DNA from: Macrostomum lignano
Taxonomy: Eukaryota
Assembly (NCBI GenBank): GCA_002269645.1
Contig: NIVC01001167.1
Span: 248,001 to 312,000, forward strand
DNA length: 64,000 nucleotides
Direction: 5' to 3'
The notes under the pieces are model-generated. The model had not been told where the DNA came from. It saw only the letters and a list, made by a program, of their open reading frames with translations, and made no database searches. Made by a program: the position numbers and the translations under genes. Shown here piece after piece: positions 1-64,000 of this stretch. Numbering within the stretch: position 1 is the stretch's first letter; each line of letters starts with the position of its first letter.

Positions 1-15
1 TGTGGCGCCCTAACG

Positions 16-468
16 GTGGACCTGGAGGACCTGGTGCGATTGTTCAGCCGGTTCCGCCTGCTGGCTCAGCAAGCGGACTTGGCGCTGCGCAAAGTCCCCA
101 CAGCAGCGCCGGCCGCCACAGGAGCCGCAGCGGCTGGCGGAGCTTCGGGCGTCGGGACTGCGGGATCCCTGTCGACAGCAGGCGGCGGGGATGATAAGGG
201 TGGCGCACCTTCGGCGACTGGCTCGGCTTCCGCTGGAGAAGGCGGCGGCGGCGGTGGCGGCGGAACTTCAAAGAAGCAGAAGCAGAAACCCGCGGTGGAG
301 AAGTCTCGCACGGAGCGACTGGTCGAAGCCCTGGCCAGAGAATGCCTGGACGACCTGCACCGTCTGGTGACGGGCTCGGCACCGGTGCCCAGGTGCTTCG
401 CTGTGCAGGGGCCGCTGCCCAGCCAGGAGGAGGCCGACAAAATGCCTGAGGACGAGCGGCCACTCGAG
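16..468 (+). CDS. Internal exon of an unidentified host gene (Ala/Gly-rich); probably starts before the window
   Basis: Open GC-rich frame ending ...PEDERPLE at a phase-0 donor (GAG|gtatgg, GT at 469), compatible with the exon at 1201. Confidence 0.65.
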
Positions 469-519
469 GTATGGCTATATAAGGAATCTGGAGATTCTGG
501 TGATGACGCTTAGGGATCT

Positions 520-1005
520 TAGTGGAACCGTTAGGATCTTGAGATTTTAGGAATCTGGAAATAAAGGAACCTTGGGATTTTTAGGAACCGTGAATTATAG
601 GGGATCTTGGGATTACTGGGAACCGTGAATGATAGGGGATCTTGGGATTATTGAGAACCGTTAGTGATAGGGGATCTTGGCATTATTGAGAACCATGAAT
701 GATAGGTGATCTTGGGTCTATTGGGAACCGTGAATAATAGGGGATCTTGGGATTATTGGGAACCGTGAATGATAGGGATCTTGGGATTATTGAGAACCGT
801 GAATGATAGGGATCTTGGGATTATTGAGAACCGTGAATGATAGGGATCTTGGGATTATTGAGAACCGTGAATGATAGGGGATCTTGGGATTATTGAGAAC
901 TGCGAATGATTGAAATCTTGGGATTTTTGGGAACTGTGAATGATTGAAATTTTGGGATTATTGAGAACCATGAATGATAGGGATCTTGGGATTATTGGGA
1001 CCTTG
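520..1005. repeat. Intronic minisatellite, ~33-34 bp unit (gggatcttgggattattgagaaccgtgaatgata)
   Basis: Visible tandem copies with small variants. Confidence 0.95.
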
Positions 1006-1200
1006 AGGTTGTAGCTAGGCATTGAATAAAATATTGTTTTTTAGGATTTTTGTATTCTTGGCATCTGAATATTAGGATATCGTTAGACTGAGGAAAGTGT
1101 TCTGTATCTAGTTTAATATCTTTGTTGTATTTCTTCCAGAGTTTCGATTTAATTGATGATAAAATTCAATCCAATCGTTTCCTCAACTAATGACTTTTAG

Positions 1201-1335
1201 GTTCCGTTCGAGATCAGCAGAGACAATTTGCACCTGCTCAAGCAGCTATGGGACCCGGATCTTGGCGGTGGAGTGAAGACTGGCAAACTGCTGAATTTCC
1301 TGCTGTCTGTCAGCCCCGCGTTCCGAGTGGATTAA
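1201..1335 (+). CDS. Terminal exon of the same host gene (VPFEISRDNLHLLKQLWDPDLGGGVKTGKLLNFLLSVSPAFRVD*)
   Basis: Acceptor cttttag|GTT at 1200/1201, phase 0, open to TAA at 1333-1335. Confidence 0.65.
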   Translation, partial: VPFEISRDNLHLLKQLWDPDLGGGVKTGKLLNFLLSVSPAFRVD

Positions 1336-1940
1336 ATATTACTGTTGATTTTAATAAAACATGCTTTGTTTTACTATTTCTACTTATATAAAACTGTGAT
1401 ATACTACTGATTAAAATAGTACCCATATTTCCCTTTCTCTTTGCCGATTATTAATTTTTTTGTTTTAATGTTTTAATTTAAACGCTTTCTTATAAATTGA
1501 AAGCAAAATTGAACCGATCAATGTTCGCGTTTGAAACGGAACTATGCGCAAAATTGATATATTTAAAAAAGAAAATGTGTTGCTTTTTGCGAGAATGCTG
1601 AATTTTTTGCTCGTAAAATATAATCTAAAAGTACTACTGCTAGTAAAAAGTATTTTAAAAATACGCTTTGACATGCAATTTTCTTCATTTCCAACACTTT
1701 AAACACAAGTTTAGTTTATTATCCGCTGGTAAACGGAAACACTGATGGAATTATAAATTTAGATACGATTTTCGTGCCTAGTTAAAGCGTCTGCAGAATA
1801 AATTCTGAATATACATGTTGCCCGTTTATAGCAATGACAAATAATTATAAATATGATTAAGTACGCATGCTCTACATAAATATGAACAATTTGACAAAAA
1901 TAAACTTAATTAGAAATAACTTGACAGAAAAATATGACAG

Positions 1941-2313
1941 TGCTCAGGCCAACAGGAGAGTGCTCAGACTAACAGGAGAGTGCTCAGACTAACAGGAGAG
2001 TGCTCAGACCAATATAAAAGTGTTTAGACTAACAGGAGAGTGCTCAGACCAACAGGAGAGTGCTCAGACTAACAAGAGAGTGCTCAGACCAATATAAAAG
2101 TGTTTAGACTAACAGGAGAGTGCTCAGACCAACAGGAGAGTGCTCAGACCAACAGGAGAGTGCTTAGACCAACAGGAGAGTGCTCAGACCAACAGGAGAG
2201 TGCTCAGACTAACTATAGAGTACTCAGACTAACAAGAGAGTACTCAGACCAACAGGAGAGTACTCAGACTAACAAGAGAGTACTCAGACCAACAGGAGAG
2301 TACTCAGACTAAC
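1941..2313. repeat. Minisatellite, 20-bp unit (gtgctcagaccaacaggaga)
   Basis: Visible tandem copies lying between the two convergent gene ends. Confidence 0.95.
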
Positions 2314-2425
2314 AATATTATTACGCTCGTGATATAACGGCAGTGAATAGTTTATTGAAAAAAATCGAATTTCGCAAACAGTTTTGTGAAACATTCAACA
2401 GTGAATTCGGCTGGGCAGCAGCTGG

Positions 2426-2607
2426 CTACATATAGATCTCGCCTTGATCCTCGTCGCAAGGCTCTGTCGGCGTCAACGGAGGGCCCTCGACATCGTAGTC
2501 GTCCTGGGACAGAGCAAGGCTTTGAATTGCAGCCTCGTATCTGGACTGGTCGGCAGCCGAACTGAATTGTTTGTCTCTGTCAACCTCTTCGGGTAGGATG
2601 TAGCCAA
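2426..2607 (-). CDS. Terminal exon of an unidentified minus-strand host gene (...GYILPEEVDRDKQF...DQGEIYM*)
   Basis: Acceptor cttcag|TTGGC at 2607 (phase 1) matches the phase-1 donor of the 3264-3513 exon, giving ...GTDL-F-GYILP. Confidence 0.65.
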
Positions 2608-2633
2608 CTGAAGTGGTGGTGGGTGACAGGAAG

Positions 2634-3088
2634 TGATGGGGTGATGGGGAGTGAGCGGGTGATGGAGAGTGAGTGGGTGATTGGGAGTGAGTGGGTGATG
2701 GAGAGTGAGTGGGTGATGGGGAGTGAGTGGGTGATGGGGAGTGAGTGGGTGATGGAGAGTGAGTGGGTGACGGGGAGTGAGTGGGTGATGGGGAGTGAGT
2801 CGGTAATGGAGAGTGAGTGGGTGATGGGGAGTGAGTGGGTGATGGGGAGTGAGTGGGTGACGGGGAGTGAGTGGGTGATGGGGAGTGAGTCGGTAATGGA
2901 GAGTGAGTGGGTGATGGGGAGTGAGTGGGTGATGGGGAGTGAGTGGGTGACGGGGAGTGAGTGGGTGATGGGGAGTGAGTCGGTAATGGAGAGTGAGTGG
3001 GTGATGGGGAGTGAGTGGGTGATGGGGAGTGAGTGGGTGATGGGGAGTGAGTCGGTGATGGAGAGTGAGTGGGTGATGGGGAGTGAGT
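2634..3088. repeat. Intronic minisatellite, 18-bp unit (gagtgagtgggtgatggg)
   Basis: Tandem copies; they generate the SPTHSP / MGSEWV repeat ORFs in several frames. Confidence 0.95.
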
Positions 3089-3263
3089 CGAATAGAAAAC
3101 ACAGGATTTCAGGGGGCATTCAATACTAAATCCATAATCCCAACTTAGATGACCCGAGGGCCACCGCAGGTTGCAATACAAATCTGGAACTTATTTCACT
3201 GTTTTAAAATTTGAGCCCAGCAATTCTAGCGGACACCACAGTGCCAGCATTGTAGGAACTCAC

Positions 3264-3513
3264 AGAGGTCAGTGCCGGGCAGCCAGGCCAGCAGTTTCTC
3301 GCAGCGATTATCAGCATTGAAGTACAGCTTCCACACCTCGATCTTCTCCCCAGCGGTGGGGCTGAGCCACACCGAGCGGGATTTGCCTTTGATTTTCATT
3401 TTCCGTTTAGAGGAATCGGAGATCAGGGACTCCTTGGTTTGCTTGAGCTGCTTGGCGGTTGAGGTGCAGTCAGCGGCGAATACCCGCGCAACCAGGTGCG
3501 TGTCCTGCGTGAT
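3264..3513 (-). CDS. Internal exon of the minus-strand host gene (ITQDTHLVARVFAADC...LLAWLPGTDL)
   Basis: Acceptor accag|ATC at 3513, 250-nt open exon, donor T|gtgagt at 3263. Confidence 0.65.
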
Positions 3514-3529
3514 CTGGTGAGTGATGAGG

Positions 3530-3870
3530 ATACGTGAGATTCTGGGATATCATGATAATGATTGATGAGGATTCTGAGAGATTCTGGGATCTCATGATAA
3601 TGATTGATGGGGATTCTGGAATACTCTGGAATCTCATGATAATGATTGATGAGGATTCCGGGAGATTCTGGGATCTCGCGATGATGATTGAAGAGGATTC
3701 TGGGAGATTCTGTTATTTTAATGATAATGATTGATGGAAATTCCGGAATACTCTGGGATCTCGCGATGATGATTGAAGAGGATTCCGGGAGATTCTGTTA
3801 TTTCAATGATAATGGTTGATGAGGATTCCGGGAGATTCTATTATTTCAATGATAATGACTGATGGAGACT
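3530..3870. repeat. Minisatellite, ~42-bp unit (gatgaggattctgggagattctgggatctcatgataatgatt)
   Basis: Visible degenerate tandem copies. Confidence 0.9.
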
Positions 3871-4149
3871 GGAAGATTTTGAGCAGTGAACGCGTTGACA
3901 GAGTAGTCAAATAGTGTGAGCAAAAAAGGCCAACAGACCCCAAAAGTTGGCCTCAAGCTTTCCGGAACGCAGTCTGGGAACAGAACAGCAGCCGGCTCTG
4001 GCTGCTGAGACTGAAGCGTGTTTTTTGAAGCTGACCCGCCATCCTGCCCAGGCCTGTTTCGAATCTTTGAAAACCAATCCCTGCAAATTCGATAGTGTTA
4101 AGCTTTTGTTTCATTCTAATATTTCAATTGAAAGTGGAAAACTCATATT

Positions 4150-4420
4150 TAGATTAAATTGGGCAGATGTGCAACCGACAGCTCAGCCGCAGCTATTGCG
4201 CGGCACATCTGAAGGCTGCGTACAGCTGTTGAGGTCGCCACACACACCCTCAATTATCCCTGCTAATGCTGGCACCCATTTTACAGCTGGGGTGAACTGA
4301 AGCAATGCAGAGTTAAGTGTCTTGCTCATGGACACAGATTGTTGCGAGTGGGTCGAGAATCGAACCTCCAAGCTTCCAGTCGTGAGTCAGACTCTCTAAC
4401 CACTAGTCATGAGTCTAACT
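4150..4420 (-). mobile_element. tRNA-derived CORE-type SINE
   Basis: Minus strand has a Pol III A-box-like TGACTAGTGGTTAG and a B box GGTTCGATTC. These are followed by TGTGTCCATGAGCAAGACACTTAAC...CTGTAAAATGG, which resembles the CORE/MIR domain (GTGACCTTGGGCAAGTCACTTAAC...CTGTAAAATGG). Confidence 0.75.
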
Positions 4421-5070
4421 CCACTGAATGCAATCGTAGTAGGTAAAATCTTAACGTGGTATATTGCAAAGTGGAATATACTCGTACCACTTCAATCTCG
4501 ATTGTCAAAATTGACTTCAAAAATAGAAAACCGATTTACCCTGCCCTCTTATGTTTAGTCTTTGTTTCTTTCGGCTTTGTTGTCTGAGCTTCTCCTGTCT
4601 CGTCACCGGATCGCTGCGGGTGCACGATGTCGCTTTCGATGGTGTTCTCCTGGCTAGATGACGCCGTAGTCTGTCTCGGCTGCCTCTCGGCATCGCTAAA
4701 CGTATCGCGATTGCTGCAGTTTTTTTTATCGATCAATGACTATATCGTTACATTTGAATGCATTTTCAAATAAAGTTACTTGCAGACAAGGACCATACAG
4801 GACATACATTCAGTAGTGAAAATATTTGAATTACCAGGAGTAGGATAAAGTTATCAGCTTCATCTATATTCCATCTATAATCAGTTCCATCTACAACTTT
4901 GCAACGCGCAAAAAATCTGGCCGCTGGGTTTTAGTGCTTATATTCACTGCCATGAGGGCCAAGGTACAGGGAGTGTCCATGCTTAACGATTAGGAAACCA
5001 GAGCCACTGTACATCCAATGCAATCGTAGTAGGTAAAATCTTGGCTTGGTATATTGCTAAGTGCAATATA

Positions 5071-5704
5071 CACTCAGCAACAGTCAAAACCGCTACCCTA
5101 CCGAGAGAGGCGACTTTTCTCTCACCTCAACTGCAAGTGACGTAACTTGCGCCACGGCGTGGCTAAAGCTGGGTGAGAGTGAATTCCAGGGTGAGAGTAC
5201 AAAAGGGACTGGGGTTGGGGTTGGGGTGCAACAGTACACGTGACAATGGTCAGGCATATGACAGACGCTGAACGATGGCGCGCTGTTGGCATGCTAGAAG
5301 CTGGTGCATCCATCAGCGCAGTTGCTCGCCAATTTGGCCGATCAGGTTCAACAATTCGAGCGCTGTTAATGAAGTCCCAAGAGACTGGTAGTGTTCAGCA
5401 CGCAGCCATAGGCAGCCAGCGCCATGATCACCGCGGCTCAACAGCCAGGGCAAATCGACGTCTGCTGCGGATTGTCAGGCGAACTCCGACAGCGCCAGCC
5501 ACCCTGCTCCGTCTGATGTGGGGTGAAAGAAGCAGATGGGGCAACATCTAATCTGCTAAGTAAAGTGCATCCCTGATTGCCCTCTCCTGCATTCACTCTC
5601 ACCCAGCTTTAGCCACGCCGTGGCGCAAGTTACGTCACTTGCAGTTGAGGTGAGAGAGAAGTCGCCTCTTTCGGTAGGGTGGCGGTTTTGACTGTTGCTG
5701 AGTG
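5071..5704 (+). mobile_element. Internally deleted Tc1/mariner element
   Basis: ~130-bp inverted repeats start CACTCAGCAACAG and end CTGTTGCTGAGTG, with TA on both sides. Internal ORF 5240-5551 is a Tc1-like N-terminal HTH (ERWRAVGMLEAGASISAVARQFGRS...ETGSV); no DDE domain. Confidence 0.9.
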
Positions 5705-6730
5705 TACTATTTCAATCTTGACTTTCAAAATTGACTTAAAAAATAGAATTGATTCAGCGTTACGTCAGGTTGATATCGACTCTCAATTATTTTAATGGGT
5801 GTCACCACAGAAACACATATCGACTACTTTATACTCCCCAAAAATTTAACCAACATCTGAAAAGATGCGCTTGCCATAAAACTCATATCAGATCATTCTA
5901 GGTAGGCGATGCAAACACACAGGAGCCTATATAGGAAATATAGTGACATTTTGCCTGCGCAGATGGAAGGTGCGTACAATGGCTGTACGATTAACAAACA
6001 ATAATTCGCTTACCCAGCATCGGCATCTGAGCTGCTATTCTGCGCAGCAGCTGCCCCAGCCGACAGCTGATGGCTATCAGTTGCACATTCCTCAGGCATT
6101 TCTAATGTTGGCGTTGTTGGCTCTGCTGGCTCAAAGAATTCGCTACCAATGGATTGCCGGCTCTTGCCTGGCTTGAATATCCTGTTTGCAGCGCCCAGTA
6201 TGCTGAGTGCGAAGGGCGGGGGGGGGGTTGGTTGCAAGATAATTTCACGTTAGACATAGGCAGCGGCTGATACAGTAGTGTTAAAGTTAGACGCGAATTT
6301 TGTAAACAATCGCTTCCTTTACGCAGGATAGCAAGGCGCAGGCGTGTTTTATAAAGTAGCAAAGCACAATTCAGCAAATTTAGCATGCACTTACTGCAGT
6401 TATTAATCCGAAATAAATTTATTGGAATGCGCGGTACGATGGGAATAATCTATCATGCTGTCATGCGACGTATAACGAATTTAGCATGTCACATACACAG
6501 CCATAAATTGAAAGTTAAACTACTGAATGAAAATGTCCGATACATTATAATTGTTTACAAAGATTAAAGGCCTCTTACGCTCGTTTCTGAAACAAATGAA
6601 TACAAGTTGCATGATTGAATCAAAATTTCAACCACAATTTCAATAAATTTCAATAGTACTCATACACAGGCTGATCTATCAAAAGCTTAATGCATGCATG
6701 TTTCCACATAGTCGTGTTTTAATCTTGCAT

Positions 6731-7249
6731 TTATAAAAAAACCAAACTAGTAAGCACTTTTAATAGAAAAATCACAATACTCTTCGGTAAATTCGCAAAA
6801 CTTACGGAATCCTTAAATGAATTTTTAAGCGATTTAACGTAAGACGTGTCCTCGCTAATTTGCTTTGCTGGAGCTCCCAGTTCCAGTGATACACTGACGT
6901 CCGCCTGTCCAGCCACAGTGGCCACCGAGATATTGGCTCGCGCAATTCTATACACAACTTTGTTAATCTCTATCGTGAAGGACGGTGCTGCCACGCCTAA
7001 TTGGGACAGCTGAGGCGACAGCGGTGGTGGCTGCGACCCAGCAGTGGCCGTTGCAGGGGCCGCAGGTGCCTCGGACGCTAAGCTCGCAGCATCCTCTGTC
7101 GGCTCCGTCCCCGGCTCGTTGAGGTACAGATTTCGGTCGGCCGCATCGGCAGCTGGCGGATTGGCCGGCTCGCGGCTTGGCGGAGTGGGCGGTCGGTCGT
7201 CTTCGACGTGAATTCTGGGTGGCTCGAAGTGCTTTTGCTGCTGTTGCAT
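6731..7249 (-). CDS. Hypothetical ORF/exon, Pro/Ala-rich, unknown function
   Basis: 172-aa ORF in a GC-rich island within AT-rich DNA; no motif recognised. Confidence 0.3.
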   Translation of the reverse strand: MQQQQKHFEPPRIHVEDDRPPTPPSREPANPPAADAADRNLYLNEPGTEPTEDAASLASEAPAAPATATAGSQPPPLSPQLSQLGVAAPSFTIEINKVVYRIARANISVATVAGQADVSVSLELGAPAKQISEDTSYVKSLKNSFKDSVSFANLPKSIVIFLLKVLTSLVFL

Positions 7250-10200
7250 GTCTGAGCGCTGTTAGTTGAGGGTTTCTTTGATATCTAGTTGATAGATTCC
7301 ACGACTGGGTAATGATAGACGCCGGCTTTTATCTGTTTCGTGAAGTTGTTTATTGTACAATCCACTCAAATTTAGCAGAAAATTTAAGTCATGACAGCCA
7401 ATAGAAGTTTGCTTCAACGGATTAGATGCTAGCCATGAAATACTACTTGCTATATGCATGCATAAGTAGCTTACACTCGAATATCATCATCCGAATCCAA
7501 TACAATATTGCGGACCATTTACTCAGCTTTTAGCCTAGACATTAGACACTACTCTTAGTTACGGGGCGGATAGAGACCTGAATTCCAAAGTTCAGCTCGG
7601 CTAATTCGGGACACGCCAAGCCAAGGCTTGCCATACCAGCAACCGCTCTCCTCATGCTAGACTCCTGAAGACGCACCAGAGCCAGTATGGAAGCATATTA
7701 TTCTAGGAAAAATTTTACGTTAAGATGGGGGATTTGTGCTGTTAACATGGCTCAGACAAATGCGAGTTACGTAACAGTACACTTCTGATTTACTATTCCC
7801 AAGTGTTGTGAAGTGAAAGGTGTAGTAGTAAAAGGGCACCCCGTCCTATACTTGTACCAGTAGTAGGGGTTAGTTCAACTCTGACGCACTTGCACTGGAG
7901 AGATAGGCGGCAATGTTAAAGGATAGGCCGCAATGTGGCGCAACACCACAGTAGCCTATAGGTCTAGCTAGGGGAGAGATAAGGGGCGGAGGGGGGTAGG
8001 GGTGCACAGGTACCAAAGCTATAATTGGCTAGCGTGTAAATAAATGGCTAGCCTTTACTGAACACTTAGAAAAAGGAAAGGGGCCTTTGATTATCCAATT
8101 TTGATGCACTTACTTACAGAGAGCGGGGTTTAATAAATAAGGAATTATTCTATTGTATGAGAGCACTTCAATTCGTAAATATGTTTGAATTTGTTTGTAG
8201 TATTGAATCTTGTATATGATTACATACATGTAGCTCTAAGTAATTTGATAAAACTGGCATAAAAAATGCTTTAAATTTGAGTCCCCTTACAATGGAAAAT
8301 TGAATACAGTGTTTATGGGCCTGTGTTTGTGGTTAATTGCGAGCGTAGGTTTAAAACTTGTGTGTGTCTAGACTTGTTTTTGAGGGCAAAACTTTATGGC
8401 GAATGGGGCGGGGAAGCGTTGCTATCTAGTAATTATTACCGGGGGTCCGTTTATGACTCGGGGTTAAAATGGACACCAACGCATGATAATTTAATGAAAA
8501 TAGTGGGTATAGTTATCAGTGTTGTTATAGTATGAGAGAAATGTGCTCTCTTCTCGGAGAAAGGGGCGAAAAAGTCCAAGAGCTCTTTCATCGAGGACAT
8601 CAGCTGCTGCCCGGTACTGAAAAAGCAGCCCGTTCATTTCGGCGGTTTGTTAGGGCCGCGGCAAGCCGACATAAGGCTCAGCTGGATGCTGCTAAGCAAT
8701 TACGCTCCAACTTGCTAAGCCAAGTAATTAATGGCCGGCGTCATTCACCCGGCAAGTGTAGACAGAGGTGGCAGCACAGCATCAACTCAGATGACGACTT
8801 TGAACTAATCCCAGGAGAAGCAATGTACAGCCAGGAGTAAGCGGAAAAAAGCATGAGTTGAAGCCATTGCATTTCCTATCCGTCAGGTGCCGTCGATTGG
8901 AGGGAAGCAAATGCTTCAACCCGACAGCCCTATGATTTTTGAAGAAGAAGGCGACGACATTGAGCCTGATGAAATCGCAGTTTTCTCTGCTGCTGCTGCT
9001 GACGCCCTCGCTGATGGCACCTCTGCTGCTGTTCCAGCTGTTATTGTTCTCAATGGTCAGGATGACATCAACGAGCTACTAGCGTCAGCCGACGAATCTT
9101 ACAGATGCGATTGATTCAAAGGCTACGGGTAATAATAATATTAATAACAATAACAATGCTACTAGCTATCTTACTTTGAATCTGGTGTTAGCGCCTTTGA
9201 GTGGAGCTGGCTATGTCGTGCATGTTGATGGTAATAGAATCACTTTTACTTCAATGTAATTTTCTAGCTTTCTCCTTCTCTATGAGAAAATTCTCTCCTT
9301 CTCTCTGAGCAACACACTCAAATTTACTTTAAATATTTGTAAACGATGTAATTTGTATTGGCTGCGATTATAACACCTTTAATTTCAGTTTCGTTAAATA
9401 TACTTACCTCGCATAATAACATCTCTGTGAAAGAATTGACCTTTGCTAATCCCGCCTGGCTTTTTCATCCGGTGCTCGTCCGGCGTTTATCCGTTTTCGT
9501 CCGGGTTTTAGACTTTTTCCGGATCAAATTAGAAGCTCATCCGTTTATCGTCCGCTTTCAGCTTTCGGACCAACGTCAGGAGTGAATTCCGGGTGAAATC
9601 CGGACGAAAGTCTTTTTTTCGGACTTTTGGTCCGCCTTTTGTCCGGATCTGAATCCGGTTGCTCTGTGCATGAGAAACCGGGCTTAGAACATAACTAAAT
9701 TCCGGATGACTTCTGGATGTCTGCAACTTAGCATTCGGAAATTCATCCGATCCTACGCCCGGTGTCGCAGCCGCCTAGAAGCGGGGTAAACGACGGACAT
9801 GTATTCTGGACGAAAGTATGATATATACAGCATACGAGTGCTTCATACTGATGTCATGCACATACCTGGTAATAATATACTTTTTTATTCTGTTTCCTCA
9901 TTTTTTCTCTAAGGTGTAAACTGTGTTTCGTGTTACAGTAACACATATATCATACCTTTAACAGTGTGCATATTGTTTGTAATGTAAATTAAATATACTT
10001 CGTTATTCCAGCTTACAGTAACTCGTCCTCGACTTTTATTTGAATTTTGATTCAATATATAACCCCTTAATGTTGATGACATAATTACGAGTATTATGAT
10101 AATAAACTAAACCCCCCAAAGCCATATTTCGAAGACGTCTTTCAGCTGTACTATATTTGCCTCTATAAATGGACCCGACCCATATAGACTCGCTAGTGGT

Positions 10201-10404
10201 TGAAAAACATAGTGTAATACCCCATACGTCTAGATTTACCCTTCTAGTAAATGTCGTAGTGGTCGAAACAGTGTTAGCACGTTTATCTCTGGTTAAATAC
10301 CAGTTTGCACATTTTGCACATTTTCACAATACCAGTTTACAGTCATACACAACCTGTATTCGATTTCCAGCAGGCGCAGAGTCACAGTGCATAAATCCTA
10401 ACTA

Positions 10405-13400
10405 ATGGATGACGTAAAAATTAATCCAGAGCTTCGGCGACGCTTGTATATGCGGCGGTATATGCAACAGCATCGCTGGCAAACGCCACGAGAGCGCTCT
10501 CAGTCACCTGTAGTACAGGTAACAAACTCCGAGGATTACCCACGTCCCGCTGCGAATGAGAGCGACGCTGCCCGGAGCCGTCAGAGCGACAGCTCGGAGG
10601 AGAGCGATGCAGATGAATACGAAGGACGGCAGTGCGGCTCAGATCAGAGCAGTCACAGTGACAGCTCGGAGGAGAGAGATGCAGGCGACGACGAATAATC
10701 GGAATCCTTAGGTAAAACAGGCGCATTCATTGCTTATCCATCTCTATGATCAGACGGCCAGCCGTGTGTGTCTTGTATACATTACCCGTCTGCCGAACCG
10801 AACACTGCCAGGCTGCAAGTACCCATAGTACTTTCCTTCCTAGGTGGCAGCGCAAGCAGCCTCTCCGGCACCGGCTCTGACCGGGAAGCTGAAGAACAGC
10901 CTTTTGCAGCCAAACTGATGTACGAATGGCATCTTGCGTTGCCCGGTACACTTGGCGAAGCAATGTGTGCGATTAACTCGTGCTGCCAAGAATTAAGGCT
11001 GTCGCGTGAAGGTGTGACGCGCATGTTAACCATGCTTCACCGACTGGTGCCGAACAACAGGCTTCCAAAAACGGGCCGAACTCTGCGAAACGCTATGAAA
11101 GCCAAGGCCAAATCAGCAGACTGTTCAACAGTGTGCAACGTCTGTCACAGGAACTCAGCTGGTCGCTGTGACTCGAACAATCAGTCTTTATGCGCATACT
11201 GCGGCTCCCATGAGGTGGCAAATTTCTGGCATTTCGACATATCAAGCCAGATAAAGACGCGCGTTCAATCCTGCGAGATGTTACAGCACGTAGTGTTTCC
11301 AGCCGACGTGCAAGTCGACCGCAACGTTTTGCATCTATCTAACAGCGAGATGTATCACTCCTTTTTAGAGAGCATCGATCCTACCTGTCGCAGCGACTTG
11401 TCCTACACCCTTTGTTCGGATGCCTTTCCAGTATGCAGTACCAGCTGCGTTGACGTGTGTCCCGTCTACCTTAGTGTAAACGAAGTCGACGAGCGGCATA
11501 AGTTGCGTTTTCTCTTCATATGCGGTATTTGGGCCGGAAAACGGAAAGTGCACGCGGCAGCTTTTTTTACCGGTTCTCATGGACGTACTTAACGACCTCC
11601 GCTTCAATGGAGTCCAGTACGTAGATGTGCACGGCATCGAACGTCGCCTGCGTTTGCATCCAATGTTTGCTATGTTCGACGCACCGACGAGGGCCGACAC
11701 ATTGTGCATGCGACGGTACTCGGCGATATTCGGATGTGATAAATGTCACCTTCAGACATCTCTACATCCATCCGGAGCAGGTCGTGTCTTTGGCGTCTCG
11801 TTGACACGCCCGATGCAGAACGAAGCTGCGCGACATGGGTGCGTCCAAACGCTAGTGCGCTCGATGAACGATAAAGTCCACATCGCGGAGACGCACCATC
11901 GAGAAGGTCGAGACTTTCGGAGAGACACATTGGGCGTCCGTGGCCTTTCGCCTCTGGCTCGCCTGATTGGATTCGATTTCATACGCGGCACGCCACCATG
12001 CTATTTGCACCAGCTGTGCTTGGGCTTGGTTCGTAACATAGTATGCCAATTGTTTCTTGTTCGGTCCGAGAAACCCGACCGTGGTGTGACACACTGTCCT
12101 GATCTACATGCTCGAATGGGAGCCGTCCAACAGTGCCTGCGTTCTATTCGGTTGCCGAGGTGTGTTCAACGCCACACAATCCGGCCTCTGAAGGACATGC
12201 GACATATGCGCGGTCACGAGTGGGAAATTTCTTCTTGTACTTGCTCCGTTCGTGTTAGACACCTTCCTGCCGGAACGACAGCTGCTGTGACAACACCGGA
12301 CGGCCTATCGGACTCCTTTGAGACATCCTCCGGAGTGCTCCAGGGAGATACGCTGGCGCCGTTCCTGTTCGTCCTGGTGCTTGACTGGGTGCTGCGGACT
12401 GCTCTTCCTACCGACGACGACGGTTTTCTGCTGCAGCGTCGCGTGGGTCAACGTCAACCGGAGAAGCGGCTCAGCGTGCTTGGCTACGCCGACGACCTCG
12501 CCCTGCTGTCCTCGACCGTCGAGGGCGCCCAACGGCAGCTGGACAGGCTGGTTGCCGTTGCGGCGAGTGTCGGCCCGGTGGTCAACACGCAGAAGACCGT
12601 TGTGCTCTGCGTGCCGGACGACATCGAGGCTGCAATATTTTGCCGAGGCGCTGACGGGCAGGCGACCGAACTCCCGCGATGTCAGCAGTTCGTCTACCTC
12701 GGCGGTCTGGTTCCAGACGCTCGCGAGGACCTGCGACGCCGCCGCGGGCTTGCCTGGGCTGCCTTTCGTTCTGTGAGGGCAGTCCTGCAGTCCGAGGCCC
12801 TACCGGACCGCCAGAGGGCGGCGCTGTTCCAGGCGGTAATCGAGACCGTCCTGCTGTACAACGCCGAGACCTGGACGCTGACGGACTCACTCGAACAGCA
12901 AGTCGATGCGGCGCACGCTGGTCTGCTGCGCGCCGCCTTCAACATCGGCGTCGAGCGAGTCACCAACGCGGCACTCTATCGCCGCGCTGGCCTGCCACGT
13001 CCAAGTGATCTACTGCGCCGTCGGCGACTCCAGCTCGCAGGCCATCTCATCCGCGCCGAGTCGTACTGCCCACAGCCGGTGCAGGAGGTGCTGCTGCTCA
13101 CGCTGCAGGCACCCTACCGGCGAGGTCAAGCGCGAACTCGGCGTTATGTCGACTGTCTGCTGGCTGACGCCGGCGCCCCGGACACTGCCGGTGGCGCGGC
13201 CTTTGTTCGCGCCCAAGCCATGAAGCGCGCCCTGTGACGCTGACTTTTACCATCATGACAGCGTATTTTGTTGTTGTTGTTGCCGGAACAGCACTACTGG
13301 TACTTACTGCTACTGTCTACGTCTGTCTTCTGGATGACATTGGACGGTGCCCCGTTAAGTGAACTGCAGCACGTACAGGTGTCGCTCAGGCACTTCCATG

Positions 13401-14002
13401 CACTTTTGCCGCGGTTGTATTCTTTGCGCTTTCTGACATAGAATAGTCACCAAGTGTGCTGCCACATGCTGCCGTACACGACGCTAGCTGGCCCTGTACA
13501 CAGACTGTCAGCGTCCCTGTTTGAAACTATGCACACTCGTCTGCGTGCTCATATCCACGGCTCTTGTCGGACGGACGTCGAAGTGGTCGGTATCGTTGAG
13601 CGCGAGTTCGACAATCTGAAAGCAGCAAGTCGTTTGCTTGGCAACCGGGGTCCTGAACGGCGCGTGCGTATTAAAACGGAAACGAAGCTGTGCGCGAGGT
13701 CCGTTCTCCGGCGGCCAGTAGGCATGCAGGATTGCTGGTCGAGTGTCACGCTGCCATCTGGTGTCACTATCGAGCCGTACTTTGTGCGGCAAGCCACTGA
13801 GGCAGACGCCAGTCCGCGTACGCTAGACTGTAGCTTCATCGCTATCCGTGGTTCCAATGCTACGTCATTCAGATTTTGTCGGGTCTCGTGTATTCAGAAC
13901 GACGACAACAACGTCATACTGACCATGTACGTTCTGCCCGTGATGGAATCCGACATCGACCCATTGGAGGGCGTTATGCGCGGTGCCTGCACAGTCAGCT
14001 AA
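10405..14002 (+). pseudogene. EnSpm/CACTA TnpD-like transposase, frameshifted and interrupted by an RTE LINE
   Basis: Motifs SDAFPV..VCPVYLSVNE, LFICGIWAG, FDAPTRA...FGCDKC, CYLHQLCLGLVR, GHEW, and after the insertion GPVHRLSASLFE...IHGS. Removing the LINE restores FLPE-QHYW. Confidence 0.85.
12277..13280 (+). mobile_element. 5'-truncated RTE-like LINE (RT C-terminal part)
   Basis: GVLQGDTLAPFLF, LGYADDLALL, FVYLGG, LLYNAETWTL; (TTG)n tail; 9-bp TSD TGCCGGAAC at 12268-12276 and 13281-13289. Confidence 0.92.
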
Positions 14003-15364
14003 TCGTGGTTGCCGCTACGCTCATGTGCGCCGCCTTGCTGCGAACCCCTTTGGCTCCCACCACTTATTCGGCACTCCTATCCAGGCGAGTGTGTCCGACG
14101 TCGTGGGCTCCTGTGTAGTGTCTGACACGAAGATTGCTGTACTTCCGCATGCGCAGCTCTGTTACACTTAAAATACTTTAGAGAGTAGCCTCGAGTACTT
14201 CGGAATCCCACCGTTTGCTTCCCACAGTTGTTTTACGTTTTTCATTACTAGTTATAGTATCTGATGGGTTTCGACCTTTCGGCCCCCTTGTGGGAAGCCT
14301 TCGGGCCTCAGGTCTCAGAAATAAATCAATTAAAGTCCTGGCCCCCACTCCTGTCAGATGGTCAGCCCCATGGTAGCTTGATCGTGTGGCGAGCAGTGTA
14401 GGTCCTATAGCTAAGAGAGGGACAGCGAGAGACAAGCAGAGAGAATTTTGAAGGTAGAAATTAGTTAACCCGCAGGTTAGCTAACTCGCTGCCACCAGCC
14501 CGTACGTCCTGGCTCACCACACCGGGACTCTCGAAATCGGGCTTCCGACTAGAAGGGGCTTTGCACTTACCTGCCAACTAGTGTCTTTTTGCTGTCAATC
14601 TCGAAGTCATAGCCGATTATATAAGGGACACTGCTGGGACTTGATCGCATTGGCCATGCAGGTACAGAGGGGACTTGTGCAGGGGATTCTTGCAGTGGCG
14701 AGACTATGGGGTAGCTACATGTACTATTACATTGCTAAATACGAGGAATTGTACTTTTGTACCAAACATTATATCTAGTATAGATTCTATGACAATTTGC
14801 AGAAAAAGGATAAAAATGCCCATTGCCTACTGTTAGTAGGCTAGTAAGTTGAGAGCTCATGTGCTAGCGTGGGATTTGGAAAAAAGTGCGTCCTCATCAT
14901 ATCAATATATTGCAGCTGCTTAATGAAACTGGTAATAGGCCTAATTGTTTATGTAATATGCTTATAGCTGAATTGGTAGCCTCTAAATCTACTTGTTTCC
15001 GCGATCAGTTAGACAACTTAATGTTTACTGATGGATTTCTGTAACCAGTAGCTACTGTTATCTGTAATATATAACTGTTTTAAAACAATATTATCCCTAT
15101 TGCCTGGTATCCACTCCCACAGTGTTAACGTGCACATTTTGCAGTAAACTTTCGCGAAGCTACTCGCTAATCGTTACGTATACTTTCAATTAATTCGAAT
15201 TAGGCTTAATTAACTGATTAATTATTCCATAGTGATAAAACGGAACAATGAACCCTTCGTTTGTGCATTCATTCATTAATTGTCATCAATTCGTTATACT
15301 CGGTCCTTAGCATGCACTCATTTATTTATTGCAGCCGTAGTTGCCTTACAATTTGTAACGCACA

Positions 15365-15856
15365 ATGACCTCCCGTAAGAGCTCTAGAGTGGAAAAGAAC
15401 AAGGGTGGGCGAGCAAGCAGCGGGTGGTTATGTAAGGCGAAGCAGGACGGGATTGAACCGTCCTGGGCGATTTCGTGTGGCCGCATGGTAGTTCGCGAGG
15501 CCAAGCTCCTGCTGCTTCGTACACCCGAGCTCGCAAAACATACGCGTGGCCCGGACAAGCCCGAACATTCAACGGACTGCAGTCTGATTTCAAGATCACA
15601 GTCTGCTGTAAAACTACCACCTGAAACCAGCGGTGGTTCGGCAGCATCGCGGTCTCCAGTTGAGTCCGCAACTGGGTCCGCTCTGCTGGCTGACGTCGAG
15701 TCTTATTCTGCAGCTAATGACGAGTCAGAAGACCCGGATCCGGGGACTGTAGGCCCCAGTGGCCTGTCCCCTGCATTCGCCTGTCCATACTGCCCAATAA
15801 GGCTAAGTGATCCGGAGTATATCCGGATCGTGAATAATAGTAGTAGTGAGAAATAA
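15365..15856 (+). CDS. Hypothetical ORF inside the CMC element
   Basis: 163-aa ORF, Ser-rich with CPYC near the end; no family recognised. Confidence 0.25.
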   Translation: MTSRKSSRVEKNKGGRASSGWLCKAKQDGIEPSWAISCGRMVVREAKLLLLRTPELAKHTRGPDKPEHSTDCSLISRSQSAVKLPPETSGGSAASRSPVESATGSALLADVESYSAANDESEDPDPGTVGPSGLSPAFACPYCPIRLSDPEYIRIVNNSSSEK

Positions 15857-16184
15857 AGAAAACAATTTTTTAATCACAACTGAAGAAAACTGATCAGTTT
15901 TATTCAAGTGCTTGCTACGTGTTTATTAAAGTGTAAAGTGTATAAAATGTTATTAAAGTATTCAAGGTGACACATGTGTCAAGGGGGTCTGACCACAAGT
16001 CAAAGATTCAGCCACCATACAGCGCTGAGCCAAAAGCTTTATTAAATTTGTTGTGTTCGTACAATGAAGCTCCATAGCTTTATTATAGTTTCGAACAAAC
16101 GAGCTTTGCTATTTTAAAACAGTGTACACAGGGACAACTAGAAAGTCCCTGAGTTTCTAACTGTCCCTGAGTGTACATTCCTAC

Positions 16185-18255
16185 AGATACATCAATGTAA
16201 TATTCCTGCACGAAAACGAGTGCGTCAATGGCAAAAGCCAATTGACGCACTCGTTTTCGTGTAGGAAAATCATTGTCTTTTGACCATAGACAAAGTCATT
16301 CCTGCACGGTTTTCGAGAAACGTTAAGAAGAGATGAAAATTGAGTGGAGAGTTTATAGAAAAGTGTATAAAGCTTATTGACTATGGCGTCTGTAATCGAC
16401 TCGGCTCTGAATCCTCCATTAATTGATTTTCGCTACGCTACGGTGTCTGGATTAAGTGGCGACGAAATGTTTATTGAAAGTGTGTCCAGCAACTTTGAGA
16501 GGACGGGCGACGATTTGACTGCACTGATAGCGGATTGCACGTTCAGCGAGGAATTAGAGAAACTTTTCAGCTCGGATCCGGAAACCTTGTGTAACCTTGA
16601 CGAATTGGAAAGTCTGGCCGCTCAACTGGAACGCGACAACGAATGTCATTCGACTGTCTCTAAGGAGAAAGCTGTGATCAACCGCTTGACGGTCTAGTTG
16701 GCGAAGAATAATTTAAAAGTGGATTACGCGACTGCTTCGGTGGAAGAAATTGCCAAATGGGTCCGCTACTTCTATGCGATTCTGCGTAAGTCAGACGGCA
16801 GCTTCTATTCGCCGAATACAATCGTAGGAATTCGAGCCGCACTGTTCAGGTACTTTATGAAATTACCTGGCCTCAATATCATCGCTCACGAGGCTTTTCA
16901 TAGCGCGAATTTGATGGTGAAGAATGTTTGCAATGCGTATTTGAAGTCCGGTGGTCGAGTGCAGCATTACGAAGCCATTGAGTCGGACGACCTTGTCAAG
17001 CTTGCTTCTTACTTCGACAGAAGCACTCCAACAAGTTTGCAAGAAGAGGTATATTTCAATGTGTTATTTTATTTCGGCAATCGCGGCAGAGAATGGCTAC
17101 GAGGTCTCACTGTTCGTTCATTCCGAGAGAAGGCCCTATCAAACGGAGCTATGGCGATCGAGTTGCAAGGCAGCACCTCAAAGAATGTAAAAGGCTCGAG
17201 TGACATGCGACTCTGCGACGACAATAAACAGGCCTTGATGGTGGCCAAGCCGGAGTCAAGGCACTGTCCAGTTCAGGCCTTCCAGCTTTATTTGTCGAAA
17301 ATTACTGCCGTGCCGGGTTGGAATCAGGAGGACTTCTTTCTGCGTCCGAAACCACGTGTGAATGCGGATGGCATCTGGTACACCAAAGTACCAGTTGGAA
17401 TCAACACTTTGGGGCCGTTGCTCAAGAAGATCTCTTCGAATGCTAACCTGTCCAAGCTGTACACTCCGCATTGTGTGCGACCTACAGTTGTTACGGAGCT
17501 GAATGAAGCTGGCTTTTCTGTCGGAAAAATTGCGAAGGTGACAGGTCACAAGGTGAGCAATTCTTTATTCTTAGTAAGTTTATTGACACATGGACAAGGA
17601 ATTTATTAAACACCACCTCTATTCACAGAATAGCGCGTCGGTAGAACGATACATCCGGAGAGGCAAGAAGAGGGACTCGATCATGGCAGGGATGAGTGAT
17701 CAGCTGACAGTCGCTCTAGCTGGAACTATGCCGGCACCAAGTTCTACATTGAGCGAAGCTCCTGCAAGGGCTGTTACAACTACCGACCCGTGCGCCCTGA
17801 GCGACGCTCCTACAAGGGCTGTTGCGACTACCGACCCGTGCGGATCAGCGTCAATGTCAACTGTCAAGAAGTCACTGGTTGTTGAAGAATCGACCACCAC
17901 ACTTGTAGCAGCCCCCACTAAGCGGATGAAGATTTTGGCAAACGGCGAAACGAATGTTGTGCAGTTTATTTTCGAGTAAATGCCGAGAGGGGTGTGAGTA
18001 GGTCTATAGACTCATTAACTGTTTCCCTAGTTCCACTTATTATCCTTTTTATTCTTCCATATTGTTATTGATTACATATTCAGTTGCTTCTAAAAATAAA
18101 TTGTTAAATCGTGCAGGAATGAAGTCATTCCTGCACGATAAGCTAACGTATGTCAAGTGATTTCTACCATAGACACAGACATTCCTGCACGATAATAAAT
18201 CGAAAAAATCATTCCTGCACGCTGTGGTCAAACGACAATGGTATTTGATGAGTAA
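16185..18255 (+). mobile_element. Crypton (DUF3504-type tyrosine recombinase transposon); boundaries approximate
   Basis: YR gene flanked by multiple copies of CATTCCTGCACG in direct and inverted orientation at both ends. Confidence 0.8.
16377..17979 (+). CDS. Crypton tyrosine recombinase (one in-frame stop at ~16695; one intron ~17553-17628)
   Basis: LRKSDGSFYSPNT, YFGNRGRE (R), HCPVQAF, TPHCVR (HxxR), VTGHK; splicing GHK|gtgag...cacag|NSASVERY supplies the catalytic Tyr. Confidence 0.85.
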
Positions 18256-18868
18256 ATCAGTTGATAAAAATCACGCAGCTTAGAACCATGCGTTATAAAA
18301 ACGATATAGTTTTCCTGCTTAAGTTTCTGTTGCATGTACAGGTGCAAAAGTTTTGCTGACATAACGCGTTCTTGTGTCTCGCTCCACCGTAATAAGGTTA
18401 ACTCTATTACTGATATTTGCGATTCGAAAAAAAAGTGTTTACGCTATTAACGTTTGAATCGTCTAAATACACTGTCATTTTGAAGCTTCGTTTCAACTGT
18501 AATTTCTTTTCAAAGTTAAATTCATCCGTTTTATTTGTTACCCGCAATATGCTTCCCTATTTTAGCAGATAGAAATATACAGGACTGACTGACACACTGA
18601 CTTGAGTGAGTGGGTGACTGACTGACTGGCTGACTGAATTTAAATTGTTTGTTTAATTGTCAGTCGGCTACATGTATCTAAATCTAGCTAGACACTATAG
18701 GTAGTAGTTACTCTTTACAGTTACTTAAAAGTTACTTTTTAAACGCAAAATCGGTATTGTACAAAACTCGCATTCTCATAAACAGTATCGTTATAAACAC
18801 TTCAGCGCGTTCATGAATATAATATTACAGATATAATTTACACAGTTTTTTTCAGTGCGACAGACGAT

Positions 18869-21170
18869 ATGGATCGCAAGGGACACAATAATAATATATG
18901 CCGAGGTACTGACGGTCCTCCGGCCAAGCGCCACAAAACCAAAAGTAAGAGAAAAATAACTGCAACGGCCGATGAAGCTCCGGCCAAGTCGAGTCGATCT
19001 GCTAAGGCCGATGGGGCTCCGGCCAAGTCGAGTCGATCTGCAACGGCCGATGAAGCTCCGGCCAAGTCGAGTCGATCTGCAACGGCCGATGAAGCTCCGG
19101 CCAAGTCGAGTCGATCTGCTAAGGCCGATGGGGCTCCGGCCAAGTCGAGTCGATCTGCTAAGGCCGATGGGGATCCGGCCAATTCGAGTCGATCTGCTAA
19201 GGTCGATGGGGCTCCGGCCAGTTCGAGTCGATCTGCAACGGAGGCTTCGCCCGAGACTACCCATGACCATGTAGGCGGTCCTGAGGTTGCGGTGTCTGAT
19301 CAAGAGGCTCTACCGTACGCGATCTTTGGCAATGATCGAGAAAATCAGGACCCTGTAGCTGCAGCTGAGCCTGACATGGTGCCGTACAAAGTAGAAGCAG
19401 TGCGGCGTTACTTCATATTTCAATATCATAATTTTCACCTTCGAACAGAAGTCGTATGCACAGAGGGCAGCAGTAACACAGCACTTGTTGTGGCACGTAG
19501 GCGTGATTCACCTGTCCCTGTCGCGGTGGGTAGTGTTGTACATATTGTGACGGCTCGGGCAAACAGGAAGAATGCCAGGCGATATCTTGGCACACTTCTG
19601 CGAGGCCCATTCCATCACAAAAGCGAAGCGACTGGTGCCGCGACTTTAACAAATGTCCATACTCAGCCGACGGAGCTGCCCCGGGCCTGCGCCTCGTGCC
19701 GTGGCCTACTCGTTGAGCTGCAACGCTCAAAATCTTTGACCGACACTCTCGGTAAGGCGGGAGCGAATTCCTAGTCGGAATAGCCATTCCGACTGTATGT
19801 AGCTCGTATATTTGCCTTTAGAGACTATGGGCCCGTTCTATAAAGCCATCAATCTTAGCTCCTATCTTCGCAGTGTAAAAGTTCCGACGTACGATCGAAC
19901 TTACGCTACGACAGCTTTATAGTACGACCCCTATATTTATTTATGTATATTTGTTTTGTCCGTATACTGTACGTTAAGATGTGTTAAGTACACAAGTTAT
20001 TCCTCAGTTAGGATGCACGTTCAAGTTTTCAAACACGTTTCTTAAACGTACTCTTTATTAAGGACAACTTTCATAATTGCATCCTTTTGAACAGGCTCTG
20101 AGCTTCGCGCAGCGCGCGCTGAATTGGCACAGCAGCATGAGGAGGTGCGCTCTCTGACACACCAAAACGCCGTACTGCGTAGGTTGGAGACTAAACTGCT
20201 CCAGCAGTGCGAAGTTGAGCAGTCGAAGATGTTGAAAATGCAGCGGGCTAGCAGTGCTGCCAATGCACTTCTTGTGCGCGCGTCGCAATGCCTAGCAGTA
20301 CAGGACGTCAATGCAGGCCCTTCAACATCTGGGCAACGTTTGTTGGCCGGCTCCGATGACAGTCTGCATAGTCCGGCGGACGAGACAGAGGAGCCTGATT
20401 TGGAGGCCAACTTTGCAACCAGTAGTTCTCTAACGGCGTCTCAGACTCAGTGCCTTTTACTGGCGTGTGACAGGGCGGCCTCTCAAGCTGGGCCCTCTGA
20501 GACCTCAAGTGGTTTGGTTGCCCTGTCCCAGGCGCAGCCATTTTTTAAGGTATCGGCAACATGCCGTGCCGAATTAGATCAGCGGCACCGGGACTACTTG
20601 GAGGCAAGAGAACAAAGGAGCACTGTCGATCTCGACGCCGCTGCCCGGTGCGACGCGACAGCCAAACAGGCAATGCTGCGGGCTCTAATTCGAGCAGTGT
20701 TTAATGACGCCGAGTTGGGCCACTCAACGTTGAGTGGTCGCAAGACGCCGGGCTACGTATCTACGCCAGCCAATCCGGCGAAGCTCGCCGCGGTAAATTT
20801 GTGGTTGCGTAATGCCAATATTGGGTTCTCCGAACCCGAACTGCGGCGAGCTTTCACCCGGTGCGGTGAAACTGCCCGACATCGATTAAACGTGCCCAAG
20901 CGCGTTCGCAAAGGAGCGTCTGAAGCTGAACGCAAATCGACGAAGAAGCTGGCTAAACAGTCCTCGCCGGTGCTCCGCGTTGTAACAGCCGGCGAGGACG
21001 CCCATGAAAGGGACAGGACTTCGACGTCTCGATCCGCTCCTGCTGCAACCGCTGCTGCGTTGTCGGGACACGGAGCCACGGGGGGCACCGGCGGCGATCG
21101 TACAGACGCCAATGCCGCCGAGCGTGCAGAGAATGCCGCCGACCTGTTGCTAGAACTCATCGGAAAGTAA
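18869..21170 (+). CDS. Two-exon accessory gene of the CMC element: 12-aa repeats, coiled coil and a BEN-like domain (exons 18869-19751, 20095-21170)
   Basis: Phase-1 donor G|gtaagg (19752) matches the phase-1 acceptor gaacag|GC (20095). C-terminal AMLRALIRAVFNDAELGHSTLSGRK...NPAKLAAV...FSEPELRRAF resembles the BEN pattern. Confidence 0.7.
18960..19235. repeat. 36-bp coding tandem repeat (ADEAPAKSSRSA)
   Basis: About 7-8 visible copies within ORF 18869-19774. Confidence 0.95.
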
Positions 21171-21189
21171 AGTCAAAGATTGTAAGCAG

Positions 21190-21325
21190 TCAAGTATTTT
21201 TGTAAGTCAAGAATTGTAAGTCATCTTTTGTATCTAAGTCATGAATTGTAAGTCATCTTCTTGTGTGTAAGTCAAGAATTGTAAGTCATCTTTTGTATGT
21301 AAGTTAAGAATTGTAAGTCATCTTT
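21190..21325. repeat. Short degenerate tandem repeat (gtaagtcaagaattgtaagtcatcttttgt)
   Basis: About four copies just after the BEN gene stop codon. Confidence 0.85.
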
Positions 21326-22279
21326 TAATAAAAGAATAAATGAGGTAGCCTTAAGGCTAGTTGAACTAAAGAATAAATGGCTTAATAAATTGAATTGTGG
21401 AAATATACTGCCACGTCTTTTCTTTCCTCTTTTACTTTGCCTCAGCAACACGCAAATTATAGACGGACGTAGTATGGATTTCATGCCTGCTCGTAACGTA
21501 CTGCACATCCGATTTCTTTTCCGCTTTGGCCGTATGTTGTGGAAATCCGGTTTTCGTCCGGAAACTGCTCCGGTTTCTTTTCCGCTTTGGCCGTGTGTTG
21601 TGGAAATCCGGTTTTCGTCCGGAAAAAGCTCTGCATGCTCGTCCGGTACCATGCGGATTGACACCCGGATAAAATTTCAGACCAACCCCGGACACATCCG
21701 GATGAATGGGTCTCCGCATGAAAGATTTTCATGTTTTGGTCCGTTTTGTAAACTTTTCGTCCGGCTTTTTCCCGGTTTTAATGGGAAAAATGCACTACGC
21801 ACCGGACGAAACTCCGGAACTCTCTTCGACCAATTTCCGGATGAAAAAGCCAGGCGGGATCTATGAATTCGTCTTCATTAAATTTCAATTTCCAGTTTTG
21901 AAGTTAGTGTTCCAATTTTTGTTTCCATGGCTGAAAGATTGTTAGCAGTTCAGGCTATTTTGAAACTGAAAGTAGTGCTTTTCGTCGAAGGGAATCATTT
22001 TAGTTTACAATGAGACATTTTAATTAATCGCTAGATTTATTCAAATATCTCGTTACTGCATATTTCGCGTTCCAAAATTTCAGTTAATGCAAGGCAATGA
22101 TCTTGCGGACTGTTCAGAGTCCGATGAGATACGGTCTGAATCTGAAACCTCATCTGAGACGACGGAAAGTGATTGGTCGGAGACGACTAACACTGATTGG
22201 TCAGAATTAAGTAGCTCTGATTGGACCGAATCAACTGACTCTGGAGACAATAATCTATCTGTAGTAAGCTGACTGTCAT

Positions 22280-24051
22280 TGTCTACATCGACGATCTGCT
22301 CAAGGACTTGGAAGGTCTCCACGGGATTAGCGTTTCCGGATTTGCCGACGACCTGGCTACTTGGACCACCTGCGAGTCTACCTCGGAGGCCGCTGAGCAG
22401 CAGAGGAGGGCAGCGGACACCATTCAGAGGTGGAGTCGTTTGTGGCTCCTGCCCCTGGCCGGCAGCAAATGCACGCTCTTCAGTTGCAGCCCCAGAGGCC
22501 AAACGATGGACAGCAGCGGTATCACCATCAATGATGTTGAGCTAAAGTGGTGCAAGTACCCCAAATTCCTCGGTCTCACCTTCGACCCGCAGCTAAAGTT
22601 TCACCGGCACGCAGAATCCGTGATAGCCAGCGCCAGGAGGAAGATGAACTTGCTCAGACGCGTCGCCGGCACAGACTGGGGCTGGAGTAGTCAACTGCTC
22701 AGGCAAACGTATAAGGCAATAATCGAAAGTGGCTTGCTCTACGGCGCCTCGGCGTGGACCCCCTGAATCACCAAAGAGACCTGGCGCCAGATGGAGGTCA
22801 CGCAGAGAATGGCCGCTCATATCATAACCGGATTGATGGCCACCACACCGACGGATGCGCTCGAGGCTGAAAGCGGCCTTGTGCCGATTGAGGACCTCTG
22901 CCACGCGCGGTGGGCCATCATGTACGACAGGCTTCTCAGGAAAGATAAGGACTCGCTCAGAGGCAAGCTCTTCCGGAAAGTTCAAGTTAACAGGTGTAAA
23001 AGAAAAGGCTGGAGGCATCAGGCTGCGGATATCTTCAATATGAGCGGATTGTCCGACGCGGTCCTCGAGGATGCCATTGCTGAGGCCCCTTGGGCAGACA
23101 GCTGCAAGAACAGGGCCTTCATCTCTGGCTCCAGAGCGTCTACCGACTGCGAAAACAGGACCAAGGGCCTGGAAGTCATCGAGAAGCTTGGACACCTTGA
23201 CTGGCTCATTTACTCTGACGGCTCGGTCAAGGACAATAAGCGGGGCCGGCGGCATCGTGGTCTGCACACCCAGCGTGGACGATGTCGAGGGTGTCCAGCA
23301 GATCGTGGACAGAGCCAGAGCTGCGGCGGGGAAGCCATGCTCGTCAACGCAGGCGGAGCTTAGGGCGGCCTGCCTGGGGCTCGACTGGCTGGACGCGCGG
23401 AGGGACTGGACCAGCGCCGCCATCATTTGCGACAGCCAAAGCTGCGTCCGGCTGCTGCAAGGGACCAGCAGACACCCGACGGCCATTTCGGCCAGATTGT
23501 GCATGAGGGCGCTCGAGGCCAGGGGCCAGCACGTGAAGGTTGCATGGACACCGGCGCACTGCGGGCTGACCGGTAACGAGCTGGCAGACGAGGAAGCGGG
23601 CAGAGCGTGGGCTGAGGCCAGTGCCGAGGAGCAGGAGGCATGCAAGAGACCGTCGACCATAAGCAAAGCCTGGATCAACAGACATGTTGCAAAGGACAGG
23701 AAAAGAACGCACCCTCGGTCGGTCACGGTCTACAGCACCACAGGACCGGCGAAGCAGCCAAGGTACAGCATCCGAGAAGAGGCCACCAGCTTCAGGAGGC
23801 TCCGCACCGGCCACTCTTTAGAGCTCGCCAGCTATGCGAAGCGCATCGGAAAAAATGAGGACAGCAGCTGCCAGGACTGCGGATCGCAAGAGGAAAATGT
23901 CGAACATCTGATGGACTGCCCGGCGACCTGGAGGAAGAGAGAAGAGATGGACATCAGGGAGCTGGCGGATCTGAACACCAAGGCCGAGAGGGCGCTTGAC
24001 TTCTGGCGGTGGATGCGTGGCAGAAAGATCGAGAGGATGTAGTCCATGGGC

Positions 24052-24054
<3 letters not shown>
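22280..24054 (+). mobile_element. 5'-truncated I-group LINE (RT C-terminus + RNase H), decayed
   Basis: VYIDDLL..SGFADDLATW, PKFLGLTFD, RNase H motifs IYSDGS, AELRA, ICDSQS, AWTPAHCGLTGNELADEEA, RRLRTGH, CQDC...EHLMDC; stops and frameshift present. Confidence 0.9.
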
Positions 24055-24106
<52 letters not shown>

Positions 24107-24131
24107 AGCAGCAGCAGCAGCAGCAGCAGCA
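24055..24131. repeat. (AC)n followed by (CAG)n microsatellite
   Basis: Directly visible. Confidence 0.97.
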
Positions 24132-24149
24132 ATATGAATATGTGCTAGC

Positions 24150-25245
24150 TACCGCACGACCAGGAGTTGCTGGCGCCACCGTGCCTTGCAGCTCATGGCC
24201 AGTATGCCGGGATACCTGGACAGCCGGGAACCTCTGCCGGCGCTCCCCCTCTGCCCCTGGCAACGACCGCCAGCCACGCGCACGATCCGCTGCAACCTCA
24301 CCGCGCCCGCTGGCGAGGCCGAGGAGACCGAAGAGCTCTCGACTGAGGTCGCTGCTAAGGAAACACTTTGGAGGCGCGCCCGAAGGCCATCCGCAATTGC
24401 GCAGCCGATCTAGTGCTCTACACGGATGGCTCGGCCACTGACGGCTGCGCCCGCGGTGGTGCGGCCTGCGTGGTCACCAGCGGCGACCCGGCCGACCCCG
24501 AGATGGTCACGACGATCTCAGCCACCGGCTCGCCGCACACCTGCAGTTTCGATGAAGAGAGACGGTCTCTACAGCTCGCTACTAACTGGCTCCGCAACCA
24601 GCAATTCACAGGACGGGTCCTCATCTGCACGGACAGCCGCGCCCTCCTCATGGCTCTCCTGAGCGACAGGCCCCGTTGCTCGCTGCTCGACCTGGACTGC
24701 CAAGCTGCCGCCCTGGTGCTTCAATGGGTCCTGGCACACTGCGGCATCCCCGGGAACGAGCTGTCCGATGAGGCTGCCAAGCAGGCGGCCGCTGCTGATT
24801 CCGCCCCGGCACCCATCTCCTACCACAGCGCGTTGGCGACGATCAAGCGGCACTTCGGAGACCCGCCACTCACGCACGCACGCACCGCCGCGGTTTACAG
24901 GGCCCTCAACAGGGACCGCGACCGCGCCGAGCTGCGTAGCCGACAAGACGCGGTGCTATTGGCGAGGCTCCGCTCGGGACACTGCAGTTTTCTCCGCGCC
25001 TACTGCAACGTCGTCAACCCCGCCGCCGACCCGACCTGCCCGCGCTACCAAGACAGTCCGGAGGACCTGGAGCACTGGCTCAGCTGTCCGGCCCTCCGGC
25101 CCACCAGGCTCTCTATTTTCGACGAGGACGAGTTAGGCCTTTCGGTTCTGACCGCCGCCCCCGCGACGTCAGTGGCGCTTGCGAGGCGCAGCCTCCTCTG
25201 ACTGGCCTCGGCGCCTGTGCCCCAACAAAACAAAACAAAAAACAA
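24150..25245 (+). mobile_element. Second 5'-truncated I-group LINE (RNase H + C-terminal CCHC-like region)
   Basis: LYTDGSA, FDEERRS, ICTDSRA, LQWVLAHCGIPGNELSDEAAK, ARLRSGH, EDLEHWLSC; CAAAA-rich tail. Confidence 0.88.
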
Positions 25246-25279
25246 AGCAGCAGCAGCAACAGCAAGATCAAACATCAGG

Positions 25280-28200
25280 TTCTCGGCTGCTCGCAGAACA
25301 TCTTCCAGCAGCTGCCGGATTCACTGTTGTTGCAAAGAGCGATATGAAAGGACCGCCTTTAAAAGACGAAGGAGTCGTCAAGCTCGACTCAGATCCGAAC
25401 AAGTGCATAGAAGGTTTCTTTGCGAAATTGACAAAGCCGCCCGTGAAATCTACAATTGGAACAGAAGATACAGCTACCAAAAGGTTCATTTGAGTCATGA
25501 TGATCGCCATGCATTCGAGATTGCTACAGAGTGCCACTACTGCAAGCAGAGCTTCTGAAACTCAATAGACAAGCATCTAGACCATGATCATCTTACTGGA
25601 CTCTTTAAAGGTGCTTCCTGTGCCCGATGCAACATTTCGGCTCAGCTACGGAGGCGCTTTCTACCAGTGTTTTTGCACAATTTAAAAAATTACGACGCAC
25701 TTAGTTTTTTCTACCGCTCTTGATCGAATACAGGACTGGAGCATCAATGTCGTGCCACAAACATCTGAGAGGTATCTTACGATGCGAGCTGGGTTTCCAG
25801 TCGCTGAGATTGTTACGCAGAGTGGCAAGAAAAAGGTACTGAATTTCACCATCCAGTTTGTTGATACGTACCAGTTTATACGTACCATTAGAGGAATTAC
25901 CTTTGTTAACTATCATTGCGCACGTTTGAGCGAAGCTACTTCCTCCAACGAAACTTTTGCAGCAGCAGATTCGAATGTTCCGACCACTGAATCTCTTGTT
26001 CCAATTGACATCAACAATTTGTACGTACATGCGCTATCAATGAGACTTCCAGTGGACTCATTTGAATGGGTGTCTAATGAAGAGCTCGAGCGATGGAATG
26101 AAATGACAATTCTTCAGTCGAGAGATGACGACGAATTCGCTTATCTATTGGAGCTGGATCTCGAATATCCAGAAATAATTCACGATGAAACCAAAGAGCT
26201 GCCTTGCACCAGAAAAGTCCACTCCAGAATTCGAAGACTTTCCAGACTTTATGAAAGAACTGTGGTTCACGTTGCATGCTCATCAAACGTATTGTAGTGA
26301 CTGGCTGCTAACTGGCTATTCAGCAGCATTCATTAGCTTTCCCTAAGAGTGCTGTGATCCGCTGCACAGTTGCTCAGTCCACCTCATCAAGTGAGAGAGT
26401 TACCCTGTGCTGGGCCTAAGTGTTTACTGTCCGATGACTCATCGCCTGAGCAGGCGTGGGCAGCCACACTCAATGTCTTCCCACTCGCGCTGAGGAGGCG
26501 TAGCAGGATGACTCATCACCTGCGCGGAGTGTAATGGCTGCCTAGAGGGAGTAAACAGGATGACTTGCCTCATCCGCCCAAGTTCTATTTTTAGCACAGA
26601 ATAAGCGCGTGACTGTGCACACACACACTGTACGTGGCCACTGACCTTGAGTCACGCCACTGCTGCATGACAGGGTTGCCTTATTTGGAAGTTGGCCTTG
26701 GATCACGCGTCGCTCGCATGATTCTGAGGACCAAATAAGGAAGTTTCACGCGCTCACCACATGAAACTCACGTGACTTTTGGGGGTCCGCTCGGCTATAA
26801 ATACGGAGCATCTGGGAGCTTTTTTCTCCAGATCGCGTCGCAGCGCATCCTGCGTCGTCTCGCGAAGCTTCATGGCTAACTCTTGAAGCCTCCTCCGAGC
26901 TCTTCTCTCTCATTTAAGGTTTTTCAGGTTCGAGCAGCATCTACTAGGAACGATCGACTGTCGAGACATTTTTCAGATTTGCCTTTGCTCCGAGCGACTT
27001 CGTTATTTTATTTCAGGTGACGGATAGACAACTCTGCCGACGCGTCGAGTCCGCACACCAAGGTGGCAGCAACCCTACCAAGTCTAAGGCTAACGTTTTA
27101 GGTTCTTTTTCAGGCAAATCGATAGGTAGTACAACGGTACTATCTAGCTACTTCCGGAGCAGCGGGTTCTATTTCTTCTATTTCTATTTCTATTTCTTGA
27201 ACATCTTTAAGAACTAGGGAAGCAGTATCACAGTATCATGGTACTAAGAAACTATTGCTTACGTGCTATGATAAGCTGAACTACGTTGCTCACAGTAGAA
27301 TTGTAAAATTCCATCTGCATCATGGAATGAAGATCAAGAAGATCGATTTAGGCAAGCGCCAGTTTTTCAGCCGTACATCGAGGGCAACAGCAAGAAGCGA
27401 GCATTGGCAGCTAGCGAGTTTGAAAAGGACTATTACAAGTTGAAAAATAACGCTCTTTTCGGCAATACGATGGAAATGTCAGAAAGCGGCAAGTAGTTAG
27501 AGTCTCACATCAGCCCGAGCGCCAAATTTGAAATCCTTCTCTATCATTACAAATAATCTAGTCGTCTTTCAGTTTTCAAAGACAACTGTGACGCTTGACC
27601 GTCCAATATTCATTGGCCAGTGTGTCTTAGATGAGTCTAAATTAAGCATGTACTCACTTTTCAACGACCGATTAAAACCCCTGTTTCGCGATCCATCCGT
27701 TGGCCAAACCATTAACTTACGTGGAGGAGACAGACTCTTTCTGAGTTTTAAGTACCTTGATCTTTACGGTTACGTCTTGCCTTAGCTAATCGAACAACAA
27801 CTGCACGACACATCCAACTAACCAGCTGAACATCCGCTAAAAGTCGGATGACCTGCAGGCTCGATTGGGTTGCGTGAAGAATGAATCCGCTGGTTGCCAG
27901 CACGAGGAATGGATTCTTCTTCGACCGAAACTATACTCTATGAAAGCCAACCACAACGCTAAAAAGACGGCTAAAGGGATACAAAGATGTGTGCTACAAG
28001 CAGAAATTTCGCACGATGATTATCGACAGGCCTATGAGCAGCTGAAACAGATGGATGTTCAAGTTAGGGGAATCGGCAGTCGTCGACACAGGCTCTTCAC
28101 TATGGAACAAACCAAACGCGCTCTACTGATTTGGAAGACAAGAGAGCTTGGCTAGGACCAAATCAGAGCCTACCGTTTGGTCACTATGCTTTGTTGAAAT
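25280..28200 (+). pseudogene. Polinton/Maverick protein-primed family B DNA polymerase with EndoVII-like segment; fragmented
   Basis: CHYC..DHDHLTG...CARCN, VFLHNLKNYDA, FVDTYQF, DINNLY..ALSMRLP, KLKNNALFG, RPIFIGQCVLDESKLSMY, LRPKLYS, AKGIQR; many stops and frameshifts. Confidence 0.85.
26293..27232 (+). mobile_element. Solo LTR (Gypsy-like) inserted in the Polinton PolB
   Basis: Starts TGTAGTGA and ends TATCACA; 4-bp TSD GTAT at 26289-26292 and 27233-27236; TATA-like ctataaata at ~26797. Removing it rejoins PolB (TYHGTKKLLLTCYDKLNYV). Confidence 0.85.
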
Positions 28201-29199
28201 CGAACAGCTCGAAGCGTCCACGTCAGGCTCCTACACTAGCGAGCGACGTTAAGAGAATCCGCCAGGAGTTTTAACTGACTAATTACCTAAATACTTGCTG
28301 ATTCTTTCACATTTATTATGACATTTGTCAGTTTATTGAAAATGAACTAAATTTTCTTTGTAAAGAAAAATCAAAACTATAAGTACCTTGATCAAGCTAC
28401 GTTCTAAATATTTTTACAATGCTTATTTCAGAGTTCGCATACTTATTTTCAATCGGGCAATAAATTAGCCTTTCAATGCCTCAACCATTTTTAATGTTTT
28501 GACTGTCAGTGTTGCTTCACTTTTCCTGGCTTTGAAAAGCTCCTCAAGTCGCTTAACTACATGTAGCCTACTGTTAGATATCTTAGGCTCTCTAAACTAA
28601 TCCAAAAGTGTATGCGCTTTTTTCAATTTGCTTAATTTGATAAGAATGTGGCCATTATGGCTATTCACCTTTTGCAGTATCTAGTTGAGTAGCTACACTG
28701 TCGCAGTTCTTGAATTACGTGTTTTTGTTTATTTTATAAATCTTGCTTTGCATTTTACCCTACTGTGCTGCCCTTTATAAATTATCGGACTAACTTTTCA
28801 TGTACCTTACTTTCCGATATTCATTTTATTTTGACCATGTTTATATTGCTTCTTAAATGTACTTTCATTTCTATGTAGTTTTTGTTTTACATAATGGTCT
28901 TACTATCTTAAAGCGTGTAATTTAAAAAAATAAACCGTGAAACGAATTTCAGTCCTGGATTTGCTCAACCATTCTCAAATCACTTAATTTGCAGAAAACC
29001 TTCGAGTTTATTTATTCATGGACAAACTGAGACAGCAAGCATTGCAAAAAATTGAATCAGATCGTAGCATACGCATAGATTTTGCGCCACAGAGAATGTA
29101 AGACCCAGTGTGAAAAAGTAAGCACTTGTAGTACTGAATTTTGCAGGAAAGTGCAGAAAAAGTTTCTGGTTTGTACTGACCCTTTTGTACCATCATAGC

Positions 29200-29621
29200 T
29201 AAAGCAGAAAGAGGCAGCACATTGTTAATTTCAAGTCTTCCATGAGCAGTAATAGTTTTAATTCGAACACAAAGTTAGCACTTTGAACTCTGTTTATATT
29301 GCCTCGGAGCCAAAAGCCATTTGTTTTAATCTCTCGAAACAAATTATAAACCAGAGATTAAATTTTAGGTTTCCAGCCGAGGGAGTTAAACAACTCAATG
29401 CAATTTCCTTGCCCAACATAGCATACCACCCAGTGACCAAATGAGCCATTCTGCTGAAGTAGGACAAAAACAAACTTGTTTTCAAGGTAAATTGATGATC
29501 GAAGTTTTCTTTTTACATTCAAGGGCAGAGAATTTTTATAGCGCAAATGTAAAGTAACTATGAGAAATTTTTGGCAACACAAAAAATTTCTGACGAGATT
29601 AAATAGCTGAACTGCGTCCAT
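29200..29621 (-). pseudogene. Polinton adenain-like cysteine protease, decayed
   Basis: GHWV...IELFNSLG matches the adenain His and acidic/aromatic motifs; C-terminal Q...C region is disrupted; sits directly after the capsid ORF. Confidence 0.65.
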
Positions 29622-29626
29622 GCCAG

Positions 29627-30130
29627 TTAAGAGGAATAGTCTAGCAAAAGCTCTCGGTGCTTGGTGACCTCAATCAGCGATTCATACAGGCACATAACAA
29701 TCAGGGACACCGCTTCATTCAGAGCCTGTTGGAAGCGAATCTCCAACGCAGGTTGCCCTCCTTCTGTCCGTACCACAGAGCCGCTCCCTCGGGTGTGAGA
29801 TCGAATGCAAACACCGTGTTGTTGTTGGAGGGGATAGGGGATCCACGGAACCGAATTCGTGTGGCTTGCAGATTGACAGCTTTTTAGGTAGTGTAAGTAG
29901 TATTCTCTTACAAAGGATTTGTTTTCAGGTGTGAAGGCGCCGTGGCACACTGTTTCCTCACCTTTCTTTAGAGCCAACCGGCTGAGGTTGAAGCTCTGGA
30001 ACTGGAACGGGCTCGAGTGATGATGACCATTGAATGCTCGGTGGCTCACGAAGGCCAGCATGATGAACTTCGGCAATTTTTTAATGAAAGAATCCTTCAA
30101 TGTTTTTAGACTGGATACCCTGGGGTCGAT
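29627..30130 (-). pseudogene. Polinton major capsid protein, C-terminal part
   Basis: LPKFIMLAFVSHRAFNG...PFQFQSFNL and LEIRFQQALNEAVSLIV...ESLIEVTKHRELLLDY fit the Polinton MCP C-terminus; N-terminus missing. Confidence 0.8.
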
Positions 30131-30664
30131 CAGTGAGTGTGGCTGTGAATGAGGCAGTGAATGAGGCTGTGATAGTGAGTGAGGCATATTGTACCTAATC
30201 TATGTTTCATGCTGGTTAATGCGCATGTTTTATTTTGAATCAAAGTAATTTGGTGTCAAAATGAGTCACTACTGAAGTGAGGCAGTCCACCCCTTTGAGT
30301 CTAAAAGCATAGTGGATTTGACACGTACTATGAACGTGAAATATTTTGACCACCCCATTTCGAACCAATGAAAATTAGAGTGAACTTGTTGATGTCGGAC
30401 ATAAAGTCGAACATGATGTCGAATATAAAATGGGACTTCAGTTGGCCTTTCAAAGAACCAGATTTCTAATTGTCAATTAATTTCATTTTTTCAATAAATT
30501 AATCCAAATGTCCAAACAATTGGAGTTCATAAAACAGCTGATAAGCCGCAAAGGCAAATTCTATGACGTCGCTAAGCGGCAAAAGTCGTTTGAGAAAGAG
30601 CTCGCCGCGTCTGATCGATTCCAGTTAATGGTAAGTGAAGGTGAAGAGCAATATTTTTACCAAT

Positions 30665-30740
30665 AACTGCCCTGTCTCTACCATTCTGCCCTGTCTCTAC
30701 CATTCTGCCCTGTCTCCACTATTCTGCCCTGTCTGTACCA
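30665..30740. repeat. Intronic ~19-bp tandem repeat (ctgccctgtctctaccatt)
   Basis: Four visible copies. Confidence 0.85.
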
Positions 30741-31724
30741 ATTTCTACCAACAACTGCAATTTTTCTACTCAGACCGATACGTCACAACCCGACTCAGCT
30801 GAGCAGCCGCCCGGTCCAGCTGAGCAGCCCAAGTCGCGTGCCGGGCAGGAGTACATTTGCCCATTCGGTGACTGCCTGCCAATAAAAGAGTCCCGTTTTA
30901 GTGACCACATAAAAAGGGCGCATCTGAATCTGCTCGAAGAGACAAAACAAAATCTGGCAAAGGATGGGGTTCCTGCATTTCTTCTACACAAAAGAGCCCT
31001 CCAGATTCTGCGTGCTTCTGGGAAGCTCAACACGCATCAGCTGACTGCCGGCCCAATGGCAGAGAAGGCGGTACAGTGCGACATCTAAGGCGAGTGGCGC
31101 AACGACAGAAATTTGCTGGCGAGCCATACACACAACAGCCACCCAGACGCAGCAAGAGCTGCAAAGGAGCAGAAGCTGGCTGAGGCCAGAAGCAGAGTGC
31201 CGGCTAGACCAGCCGTGGCCGAGCACCCGTCGACAGACGACGTTGAGGCACTCTGTGCGTTCTTGGCCAGCTCTCTCGGTGGGCGCAAGAAGCCGGCAAC
31301 GGTACTCGAAATTCGGTGCTACCTGAAGTGGCTGATGCGTTCACTTGACATAGAGTCATTCAAATCACTGGTCATCGAAGACCAGCGCGACCGAATCAGC
31401 GCATATTTGGACAACCAGACCTATCCGATCCTCAAGCAGAGCGTCTTAGAACTCGAAAAAGTCGGCAACTTTCTGGTCACCCGACGCTATCAGCAAGTGA
31501 TTGATGATGGGCTGCTGCAGCACCTAAAATCGTACAGGCAGTCGACAAAAAATTGGACTGCTAGTTCCATGGGTCCCAAGGCGAAATATTACGCGGACCT
31601 GATGGACCGGAAAGAAGAAGAGCTCCTGACCGGCGACCAAATTAAGGCCGTCTTCGAAATGAAGACCACCGTACTGGAGGAGGCTAGGTGCACAAAAGAC
31701 CGGTGCGTTCTTATAATCTTTGAA

Positions 31725-31850
31725 ATGGCACTCAGTTTTGAAAATGGCACTTAGTTTTGAAAATGGCACTTAGTTTTGAAAATGGCGCTTAGTTTTGAAA
31801 ATGGCACTTAGATTTTGAAGTGGCACCTAATCTTTGAAATGGCACTTAAT
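31725..31850. repeat. ~19-bp tandem repeat (ttttgaaaatggcacttag) interrupting the YR gene
   Basis: About six copies. Confidence 0.9.
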
Positions 31851-32755
31851 CATGGGATTAAAAAATCTTGGCCTCAACATTGACACAGGACGGTGACATT
31901 CCTGGCCATCAGGATGTGCATTTGTTTCGGCGATGGAAACGCAAAACCGGCAGGGCGTGGCCTCCGCCTGCAAAATTTCGGACGCACGCCGGTGGCTGAA
32001 GTCGCCGAATGAGCTTTTTGAAGTTATAGAGCACAAGTCAAATGAGGGCCACGGCTCAGCGTGGGCAAGTGTAACACCGTGCGCAGATTTGGTGATGCAG
32101 GTCCTGGTGCAACGATTTGCGAAGAGCCGAGCGACGACGCTCAGGCGTTTGTATTTCGGTACGGCTCATTGGACCGCCTATTTTACCAGGATAGAAAAAG
32201 GTACTCACCGCTGCTGAACAATGTCACTATTTCTAAATTCCGCGAGTGGCTGGAAGTGATGGGCCTGGAAAACGCCACGGCGGAAGAACAGCGCTTGATG
32301 GCAGATCACCAGAACCACACCGAAGGAGTGCAGCGCCGCTTTTACCATGTGAGAATTAATCAATTTGTCTTTAAAATCGCTTCACGAGCTAGGAATTTCT
32401 CAAGCTCTTTGAAAGGCTTCACTATATAGTATTTTGTGAAGTTTAGTGTTTATGAAACAAAAAGCTCCGAATAAGAATGTATTTTAAAAATTAAGTTTGC
32501 TTTTATTATTATTAACATTTTCATCCCACCACGCAATCTAATCAGACCCAGACTAAGAAAAGAAGAGAGAATGGCCGCCAGCTCACAAAGCGACTGGTCA
32601 CAGAGGGCGCCGGCGTGCGTGAAGAGGACGTCAACGCCAAGGCTCCGCTGCTCGGCAATGACCTGCAATCGGCTGCTGGCAGCTTAGCGAGCAGAATTAC
32701 CAGCGCCGCCAGTGAGTGCATTATTGTTAAATAAGCTTTGTGAATTGAGATTTTC

Positions 32756-33050
32756 GTGAATTTTGACCTCAGTGAACTTTGTCAATTTGGCCAAGTGAAT
32801 CAGGACCTCAGGACCCTAGGTTACTATGAGTTGCTCAGAACTGAGGACGGTGTACGCAAGGTAGACTTATCTATGGGGCAGACTGATCCAAAGGTAGTCT
32901 TGCCCAAGTCTCTGGATAGTGAAGTATTTCACCAAATCCATGATTCACCGTTAGCGGGACACCTAGGTCGAGATAAAACTTCCCAGAAAATTAAAACTCG
33001 ATTCTGGAGGCCAGGATTAGCAACAGCAGTTATATCGATATATCTGACTC
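32756..33050 (+). mobile_element. Gypsy integrase zinc-binding domain fragment
   Basis: VVLPKSL..EVFHQIHDSPLAGHLGRDKT..KIKTRFWRPGL is the Gypsy INT HHCC N-terminal pattern; the Cys pair is absent. Confidence 0.7.
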
Positions 33051-33111
33051 CAGCGATGAGCCGAACGATACGCAGGCTATAATCACTGTACTTCGCTCAA
33101 ACCAGCGTCTG

Positions 33112-33372
33112 TTGCTGCTAAAGCCGGGCAAATTAGTTCTAGCTAAGTCAAAGGGTCACCAATACTGGCCAGCAGAAGTGACGAAGCGCCCAAGGTCAGG
33201 AACATATTTTAAAAAACATCATAATATGTCATGCGACTCGATTCACGTGCTCGAGCCTCGCACCCGTGACTGGGTTAACGACTTCAAGCCATTTTTTCCG
33301 ATTTCGAGCAGCGAAATGCCCGATGACCTTAAAAAAGCCTTCGACCTGGTCAAGTTAAGAATGAGCAAATAA
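33112..33372 (+). CDS. PWWP-like domain exon/ORF
   Basis: PGKLVLAKSKGHQYWPAEV matches the PWWP signature G.LVWAK.KG.PWWPA.V; ends with an LKKAFD helix. Confidence 0.65.
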   Translation: MLLKPGKLVLAKSKGHQYWPAEVTKRPRSGTYFKKHHNMSCDSIHVLEPRTRDWVNDFKPFFPISSSEMPDDLKKAFDLVKLRMSK

Positions 33373-33494
33373 GTTTTCAAAGTCCTTACTTGCATGTACG
33401 GGGCCACTAGCAAAAAAGAGAAAAAATAGTTTATATAAATGTGAAGTGCACTTTCTAGTCTGAACAGGACCAAAGCTCACACAGCTATCTTTTA

Positions 33495-33635
33495 CATGCA
33501 GTTTAGTGAATGGGTTCTGTCACAATTTGCATGGCAGTTTAGTGAATGGGTTCTGTCACAATTTGCATGGCAGTTTAGTGAATGGGTTCTGTCACAATTT
33601 GCATGGCAGTTTAGTGAATGGGTTCTGTCACAGTT
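33495..33635. repeat. ~37-bp tandem repeat (catggcagtttagtgaatgggttctgtcacaatttg)
   Basis: About four near-identical copies. Confidence 0.93.
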
Positions 33636-36018
33636 TTGTTAATTACTTGATATAACGTGAAGTGCACTTTTCAAGTTAAAGTCTGAACAGGTTCATTGTC
33701 TCCATCTTTTTGAAACCGCATTTTGTTAGATTTGATATTAACGTGAAAAGAACTTCAGTTAAAGTCTGAACAGGTTCATTATCTCCATCTTTTAAACTGT
33801 TAAAACTACATAGTTAATTGTTTCTAATGAAATAAATATTTAAAAATTTACAAGGACAATTTTCGTTGCTTTCAAGGCATTGAATTTTTTTCTTCAGAAT
33901 TTGAGTTTTAAATTTTTCATTTGGATTGGATAAAACATAAAATCATGCTTAAAGTTATCTAACGTATATGACTTTAATGTTTCACACCTACAAAGACTCT
34001 ATAGCTAGTTAGCTATTGTGACAAGGTTAAGATATTTACATGTAGGAGTATAATAGGAAGATAAGAAATATAGGATTTCGATCGATTGATGACAAATATT
34101 TATTTGACACAATTCTCACAGCTCAGGCATTTTAGTGAACAAACAAGTTCTGTTCTGTCACACTTTGCAATGCAGGGGCTAAATCATCTAAATCAACTAG
34201 TAGGCAGCACTGAATCCAGACTATCAATCCATGTATATTTTAAATAACTGAATATGGTTTTGCTCACTTGCTCATGCAGGATATAATACCCCGCTTTGTG
34301 AGAAAAAGCAATTTTTTCGACTTTTTTAAAGTTCAAAACAGTTTTTTATTGTCAGAGAACAATTTTTTAATCGATTCGAACTCTTTTGTACAGAAGTAGT
34401 ACTACAGATAACACAGCTAGCAGATAAGAGATGTTTGTGACGTTGTCAGTTTCAGTAGCCCCGCCAAGGGCCGTTTGGACATACGGTACCAATATTTTAA
34501 TATTACTAGTTCCGTATTCTCACGTTTACTGTAAGTAGTGCCCTAGGAATCTAATCAGCTGCGTACAATTGTAACCCCGCGTTCAGCGCGCGATCAATAA
34601 TTTCTGTTCTTGTTTTTCTCAGTCAGCCAATAGAAATACGCCGCATTAATTATACTAATTTCTCTCGCGCGCCACCCCCCAGCCCGGTCCTTATCAGTTC
34701 TGTCTGGCCGTGCGCTCGGGCCCCACTCTCCTTTCGTCCCTTTGCCTCTCGCCTCTTTGCCTTAGCTCCGTCGCCACCCCGTCTGGGGCCTTCGCCTGTT
34801 TAGACTTCGTTAGCCTCTCGCACCCTTGCGAGCCCGTGTAGCTTGTAGGCTCTGACTGCCTTTGCTTGATCATTTGCCTTCTCTCCGCCACGATTTTAGC
34901 CACGCCATTGCCACTCCCAGTCACGCCACTACTACTACTAAAACTATTTGCTCTATTGTTGCGTGGTCGCTAGCGCATTGTTAATCAAAGTACAAGACGT
35001 AATAATAAACTAAATCTGCAGCCAACGTTCGCAATAACGCTGATCCAATTACTGCCAAGTGCTACCGCTACAATTCCGCTTTCACTACATTATTTGCCTT
35101 CGCTTGTTCTCGAGACCACCACGACAATATCGTCACAATGTTGAAAGTCAGGCAATGCATTAATAAAATAGAAGTTTTGTTGTTGTCTAAGTGCTATCCA
35201 ACTATTAAGCGCCCTTTTACGCTTCAAAATTCTCATTTTAATTTTTTTTGAAATTCTAGAAGCGATCAAATCTAGTTTGTCACATTTAGTTCCTGTTAGC
35301 TATATTTATATCTTCTTCGTACACTTGCATTTTGACTTAATACGTATTTTGTGCACTTTTTGTTAAGGAAAGGAATTAAAAATTGTTCAAATTATATACG
35401 AAAAAATCATATTAGCTTAACTATGTGCAACTACGTGAGCCAAACGTGACTAACATAATTACCTAATAATAATGAGAGCTCATTTTCTTAATTGAGCATT
35501 CGATGTTTCGATGTTCTGTATGTTCTCATACAGTCATAAACCAAGAGTTAGAATAAGAGTTCATATAAAAGAAACACATTTTTAGCAATAAAATTGTGTG
35601 ATCATGATCCCAAGAAGCTTAATATACTGTAAAATATTTTTAATTCAGCTATCAGAATGAGCTATAGCTACTGGCGAAGTACCATATCATGATTTGTCCT
35701 TCCTAAATAGTCTGAAGTAGGCCAAAAAGGACGGAATTTTATAGCTGAATCTGTAATATTTCGCATTCTGTCATGCGAAATGCAGGGTAAACATATTCTG
35801 CAATAAAGTTTTTCCTATCTATTTTTTTCTGTCACATTGTCATATTTCAACATTTCTGTCACAATGTATACCCATGGATTAGTTTAGAGGCTAGACCAGC
35901 AAGAGAGCGTCATGCTCCAGATAGATTAACTGTCAGGCCAAATCAGAAAAGTTATTCACAGAGGATAGCGGCGTTGTTTAACCCATTTAACCTATTACAG
36001 CCTAAGAACTAATTAACA

Positions 36019-37000
36019 ATGGCCGACGCCCCATTGCGAGTATATGCTAAGAAGAAAATCTACGGCCAAAAGAGAAGGCATGAAGAGCAGGAAGACAACG
36101 AGCTCCCGCGAGTTAGGGCCGTACACATAGCAAACCAAGAAGAACAATGTAAGAAGCACAAGCTGAGAGAAGAAGATAGCGAGCCGAAGGGGAATTTAGT
36201 TATCAATGCAGATTTGGAGGAGTTAGAAAGGAAGACCGAAAGCGCTCTTCATGGAGGAGATCCGGCAGCAGGAAGGAGTAGATCCCATCGACGAACAGGA
36301 CGAGACCAACCGACGTGCCGGCCAGAGTAGAGCCAGCCTGGGCCTGCACCAGACTCGCTCGTAAACTACGCAACACTACTCAGTGGACCAGGCGAGGAGC
36401 CAGCCCCTGAGAGGACCGAAAGCGAACGGCAGGACAGCCCCGGCACGCAGGTGCGAAATTTCCGCAGGTGCCGCCGCGCCCTTAAGCGATTTATTCTAAC
36501 AACGGGACGAACGTGTTGTGTTGTGCACTTTTGCGGTGCCTGTGCACCTAGCCCCAGCGGGCTGAGTCACCCCTCAACTAGTTGTCAATTCAATTCAAGA
36601 TGAGGACATGCCGAGTGAGGACGAGCAGTCGGATGCGGACGCCTTCCGTGGAGACGACGAACCCGGGGATACCGACAGTAAGTCGGCCGTCAGCGACGGA
36701 AGTCGGCCGCCCGGCTGGGAGGCCGAGGAGCAGGGTTTTCGTCAGTCATTCGAGCGAAGCTATGCGCCAGACAGCGATTCAAGGCCGAGTTATCGGAGGC
36801 CTGCATTCAACTACTGGCCACTACCCCGCCGGAAGAAGCGGTAAGGTGCTTCGAGATCACCTGCTCTTACTGCTTGCAGTACGCGGAAGGAAAGGTGAGG
36901 GGTCCAATTTGCATGAAGGCGACTACCGAACAACTCGAGTCCATTGCCAGCCAGATTGATCCAACTCACCGACTAATCCCGGTCAACGGGTTACTCTACC
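36019..37000 (+). pseudogene. Decayed acidic/charged ORF fragments, possibly the 3' accessory gene of an LTR element
   Basis: GC-richer fragmented ORFs; followed at 37491-37510 by a polypurine tract (GAGGGGGAAA) and an LTR-like start TGTAGTAG at 37503. Confidence 0.3.
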
Positions 37001-38242
37001 TATCTGCCCAGAACACTCTAAACCTCCGGACGGCTAATTAAGACTGGGAAATCCAACTAGATAATTCTTCCGAAAGAACATTATTTACACGTGCTCGATG
37101 CTATCATTCTAAGAATAAATACCTTGCCAAATATTTACCGCTTTTTTGCACCGCATTTTTTCGTGTGTTGTTGTTGTTGTTAGCATACACTTGCCATTCT
37201 GGACATGCTTAGTTGTCATTATTACTCCATATTAGTCATCAGAAATACTATTCATAATAATTTCAACTTGCTTATGTAAGATGCTCGACATTTAGTATAT
37301 CCGGTAATTAATATTTTCTTCTCACTTACCTATACGCATATTCTTAATAATTTCGCATGCTCACAACATTAAGTTTTATATCCAGTATATCGCTGGTAAG
37401 TGCATTAATATTTCCTTGTGTTTAACTAATTTCAAATACTTAAATAAATACAAATAATTAATGTACAAAAGAGGTTTTGCACATTTTGTAGTGAGGGGGA
37501 AATGTAGTAGAGCATTATTTTAGGAGTACAACTAGGCACGAGTTAAATATGCTTTTACGCTACTAACAGTAGTTTCAGCTAGGGGAAATGATTAGAGCAG
37601 GGGTAAAAAGCTAACTTTGGGGTTTCTTTACAACTAAAGAGCAGTTGGGCTCCTTAGAGCAGTTTTTGAGACCAGACTCGGCTCTAAACTCCAAATATTA
37701 ACTGAACTAATTAAATTTTAAATTTTTCATTAATTCAATAGGCTAAAATTTAAGTTTTGAATTTGCAGCAAACCCCTGCTCAGTTTTTCCAAATTATTAT
37801 AAATTTTCCCTAGGCCACCAAAGCTTTCTTCTAAAGTAGCTGAGTGGTCCTAGTTAAATCTCTAAATAACCGAAATTAATACAGAAAAAAGCAAAAAAAT
37901 CCAAAAAAATTAAATTGTAACTATAAAATAAAATACTACATATTATAATCAATTTATTTACCTATAGTCTACTGTAACACATCTAAATTGTTTATTAAAT
38001 TGTTGCCAGCAGCATCCTTGCCTCTTCTTTAATTAAATTTGCTAAACTAGTCATTAGGCAATCCCTTTCTTTCTTCTTGGAGACCGTCTGCGCGCGCGCA
38101 AAATATCTACAAAGCAAAGAATATCCAATTGTGATAAGGTTACAGGACTCTGCTTGCTCACGATTCTGCATCCTAGTTCGAATCTTTGTGCAAAGAACTT
38201 ATAGAATTTATTTTATAGCTAGCAATAATAATAATAGCTGCA

Positions 38243-39705
38243 ATGAGCAAGCAGGTACCACCCTCAAAGATTGCAAAACCATCTGGCCTACCTGCGGCTA
38301 AGCGAGCCGATAATAGATCCTCCGTAGACAAAATGGAGGCGTTCGGCCGTAGCCTGCTTGGTCTAGGCAGAAAATCCGAACGGCCACTTGCCGGTCCTCC
38401 TAGCGCAGCTACGACCTCAGGCGCAGCTGGTGCAGCTATCAAGGAGCCCAATAGTAATAGGGCCTCCAAGACGAGCGCTGATAGCATCCCGCCGGATGCC
38501 CCTTATAGCCTCGCAACCCTTGGCTGCCCAGCTGAAATAGACTGCACCATCGCTCCGCCATCTGATACGCCACCGACGCCCAGAGAACAGGCAAATAAGG
38601 CAACGCCTGAAACCTTGCCGAACAATGCCGAAAAACCTGAGGCGAAACCAAATTATACTGGTGACAATGTGTCTACCATTCCGAAGTCGCCAGTACTTGC
38701 TATCACGGCAAAACAGCAGCACAAGTCACCGGGCAGTGTTGTTTCGATTTCGTCGGACAGCGGCTCCGCGACTGTATTGGAAGGAGCTGGCCAAGCCGGC
38801 TCCGAAGACCCCAATGCAGCCGCATTTGCCCCTGCTTCTGAAGCCTCCGGCGAGGACGATTCGACACGTGCTGCAAACGTCGACCTCGATGCTGAAGATA
38901 ACGACGGGCCCTATGTTGATCCGAATAGCTCGAACAGTCGCGACGCTGTGGAAAATGAAGTCGATGAGGACAACGCCAAGTATCTCCGCAATTCCATCGG
39001 CTTCCCTATTCACCCGGACCGCACCGGTGAAAATATCCAGCGCTACGGCGATGCTGTGCTAGAATACTATCCTAAGCTTATTGAGTCAGTCTCCAAGCAG
39101 CTTTACGACTGCCTCATTGCCGATCTCTTGCCAAAGGCGATCAGGCACCGGCCTCATGAGCAGCGTAAAGTTGTGTGGTTCGGCCCAGGATATTCGTACT
39201 CGGGCGTACCTCTAGAACCAAATGACAAATGGCATCCGGCTGTCGAGGATCTGAGGGATTTCTTAGAATTCAATACAGATCTCGGCATGCCCAAATTTAA
39301 TTCATGCCTAATCAATTTTTACGAGAGCGCCGACGACCAGATACCGTAAGGCGAAATAATGACCAAAGAATAATCGGGCGCTTTCTTACCGAGCCAGGCT
39401 CTGTCATAGTCATGGCAGGCGGATGCCAGCGCCGATGCCAGCACAGCGTCCCGGCTGTGGGCATGCAGGAGGGAGTCCGCATATCGCTCACTTTTCGAGT
39501 GACTGAACCTCCTCGCACAGCCGCACTGGGGCGCGGAGGCCCAACAAGAGCAGCAGCTGCACTCGTCGGAGATGGGCCTGGCAGTGGCCGGGCGGGCACC
39601 AGCCTGGCCGCGCCGGGCTCCCGGACAGCAGCGAATGGGCAGCCAGGAGATCGCGGAGCGGCCGGCGCGTCCGGCTCTGCGGTCCCAGGTGGCCCTCGAG
39701 CCTAG
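38243..39705 (+). pseudogene. ORF1 N-terminal part of copy A with an AlkB domain lacking the HxD segment
   Basis: RKVVWFGPGYSYSG...FNSCLINFY..IP, then a frameshifting deletion, then GSVIVMAGGCQRRCQHSV...RISLTFR. Confidence 0.85.
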
Positions 39706-39768
39706 GGCAACGGCGGCGGCATCGTCGGCGGTGCGGGGCGGGGCGGAAATCGCCAGTCCTATGCTGCA

Positions 39769-41177
39769 ATGGCGGCAACCAACCAGGATGTATCACGGCC
39801 TCCTAATAGGGGAAATAGCAACGTAGTACCCGTGGTGTTTAATACTGCGGCGGAAACTAGCCAAATAGAATTTCTAAAGTGGCTCGCGGCCAACTTTCAA
39901 GGTTCGGCCCGGGCCACACTTACCAAGAAATTGACCCACGAAGTCGGCTTTCTAGTCTTCCCGGCCACTCCACGAGACCACCAACTGTTTCTGCGTGGGC
40001 CTCTGCGTGAGCCCCAGTTCGCTGGGGGGCCGGTGACGAGGCGTCTACCAAAGGCTCGACCGGACCCAAGAGCTAGGCCTGCTGCGCCACGGCGACCAAT
40101 GACCCGAGCGGTCCACTCGTTCGTGGTGCGCGGCGTGCCTCCGGAGGTCGAGGCCAGCGACTTCAAGCGGCATCTACAAGAGAGTGCAGGTCTAAATATA
40201 ATTTCAGCTAGCCGAATAACTGCTAAGCGAGACAATAAGCCTACGTACTTGGTCCGCGTGTTTGTCCGCAACAAGCAGACTGTTGACGCCTGCCTAGCAA
40301 CAGGAATTGTTACGGACTTCATGACCTACCAGTGCGAACCAAACAAGACCGCAGCTCCGGCACGAGCACCGCAGTGTCAAAACTGCCAGCGTTTCGGCCA
40401 TCACGCCCAGCGGTGCAAAGCGGCCAAGCGTTGCAGGATCTGCGCGGCCGAGCACCACTGGCGTGACTGCGACAACCAGGACGCGGTAAAATGTGCCAAT
40501 TGCAATGAGCCGCACAGAGCGAACTACCGCAACTGCCAGGTGGCGATCGACTGCCACAGCGCGGCCCAAAGGCGTGCGGCTGCCTACGCAGCGGGCGCCC
40601 AAGAAGCCGCGGCAGCACAGACAGGTCGACCGCTCCACCACCTATTGCGGCAGCAGCGGCAGAAGCAGCATCAGCATCAGCAGCGGCAGCGGCAGCAGCG
40701 GCGCTACCCGCCCCCGCCCCCGCACCGGCACCAGAACCGGCAGCAGCACCGAGATGGGTCGACGCTGCAGCACGGGCGACAACGGCGACAGGGGGCAACG
40801 ATTCGTTTTGGCTTACCGGCCCTGGCCTCCCTAGCCGGAAGCGCCCTGTGCGCGAATCGACCGACTCGGAGACGCAGACAACTGCGCCGGATGTAACGTC
40901 TAACAATGACACGCCGCCAAGTGCCAGAGAAGTCTCCCAGCTTCAGGGACTGGTGAGTGGGTTCCTTCCCCTCCTGGTCCAAGCACTTGTTGAGGTGCTG
41001 TCGACTCTCTGGCAGAGCCCGGCTAAACGGCCGCCTACTACCGAAAGCTCCCGTCAAACGGTGCAAGACGTAGTAGGTAGGGTTCTGGCCCGGGTCCTCG
41101 AAGGCGAATCGAACAGTCACCAAGGCCTTGGTCAGCTGCTTGGAGCCTCCTGGCGACAGGCGGGTGGCCAGACCTAG
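39769..41177 (+). CDS. Gag-like ORF1 part of copy A (RRM-like region + three Cys/His knuckles)
   Basis: SFVVRGVP, PTYLVRVF, QCQNCQRFGHHAQRC, CRICAAEHHWRDC, CANCNEPHRANYRNC; frameshifted tail. Same frame as 39304-39705, separated by one TAG. Confidence 0.88.
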
Positions 41178-41194
41178 AATAATATAGGATAAAT

Positions 41195-43564
41195 ATGTTC
41201 GGTAATAACGGGCACGATAGCTCGAACCCCACTGCCTCAGGGCTCAAGATCGGTCACCTAAACTGCAGGGGGGTAATACCGAAACTAAAAGAACTCAGGC
41301 TCTGCGTCTCAGACCAGAAATTGGATATTGCGCTGTTTTCTGAGACCATCCTGAAAAATTCCAAGTATGCACTTTCCCGGGCTATGCTGCAGTGCGGTTT
41401 GACCTTCCGATTACGAAGCGCGGACTCCTCCTTGTTCACACCCCACGGGTTAAGGTAGCAGACGTCCAGCTCTCGTACGACAACGTCAACCATGAGGTCC
41501 TTACTTGCACAGTCACTCCTGTTGACGGCGCATGTCCACCTTTCCAACTATCCCTGGTCTATCGGTCCTCGTAGCCGGACAACCTCGACACCGGACTTTT
41601 GACGAGGCTGTCCTCGGCAAAATACTCGCTCATCATGGGAGACCTCAATGCTAGGCACAGCTTCTTGGGGGGTGAAAGTCGCAACAACAGAGCAGGACAG
41701 CAGCTCCATGATTGGCTCTGCGTCGATCCATCCCACCGCCCCACCGTTCTCAACCAACCAGGCCAGTTCACTGGAATAGCCCACCGGCAAGGCGTTGTGT
41801 CCCGGAATGTGCTCGACCTTGGGTTAGCCTCCGGCGACCTCGTCTCACTTGTTCAAGACTTTAAAGTGGGCTCTGACGTGGACAGTGATCACCTCCCAAT
41901 AATACTCACCCTGGCGAGTAACTCCCCAGACTGGCAAGGGCCAGAGAAGGCTCAAAACTTTGCCAAAGCTAACTGGGAAGAGTTCCAAAATTCCTTGATG
42001 GAAAAACTGGTACAAGCGTGGCCTCCAGACCTTAGTACTAGGCAGCAAATTGATGCGGAGGTCGACCTCATCACGAACGCGATCCAGAAAACCATCGAGG
42101 ATAATGTCCCGGTCAGAAACGGCCGTAGAGCCCTCCCCCAGAGGATCATTGCCATGATCAAGGAGAGGAGGAAGCTCCGGCGTCTGTACCACAGTACCAG
42201 GGATGACAATTTTAGGCTGCTCGCGAATAGAAAGGCGAAGGAAATAAAAAGCGCTATTTATTCGTTTGAGCAGGGCCAGTTTACCCAGATGTGCGAGAAA
42301 ATAGTTGAAAAAAGTCAATGCCGGAATGTCAAGGACTTCTGGCAGGACACAAAAAAATTGATGGGGCGCAAAAAGGGCACCACTATTCCGTCCTTGAATG
42401 ATGGCGCCACCCTCGCACATACTGACTCAGACAAAGCTGATATGCTAGCGAGAGCACTAGATGTCAAAATGCGCCCGATTCCATCGACCGATGAGGAGCT
42501 GAAGAAGAGGGTTGAGCAGGCTATGAAGCTCCCCATCTTTAGACCGATTCCCTCGGGCGTAGATCCATCCATGGGCCACCCCCTGGAGGCTCCGTTCTCT
42601 GTTACAGACACCCTCTGGGAGCTGGACCACCTAAAAGTTGACAGTGCTCCGGGCCTAGACAAAGTTCCTAACTGCGTCCTTAAACATGGCCTGGAGCCCA
42701 TTGCGGTTACCCGAATCACTAAACTCTTCAATGATTGCTATCGTACGGGCATCTTCCCATCGCAGTGGAAAAAAAGCGGTGGTGACGATGATTCCTAAAC
42801 CTGACAAACCTCCTGAATCCCCGGGATCCTATCGGCCCATCAGCCTGACCTCCTGCCTCGGCAAGGTGTTCGAGAAGTTATTGGTGAGGAGGCTGATGAA
42901 GCATCTTGAGGGCCAGGGTATCCTCGGCGCGGATCAATGTGCGTACCGGAAGGTCCACTCAACTTATGACAATCTTGTCCGCCTCGTCCAGGACGTCCAG
43001 GTGGGCAAAGCTAAACTAAAAAGGATTCTGGCCATCCTCCTTGACGTACAAGCGGCGTTCGATTCGGTGTGGTATGACTACCTGAGGTTCAGGATGTATG
43101 AAGTCAACACGCCAGACGAAGTCCGGTTCCTTGGCATGAACCTGGACTACCGGCTGACCCTTAACTCGCATGTTGAAAGAGTAGTCAGCCACGGCCGGGC
43201 GCTTGCCCTGTCCATTAACCGCATTGCTAAGCTGACCCGGCTAAGCAGCAATACCCTTAAAATGCTATACAGGGCTTACGTTGAGAGTGCGCTGACTTAC
43301 GGTGCCCCGGTGCTGAACATCATAGCACCCAGTAATCTCAATAAGCTCCAGAAAATCCAAAACTTAGCTCTTAGGATCTGCTATGGCGCCCCTAGTTACA
43401 CCCAGGTAGCCTACCTGCATGAGCTGGCAGCCATGCCTATGATGGCAGACAGGATTCGTTCCCTGGGTGTAGGCTGGCTCTCCAAGGTGAAGGCTGCTGG
43501 GCACCACGATTTCCACATTGAGCCGGAACTCCCTAGAGCTGCCCGCAACCGCCCCCAGTGCTGA
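41195..43564 (+). pseudogene. ORF2 of copy A: AP endonuclease + reverse transcriptase, frameshifted with an internal RT deletion
   Basis: GHLNCRG, FSET, MGDLNARH, VLDLGL, SDHLPII; SYRPISLTSCLGKVFEK, LLDVQAAFDSVW. The sequence jumps from FRMYEVN to EVRFLGMNLD, so the QG and ADD motifs are missing. Confidence 0.9.
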
Positions 43565-44047
43565 ACCTGCTATGGGACAGCCTGAAGAGGAGGCAAGCTA
43601 ATAGACAAGCAGCTGCAAATGCGGCGGCCCGTGCGGCCCAAAACCCGCCCTAGATTTACTAGGTTAGCTGCCCCAAAAGAAAACTTAAAGTGCCCCCAAG
43701 ACAGTGGCTTCCCCTCTCTATTACTCTGGACCTAGCCGTCTGTCAGTGCACAAATAAAAGGTCTAATACAAAAAATAGGCGTGAATAGTAGCGGCAAGTG
43801 CTGGACCAGGCGGGTGGGCCTACGACCCAGTAACAATACAGTAAAAATAGCTGGGCTTACCTGTTGGTACTGCAGGTGATACTGTAATCCGCTGTAGAAC
43901 TCTTCCTGATTCCGCCTCTCTTTACCTTTTTACAATCCAATTATTTTAGACTGCAAATGCTCCTTTCACATCTGGCTTTTGCCTTGTTTATATTTTACTC
44001 TTATTTTTATCCTAACCCAAATATAGTAGTAGTAGTAATAAGTAATT

Positions 44048-44874
44048 CGGCGCCTCAGCCATTGATCAGGCTCTTACGCCACTAGATAAATATAAATTCC
44101 AGGTTGGGAGTGTACTTATGTACACTGAGATCCTAATTGGAGCTAAGAGGACTGTACAAAGGGCAAATGACAAATCAAAAACCTCCCCGGGGGACAGTGA
44201 CAGCGGAACGACATACCAGTCAGGAAGCCCGTGCCCAGAATCCAGGTTAGAGAGACCCCTTGCCTATTAGGGTTGGCCCGAAGGCCTAGAGCCGTGGCTA
44301 CCATGCTGGGGCCGACCGCCCACCACCCCCGGGTACTCAACGAAATGTACATAAACCTCCCCGGGGCCAGAGGGGGAAGAGTGAACCATTCAGGGAAGCC
44401 CGTGCCTTCTCCTGGGTTAGATAAGCCAAAACACCGGTCATAAGACCGCCCCCACGGCCGTGGCCACCCGAAGGAGCCTCCCCCCCAACTAAACCCCGGG
44501 TACTCTTGCCAGACAGTCTCTTATCTTTGAAGCGGCAGGAGGGCTATTCACCGGGACTATTTCACCCTTTGCTTCCCCAACCCGCCATTTTTATAATGAC
44601 CGTGCCAACGGTCTCGTCCTGCTCAGACTCAGTCCTGGTTCTGGCACACTCCAGCTTTAATAGGGTCGCTGGCTGTTCGCTCAGAGGGCACTTGAGGGAG
44701 ACCGTCAAAGCACCAACTGGAACAGGTATAGGCCTGCCTTCCTATACAGCTACCCACAGCCCTTCCCGATCCACCATTACCCACCAACCCGGCCTACTCA
44801 ATCATTACAAGCTCTCAGCCAGGCAGAGACAAGTTTCACGGGGGTACTGCGGTTAGGCGCCTCTATGCGAGACA
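44048..44874 (-). mobile_element. ~830-bp non-coding repeat unit 1, SINE-like, carrying the AlkB-LINE 3' motif
   Basis: Minus strand ends TAGTGGCGTAAGAGCC-loop-GGCTGAGGCGCCG followed by a (TAC)/AT-rich tail; highly similar to unit 2. Confidence 0.6.
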
Positions 44875-44927
44875 AAACCATCCTAACACAAATATAAACT
44901 AAACTACTAAACTAAATAAGTGCTTCC

Positions 44928-45751
44928 GGCGCCTCAGCCATTGAAATAGGCTCTTACGCCACTAGATATAAAAAGTTTCCTGATAGGGAGTGTACTAATG
45001 TACACTAAAAGCCAAGTTAGACTATAGAGGACTGTACAGGGCTGAATCAAAAAAACCAAACCTCCCCGGGGGACAGTGACAGCGGAACGACATACCAGTC
45101 AGGAAGCCCGTGCCCAAAAACCAGGTTAGATAGACCCAAGCATATTAGGGATGGCCCGAAGGCCTAGAGCCGTGGCTACCATGCTGGGGCCGACCGCCCA
45201 CCACCCCCGGGTACAAATCATAAACCTCCCCGAGGCTAGAGGGGGAAGAGAGAACCATTCAGGGAAGCCCGTGCCTTCTCCTGGGTTAGATAGGCCAAAA
45301 CACCGGTCATAAGACCGCCCCCACGGCCGTGGCCACCCGAAGGAGCCTCCCCCCCAACTAAACCCCGGGTACTCTTGCCAGACAGTCTCTTATCTTTGAA
45401 GCGGCAGGAGGGCTATTCGCCGGGACTATTTCACCCTTTGCTTCCCCAACCCGCCATTTTTATAATGACCGTGCCAACGGTCTCGTCCTGCTTAGACTCA
45501 GTCCTGGTTCTGGCACACTCCAGCTTTAATAGGGTCGCTGGCTGTACGCTCAGAGGGCGCCTGAGGGATACCGTCAGAGCACCTTGGTACAGGTATAGGC
45601 CTGCCTTCCTATACAGCTACCCACAGCCCTTCCCGATCCACTATTACCCTCCAACCCAGCCTTCTCACTCATTACAAGCTTTCAGCCAGGCAGAGACAAG
45701 TTTCACAGGAGTGACTGTGGTTAGGCGTCTCTATGCGAGACATGCGAGACA
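44928..45751 (-). mobile_element. ~830-bp non-coding repeat unit 2
   Basis: Direct repeat of unit 1 with scattered differences; its tail (44875-44927) abuts the head of unit 1. Confidence 0.6.
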
Positions 45752-46681
45752 CATAAAATTTTAGTCCTATGTGCCAACCAGGCCAAACCAATATACTTTG
45801 CGTAGGGGCTGCTACTAGTAGTAGTTCCTGCCGCCTAGCTACTATTTTATACTCAAACCAAATGTAAATATTTAAAATACTGACTTTAAAAACCTTCGCG
45901 CTGATCCCCTTTTCGGTCCAAAATATCTTTGTGAGGACCCGTCCCATTTACCGTAGAGCTCCCCCCTTTATCAGTTGCGAACACTTCTTCACTTTTATAT
46001 TCCTAAATGTACATAATCAATTTAAATCGAAATTTTTAACCTTCGTATAACTAATAATTAGCATAATTTTTAAATTTAAATATATCGGCAGAGCCCTACC
46101 CGGGCTGACCCGAGGTGCCTTCAGCACCAATCGTTTAACAACAGAGCAGTCCTTGGTCCGTAGTTGCCTTGGTAACTTAAAATCAATTAAGTAGTGAGCT
46201 ACTACAGGTATCCACAGTGTGGGCCTCGGGTAGCTCTTGCTTAATTGTGCTTAAGCATCTGGGGTGACTGTTAAAGTTGTTATAAGTAATCTTTTATCTT
46301 AAAATAGTCAACTTTATATTTATAGTAAGTGAATCCAAGTTTTCCTTCTAGAATTTTCTATAACAGACTTCTTAATTATATCTATGGTTTTCGACTCCCT
46401 TACATGTACCACTAAGTTTTGTTTGAGCTACGCCAGTGCTCAATTCCATGTTAACCCTTTCTTTTGCTATCTTTCTCAAAACTCAATAAACGCCGATTCA
46501 TTATAATTTAATAAGGCTTTCTTAATAGGTTATGGGCCCTGCGCCCCTCCACTGTGATCTACTGCAGTGTGAACAATAAAGCTGCTTCAGTGGCAGTGCG
46601 TCAGTCGGCGTGATTTTCAGGCTCTACCGTCTCTTAGAAAGTTCAAGCTCAGCAGTCCAGTTGTGCTGGTGGATCGACACG

Positions 46682-48885
46682 ATGTCTTTCGATGCCAAAC
46701 TACTGGTTGAGAAGTTGGATAGTTCCAACTACACTGTCTGGAAGTTCAAGATGAAGAACGTCCTGATGGAGCGAGAACTTTGGGAAGTTGTTGATGGTAC
46801 AGAGACACTTGCTGAGGACGCGACCAACGAGGTCAAAGTTCAGTTCAAGCGGCGTGCGAACAAAGCCCTAGCGACTATCGTATTGGCTGTTGCGGATAGT
46901 CAAATTCATCTAATTGAGGATGCAGTAACTCCAAAGGAAGCGTGGGATAAGCTTCAAGCATATTTCGAGCGGAGTTCGCTGGCAAATAAATTGTTTCTTA
47001 ATCGGAAACTACAAGCGCTCAAGATGGTGGAAGGTGCATCCATGCAGGAGCATGTTAATCAGTTCAAGGATATGGTCAAACGACTGTCGGCTATCGGAGC
47101 AGGTGTTCCCGAGGACTATCAAGTCACGATTTTGTTAAACAGTTTGCCGAAGTCATATGACGGGTTGATTACTGCCCTGGAATCGCGAGCGGACGACTTG
47201 ACGATGAATTTCGTACTCGAGCGGCTTTTGCACGAGGAGTCAAAACGACTTGAACAGGAAAGCTGTGAACCTAGCAGCAATTCAAAGGCTCTGGTTGGAT
47301 TCAACAAGCAACAGCACCAGAGTGTCAGACCAAAAGTATGTTTTTCTGCAATAAGCCTGGTCACCTAAAGAAGCACTGTTACAAATTCAAGAATAGCCTC
47401 TCTGTGACAGGTGGATCGAGCACAAATTCAAGACCACGTGCACAGGATTTGAAGAAATCCAACAGAAGGCATCAGGCGAGGATTGCAGACGCCCCAGCAA
47501 AAGACTTAAAGGACTTTTCAGCTTCAGATGAGGAAGATTCTGCATTTCCGGCGTTGTCTATGGGCACATCATCGACAGCTAACGAGTCTAGTACATGGAT
47601 TGTAGACTCAGGCGCAACGAATCATATGAATAATGATCGGACAAGTTTTGAGAAATTTGAAGATTTTTCGGTACTGGAGAACATTTCGCTAGCAGATGGA
47701 CATAAGCTCGAAGCCACTGGAAAGGGAACCGTTCGGTTGTATATCAATACTGGTTCTGGTAAGAAATTGTGCGAGCTGAGCGACGTTCTATATGTACCAC
47801 TTATGGAACAGAATTTGTTCTCAGTATCAGCAGTTACAAGAAAAGGCTTCCGTGTACAATTCAGCGACGACAAGTGTCAGATTTTGAGCGCAACTGGTAA
47901 GATTGTTGGAGAAGCTTTGAAAGTTGGCAGACTGTACAAATTGAAAGGCTTTAACCTAACTAACGAGACTGCATCTGTCGCGAGAAACAACAGCATCGAC
48001 CTATGGCATCAGCGCTATGGACACCTAGGTGAGCAAGACCTGAAATCTCTAATTAATGGAAAGCAAGTGGACGGAATTGAGCTTAGCAAGGATGACGTAA
48101 AAACTGAAGGCATCAGTTTCTGCACAGCATGTGTGGAAGGAAAGCAACATCGAACGCCATTTGCAAAGGGTGAAACGTCAATGTCAACTGAACTATTGGG
48201 TCTAATTCACAGTGACGTGTGCGGTCCCATGAAAACTACGTCAATTGGAGGATCAAAGTATTTTGTCACATTTATTGACGACTATTCGCGCTATTGCTCA
48301 GTTTACTTCATTAAAAGCAAGTCAGAAGTCTTAGAAAAATTCAAGATCTTTCAGGCTCTCGTCACGAATCAAACAGACAAGTCTATCAAGATTCTTCGGA
48401 CTGACAATGGTGGAGAGTATACATCAGGAGAATTTGAGGCATTCTGTGCCCGAAACGGAATCATTCACCAGACTACTGTCCCACACTCTCCTGAACAGAA
48501 CGGAGTAGCCGAGAGAATGAACCGAACCTTGGTGGAGGCAGCACGAACAATGATTGCACATGCTCATATTGGCAAGGAATTCTGGGCAAAAACAATCTCT
48601 ACGGCAGCATATCAGCGTAATCGATCAATAACCAGCGCAGTCAACAAAGCGACACCATATCAAATTTTGACCGGCAGCAAGCCGAGTGTTCAGCATTTGC
48701 GAGTATTTGGATGCGTTGCCTACGCGCATGTCCCAGCTGAGAAACGTCACAAGTTTGACTCAAAAGCTCGGGAAGTCAGATTTATTGGATACTTGGAAAC
48801 CTCAAAAGGATATCGTTGTTTTGATTTCCAAACACGATCAGTTTTCGTCAGTCGCGATGTAACGTTCCAATTACAATCCGATTAA
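46682..48885 (+). pseudogene. Copia gag-protease-integrase (one frameshift; RT/RNase H missing)
   Basis: NYTVWKFKMKNVL, CFFCNKPGHLKKHC, WIVDSGATNHM, LWHQRYGHL, IHSDVCGP, FIDDYSR, LRTDNGGEY, QNGVAERMNRTL, VSRDVTF. Confidence 0.95.
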
Positions 48886-51045
48886 AGAATGTTCTGACCA
48901 CATATATTCATGAAACACAGACGGAATGGGCAAGATACGTGCCAACGGCGACTTTAGCCCTGAACATAAGCTATAATAAAAATCTTCGAACTTCCCCATA
49001 TGAGCTAATTTTTGGCCATGCATACAAGACCCCCACCGAAAGAGTTCTAAAGGAACAAGTGTCTGTTTATGACGAAGCCCCAAGTTATGTAAAGAAGCTA
49101 GCTAGTTCTTTGAAATTGAGTTGGGATGTTGCAGGCCATTTTCTACTTCAAGAGCGTCTCAAACAAAGTGAGCAAGCGAACAAAGGAAGAAAATATCATA
49201 AATTATCTGAAGGAGACATCGTATATTTGGAAAAACCTGTGAAGGACGGAAAATTCGACACAAATTATGAAGGCCCCTTTACCGTCAGGAAAGTGATAGG
49301 CGATTCCACAGTTGCAATTCAAAGACCGGAAAATGAACAGAACGAGGAAGCTAGAACAGTAAACGCCAATAGGTTGAAGAGACTATTGTCAGGCCCACCA
49401 ATAGCAGTTCCACCATTCTCTGAAGAAACCAATGGCAACACAACACATGATGCGCATAAAATCAGATTGCACAAATCCAACGCCACGCAGACAGAAGTAA
49501 CAGAGGAATCAGCTTGTAAGAGATTCACTTTGCGTCCACGCAAGAACTAGAACCATGAATATCCTGAACGACTTTGAGCGCCGAGCATGGATCTACCATA
49601 GGATCCACTTCTTTCAATGGTTCTCCCCCCTACTGCCGGGTTATAAGGAAAGAGTAATACCCATCTTGGAAGATATCCGAACGGAAGCACGTAGACTATA
49701 CGAACCGGGAGTTTCTGAAGTAGAATTCAGAGAGCCGCCACCGACACGGCTGATTGATGTATACAAGACGGAGCTCCGCAATCTCGCTGACGATATGTAC
49801 GATGACGAATATCGCGAGGGACGCATTATTTGGGAGCTGATAGTTATCTGCTGCACCAAACTGCTTTCTCTCCTAAGAAACGAGGGTAATGCGAATACTA
49901 CTGAAGAGGACAGCTCAGAGGACAACTGAAGCTCAAGTTGAGTCGGACAACATAAATCGAAGATCGCAGATGGTTTTGAGGCGAGATTGAACGAGCTACA
50001 TCGCTATATCCAGAATGATAAAAGCTTTACGAGATTAAAATCATTCGCTCATACTTACAGCTATTTGCTTTCATACTAGTCTCAATGATTTCTTCATTTC
50101 CATATTTTACTAAATGCAAATGTGGGGACCACATTTTGAAAAAGGGGGAGTAATATAAGGATTCAATTTCATATGCATGTAGGCCTTAGGGACTATTTAG
50201 GGACTATTTTAGGAAGTAGTATTAGGGACTAAATTAGGCAATAATTAGGGAATTGCATTGTTATCAGAGCGTGGTGAAGTGTAGCAGTTGTGGACAGCTG
50301 CACTCTTACAAAAAGCCACAAGTGCTTGATGACGGCATTGCAAAGGGCGAGTGCAGGCCGCCCTAAAAGTCTGCTTCCACTTTAGAGGGGTTGTATGCTT
50401 TATGTGGGGCGAGGTTCAATTACATTTTTAACAGAGACATTTCAGAAATCGCACGAGAAAGGGGAACCGTGAGAATCGGCCGGAATTGCGCGGTGGCTGG
50501 AAGACGTGGGAAATGATAACGCAGACAGTTTCACAGGGACTTCATCGGGGAAATTTACTATAAATAAGCGAGGGGTTACGAGCGTAAATGCTAAAAACTT
50601 TACCTTTTTTCACTCTCTTTTCACTCTCTTTTACACGCCTTGTATTAACTTTTGGATTGCTTAATAGTTTGCAAATCACGACGACCGCTTCTGCAGACAC
50701 CTGTGACCTGAGGGTAAGACTGAGCACTGCCATGACTATAGATTTATGAATAGTAGCGTATCGGTCTCAGACTAGGTAGATAGGCGTAATTTATATATAT
50801 ATATATATATATAATAGATTAATAGGAGTATTTGAGTAGCTTAGTTATACCGTAGTGTCTCAGACTTATTCTCCCTGCTTGTAGCTCGCTTATTTGCTTA
50901 TTTACTTATTAATACAAACGTTGAAAATGCAGTAGTAAATATAATTATATGGTTGATCGGTAAACAACATCCAAACATATTCTACCTCGTTTGAGTTACT
51001 ATTAATCATATGTAAGGTTCTTAGTTTGCGGCCAACTAGAAAACT
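48880..51045 (+). mobile_element. Gypsy 3' remnant: integrase C-terminus, an extra 124-aa ORF, PPT and probable 3' LTR
   Basis: TEWARYVPTATLALN..SPYELIFG, GDIVYL, YEGPFTV, VNANRLK (48939-49550); ORF 49555-49929; PPT AAAAAGGGGGAG at ~50138-50149. The LTR end is uncertain. Confidence 0.75.
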
Positions 51046-51616
51046 TATACTATGGTTTTCAACTCCCTTACCTGTACCACTGAGTTTTGTTTGAGCTACG
51101 CCAGTGCTCAATTCCATGTTAACCCTTTCTTTTGCTATCTTTCTCAAAACTCAATAAACGCCGATTCATTATAATTTAATAAGGCTTTCTTAATAGTGAC
51201 TACTCTCCTGGCGTCGGCATCGACCTCGGCAGTGACTTTCGGCGACTTTGGCTTCCGCGGCGACTTCAGCGACTCCGGCCTCGTCAGCGGCTTCTCGGCG
51301 CCTGCAGCCTCGGCGACTTCGACGGCCCGGTGTCTCGGCGGCTCGGCTGGTCGGCAGCTCGGTGACTCGTCAGCGCGGCGCCAGGTGCCTGCAACTGTTC
51401 GGCCAGCCTCGCGCGACGTCTGCAACACGGCGCCAGGTCTACCGGCCTAGTAGATACCAGAGCATAGCATCGTTTTAAAGACTTTTCTTGCACTCTCTAG
51501 AATTGGCTCTACTTTAAGTAGTATCATTTGATTTTTAAAGTTTTACTAGTTTTAGTTTTAAATAGTTTTATTAGGCCTACCGCTTTTCTTGAATTTAGTA
51601 CTGTCAGTAGTAATCC

Positions 51617-52867
51617 ATGGAAGTAGAGACCCAGAACAAACGCTCATCTCGCGACACCGACTCGCCACCGGTTGTCACGGCGACGAAAAAGGCAAACAAT
51701 CGCTCGTCCTCTGGTCCTGGACGAGCGTCCAACTCTGCTCCGACGGCAAGCAGCGTGCCAGCATGCGCCAAGCTAGAAGAAGAACCTCCAGCAGTCAGCA
51801 GTCGGGATGTTCAAGCCCCAGCACCCTCGTCTGAGGCCAGATCCAGGCTGTCCATCGCGGCGAGTCATCCTCTGCCTCCTGACGAAAATGACGCGCCTTC
51901 AGGTGAGACCTCCCCGGGGTCGGGCTCTGGCACTGGTTCTAAAACGGTTCAAATAAATAAGACTGGTGAACAAATTCTAAATCTAGGACACAATCATGGC
52001 CAGCTTAGGTACCTACCTCAGGCCTTAGCTAAAATTGAGAACGATCTCACTAACATTATTATGAAAGAAATTCATCCTGCCGCGTTTCACCACCAAACAA
52101 ACGGGCGACCTGAAATGAGAAAAGTAGTTTGGTTTGGGCCACCGTACTCTTACAGAAATGGCCAGCTTGACAGAAATGATCAATGGCACCCAGAGTTTAT
52201 CAAACTAGTCACCTGGCTCCACGTTGAACTGGGATTACCACTCTTCAACTCCTGTCTTATCAACTTCTATGAAGATGGTAACACGACTATTCCATGGCAC
52301 GCCGACAACGAACCTGAGCTTGGAGTCAACCCTACTATAGCCTCTATCTCGTTAGGTGCTCCAAGAGAGTTTGTAGTCAGGGCCAACACCTCAAAGAATA
52401 TTGTGTTCAAACAACACCTGGCCAGCGGCAGCGTTCTCATTATGAGTGGCTCAACCCAGCAGCACTTCCAACATTGCATCACGAAGGACCCAAAGGTAAA
52501 AAATATGAGAATCGACTTAACTTTCCGAACAACTCAAGACCCGGCACCGATAACGCCGCACTTCAATCCTTGCGTGCGTCCAGCAGATGATGCCATTGAA
52601 CAGCAGCCAATCACCTGTGACCTAGACAATGAAGAGTCAATTCACCTAAAAGCTCAAGAAGAAAAAGCCAACTTTGAACGCATTAGACAATTAAGCCAAT
52701 CCAGCACTAGTTCTTATCGCCAGCACAATCAATCTAACAACCAAACTAAAGCTAAGGGGTCTGCACCGGTACTTTTCGAAGTCGCCCTAGAAGGGAAGGA
52801 CCCCATCCAATTCGAACGGTTGCTCAAGACCAATTTTCCTAACATCAGGGTCAAATCTGTCAAATAA
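51617..52867 (+). CDS. alkB: ORF1 N-terminus of copy B with an intact AlkB-family 2OG-Fe(II) dioxygenase domain (~52106-52528)
   Basis: RKVVWFGPPYSY, FNSCLINFYEDG, WHADNE (HxD), IASISLGAPREF, LASGSVLIMSG..QHC (His), RIDLTFR (Rx5R). Symbol is family-level only. Confidence 0.93.
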   Translation: MEVETQNKRSSRDTDSPPVVTATKKANNRSSSGPGRASNSAPTASSVPACAKLEEEPPAVSSRDVQAPAPSSEARSRLSIAASHPLPPDENDAPSGETSPGSGSGTGSKTVQINKTGEQILNLGHNHGQLRYLPQALAKIENDLTNIIMKEIHPAAFHHQTNGRPEMRKVVWFGPPYSYRNGQLDRNDQWHPEFIKLVTWLHVELGLPLFNSCLINFYEDGNTTIPWHADNEPELGVNPTIASISLGAPREFVVRANTSKNIVFKQHLASGSVLIMSGSTQQHFQHCITKDPKVKNMRIDLTFRTTQDPAPITPHFNPCVRPADDAIEQQPITCDLDNEESIHLKAQEEKANFERIRQLSQSSTSSYRQHNQSNNQTKAKGSAPVLFEVALEGKDPIQFERLLKTNFPNIRVKSVK

Positions 52868-54115
52868 TTGTGCCATTCATCTGGTTACATAAAAATTCCT
52901 GAACATCCTAAAGACTTCAATGTACTCCTAAATGGGCCGCTTAAAGTAGACTCCATCAATGGGCATGAAGTTACTCGCAGACTTGCCTCCAAACGACCAA
53001 CCCGTCAAGGCGATGATCGATCACAAATTCGAGGACCTCTCAAGGCACCAAATTTACACTCATTCATAGTAAAAATGTAAAAAAAATGCGGTTGATGTCA
53101 GCGGCCTAGCGAAACACCTCTCGGAGGGTGACCAGCAGCTTCCAATTGATGGGGCTGTCCGCATCTACTCGAAGGCTACTGGTCAAGCTACCCCCTTTGT
53201 CCGCCTCTTCACTAAATGCCGTGGCGCCATGGACCACTGCATTGAACATGGCATCTACCTTGGACTGTTCCGGTACCGCTGTGAAGCCTCAACCAGCCTC
53301 CCACCAGTCAAAGCGATTCAATGCAAACGTTGCCAAGGCTTTGTTCACCTCGAGACTCGATGCACATCTGGTTTCAAGTGCAACAAATGTGCTCAAGACC
53401 ACTACTCTGGCGATTGTCCAAAGGAGCACAAGTTCAAGTGCGCAAATTGCGAAGGAGAGCACCCGGCTTATTCCTACAAATGCCCAATGGTCAAGAAGGC
53501 CAACGAAGCTGCTACAAGTAAAGAACACGAGCGCATTAACAACTTAAAACTAAAACAAAAACGAAAAAAAAATTTCCGGAATAACCAGTTGCCATTTGGG
53601 AGCCAGACCCTTGGGGAGGTTTTCGGCGTTCCAGGTCCGCAGTCCTATGCCGAGATGTTGCGTCCCAACCCAAACCAGCTCTGCCATCCATGGGTCCAAT
53701 TGCCTACTCCAACCGAGCTGCTCAGGCTTTCATCTCGGCCTCGGCTCAGCCTGCTGACTCTCTCGCTGCCGCCGCTGCCAACCATCAAGCGCTGCTAGGT
53801 GCAACCAATCCATCTGAGTTCACAACAGCTGCTCCAGCCAATCCGGTCTCGACGCAATCTGGAGTTGATTCTACTAATCAATCAGGACCATGTGAGAGGG
53901 GCCTTTTCTCTCGGGAAGACGTGCTCGAGGTTGCGTTGCTGGCGCTTGACCGACTCATGAGCATAGAACCAGGACGGATGTTCACCCCCTGGGAGGCGGG
54001 GCAACTTGTCTTCCGGGTGGTGTCTAAAGTCGTAAGGGTGTTCAGGAATCAGAGAGTGCCTGTTGCAGAGTCAGGGGACACCAAAGTCGCGCAAGCGAAC
54101 GGAGGTGGAACCTGA
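52868..54115 (+). pseudogene. Gag-like remainder of ORF1 of copy B
   Basis: In frame with the AlkB ORF across one TAA. HEVTRRL and HSFIVK align with copy A; knuckles CKRCQGFVHLETRC, CNKCAQDHYSGDC, CANCEGEHPAYSYKC; frameshifts present. Confidence 0.85.
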
Positions 54116-54204
54116 ACTCTCTGATTATAAGTTGCTTAGCTTAGTTCAATATATTCAATTCTACTCGTAAAACTCCTACGACAAATACCAAAAGTCACTC
54201 CGTT

Positions 54205-56980
54205 GTGCGGGACTTCCTCAACATTGGGCATCTGAACTGTAACTGGCTCAGCAACAAAATCTATGAAATAATTTCATGGCTAAATAATGAGGACTTAGAT
54301 ATAGGACTATTCTCCGAAACTGGCTTAGTTGATACAAACCCTTTCTTTGTTCAAGACTACGCTATCCTTAGGTTTGACAAACCTCACTGTAGAAGAGGAC
54401 TTGCCGTAGCTTATAAAAATAATCCTAACATTATGAATATTAAAAAGTTTTATGACAACAGTCACCATGAATACATTAGTTTTGAGGTTTTCTTAAAGCA
54501 TAACAGGTTGAACAAGCTTAATATAGTCCTCTTCTACAGGGCTCCCAACCCCACCAGGCTAAACTGTGACATTTTAAACAAACTTTTCTCTAATCCCTCC
54601 ACCCTGGTCATTGGGGACTTTAATTGTAACCATCTTGCCCTTAGTGGAGATTCCAATTATAATTACCCTGGCAGACAGCTCTTTGACTGGCTAGAAGAGC
54701 ACCCCAACCCCCCATCTTACTAAACAACTATGGTGAGTTCACCAGAGTGTGCAATCGTGGCGGCTCCCACACTGCGAACGTGCTGGACTTGGGGCTTTGC
54801 TCTCCCAACCTTGGCGCCCACACCAGAGAGGTCCTTATAGGGGACGACTTGGACAGTGACCACTTCCCCATCATTATTAAAGTCTACCTTGACCCAAACA
54901 GTAAAATATCGAAAAAAACCCAAAAGTTTTTGGAGCACTGACTGGGAGACCTTCAGGGTGGTTCTTCAAGACAAGCTCAGTGACAATCAAATCAGCAATC
55001 TTAGGTTAGCTACTCCAGGTGAATTAGATCGAGCTGAAGATCTGTTAACTCAGAGTCTGAATGACACGATTGAGGAGGTGGTCCCAAACAGGGACCCCCG
55101 CGAGCAGCTCCCTCCCGACATAATAGCCAAGATTAAGTACAGGAGAAAACTTGGGAAGCTTTTTAGGAATACCCGAATAGATAATTTTAGGATTCAGACG
55201 AATCAAGCTGCCAAGGAGATCAGGCTAGCCATTCGTGTGCACAGGTCAAGAAAGTTTGAAAACTTATGTGAAAAAATTTCCAAGACCAGTTACCGTAAAG
55301 AACCAAGAAAATTCTGGGTTGACATAAAAAAAATGATAAGTGAGGGTCCCAAACCCATCACCTACCCCCCGATTGTTCTCAAAGACTGTCGCTGATACTG
55401 AAGCTGAGAAAGCTCAGGCCTTCAAAGAATTCCTCGAGGCTCAGATGCGTCCCTGCCCAGATAGATCCACCCAGCTGTACAAAAAGATTGAGGCCCAAAA
55501 AGATCTTGAGATCTACAAACCTCATAACAACATCTTAGCTGCGTTAGCCTATCATAAAGACCATGCTGATCCCGATAATCCGGACAAAGAAGACGTAGAA
55601 GCTGATATCCTTAATATCATAGATCAGGATGTTCTATGGGAAAGCAGGAAGCTCAGGGCAGGGGGGGGGCTCCTGGGCCTGACAAGATACCGAATGTTGT
55701 CCTCAAATTTAGCCTGAGTCCAGACTCCATCAGGGTGCTTGCGAAAATCTTTAATGCTAGTTTCCTCCTTGGATACTTCCCCAAGCGATGGAAAATGGCC
55801 ACTGTCAAAATGATATCCAAACCTAATAAGCCAAAAAATCTCAATGCTTATTATTAGCCTTACCTCTTGTTTAGGTAAACTTTATGAGAAAATCTTAGCA
55901 AGGAACCTTCGGGTTATCTTAGAAAATCTAGGGATCATTAATGACGAGCAATGTGCCTATATGTATGATCATAGTACCTACGATAATATTGTTCGACTTA
56001 CTGACGATGTGCTAAAAATGCTCCAGCTGAAACAGTACACGTTGGGGGTCTTTTTTGACGTAAAGGGAGCCTTTGATGGGGTCTGGCACAACTACCTTAA
56101 ATTCAAAACTCGAAAGTGTGGAGTCCCGCACAACATGACCAGAATCTTAGCAAATTATCTTGACGATAGAACTGTCGAGATTGTAGTAGCTGGAGCTCAA
56201 AGTGCAGGGTTCCAGCCAAAAGCAGGTGTCCCCCAGGGGGGTGTCCTTTCGCCCCTACTATTTATTATTTATGTCAGCTCTATACCAAAACCGACAGATA
56301 ATAAAGTTAAAATTAGTCAGTTCGCTGATGACTTGGCGGTCTGGGCATGTGCAAGAAAATCTACCATGTCTGCTAAAAGACTCAACGACTACTTCATCCG
56401 TCTCAAAAGGTGGCTTGATGCTGTTGGTATCACTATTAATGCCTCAAAAAGTAAAGCAATCTCCTTCTTCAAGGCGAACGGCAACAAAACAGGCCCTGGT
56501 GAACCCCTAATCAAACTTGGGAACAACAGAATTAGTTATTATGACACTGTCACCTTTCTTAGCATGGTCCTAGACAAACAACTTAACTACAAACCTCACG
56601 TCGACAAGGTCGTAGGTACTACCACAAAAAAGATTGCTGCGCTAGACAGAATGGTTAAAAATTCCAGAATTTCCCAACTCGGACTACGACTGATCTATGG
56701 GTCTTACATTGAAAGTACCATCGCTTACGGTGCTCCAATTCTTCTTAATCTTTCCGACTTCCAGGTCAATAGAAATCAGGTGCTCCAAAACAAGGCTCTG
56801 CGTATCATCCTTGACGCTCCACCCTACATCAAAATTTCCTACATTCACTTGGTCACTAACATGCCCATGATCAAAGATCGCCTGCTCAGCCTGGGGAAAA
56901 AATGGTTCAAAAAAGCGTTAGAAAGCGGTATACATAATTTTAAAGAAGACACTAAAGAATGGTCGAGACCCGGCTTTTGA
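54205..56980 (+). pseudogene. ORF2 of copy B: AP endonuclease + reverse transcriptase, no RNase H; frameshifted
   Basis: GHLNCN, FSETG, IGDFNCNH, VLDLGL, SDHFPII; ISLTSCLGKLYEK, FDVKGAFDGVWH, GVPQGGVLSPLLF, QFADDLAVW, FLSMVLD. Confidence 0.92.
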
Positions 56981-58569
56981 GTCCCGGTCACAACCGTTCT
57001 CAGGAAAAAACTTAATGCCTAAATTATAGCCAGATTCTTGGCTATAAGACTAATATTGTGCCCTTTTTGTTGGGGATTGATCTGTCGACCCTCTTCTATT
57101 TGTTAATTTTTGAAATTATAAAACAAAAAATTTTGCCGTACAACGGGACGGCTCCTGAGGTTATAACCTGCCTTCCTAGGGGTACTAGCATGGGATATGC
57201 ATGCTATGCTGCATAGCCCTCTCTATCCACAGCTCCCTCAGGACGGGAGACGTTTTAAACCTGGAACCCCAAACCAGGTGGACCAATAGGCCCTTAACTC
57301 TGACTGAGTGAGCCGCTTTGGATTGGATTTGGGGTTTGGATTGCTATTTATAGCTTCAAAAAATTTGACATGACAGCTATGGAAACTTCGTTTTCGTAGC
57401 AGTAGTATGATTTGAATTTGACCATTAATATTGATTATTCTTAGGAATGATCGATTAAATTTTGACTCGAGCACCTCTCTCCGGGAGAGAGTCCAAACTT
57501 TACTGCTGGCTTTGATTCCAATCAGTTGACCAAATCTTAATGCGACTATCTTCCACTTAAAGTATTAGTCATCAAATCAAATATTTTTCAAATATTGCTA
57601 AACGTTTCACTTTTATTCTTTCCAAATTGCTAAAATTCTTTTATTCTGTTTATATTTAGCTCAAATATTTTCTTTGTGATTTCTTTACTTTGTTTTTACT
57701 CCTAATCTTGAAATTTTCATTTCAGTTTTAGTTTTATCTCACTTTCTTTATCTCTTGTTTTACTCTTGCTCTTATCTTTTCTATCTTTTATACTCGTATT
57801 ATTTGTTATATAGCTACCCCCAAATATTTGTTTTATGTAAATATTTCCTCGTTTTTTACTTTTCCTAAATTGGACGTTCATAATCTAATAATTTGGAACA
57901 CAAAAATACATAGTCGCGCAAGAGCCCTTCAAAGGGCTGAGGCGCAGGGCAATTCTATTTTATATTAGCCCCTACCTATCAAGTAAGTAAGTAAGTCCTT
58001 AGAGCAGTCCTTGGCTTTTTTGGAAAGTTAAGAAATTGCTGTGCTTTAGACACCACAGGTATCTACAGTGTAGGCCTACAGGTGTTTACTGTGCAGTATA
58101 TTGACAAGCTTTCTGGGAAACCCACGTTACCTGGCGTCTTCGGCTTCTGCGGCGATCAACGGGTTCTGCAGCTTCTCCGGCCTCGGCGACTGCTCTTCAG
58201 CGACTTCGGCATCGTCGGCGGCGTCTGCGGCGGCCAGCTTCGACGGCAGCATCGGCGCCTGCGGCTTCGGCGGTTCGACGGCTGGGCCGGGCTCAGCGGC
58301 GGCGGGTGCGCGGCTCTTCAGCGGCGACGGCACGGCACCAGGCACCTTGCGCGGCATCAACACGGCGCCAGACCCGCTCGTCTTATAGAAACTAGGACCT
58401 ATTATCAGTTGTAGACTTTATCTTGCATTTAGTTGACTATAGACTACTGACAGTAGGTCAATTAGCATTTTCTTATAGTTTATTAATTAAGTTTTAAGTT
58501 TTAAGTTTTAATTAGCCTACCGTTTTAAGGCTTTATCTTGTATATTAATCTTATTAACAATTTATTTAA

Positions 58570-59752
58570 ATGGAAATTGAGACTAATAGTAAGAGGGCAC
58601 GTGAAACCGACTCGCCACCGGTCACTAAAAAAGCCAACAACCGTACTTCAACTGGCACCGACCGGTCTGTTGCTGCGTCGTCCATTCAAGCGTCGTCTCG
58701 TATGCAGCATCAGCACACTCTTGACGAAGAACCTTCGGTCGGCGTCCAGGATGGTGAGCCCAGGCCTGTTCTGAAAGAGTCACATTTCTCAATCTCAAAG
58801 CCAGACTTATCAGATGACAAAACTTACAAACCAGTTCCAAACTGCAAGATCAGATATATCCCTAATGAAGGCTAATGAGGCTAAACTCACCAAAATCCTC
58901 ATGGAGGAGGTATACCCGCTGTCCTTCCACCATCAAACTGGGGGTAGACCGGAAGCTAGGAGGGTGGTCTGGTATGGGCCAGAATACACCTACGGTGGTA
59001 GCAAGCTTGAAAGTAACGACGACTGGAACCCGGTTGTCACGCACCTTGCCACATGGTTGTGTATCGAGCTCAATCCGCCATTAGCAAATTCCTGTCTCAT
59101 TAATTTCTACAAAGACGGGTCAGTAGCCATCCCATGGCACTCAGACAACGAGCCGGAGCTAGGAGATGACCCGACAATAGTGTCAGTGTCATTAGGTGCC
59201 CAGAGAGATTTTCAGCTCAGGACAAAGGGCATGAGTCAGAACGTTGTCTTTTCGCAGAAGCTGGCTAGCGGCAGTGTAACAGTAATGAGTGGGGCCACGC
59301 AACGGTACCTTCAGCACTCTATCGCCAAAGACCTGAAAGTCAAAGATTTTAGAGTTAATCTTGCATTCAGAATCACTAAGGATCCCAGAATTGAGAACTC
59401 ACCAGCTCATACACCTGCATCAGCCAATCCTTGCGTCCGTCCGACTGACGACTCCATCACCTGCCACCTTGACGATGAAGAGTCGGTACGGCGCAGGGGT
59501 AGGCAGGACGCAGAAAACATGCAAAAGATTAGTTCACGCTCCAGCAGCAGCTGTAGGCTTAACTCTAAAACTAATCGAACCAATCAGGACACTCAAGCAC
59601 AAACAGCCAATCAGCGATCACAGCAGACTACTCAGCAATCCACTAAGCAATCTAAACCTAGCACTCAGCAGCCTCACTCAGCCAATCAGCACTCAGGCAC
59701 TCAGCAGCCAGCCACTCAGCCTAACACTAAGCAGTCAAACGCAGCCAATTAG
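58570..59752 (+). CDS. alkB: ORF1 N-terminus of copy C with an intact AlkB domain (~58945-59370); one upstream frameshift
   Basis: RRVVWYGPEYTY, NSCLINFYKDG, WHSDNE, IVSVSLGAQRDF, LASGSVTVMSG..LQHSI, RVNLAFR. Symbol is family-level only. Confidence 0.92.
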
Positions 59753-60085
59753 CACACACAATAAGGCACTCAGTAACATTCGTCAAACACTCAGCAGTCA
59801 CATTCAGCCAATCAGCAATCAGGCACACAGCAGCCAGCCACTCAACCCAGCACTCAGCAGGCACAAGCAGCTCTGCAATCACAAGCAACTAAACCAGCTA
59901 ATCAGACTCAGCAGCAAGCTTCCACTCAGGGAGTAAACTCAGGCAATCAGCAGTCAGCACCAAGAATTCACACTCAACCACCCAACAGCTACCAACTACC
60001 TGCAACTCAGCAATCAAACATTCACACACAGCAGTCACAAGCACGCACTCAACAGTCAGCCACACAACAACCTAACAATTCTTCT
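59590..60085. repeat. Degenerate short repeats (cactcagcag / gccaatcag)
   Basis: Visible low-complexity expansion downstream of the AlkB domain of copy C. Confidence 0.8.
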
Positions 60086-60739
60086 TGATGTGGCCGCAGC
60101 CTTCTGCTGCAAGCATAGGGCCGCAGTCACATCTTAGGCACTCTGTCCGCTGCTAGCATCTGGAATAGGAATTTTCTGCTGCCTCCATGCACTCTAAGCA
60201 GCCTTACTTGGCGCTCAGAAGTTGCACAATATGGCGCAAGCGAGCCGTTGTATGAGGCTCAATAGCATAGGAAATTAGGAAGTTTTGCCTAGCCTAGGGT
60301 TAGTTAGTGTAAGCCGCCAAATTTGGCACTTGCCTGTACTGTTGTTGCCTGGCCTGCCGCGTACAATCGCTCAGTGTACGCAAGTCTAGTTAGCCGCACT
60401 CCTCCCCCGTGCGCTCTCTGGCAGAGCACATTCCCAGGCTGGCCATGCAGTCCACTAAACAAAAAATCTAGTCAGGTGGCTCCACCGTGGCTCCACCTTG
60501 GCTAGCCCTTGCACCCGTGGACTCGGGGATCCAATGAGTGAGTCTGACAGTTTCCCACGCTAAAAATAGCTTGTTAACGGGACCCAGCCGGGCGGCTGTG
60601 GAGAAGCAGACGCCAGAACTTGACTCGTATTGGTTGGCAAGATACATGGCACTAATTCAAAAAAAGAAAAAAAACTTTTTTGGCTTTTATTGCGTGAGCA
60701 TTAATAGCATTGACCTTGCCAAGGCGCTAAAATGGGCGC

Positions 60740-61110
60740 CCAAAGGCTGAAATTGGCGCCGGTATATTAAAATCGGCGCAAAAAAGTAGCAAGCTGATAT
60801 ATGCTGCCACTTCTACGCCCGTTGGCACATTCCAGCGCTGATTCGGCGATCCTGGCGCCAATTTGGGGATCCTGGCGCCAAATTTAGCTTCCGGCGCCAC
60901 TTCGAGCTCTCCCGCGCCAATTTGAGCTTTCCAGCGCTAGTTTGAGCTTTCTAGGGCTAGTTTGGGTCCTCTCGAGCTGATTTCAGCATTTTGGCGCTGA
61001 TTCAGCGATCCTGGCGCCAATTTGGGGATCCTGGCGCCAAATTTAGCTTCCGGCGCCAATTCGAGCTTTCCCGCGCCAATTTGAGCTTTCCAGCGCTAGT
61101 TTGAGCTTTC
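60740..61110. repeat. GGCGCC-rich repeat with a ~110-150-bp direct duplication
   Basis: gctgattcggcgatcctggcgccaatttggggatcctggcgccaaatttagcttccggcgcc occurs at ~60837 and ~60997. Confidence 0.85.
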
Positions 61111-61127
61111 CAGGTGCGCAGCACCCC

Positions 61128-63598
61128 AGCCATTTTAACTATTGACAAGCTTTTGTTGGAATATGACTTCAGATTTTGGAAAACATGCAAAAGTAGTTTC
61201 GGGGATTGGAATTCCACGGTTTCAATATACGCGGTTTTCAGTAGCTTGTGCTAAGCGGGTCTATGAAATTTGCTAGCAGGAAATCTGCTAGCCGAAGTTT
61301 GCTAGCGAGAAATGTGCTTGCCGAAATCTGCTAGCCGAAGTTTGCTAGCCGAAATCTGCTAGCCGAAATCTGCTAGCCGAAATTTGCTTGCAAAAATTTG
61401 CTAGCCGAAACCTGCTGGCCGAGGTTTGCTAGCCGAAGCTTGCTAGCAGGAATTTTGCTAGCCGAGATTTGCTAGCAGGAATTTTGCTGGCCGAGTTGCT
61501 AGCAGGAATTTTGCTAGCGAGGATTTAGCTAGCCGAAATCTGCTAGCGAGAATCCAACCAAAACCGGCAAGCAGCAATTTGGCTAGTCGAACTCAGGAAG
61601 TTGTAATTAGGTAGAGACAATTTGCTTGTCAAGTTTCGCAAGAATTTCACTAAATCCTCTATAGCGTCGCTCCACTTTTACCAATCCTCTTCAAATTGGA
61701 CACAATCCAATTTTCAACTATTTTGACACAATCGTATAAAGTTTCGAGTCTCGAAGTTAATTCTGAACGGCACTGTGTACTTTTAAAGTTAGTCTGCTTT
61801 TTGTCAGCGAGACAGCCACCCCAACCTCTGTCTCTCTCCTTCCTGGCCACTAGACAGATGTGTGAAAGGGGTTTAAAATTGATTAACTTTCAGCTGACAC
61901 AAGTTTGCTCCACGTATACAGCGATTGACTTCAAACTTTATACAATTCTTCATTGACTCATTCTCTGTCTAAATATAAAGTCTCAACTGTGTACTTCAGT
62001 TAGAACAGAAACTGTAGGCATGTGAAGTTTGTCTGCTTTTTCTGTTGTTTGTGCGACTGCACTCACTCATTCCCCCAGACCAAGGATCAGGTGATAGGGA
62101 TAACTGTGAGGGAAAATTGGAATAACTTTTTATAGCCTTCTCTGGTAACGTTAAGCCTTGACAGTTCAGTAAGGAATTCAACTACTGTCCTACTACGAGC
62201 TATCTGATTGCGACTTGAGAGTATTCTGTCCCCCACAATGACAAACTGACTTTCCAAGCACTTGAACTGATGAGCCAGCAGATTTCGGCTAGCAAACTTC
62301 GGCTAGCAAACCTCGGCTAGCAGGTTTCGGCTAGCAAATTTCGGCTAGCAGATTTCGGCTAGCAGATTTCCTGCTAGCAAATCTCCTACTCCCGTGCGTT
62401 CCGTCCAGAGAGCATATAGTCCATTTTAAAACCCCCATTTTATAAGCTAAATGTAGCTTATAACTAAACATATCGCATCTTCCAACTATACTAATTATCT
62501 AAGATTTGTCTGTCTTGTGTGTCTGACCATACGCTCGTATATATTCTATATATACTAATATACATTATAAATTCTAATTCTAAATTCTAGTATATTATAT
62601 ATAGTCGAATATTTTTCCCATAAAAGTTTGAACGCTGACTTGCAAGCAGCCTACTAGGAGTTATCGTACATTGAGAGAGGGCCACCGTTCTACACCCACC
62701 CCAAAACTGAGCACGCGGGCCAATGAGAATTCTCCCACGGAGAGTTAGACAAGCCAACCCCTCCCTTTGATTAATGAGCCTCTCGCTTTTTGATTCTCCG
62801 ACGGCCACCACCCACGGTGTAGGTTAATTTGTGGCTTTATTCACCAGTATCAAGGAGCTTATATAAAGAGCTGGAAAGAAAAGGCTATCCTTGTCTCTCA
62901 TTTCAAGCATAGGCCTGCATAGTGTATAAATATTTGAGCGCAAGCTTAACGGCTATACTTGGTTATTTTTAATTTGTCTTTAAATACAGGTAAGTTCAAG
63001 GAATCGAATAATTTTAAAGCGAAAATGCCACTGTTTGAATAATTCTTAGTAAAATTCAGTTTTGCTGCAGGCGCACGGTATCAAGTTTTTTCAATGGAAT
63101 ATATTCGATTCTTACAACGAGCGCCATTAGCTCGTTGAAAGCTACTCTTGAGCAAGGGTATAGTGCCCTCTCCTTTAGAGACCCTAAAATGCCCCAATGC
63201 CCCTTTTTGAGGCCCCCCTTTCGCACACTCCTTGGCCCTGAATTACTTTAATTGCTATTGCCGCTTGCACAAATTGTGGGTGGCATTTTGAACTTGAAAA
63301 TTGTTCGATTTCCTAGAACCTTAGCTTGATATTACGCTTCACAATAAGCAATATTTGCTTAGTTATAAGCTATATATATTGAGTTTTAAGCTATGTGCAT
63401 TTAGTTATGAGATATATGCAGTTCCTTATAAGCTGTATATATATTTAGTTTTAAGCTATATATAGTTACAAGCTAAAAAATACCAGGAGAGAGCATGGAA
63501 TTCATGAACTCATGGATTTCCAATCCCTGGAACTATTTTTGCATGGATTCTACCATCTGAAGTCACACTCAAAAACTTGTTAAAAGTTAGACTGGAGA
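61128..63598. mobile_element. Old TIR-type element (diverged ~90-bp inverted repeats)
   Basis: 61158-61220 (tgacttcagat...catgcaaaagtagtttcggggattggaattcca) is the degenerate reverse complement of ~63510-63570. Confidence 0.5.
61256..62394. mobile_element. MITE-like element with inverted subterminal arrays of a ~14-bp unit (gctagccgaaatct)
   Basis: Array at 61265-61560 on + and its reverse complement at 62275-62385; the ends CGGGTCTATGAAATTTGCTAGCAGGAAATCTG and CAGATTTCCTGCTAGCAAATCTCCTACTCCCG are inverted. Confidence 0.7.
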
Positions 63599-63679
63599 TA
63601 AACATAAAATGGAGTAAATTTGTGTGAAATTAAGATTTGACGCAATTATTTATTTTGCTTGTTGGGGTGCTGTGCAGAA

Positions 63680-63995
63680 TATCAGGATCTTCTTTTCTTC
63701 TTCTTTCTCCTCTCGTCTCTTGTCTCTCCTCTCATCTCTTCTCTTTTTCCCTCTCTCCTTTCCTCTCCTCTCTCATCTCTTATCTTTTATATCTTCTCAT
63801 TTCTCTCTACTCTCTCTTCTCACTCCTTACTCTCCCCTCTCTTAACACTTCCCTCTTCTCTATCTTCTCTACTCTCTTATCTCTCTTCTCTACTTTTTCC
63901 TTTCTCTCTCTCTATCCTCTCATCTCTTCTCTTCTTTCCTTTCCTCTTTCCTGACTCACTTCTCCCTTTGTCTCTGCTCTCTCTTCTGGTATTTT
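63680..63995. repeat. Polypyrimidine (CT-rich) low-complexity tract
   Basis: Nearly purine-free plus strand. Confidence 0.95.
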
Positions 63996-64000
63996 AAATC

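What the first reader, a model, noticed from the sequence alone, without database searches (positions are those of the whole stretch)
37652..60085. Head-to-tail array of the AlkB-LINEs with flush junctions
Seen: the 3' hairpin and short AAC tail of A end at 46142, immediately before the AGAGCAGTCCTTGG head of B. The (AAGT)4 tail of B ends at 57996, immediately before CCTTAGAGCAGTCCTTGG, the head of C. CCTTAGAGCAGT also occurs at ~37652, upstream of A. The copies are different subfamilies, so this is not a simple tandem duplication. Established: head-to-tail arrays of Jockey-clade elements are known from Drosophila HeT-A/TART/TAHRE, and sequence-specific APE LINEs (R1, Tx1, TRAS/SART) stack at their targets. 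Inference: this family targets the conserved 5' end of its own relatives, a self-targeting safe-harbour strategy that builds arrays.
Basis: partly seen in the sequence, partly recalled or inferred. Interest (0 to 1): 0.8.

Follow-up and report, generated by a model that had tools for sequence, protein, structure and literature searches.

The report
LINEs stacked in one target site
Three divergent copies of a flatworm LINE retrotransposon lie head-to-tail because each inserted into the same short host target, which is duplicated at every insertion. The shared 'head' is that duplicated target, not the element's own 5' end.

Summary
Three AlkB-carrying, APE-type LINEs lie head-to-tail on the + strand: A 37664-46142, B 46157-57996 and C 58015-~60085. 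They share only 33-51% amino-acid identity.

The interpretation (self-targeting of the family's own 5' end) is not supported. The 'head' CCTTAGAGCAGTCCTTGG is an 18-bp target-site duplication flanking B. A sits inside its left copy with its own 8-bp duplication, AGAGCAGT.

Three Macrostomum lignano loci holding a close relative of B ('Mlig-1') settle this:
- LINE-borne homology starts just after the 18-mer.
- In L008, Mlig-1 has a 21-23-bp duplication. Its 5' flank is 84% identical to the window's flank, and the homology stops exactly at the insertion point (…AGAGCAGTTGGGCT^). That flank is probably the LTR region of a Gypsy element.
- In two rDNA units (L007, L009), Mlig-1 sits at -17/+4 of the spliced-leader RNA gene with a 21-bp duplication. 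In L009 an A-type copy is stacked in the same gene.

So this is a site-specific LINE family. Its arrays arise by repeated insertion into a target that each insertion regenerates, as with R1 tandems. It is a new variant of a known kind. The spliced-leader gene target for an APE-type LINE is the most interesting part.

The parts
37503..37651 (+). Left half of the host target ('site 2'). It is an LTR-like repeat that starts TGTAGTAG and ends ...AGAGCAGTTGGGCT. The AGAGCAG-containing stretches at 37592 and 37638 are native to this repeat, not insertion scars.
   Evidence: 83.6% identical to L008:9331-9440 (E 1e-22). The alignment from TGTAGTAG to GGGCTC has 81% mean column identity and stops at the insertion point. 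In L008 gag, RT and integrase of a Gypsy-type element follow downstream.
37652..37663 (+). Left part of copy 1 of the 18-bp target-site duplication of B (CCTTAGAGCAGT). Positions 37656-37663 (AGAGCAGT) are the left copy of A's own 8-bp duplication.
   Evidence: Joining 37652-37663 to 46151-46156 gives CCTTAGAGCAGTCCTTGG, identical to 57997-58014.
37664..46142 (+). Element A (8.5 kb), the most divergent subfamily.
- 5' UTR 37664-38242.
- ORF1 with a frameshifted AlkB domain, 38243-39513, plus a C-terminal part 39706-40893.
- ORF2 (APE and RT, frameshifted), about 41183-43561.
- Internal 0.87-kb tandem duplication, 44037-44874 / 44915-45742 (91% identical).
- 3' hairpins 46085-46113 and 46114-46128.
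- Tail ...GTTTAACAAC.
   Evidence: Pfam. tblastn and blastp against B. Self-BLAST. Folding. An A-type 3' end (GGCAGAGCCC..GGGCTGA..GTTTAACAAC) also lies in the M. lignano spliced-leader gene.
46143..46156 (+). Right copy of A's 8-bp duplication (46143-46150, AGAGCAGT), followed by the rest of copy 1 of B's 18-bp duplication (46151-46156, CCTTGG).
46157..57996 (+). Element B, full length at its 5' end (TCCGTAGTTGCC...).
- Conserved 5' hairpin, about 46196-46236.
- 5' UTR interrupted by a foreign insertion, 46269-51196.
- ORF1 51617-52867 (intact AlkB), continuing in other frames to about 53795 (RRM/CCHC-like region).
- ORF2 (APE 54145-54720, RT 55814-56977), with multiple frameshifts.
- 3' hairpin 57916-57945.
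- Tail (AAGT)4, 57981-57996.
   Evidence: Pfam. Colinear with Mlig-1: 5' UTR 77% nucleotide identity, ORF1 47% and RT 61% amino-acid identity. Hairpins with compensatory changes.
46269..51196 (+). Later insertion in B's 5' UTR. It consists of 107 bp of AT-rich DNA plus a Copia-type LTR retrotransposon (46376-51196) with 153-bp LTRs 97% identical. Gag, a beta-barrel domain and integrase are present; no RT was detected. The insertion is flanked by a TGACT direct repeat.
   Evidence: Self-BLAST. Pfam. The alignment with the Mlig-1 5' UTR shows B resuming at GTGACTAC.
57997..58014 (+). Copy 2 of the 18-bp target-site duplication of B (CCTTAGAGCAGTCCTTGG). It lies directly in front of C's 5' end.
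58015..60085 (+). Element C, a 5' fragment only.
- 5' end is within about 5 nt of full length.
- 5' hairpin, about 58047-58088.
- ORF1 N-terminus 58570-58872 and AlkB 58775-59749.
- A Q/S-rich tail runs to about 60085.
- No RRM/CCHC region, ORF2 or 3' end is present in the window.
   Evidence: Pfam. tblastn. 5' UTR homology to B and Mlig-1. Sequence.

Best explanation
A, B and C belong to a sequence-specific, APE-type LINE family whose ORF1 carries an AlkB domain. Each copy entered the same short host target by target-primed reverse transcription.

Shown:
- The endonuclease of B-type elements nicks the bottom strand right after ...AGAGCAGTTGGGCT, and the top strand about 18-22 nt downstream. 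Each insertion is therefore flanked by a duplicate of that stretch. In the window the duplicate is CCTTAGAGCAGTCCTTGG.
- This duplication restores the target next to the element's 5' end. A further insertion then lands flush against the head of the earlier one. B and C are two such events, and their relative order cannot be told.
- A belongs to a different subfamily. It nicked 4 nt further in and made an 8-bp duplication (AGAGCAGT) inside the left copy of the 18-mer, so A arrived after B.
- In M. lignano the same family uses a second multi-copy target: the 5' end of the spliced-leader (SL) RNA gene in the rDNA spacer, at -17/+4 relative to the published SL start.

Inferred:
- The window's target is part of a Gypsy-type LTR element.
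- Full-length copies in the SL gene may be transcribed from the SL promoter. B carries CCGT, the first four SL bases, in front of its 5' end even though it sits at a non-SL site.
For: 1. TSD structure. A is flanked by AGAGCAGT on both sides (37656-63 and 46143-50). B, once A and one AGAGCAGT are removed, is flanked by a perfect 18-mer.

2. Homologue Mlig-1, found through P0102, P0155 and P0154. It is 99.7-99.8% identical at three M. lignano loci. ORF1 and ORF2 are intact in L007 and L008, the two loci examined. It has the same 5' and 3' hairpins, with compensatory changes.

3. Homology between B and Mlig-1 starts at CCGT(A/C)GTTGCC, directly after the 18-mer.

4. L008. There is a 21-23-bp direct repeat, CTTGGGAAAGAAAGCCTTTCG(T), around Mlig-1. 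Its 5' flank is 83.6% identical to window 37543-37652 (E 1e-22) and ends at the same base, GGGCT^. Gag, RT and integrase of an LTR element lie downstream.

5. L007 and L009. A perfect 21-bp repeat, GTGTGAATAGCTCTTCGCCGT, flanks Mlig-1. The right-hand copy runs into CCGTAAAGACGGTCTCTTACTGCGAAGACTCAATTTATTGCATG|GTAAG. This is the published M. lignano spliced leader (PMC5173321). It lies between U1 snRNA and 18S in the rDNA unit.

6. L009 also has a 5'-truncated A-type LINE stacked in the same SL gene, with a 14-15-bp duplication AAGACGGTCTCTTA. This is an independent head-to-tail stack in another assembly.

7. Precedent. Tandem R1 elements separated by duplicated target arise by double insertion (PMC5932611).
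Against: - The right-hand flank of C is not in the window, so the downstream half of the target and C's own duplication are unseen.
- The LTR identity of 'site 2' rests on one locus (L008), and no second LTR copy was seen.
- The two targets (SL gene and site 2) show no significant sequence similarity. What the endonuclease recognises is therefore unknown.
- Only four loci were examined, and L007 and L009 may descend from one insertion spread by rDNA homogenisation.
- A's first bases, TTTTGA, differ from the CCTTGG end of the 18-mer only by transitions. The alternative parse, in which A carries its own diverged 'head', is therefore not formally excluded for A.
Confidence: 0.8

Rival explanations
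1. Self-targeting. The 14-18-mer is the conserved 5' end of the family's RNA, and the endonuclease targets that head in resident copies. Arrays then grow without any host target.
For: - The 18-mer is identical in front of B and C, although their UTRs are only about 68% identical.
- A is preceded by AGAGCAGT followed by TTTTGA, which differs from CCTTGG only by transitions.
- Self-targeting LINEs are reported elsewhere: Zepp (PMC8226300) and Cnl1 (PMC12810828).
Against: - Mlig-1, whose 5' UTR is colinear with B's, has no such head. At that position it carries its own local target duplicate.
- The right-hand duplicates in L007 and L008 are followed by non-LINE DNA.
- The window's flank homology with L008 shows the site is a host or LTR repeat.
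- An 18/18 identity is trivially explained by a target-site duplication.
Confidence: 0.06
2. One insertion event with end-to-end template jumping. The reverse transcriptase copied C RNA to its 5' end, jumped to the 3' end of B RNA and then to A RNA. This would make one chimeric cDNA with flush junctions.
For:
- The downstream copies are full length at their 5' ends.
- The 3' hairpin is conserved, so cross-recognition between subfamilies is conceivable.
Against: - It would need more than 20 kb of cDNA from three different full-length RNAs.
- It does not explain the nested direct repeats (8 bp around A, 18 bp around B), or why CCTT appears twice at junctions.
- It does not explain why B's junction lies at the same homologous base as an independent insertion in L008.
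Confidence: 0.04
3. Hybrid reading. Part of the 18-mer (for example the final CCTTGG) is C's own 5' end. B's duplication then spans the junction of target and C, so the head of a resident element contributes to the site that is re-used.
For: MAFFT can align C's CCTTGG with CCGTAG in B and CCGTCG in Mlig-1. Microhomology (CGT) is seen at both kinds of Mlig-1 5' junction.
Against: C's distance from the 18-mer to the 5' hairpin (32 nt) is already close to that of Mlig-1 (about 35 nt) and B (39 nt). This fits a 5' end at about 58015. The alignment is short and ambiguous.
Confidence: 0.07
4. Artefact or local rearrangement: assembly mis-join at a short repeat, or unequal crossing-over or tandem duplication followed by divergence.
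For: The region is repeat-rich, and all copies are degenerate.
Against: - An 18-bp repeat is too short to mis-join long-read contigs.
- The copies are 33-51% identical in protein, and B has an intact 416-aa AlkB ORF. They therefore diverged as active elements, not in place.
- A comparable stack exists in an independent public assembly (L009).
Confidence: 0.03

Closest known systems
R1 (and R2) rDNA-specific LINEs, and R1 tandem arrays formed by double insertion
   Same: - APE-type (R1), sequence-specific insertion into a multi-copy target.
- The target-site duplication restores the target, so a second insertion gives head-to-tail elements separated by duplicated target (PMC5932611).
- The M. 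lignano copies also live in the rDNA unit, and an R2-site insertion sits in the 28S gene of the same unit.
   Different: - The target is not 28S. It is the SL RNA gene in the spacer and a site in an LTR-like repeat.
- The stack here is made of three divergent subfamilies, not copies of one element.
- ORF1 carries an AlkB domain.
- Clade membership was not tested.
Spliced-leader-gene-specific LINEs: NeSL-1 (nematodes) and CRE/SLACS/CZAR (trypanosomatids)
   Same: They insert at a fixed position at the 5' end of SL RNA genes, a multi-copy target. PMC4640811 lists spliced-leader exons among LINE targets. Possible use of the SL promoter is an inference here; that SLACS does so is my recollection.
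   Different: Those lineages encode a restriction-like endonuclease and are early-branching. This family has an N-terminal APE endonuclease. PMC4640811 states that reported target-specific APE LINEs fall in the Tx1 and R1 clades.
Tx1-clade LINEs that target other transposons or small-RNA genes (Tx1L in Tx1D, Keno, Mutsu)
   Same: APE-type LINEs with specific insertion into another mobile element or a small-RNA gene. 'Transposons' are listed as LINE targets in PMC4640811.
   Different: No evidence of Tx1-clade membership. Here there are two unrelated targets for near-identical copies (99.8% identical in L007 and L008).
Self-targeting or nesting LINEs: Zepp (Chlorella, Coccomyxa) and Cnl1 (Cryptococcus)
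   Same: Clusters and arrays of same-orientation LINE copies.
   Different: Zepp and Cnl1 are reported to insert into copies of themselves, giving mostly 3' fragments. Here the target is host or LTR sequence outside the element, and the downstream copies keep complete 5' ends.
Drosophila HeT-A/TART/TAHRE telomeric arrays
   Same: Head-to-tail, same-orientation arrays of different LINE families.
   Different: The telomeric elements add to chromosome ends without target-site duplications and with variably eroded 5' ends. Here there are nested duplications, junctions precise to the base, no telomeric repeats and TE-rich DNA on both sides.

Membership tests
APE-type LINE (non-LTR retrotransposon) | ORF2 with an N-terminal AP-endonuclease domain followed by reverse transcriptase | tested here: met
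   Exo_endo_phos_2 and RVT_1 are found in A and B. Both are intact in Mlig-1 ORF2, 950 aa.
APE-type LINE (non-LTR retrotransposon) | Target-site duplications flanking individual copies; no LTRs; 3' end is a short simple repeat or A-rich tail | tested here: met
   Duplications of 8 bp (A), 18 bp (B), 21-23 bp (Mlig-1) and 14-15 bp (A-type copy in L009). Tails are AAC repeats, (AAGT)4 and (AAATG)n.
Sequence-specific (target-specific) LINE | Independent insertions at the same nucleotide position of homologous target copies | tested here: met
   B in the window and Mlig-1 in L008 both follow ...AGAGCAGTTGGGCT^ in flanks that are 84% identical. Mlig-1 and an A-type element both sit in the first ~20 nt of the SL RNA gene.
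Sequence-specific (target-specific) LINE | Most genomic copies reside in the target | not testable with these tools
   Only four loci could be fetched. No flatworm genome can be searched by DNA here.
   The 18-mer is absent from the 5' end of the colinear relative Mlig-1. At that position each copy has a duplicate of its local flank. The right-hand duplicates abut the SL gene or Gypsy-type DNA.
Telomeric LINE array (HeT-A/TART type) | Terminal position, addition to chromosome ends without target-site duplications, variable 5' erosion | tested here: not met
   Nested duplications are present and the junctions are precise. There are no telomeric arrays in the window. 37 kb of other TEs lie upstream.
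SL-gene-specific LINEs of the NeSL/CRE group | Restriction-like (PD-(D/E)xK) endonuclease C-terminal to the RT | tested here: not met
   ORF2 has an N-terminal APE domain, and Pfam finds nothing beyond the RT. Only the choice of target is shared.
   No reference LINE library was available. The best named database hits are generic 'transposon BS/jockey-like' proteins at 27% identity. PDB searches gave only L1 and R2 RT matches and no informative APE match.

The most novel reading that the evidence does not exclude
This would be an undescribed APE-type LINE lineage of macrostomid flatworms with an AlkB domain in ORF1. Its primary niche is the 5' end of the spliced-leader RNA gene in the rDNA spacer (insertion at -17/+4). 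There it is placed directly behind the SL promoter and may be transcribed from the SL start site: B carries CCGT, the first four SL bases, at a non-SL locus. A fixed site in a Gypsy-type LTR element would be a second multi-copy harbour. It would be the first SL-gene-targeting LINE with an AP endonuclease. It would also be a case of one element (copies 99.8% identical) using two unrelated specific targets.
Probability: 0.4. Interest if true: 0.7.

Novelty: new variant of a known kind. Interest (0 to 1): 0.55.

Why it matters
The finding turns a puzzling 'self-homing' array into a testable case of target-specific retrotransposition. It matters for four reasons.

- Target-specific APE LINEs are reported mainly from the R1 and Tx1 clades (PMC4640811). 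SL-gene targeting is known for the restriction-like-endonuclease lineages NeSL, CRE, SLACS and CZAR (my own knowledge; PMC4640811 itself names only NeSL as spliced-leader-specific).
- An APE LINE doing the same in a flatworm would be convergent evolution of the SL-gene niche.
- Two different specific targets for near-identical copies bear on how APE endonucleases and 5'-end joining set specificity.
- Apparently intact copies (both ORFs open) sit in a transgenesis-capable model, M. lignano, so experiments are possible. These could also address what the AlkB domain in ORF1 does.

For annotation, the lesson is that a perfectly conserved 'head' shared by divergent LINE copies may be a target-site duplication.

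Tried and rejected
- **Head as a known RNA.** I tested for a ribozyme, snRNA or SL RNA. Rfam gave no hit at gathering score in the window. Only chance-level hits (E 0.4-9) came up around the three junctions. There are no tRNAs.
- **Head as a trans-spliced leader.** Rejected. The M. lignano SL is absent from the window. The B/C homology continues into a structured 5' UTR.
- **External copies by DNA pattern.** One metagenome scan gave a single chance hit in an unrelated coding sequence (L006).
- **RT relatives from ENA contigs (L001, L002, L004, L005) and the AlkB-ORF1 hit L003.** They are 33-42% identical in RT. L001, L002, L004 and L005 show no AlkB match; L003 is a distant AlkB-bearing LINE. 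None has the head motif or head-to-tail neighbours. They were uninformative.
- **P0151.** It is a cellular AlkB fusion in a protist, not a LINE.
- **AGAGCAG stubs at 37592 and 37638 as scars of tiny earlier insertions.** Rejected, because the homologous L008 flank has the same stretches.
- **The 18-mer or 'site 2' as a diverged SL gene.** Local alignments are not better than shuffles, p 0.2-0.95.
- **Clade assignment through solved structures.** No informative APE match.
- **Window's own proteins.** The one tried (B's AlkB ORF1) is not on record in the contig collection, so the source assembly could not be fetched.

Full report
**Observation**

The quoted junctions are exact.
- A's 3' end consists of two hairpins and the tail ...GTTTAACAAC. 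It stops at 46142, and AGAGCAGTCCTTGG begins at 46143.
- B's (AAGT)4 tail is 57981-57996. It is followed by CCTTAGAGCAGTCCTTGG at 57997-58014.
- CCTTAGAGCAGT also lies at 37652-37663, 580 nt upstream of A's ORF1.
- The 14-mer occurs only at these two junctions in 64 kb. For the 12-mer, 0.21 matches with up to one mismatch are expected by chance.

**Anatomy**

All three copies are APE-type LINEs whose ORF1 carries a 2OG-Fe(II) oxygenase (AlkB) domain (Pfam).
- A is 37664-46142. It has frameshifted ORFs and an internal 0.87-kb tandem duplication.
- B is 46157-57996. Its 5' UTR is split by a 4.9-kb insertion (46269-51196) that contains a Copia-type element with 153-bp LTRs.
- C (58015-~60085) is only a 5' UTR plus the AlkB part of ORF1.
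- The copies are 33-51% identical in protein and share no nucleotide similarity except the B/C 5' UTRs. Tandem duplication is therefore excluded.
- B and C share a structured 5' hairpin (core CACAGGTATCYACAGTGTRGGCCT). A and B share a 3' stem-loop (AGAGCCC...GGGCT).

**First doubts**

Removing A together with one copy of AGAGCAGT (37656-63 or 46143-50) restores CCTTAGAGCAGTCCTTGG to the left of B. That is identical to the 18-mer on B's right. This is the classical signature of target-site duplications (TSDs): 8 bp for A and 18 bp for B. It explains why 18/18 bases are identical while the adjoining UTRs are only about 68% alike. From the window alone, a TSD could not be separated from a conserved element 'head'.

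**Related loci**

- B's AlkB ORF1, the one window protein looked up, is not on record in the contig collection.
- A profile of the AlkB ORF1s (A4) found a Macrostomum lignano protein, P0102, and through its cluster P0155 and P0154.
- Their loci L007, L008 and L009 (assembly GCA_002269645.1) each hold the same 7.1-kb LINE, which I call 'Mlig-1'. The copies are 99.7-99.8% identical. ORF1 (938 aa, AlkB) and ORF2 (950 aa, APE+RT) are intact in L007 and L008, the two loci examined.
- Mlig-1 is colinear with B. The 5' UTR is 77% identical in nucleotides; ORF1 is 47% and RT 61% identical in amino acids.
- Both hairpins are conserved with compensatory changes: 6 of 21 pairs in the 5' hairpin and 2 of 9 pairs in the 3' hairpin.

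**What the M. lignano loci show**

(a) The homology between B and Mlig-1 begins at CCGT(A/C)GTTGCC(T/A)TGGTAAC. In B this is base 46158, directly after the 18-mer plus one T. Upstream of that point each copy carries a different sequence.

(b) In L008, Mlig-1 (9462-16581) is flanked by a 21-23-bp direct repeat, CTTGGGAAAGAAAGCCTTTCG(T).
- Its 5' flank, L008:9331-9440, is 83.6% identical to window 37543-37652 (E 1e-22).
- Seen by eye and with MAFFT, the homology starts at TGTAGTAG (window 37503). It ends exactly at ...AGAGCAGTTGGGCT^, the base after which both B's left duplicate and the Mlig-1 duplicate begin.
- Two different elements therefore entered homologous copies of one repeat at the same nucleotide.
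- In L008, gag/CCHC, RT and integrase follow about 0.85 kb downstream. The integrase stretch is 93.5% identical to a Gypsy-type integrase fragment at window 32817-33031. 'Site 2' is therefore probably in or just after the LTR of a Gypsy-type element (inference).

(c) L007 and L009 are rDNA units: 5.8S, 28S, U1 snRNA..., 18S (Rfam).
- There Mlig-1 is flanked by a perfect 21-bp repeat, GTGTGAATAGCTCTTCGCCGT.
- The right-hand copy continues as CCGTAAAGACGGTCTCTTACTGCGAAGACTCAATTTATTGCATG|GTAAG.
- This is the published M. lignano trans-spliced leader (PMC5173321).
- The LINE therefore sits at -17/+4 of the SL RNA gene.

(d) In L009 the SL exon is interrupted again, 15-19 nt further in, by a 5'-truncated LINE. 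Its 3' end (GGCAGAGCCCACCCAGGGCTGATCCG...GTTTAACAACAACA) is of the window-A type. It is flanked by AAGACGGTCTCTTA. That is a second, independent head-to-tail stack of two subfamilies in one target.

**Interpretation**

The family is sequence-specific, and the 'head' is duplicated target.
- B-type elements nick the bottom strand after GGGCT and the top strand 18-22 nt downstream. The duplication restores the site next to the new element's 5' end.
- The next insertion therefore abuts that 5' end. This is the 'double insertion' route known for R1 tandems (PMC5932611).
- B and C are two such events, and their order is open because either copy of the duplicate could have been re-used.
- A came after B, since it splits B's left duplicate.
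- A-type elements seem to nick at ^ARRRCRGT: AGAGCAGT in the window and AAGACGGT in the SL exon. This rests on two sites and is a weak inference.

The two targets show no significant similarity, so the recognition determinants are unknown.

B carries CCGT, the first four SL bases, in front of AGTTGCC at a non-SL site. Both kinds of Mlig-1 5' junction share CGT with their targets. This fits either of two readings. One is transcription of SL-resident masters from the SL start site. The other is microhomology-guided 5' joining. I regard promoter capture as plausible but unproven.

**Rivals**

- Self-targeting fails the test in (a)-(c).
- A single event with template jumping does not explain the nested duplicates or the shared insertion base with L008.
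- An assembly artefact or local duplication is unlikely, given the divergence of the copies and the L009 stack in another assembly.

**Source organism**

Other repeats in the window match L008 at 93-97%. The window therefore comes from M. lignano or a very close relative (inference).

**Comparison and novelty**

Functionally this is R1/R2-like niche targeting, and NeSL/SLACS-like in its choice of the SL gene. It differs in having an AP endonuclease and an AlkB-bearing ORF1. PMC4640811 places reported target-specific APE LINEs in the R1 and Tx1 clades. I found no report of an SL-gene LINE in Macrostomum or of AlkB in a LINE ORF1 in the held literature. Repbase could not be consulted, and the clade was not determined.

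Verdict: observation confirmed, interpretation partly supported, and a new variant of a known kind.

Noticed in passing
L007:9441-16660, L009:8994-16600: In M. lignano the SL RNA gene lies in the rDNA spacer between U1 snRNA and 18S. It is occupied by an AlkB-LINE whose two ORFs are open in L007. The repeat period in L007 (21,212 bp) includes the LINE, so LINE-bearing units may be tandemly propagated.
   Followed up: partly
L007:3052-5829: The 28S gene of this rDNA unit carries a 2.78-kb insertion exactly at the canonical R2 site (CTCTTAAG|...|TAGCCAAATGCCTCGTCATC), with weak RT-like matches at 3570-4136. The 28S gene in L009 is uninterrupted.
   Followed up: partly
window 38219-39513, 51617-52867, 58775-59749; After the flatworm LINE proteins, the nearest relatives of the LINE AlkB domain are bacterial AlkB proteins of about 200 aa (42-56% identity over the domain). 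This hints at horizontal acquisition. A distant LINE with AlkB in ORF1 also exists in an ENA contig (L003).
   Followed up: no
window 10750-60085: All eight retroelement-derived coding regions with Pfam hits are on the + strand: LINE RT 11480-13234, tyrosine-recombinase element 16698-17606, RT plus two RNase H ORFs 22254-25198, Gypsy integrase 32744-33369, A, Copia, B and C. This bias could fit a unistrand piRNA-type cluster or a long intron.
   Followed up: no
window 41683-41695: The 13-mer AACAACAGAGCAG, identical to the A|B junction (46137-46149), also occurs inside A's ORF2. It may be chance (expected about 1e-3 per window), but it is unexplained.
   Followed up: no
window 44037-45742: A's 3' region contains an 0.87-kb tandem duplication, 91% identical. 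It may predate or postdate the insertion.
   Followed up: no
window 23044-25198: A different LINE has two consecutive RNase H-like ORFs that are 30% identical to each other.
   Followed up: no
window 60085-64000: Downstream of the truncated C there are unclassified repeats: 20-mer and 14-mer tandem arrays, the latter also in inverted orientation at 62277-62382, and a TC-rich array. Whatever truncated C was not identified.
   Followed up: no

What the first reader, a model, noticed from the sequence alone, without database searches (positions are those of the whole stretch)
38243..59752. A LINE family whose ORF1 carries an N-terminal AlkB demethylase domain (three diverged copies)
Seen: three distinct non-LTR elements each have an AlkB-family 2OG-Fe(II) domain at the front of ORF1. 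In A and B it is in frame with the gag-like RRM/3xCCHC region, separated only by single point stops. B and C keep HxD, the distal His and Rx5R. Conserved motif columns across diverged copies point to selection rather than a one-off capture. Established: AlkB/ALKBH2/3 enzymes remove m1A/m3C from DNA and RNA; several plant RNA viruses (Flexiviridae, Closteroviridae) carry AlkB in their replicase; m1A impedes reverse transcriptases. Inference: fusion to the ORF1 RNA chaperone would place a demethylase on the element's own RNP. It could repair or erase RNA methylation before target-primed reverse transcription, or counter a host methylation defence. I do not know of AlkB as a standard ORF1 domain, but could not check the literature.
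Basis: partly seen in the sequence, partly recalled or inferred. Interest (0 to 1): 0.92.

Follow-up and report, generated by a model that had tools for sequence, protein, structure and literature searches.

The report
LINE ORF1 proteins carrying AlkB demethylase
Three decayed jumping genes (LINE retrotransposons) in this flatworm-like sequence each have an ALKBH3-like nucleic-acid demethylase fused to the front of their RNA-binding protein. Intact relatives elsewhere keep the same fusion, so it is a conserved and apparently undescribed design that probably cleans methyl lesions off the element's own template.

Summary
Pfam 2OG-FeII_Oxy_2 (AlkB) matches element B (E 5e-30) and element C (E 2.8e-26), and matches element A as two sub-threshold halves. 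In each element the domain sits at the front of a LINE ORF1, ahead of two RRMs and three CCHC knuckles, then an endonuclease and a reverse transcriptase.

All three window copies are dead. A lost its HxD motif through a deletion of about 28 codons. B has stops and frameshifts. C is cut off after the linker.

Intact relatives exist. A 9-kb Logan contig carries one uninterrupted 843-aa AlkB-RRM-CCHC ORF1 followed by a 948-aa endonuclease-RT ORF2. Macrostomum lignano holds copies that are 99% identical to each other, in the same gene order.

HxD, the distal His and Rx5R are conserved. Synonymous sites are saturated, but pN is only 0.26, so the domain is as constrained as the RT. Sequence and a predicted structure (pLDDT 91) both match human ALKBH3 best, not ALKBH5.

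AlkB also appears in the ORF1 of two other LINE types and in a probable Penelope-like element.

Ten full-text searches found no description of this in LINEs. Known precedents are plant RNA viruses and an orchid Gypsy element. Repbase and Dfam could not be checked.

Demethylation of m1A/m3C on the element's own RNP is inferred, not shown.

The parts
38243..39349 (+). Element A: ORF1 N-terminal region plus the N-terminal half of AlkB (frame 2). It ends just before the HxD position.
   Evidence: Pfam PF13532 E 0.0039, profile positions 46-107. tblastn to B, C and M. lignano AlkB. The N-terminus resembles M. lignano P0091.
39346..39516 (+). Element A: C-terminal half of AlkB (frame 1), with the distal His and Rx5R. 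About 28 codons, including HxD, are deleted between the two halves.
   Evidence: Pfam E 0.0017, profile positions 137-194. Three-frame translation. Comparison with the intact A-like P0091.
39769..40896 (+). Element A: gag-like part of ORF1, with two tandem RRMs and three CCHC knuckles. It is in frame with the AlkB C-half across one stop at 39703-39705.
   Evidence: The AF2 model shows two beta-alpha-beta-beta-alpha-beta domains with pLDDT 83-91. Top Foldseek hits are all tandem-RRM proteins, E about 1e-7. CCHC motifs are read directly.
41243..42798 (+). Element A: ORF2 endonuclease (EEP/APE) and linker.
   Evidence: Pfam Exo_endo_phos_2 E 2.6e-8. tblastn.
42686..43564 (+). Element A: reverse transcriptase, with an internal deletion of about 125 aa.
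   Evidence: Pfam RVT_1 E 6e-15, covering only the first half of the profile. tblastn against B's RT leaves a gap between B residues 109 and 234.
51221..51616 (+). Element B: 5' UTR, including a GC-rich block shared with C.
   Evidence: blastn 51221-51360 against 58178-58316, 71% identity.
51617..52867 (+). Element B: one uninterrupted 416-aa ORF. It holds the conserved N-terminus, an intact AlkB domain (nt 52109-52528), a linker and the start of RRM1.
   Evidence: Pfam E 5e-30. Best PDB sequence match is ALKBH3, E 1.4e-21. AF2 pLDDT 91.2, Foldseek TM 0.82-0.85 to ALKBH3. Translation.
52868..53690 (+). Element B: the rest of RRM1 (frame 2, stop at 53078-53080), then RRM2 and three CCHC knuckles after a frameshift (from about 53082).
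   Evidence: Three-frame translation. tblastn with P0001 and with A's gag.
53690..54115 (+). Element B: ORF1 C-terminal domain, back in frame 2.
   Evidence: tblastn P0001 residues 545-696, 42% identity.
54205..56980 (+). Element B: ORF2 with EEP endonuclease, linker and RT (FADD motif). It is broken by at least four frameshifts.
   Evidence: Pfam Exo_endo_phos_2 and RVT_1, E 1.1e-31. Three-frame translation.
58133..58569 (+). Element C: 5' UTR with the GC-rich block shared with B.
   Evidence: blastn. Sequence.
58570..58860 (+). Element C: ORF1 N-terminus (MEIETNSKRARETDSPP...). It lies in a different frame from AlkB, so a frameshift separates them.
   Evidence: tblastn B residues 1-64, 45% identity. 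Translation.
58814..59752 (+). Element C: ORF with an intact AlkB domain (nt 58940-59371) and the start of a Q-rich linker.
   Evidence: Pfam E 2.8e-26. 61% identity to M. lignano P0001. Motifs.
59753..60080 (+). Element C: remains of the Q-rich linker, with stops and a 63-bp tandem repeat. The element ends here, with no gag or ORF2 downstream.
   Evidence: Translation. TRF. No tblastn hits downstream.

Best explanation
These are three old, inactivated copies from three diverged families of one lineage of endonuclease-type (APE) LINE retrotransposons. Their closest relatives are in the flatworm Macrostomum lignano.

In this lineage ORF1p is a Type I RNA chaperone (two RRMs plus three CCHC knuckles). 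It has gained an N-terminal ALKBH3-like Fe(II)/2-oxoglutarate dioxygenase, joined by a low-complexity linker.

Shown:
- the domain and its complete fold;
- its catalytic motifs;
- its fusion into one ORF in intact elements;
- its retention under constraint across families that are only 35-60% identical.

Inferred: the enzyme is active. Because ORF1p coats the RNA that encoded it, it would work in cis on the element's RNP. There it would oxidatively remove N1-methyladenine and N3-methylcytosine from the single-stranded template RNA, and perhaps from the nascent cDNA. These lesions block the Watson-Crick face and stall reverse transcriptases, so removing them would let target-primed reverse transcription make full-length copies.
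For: - Domain and motifs.
- Fold: AF2 pLDDT 91.2, pTM 0.88. Foldseek ranks human ALKBH3-ssDNA complexes first (TM 0.82-0.85), then ALKBH2, E. coli AlkB (0.61-0.69) and ALKBH5 (about 0.62). Sequence E-values are 1.4e-21 for ALKBH3, 2e-12 for ALKBH2 and 3e-3 for ALKBH5.
- Fusion: B's 416-aa ORF spans AlkB and the start of RRM1. L004 has one 843-aa ORF1 (AlkB-RRM-RRM-3xCCHC-Cterm) followed by an intact 948-aa EEP+RT ORF2. P0086, P0087 and P0088 are likewise single ORFs of 757-962 aa.
- Same gene order in M. lignano at two loci, with copies 99.2-99.7% identical.
- Constraint: pS is saturated (0.75 or more) while pN for AlkB is 0.26 for B-C. The pN/pS ratio is 0.29 (0.23-0.37), at least as low as for the RT.
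- RRMs confirmed by model.
- Recurrence of AlkB in other retroelement ORF1s.
- Precedents: plant-virus AlkB domains demethylate RNA in vitro and were proposed to maintain genome integrity, as cited in PMC9289625. tRNA base modifications interfere with cDNA synthesis by RTs, and PMC12140624, which benchmarks tRNA sequencing by the OTTR protocol, mentions AlkB 27 times. The use of AlkB treatment in tRNA sequencing to get RT read-through is from my own knowledge; I did not read it in the paper.
Against: - No enzymatic, expression or RNA-modification data exist.
- All three window copies are dead, and A has lost HxD.
- Substrate choice is inferred only from similarity to ALKBH3 (27-29% identity in the structural alignment). 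AlkB-family substrate ranges shift easily.
- The AlkB tree places the LINE domains near ALKBH3 only with weak support (bootstrap 0.2-0.37).
- It is unknown whether LINE RNAs in these animals carry m1A/m3C at levels that matter.
Confidence: 0.55

Rival explanations
1. The domain is an m6A eraser. It would strip N6-methyladenosine from the LINE transcript, or from host mRNAs, to escape m6A-reader-mediated decay or silencing, as proposed for the orchid Gypsy AlkB.
For: A retrotransposon-encoded AlkB with m6A demethylase activity in vitro is published (PMC9289625). m6A affects L1 and ERV RNA fate in mammals (PMC7873242).
Against: The domain is far closer to ALKBH3 and ALKBH2 than to ALKBH5. Sequence E-values are 1e-21 and 2e-12 against 3e-3. 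TM-scores are 0.82-0.85 against about 0.62. According to that paper, the orchid domain resembles AlkB m6A RNA demethylases, which is a different subfamily.
Confidence: 0.18
2. The domain works on DNA. It would repair 3mC/1mA in the nascent single-stranded cDNA or at the nicked target. This may be linked to off-target 3mC made by DNMTs in a host that keeps DNMT1/3.
For: The top structural matches are ALKBH3-ssDNA complexes. DNMTs introduce 3mC and co-evolve with ALKB2, and M. lignano is reported to keep DNMT1, DNMT3 and ALKB2 (PMC9246332).
Against: ORF1p is an RNA-binding chaperone. The cDNA exists only briefly. Nothing here distinguishes RNA from ssDNA substrates. It is not known whether the hosts of the other AlkB-bearing retroelements (L007, L008, L009) methylate DNA.
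Confidence: 0.15
3. The domain is catalytically irrelevant. It could be a passenger exon or merely an extra nucleic-acid-binding module. Alternatively, the juxtaposition is a chance insertion next to a host AlkB gene.
For: All window copies are degraded. Copy A lacks HxD.
Against: - The same order, AlkB-gag-EEP-RT, recurs in three diverged window copies, three M. lignano copies and an intact Logan element.
- Catalytic residues are invariant in every copy except the deleted one.
- pN is well below saturated pS.
- The fusion lies within a single ORF.
Confidence: 0.05

Closest known systems
AlkB domains in plant RNA virus replicases (Alphaflexiviridae, Betaflexiviridae, Closteroviridae)
   Same: An AlkB dioxygenase of the repair type is built into a protein of a selfish replicator that copies an RNA template. 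These viral domains demethylate RNA in vitro and were proposed to maintain genome integrity (as cited in PMC9289625).
   Different: Those are RNA viruses of plants, and the domain sits inside the replicase polyprotein. Here it sits on the RNA-chaperone ORF1p of an animal non-LTR retrotransposon that copies RNA into DNA.
Orchid (Phalaenopsis) Ty3/Gypsy Ogre/Tat elements with an AlkB ORF (PMC9289625)
   Same: A retrotransposon lineage acquired an AlkB domain and kept it.
   Different: That is an LTR element in a plant. The domain is in an additional ORF, resembles AlkB m6A RNA demethylases, and has m6A demethylase activity in vitro. Here the element is a LINE, the domain is fused to ORF1p, and it is ALKBH3-like.
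Type I (IB) LINE ORF1p: two RRMs plus three CCHC knuckles (Khazina and Weichenrieder classes, as summarised in PMC4120745)
   Same: The C-terminal two-thirds of the protein has this architecture.
   Different: None of the five described ORF1 types contains AlkB. The four ORF1 and LINE survey papers listed have zero occurrences of the word.
Human ALKBH3
   Same: It is the best match in both sequence and structure. HxD...H and Rx5R are conserved, and ALKBH3 acts on single-stranded substrates.
   Different: ALKBH3 is a stand-alone host protein with about 28% identity. Here the partner that supplies single-stranded substrate would be the fused RRM/CCHC chaperone.
Type IV ORF1p with an esterase domain (CR1/L2; PMC3905857)
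   Same: It is a precedent for an enzyme-like domain inside a LINE ORF1p.
   Different: It has a different fold and a different proposed role (lipid or membrane interaction).

Membership tests
AlkB family (Pfam PF13532, 2OG-FeII_Oxy_2) | Profile match above the curated gathering score (31.2 bits) | tested here: met
   B scores 105.6 bits and C 93.4 bits. A's two halves score 17.9 and 19.1 bits, below the threshold because the domain is split and partly deleted.
AlkB family (Pfam PF13532, 2OG-FeII_Oxy_2) | Fe(II) ligands HxD...H and the 2-oxoglutarate-binding Rx5R | tested here: met
   These are invariant in B, C, the M. lignano proteins and P0015. HxD is missing only in A, through deletion.
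AlkB family (Pfam PF13532, 2OG-FeII_Oxy_2) | Double-stranded beta-helix fold with the N-terminal nucleotide-recognition part | tested here: met
   AF2 pLDDT 91.2. About 200 columns align to ALKBH3, ALKBH2 and AlkB structures.
AlkB family (Pfam PF13532, 2OG-FeII_Oxy_2) | Oxidative demethylase activity | not testable with these tools
   This needs a biochemical assay.
ALKBH3 subfamily | Closest relative by sequence, by structure and by phylogeny | tested here: inconclusive
   ALKBH3 is the best PDB match by sequence and by fold. In the NJ tree the LINE clade neighbours vertebrate ALKBH3, but bootstrap support is only 0.2-0.37. The nearest cellular hits also include algal and bacterial AlkB.
APE-type LINE (non-LTR retrotransposon) | ORF2 with an N-terminal EEP endonuclease followed by an RT, downstream of ORF1 on the same strand | tested here: met
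   Shown for A and B, for the intact L004 and for L006 and L010. C holds only the 5' part.
APE-type LINE (non-LTR retrotransposon) | Multiple dispersed copies; defined 3' end; target-site duplications | tested here: inconclusive
   Multiple copies are seen in the window and in M. lignano. The M. lignano unit is 6,457 bp with no poly(A) at the junction. The ends and TSDs of A, B and C were not found.
Type I ORF1p | At least one RRM immediately upstream of CCHC knuckle(s) | tested here: met
   Two RRM folds. Three CX2CX3-4HX4-6C motifs directly follow. Pfam zf-CCHC hits P0088.
Jockey superfamily / a named RT clade | Placement in an RT phylogeny with reference elements (RTclass1) | not tested
   No reference RT set was available. 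Database hits are at most 38% identical, and the only clade-type label was 'transposon BS'.

The most novel reading that the evidence does not exclude
Capture of an AlkB demethylase is a recurrent, convergent adaptation of retroelements.

Besides the flatworm Type I LINE lineage, AlkB sits in:
- the ORF1 of a PHD/coiled-coil LINE (L009, L001);
- the ORF1 of a coiled-coil/RRM-like LINE (L007);
- the upstream ORF of a probable Penelope-like element (L008).

This adds to the published cases in an orchid Gypsy element and in plant RNA viruses.

It would mean that base methylation of template RNA, whether chemical damage or a host-imposed mark, is a general and selectable barrier to reverse transcription. 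These elements would carry their own eraser on the RNP.
Probability: 0.4. Interest if true: 0.85.

Novelty: new variant of a known kind. Interest (0 to 1): 0.72.

Why it matters
LINE ORF1 proteins are treated as RNA chaperones, with a short list of accessory domains: coiled coil, RRM, CCHC, PHD and esterase. A conserved nucleic-acid repair or demethylation enzyme fused to ORF1p would add a new functional class. It would also point to template methylation (m1A/m3C) as a constraint on retrotransposition.

The question is directly testable. Intact copies exist, M. lignano is a transgenic model, and AlkB assays are routine.

There is also a practical warning for comparative genomics. TE-borne AlkB copies can inflate or confound presence/absence calls for ALKBH genes in invertebrate genomes.

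Tried and rejected
- Source of the window. Exact look-ups of two window ORFs found nothing. The species is therefore unknown, and the closest proteins are from M. lignano.
- RT clade. Two homology searches gave only unnamed hits at 38% identity or less, plus one 'transposon BS' label. PDB gave only generic L1 and R2 matches. The clade is left open.
- Distant RT relatives L002 and L003 (about 33% identity) show no AlkB, gag or EEP upstream. They are too distant and degraded to count as the same family, so they are not used as evidence.
- Corrected dN/dS. Synonymous sites are saturated in every pair, so only pN against pS is reported. The M. lignano copies are 99.2-99.7% identical, too few differences to use. 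Their frameshifts may be long-read indel errors.
- C-terminal domains of P0015 (esterase-like GDS motif) and P0168 (L1-like RRM/CTD). Neither Pfam nor PDB sequence searches support them. These labels are by eye only.
- L008 as a Penelope-like element. The RT and GIY-YIG hits are below Pfam thresholds, so it is called 'probable'.
- L005 is the same locus as L004 from another run (100% identity). It is not an independent insertion.
- Krill and tubeworm genome papers that mention AlkB concern host ALKBH2 only.

Full report
**1. What is in the window**

Pfam scanning of the long + strand ORFs gave 2OG-FeII_Oxy_2 (PF13532) hits:
- ORF 51617-52867 (element B): E 5e-30, 105.6 bits.
- ORF 58814-59752 (element C): E 2.8e-26.
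- Two adjacent ORFs of element A, in different frames: 38243-39349 (E 0.004, profile 46-107) and 39304-39705 (E 0.0017, profile 137-194).

EEP endonuclease and RVT_1 hits lie downstream in A and B. tblastn with the nearest database proteins, and with the elements' own pieces, finds exactly three AlkB copies in the 64 kb. Each is at the 5' end of LINE-like coding sequence.

**2. Anatomy (three-frame translations)**

- Element B. ORF1 starts at 51617. One uninterrupted 416-aa ORF contains a conserved N-terminus, the AlkB domain (nt 52109-52528), a linker, and the first strand and helix of RRM1. A stop follows at 52865-52867, another at 53078-53080, then a frameshift into RRM2 and three CCHC knuckles (to 53690). 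A second frameshift leads into the ORF1 C-terminal domain (to 54115). ORF2 (54205-56980: EEP, linker, RT with FADD) has at least four frameshifts.
- Element A. ORF1 starts at 38243. AlkB is split. Compared with B and with the intact A-like M. lignano protein P0091, about 28 codons including HxD are missing and the frame shifts at 39346. The C-terminal half keeps the distal His and Rx5R. It is in frame with the gag-like ORF 39769-40896 across a single stop at 39703-39705. EEP (41243-42798) and an RT with an internal deletion of about 125 aa (42686-43564) follow.
- Element C. The ORF1 N-terminus (58570-58860) is in another frame than the intact AlkB ORF (58814-59752). The Q-rich linker decays into stops, and the element ends near 60080 with no gag or ORF2.
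- B and C also share a GC-rich 5' UTR block.

All three are therefore dead copies. However, the key point, that AlkB and the gag-like region form one reading frame, is directly visible in B.

**3. The gag-like part**

An AlphaFold model of A's gag ORF, built from an 8-sequence alignment, shows two beta-alpha-beta-beta-alpha-beta domains with pLDDT 83-91. All top Foldseek matches are tandem-RRM proteins such as NONO, Pub1, HuR, U2AF65 and Sxl (E about 1e-7). Three CCHC knuckles follow directly. This is the Type I (IB) ORF1p architecture as defined in PMC4120745.

**4. The AlkB domain**

- The HxD, distal His and Rx5R columns are invariant in B, C, the flatworm proteins and more distant AlkBs.
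- The best PDB sequence match is human ALKBH3 (E 1.4e-21). ALKBH2 scores 2e-12 and ALKBH5 3e-3.
- The AF2 model of B's domain has pLDDT 91.2 and pTM 0.88.
- Foldseek ranks ALKBH3-ssDNA complexes first (TM 0.82-0.85 over about 200 columns), then ALKBH2, E. coli AlkB (0.61-0.69) and ALKBH5 (about 0.62).

**5. Is it a family trait? Relatives elsewhere**

- The closest proteins are M. lignano 'Fe2OG dioxygenase domain-containing' entries, 54-61% identical. One of them (P0001, 696 aa) runs AlkB, Q-rich linker, RRM, CCHC and C-terminus.
- An exhaustive phmmer search with P0001 found full-length single-ORF proteins of 757-962 aa with the same architecture (P0086-P0089). It also found an intact A-like AlkB from M. 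lignano (P0091).
- The contig encoding P0089 (L004, 9,079 bp) carries an uninterrupted 843-aa ORF1. An intact 948-aa ORF2 with EEP and RT (YADD) follows. Intact elements therefore exist.
- M. lignano contig NIVC01002892.1 (L006) holds two head-to-tail A-like copies in the order AlkB-gag-EEP-RT. Contig NIVC01002030.1 (L010) holds another. The copies are 99.2-99.7% identical, with a 6,457-bp unit, different flanks and no poly(A) at the junction.
- Window A is only about 70% identical in DNA to these copies. The window comes from a different family or species, and its source could not be identified.

**6. Constraint**

The three window copies are deeply diverged. AlkB identity is 58% for B-C and 39-47% for A-B. 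A-B identity is 39-48% for RT and 31-35% for gag.

Nei-Gojobori counts show synonymous sites saturated (pS 0.75 or more) in every comparison. AlkB pN is 0.26 for B-C, giving pN/pS of 0.29 (bootstrap 0.23-0.37). That is as low as or lower than the RT segments (0.36-0.57) and gag (0.52). A corrected dN/dS cannot be given. Even so, the domain clearly evolved under purifying selection comparable to the RT while the families diverged.

**7. Origin**

An NJ tree of 145 AlkB domains gave these results:
- The Type I LINE AlkBs (window B and C, M. lignano, Logan) form one clade.
- The Penelope-like-element AlkB P0233 is attached to that clade.
- Vertebrate ALKBH3 lies in the neighbourhood.
- Bootstrap support for these groupings is weak (0.2-0.37).
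- The nearest cellular hits also include algal and bacterial AlkBs.
- P0015 and P0168 fall elsewhere in the tree.

A single capture at the base of the flatworm lineage, and separate captures in other retroelements, is the simplest reading. It is not proven.

**8. AlkB in other retroelements (found in passing)**

- L009 and L001 (ENA; 12 near-identical 692-aa proteins). ORF1 has a PHD finger, a coiled coil, AlkB and a C-terminal part with a GDS motif. A 1,107-aa ORF2 with RT and a weak EEP hit follows.
- L007 (JGI metagenome). ORF1 has AlkB, a coiled coil and an RRM-like part, followed by an EEP+RT ORF2.
- L008 (Logan). A 1,012-aa ORF with AlkB lies upstream of an ORF with sub-threshold RT and GIY-YIG hits, so this is a probable Penelope-like element.

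**9. Literature**

Ten full-text searches found no paper describing AlkB in a non-LTR ORF1. The four ORF1 and LINE survey papers listed contain no occurrence of 'AlkB'.

The known precedents are AlkB in plant RNA viruses and an AlkB ORF with m6A demethylase activity in orchid Ty3/Gypsy elements (PMC9289625). Repbase and Dfam could not be searched, so 'undescribed' holds only for the open literature that was searched.

**10. Mechanism**

Shown: an intact-looking, ALKBH3-like catalytic domain, covalently linked to the element's RNA chaperone, kept under selection.

Inferred: it demethylates m1A/m3C on single-stranded nucleic acid of its own RNP, and so removes blocks to reverse transcription.

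The inference rests on four points:
- ALKBH3-type specificity (established knowledge of the family).
- ORF1p cis-preference (established for L1).
- RNA demethylation by plant-virus AlkB domains (as cited).
- Base modifications interfering with cDNA synthesis by RTs (PMC12140624 abstract).

Rivals are an m6A-eraser role, repair of ssDNA lesions (possibly linked to DNMT-made 3mC, PMC9246332), and a non-catalytic passenger. The last is largely excluded by sections 5 and 6.

**11. Verdict**

I rate it a new variant of a known kind: retroelement or virus-borne AlkB was known, but a LINE ORF1p fusion of ALKBH3 type was not found in the literature. It is of high but not extreme interest. Recurrence across several retroelement lineages raises its value.

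Noticed in passing
L009 1-7147; L001 343-2948: A second LINE lineage with AlkB in ORF1. The 692-aa ORF1 has a PHD finger, a coiled coil, AlkB and a C-terminal part with a GDS motif (esterase-like by eye only). An overlapping ORF2 of 1,107 aa has RT and a weak EEP hit. There are 12 near-identical proteins in ENA and Logan assemblies. The host is unknown.
   Followed up: partly
L007 248-4609: A third LINE type, from a JGI metagenome contig. ORF1 has an N-terminal AlkB, a coiled coil and an RRM-like region (L1-like by eye). An EEP+RT ORF2 starts 55 nt downstream.
   Followed up: partly
L008 2120-7398: A 1,012-aa ORF with an AlkB domain lies directly upstream of an ORF with RT and GIY-YIG hits (both below Pfam thresholds). 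This is a probable Penelope-like element carrying AlkB.
   Followed up: partly
L006 9714-21146; L010 6128-13547: In M. lignano the A-like elements sit head-to-tail in tandem arrays. The period is 6,457 bp and copies are 99.2-99.7% identical at two loci with different flanks. There is no poly(A) at the junction. Their frameshifts may be long-read indel errors.
   Followed up: partly
window 46376-51196: A Copia-like LTR retrotransposon lies between A and B. Its 153-bp terminal matches are 97% identical, and gag/integrase ORFs span 46610-48885. ORF 48939-49550 looks like the C-terminus of a different (Gypsy/BEL-type) integrase. It was deliberately not assembled or analysed further.
   Followed up: no
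window 10768-25201: More retroelement debris: an RT ORF at 11579-13237, a DIRS/Crypton-like tyrosine recombinase at 16698-17609 (DUF3504 plus Phage_integrase), a distant LINE RT at 22248-22895, and RNase H ORFs at 23071-24042 and 24368-25201. No host gene was recognised among the ORFs scanned, so the window looks like a TE-rich region.
   Followed up: partly
window 59657-59871 and 60854-62382: C's Q-rich linker contains a 63-bp tandem repeat. Downstream of C's break there are 20-bp and 14/42-bp tandem arrays, with an inverted copy at 62277-62382. What cut C off was not determined.
   Followed up: no
literature (PMC9246332) and M. lignano proteins P0001-P0003, P0091, P0234, P0246: A review states that M. 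lignano retains ALKB2 together with DNMT1/3. M. lignano proteomes contain several TE-borne AlkB proteins annotated only as 'Fe2OG dioxygenase', and these could confound such presence/absence calls. This was not checked.
   Followed up: no
P0011, P0105: Other AlkB fusions turned up among the hits: AlkB with THUMP and an RNA/DNA methyltransferase domain (a eukaryotic transcript), and PRP39-type HAT repeats with AlkB.
   Followed up: no
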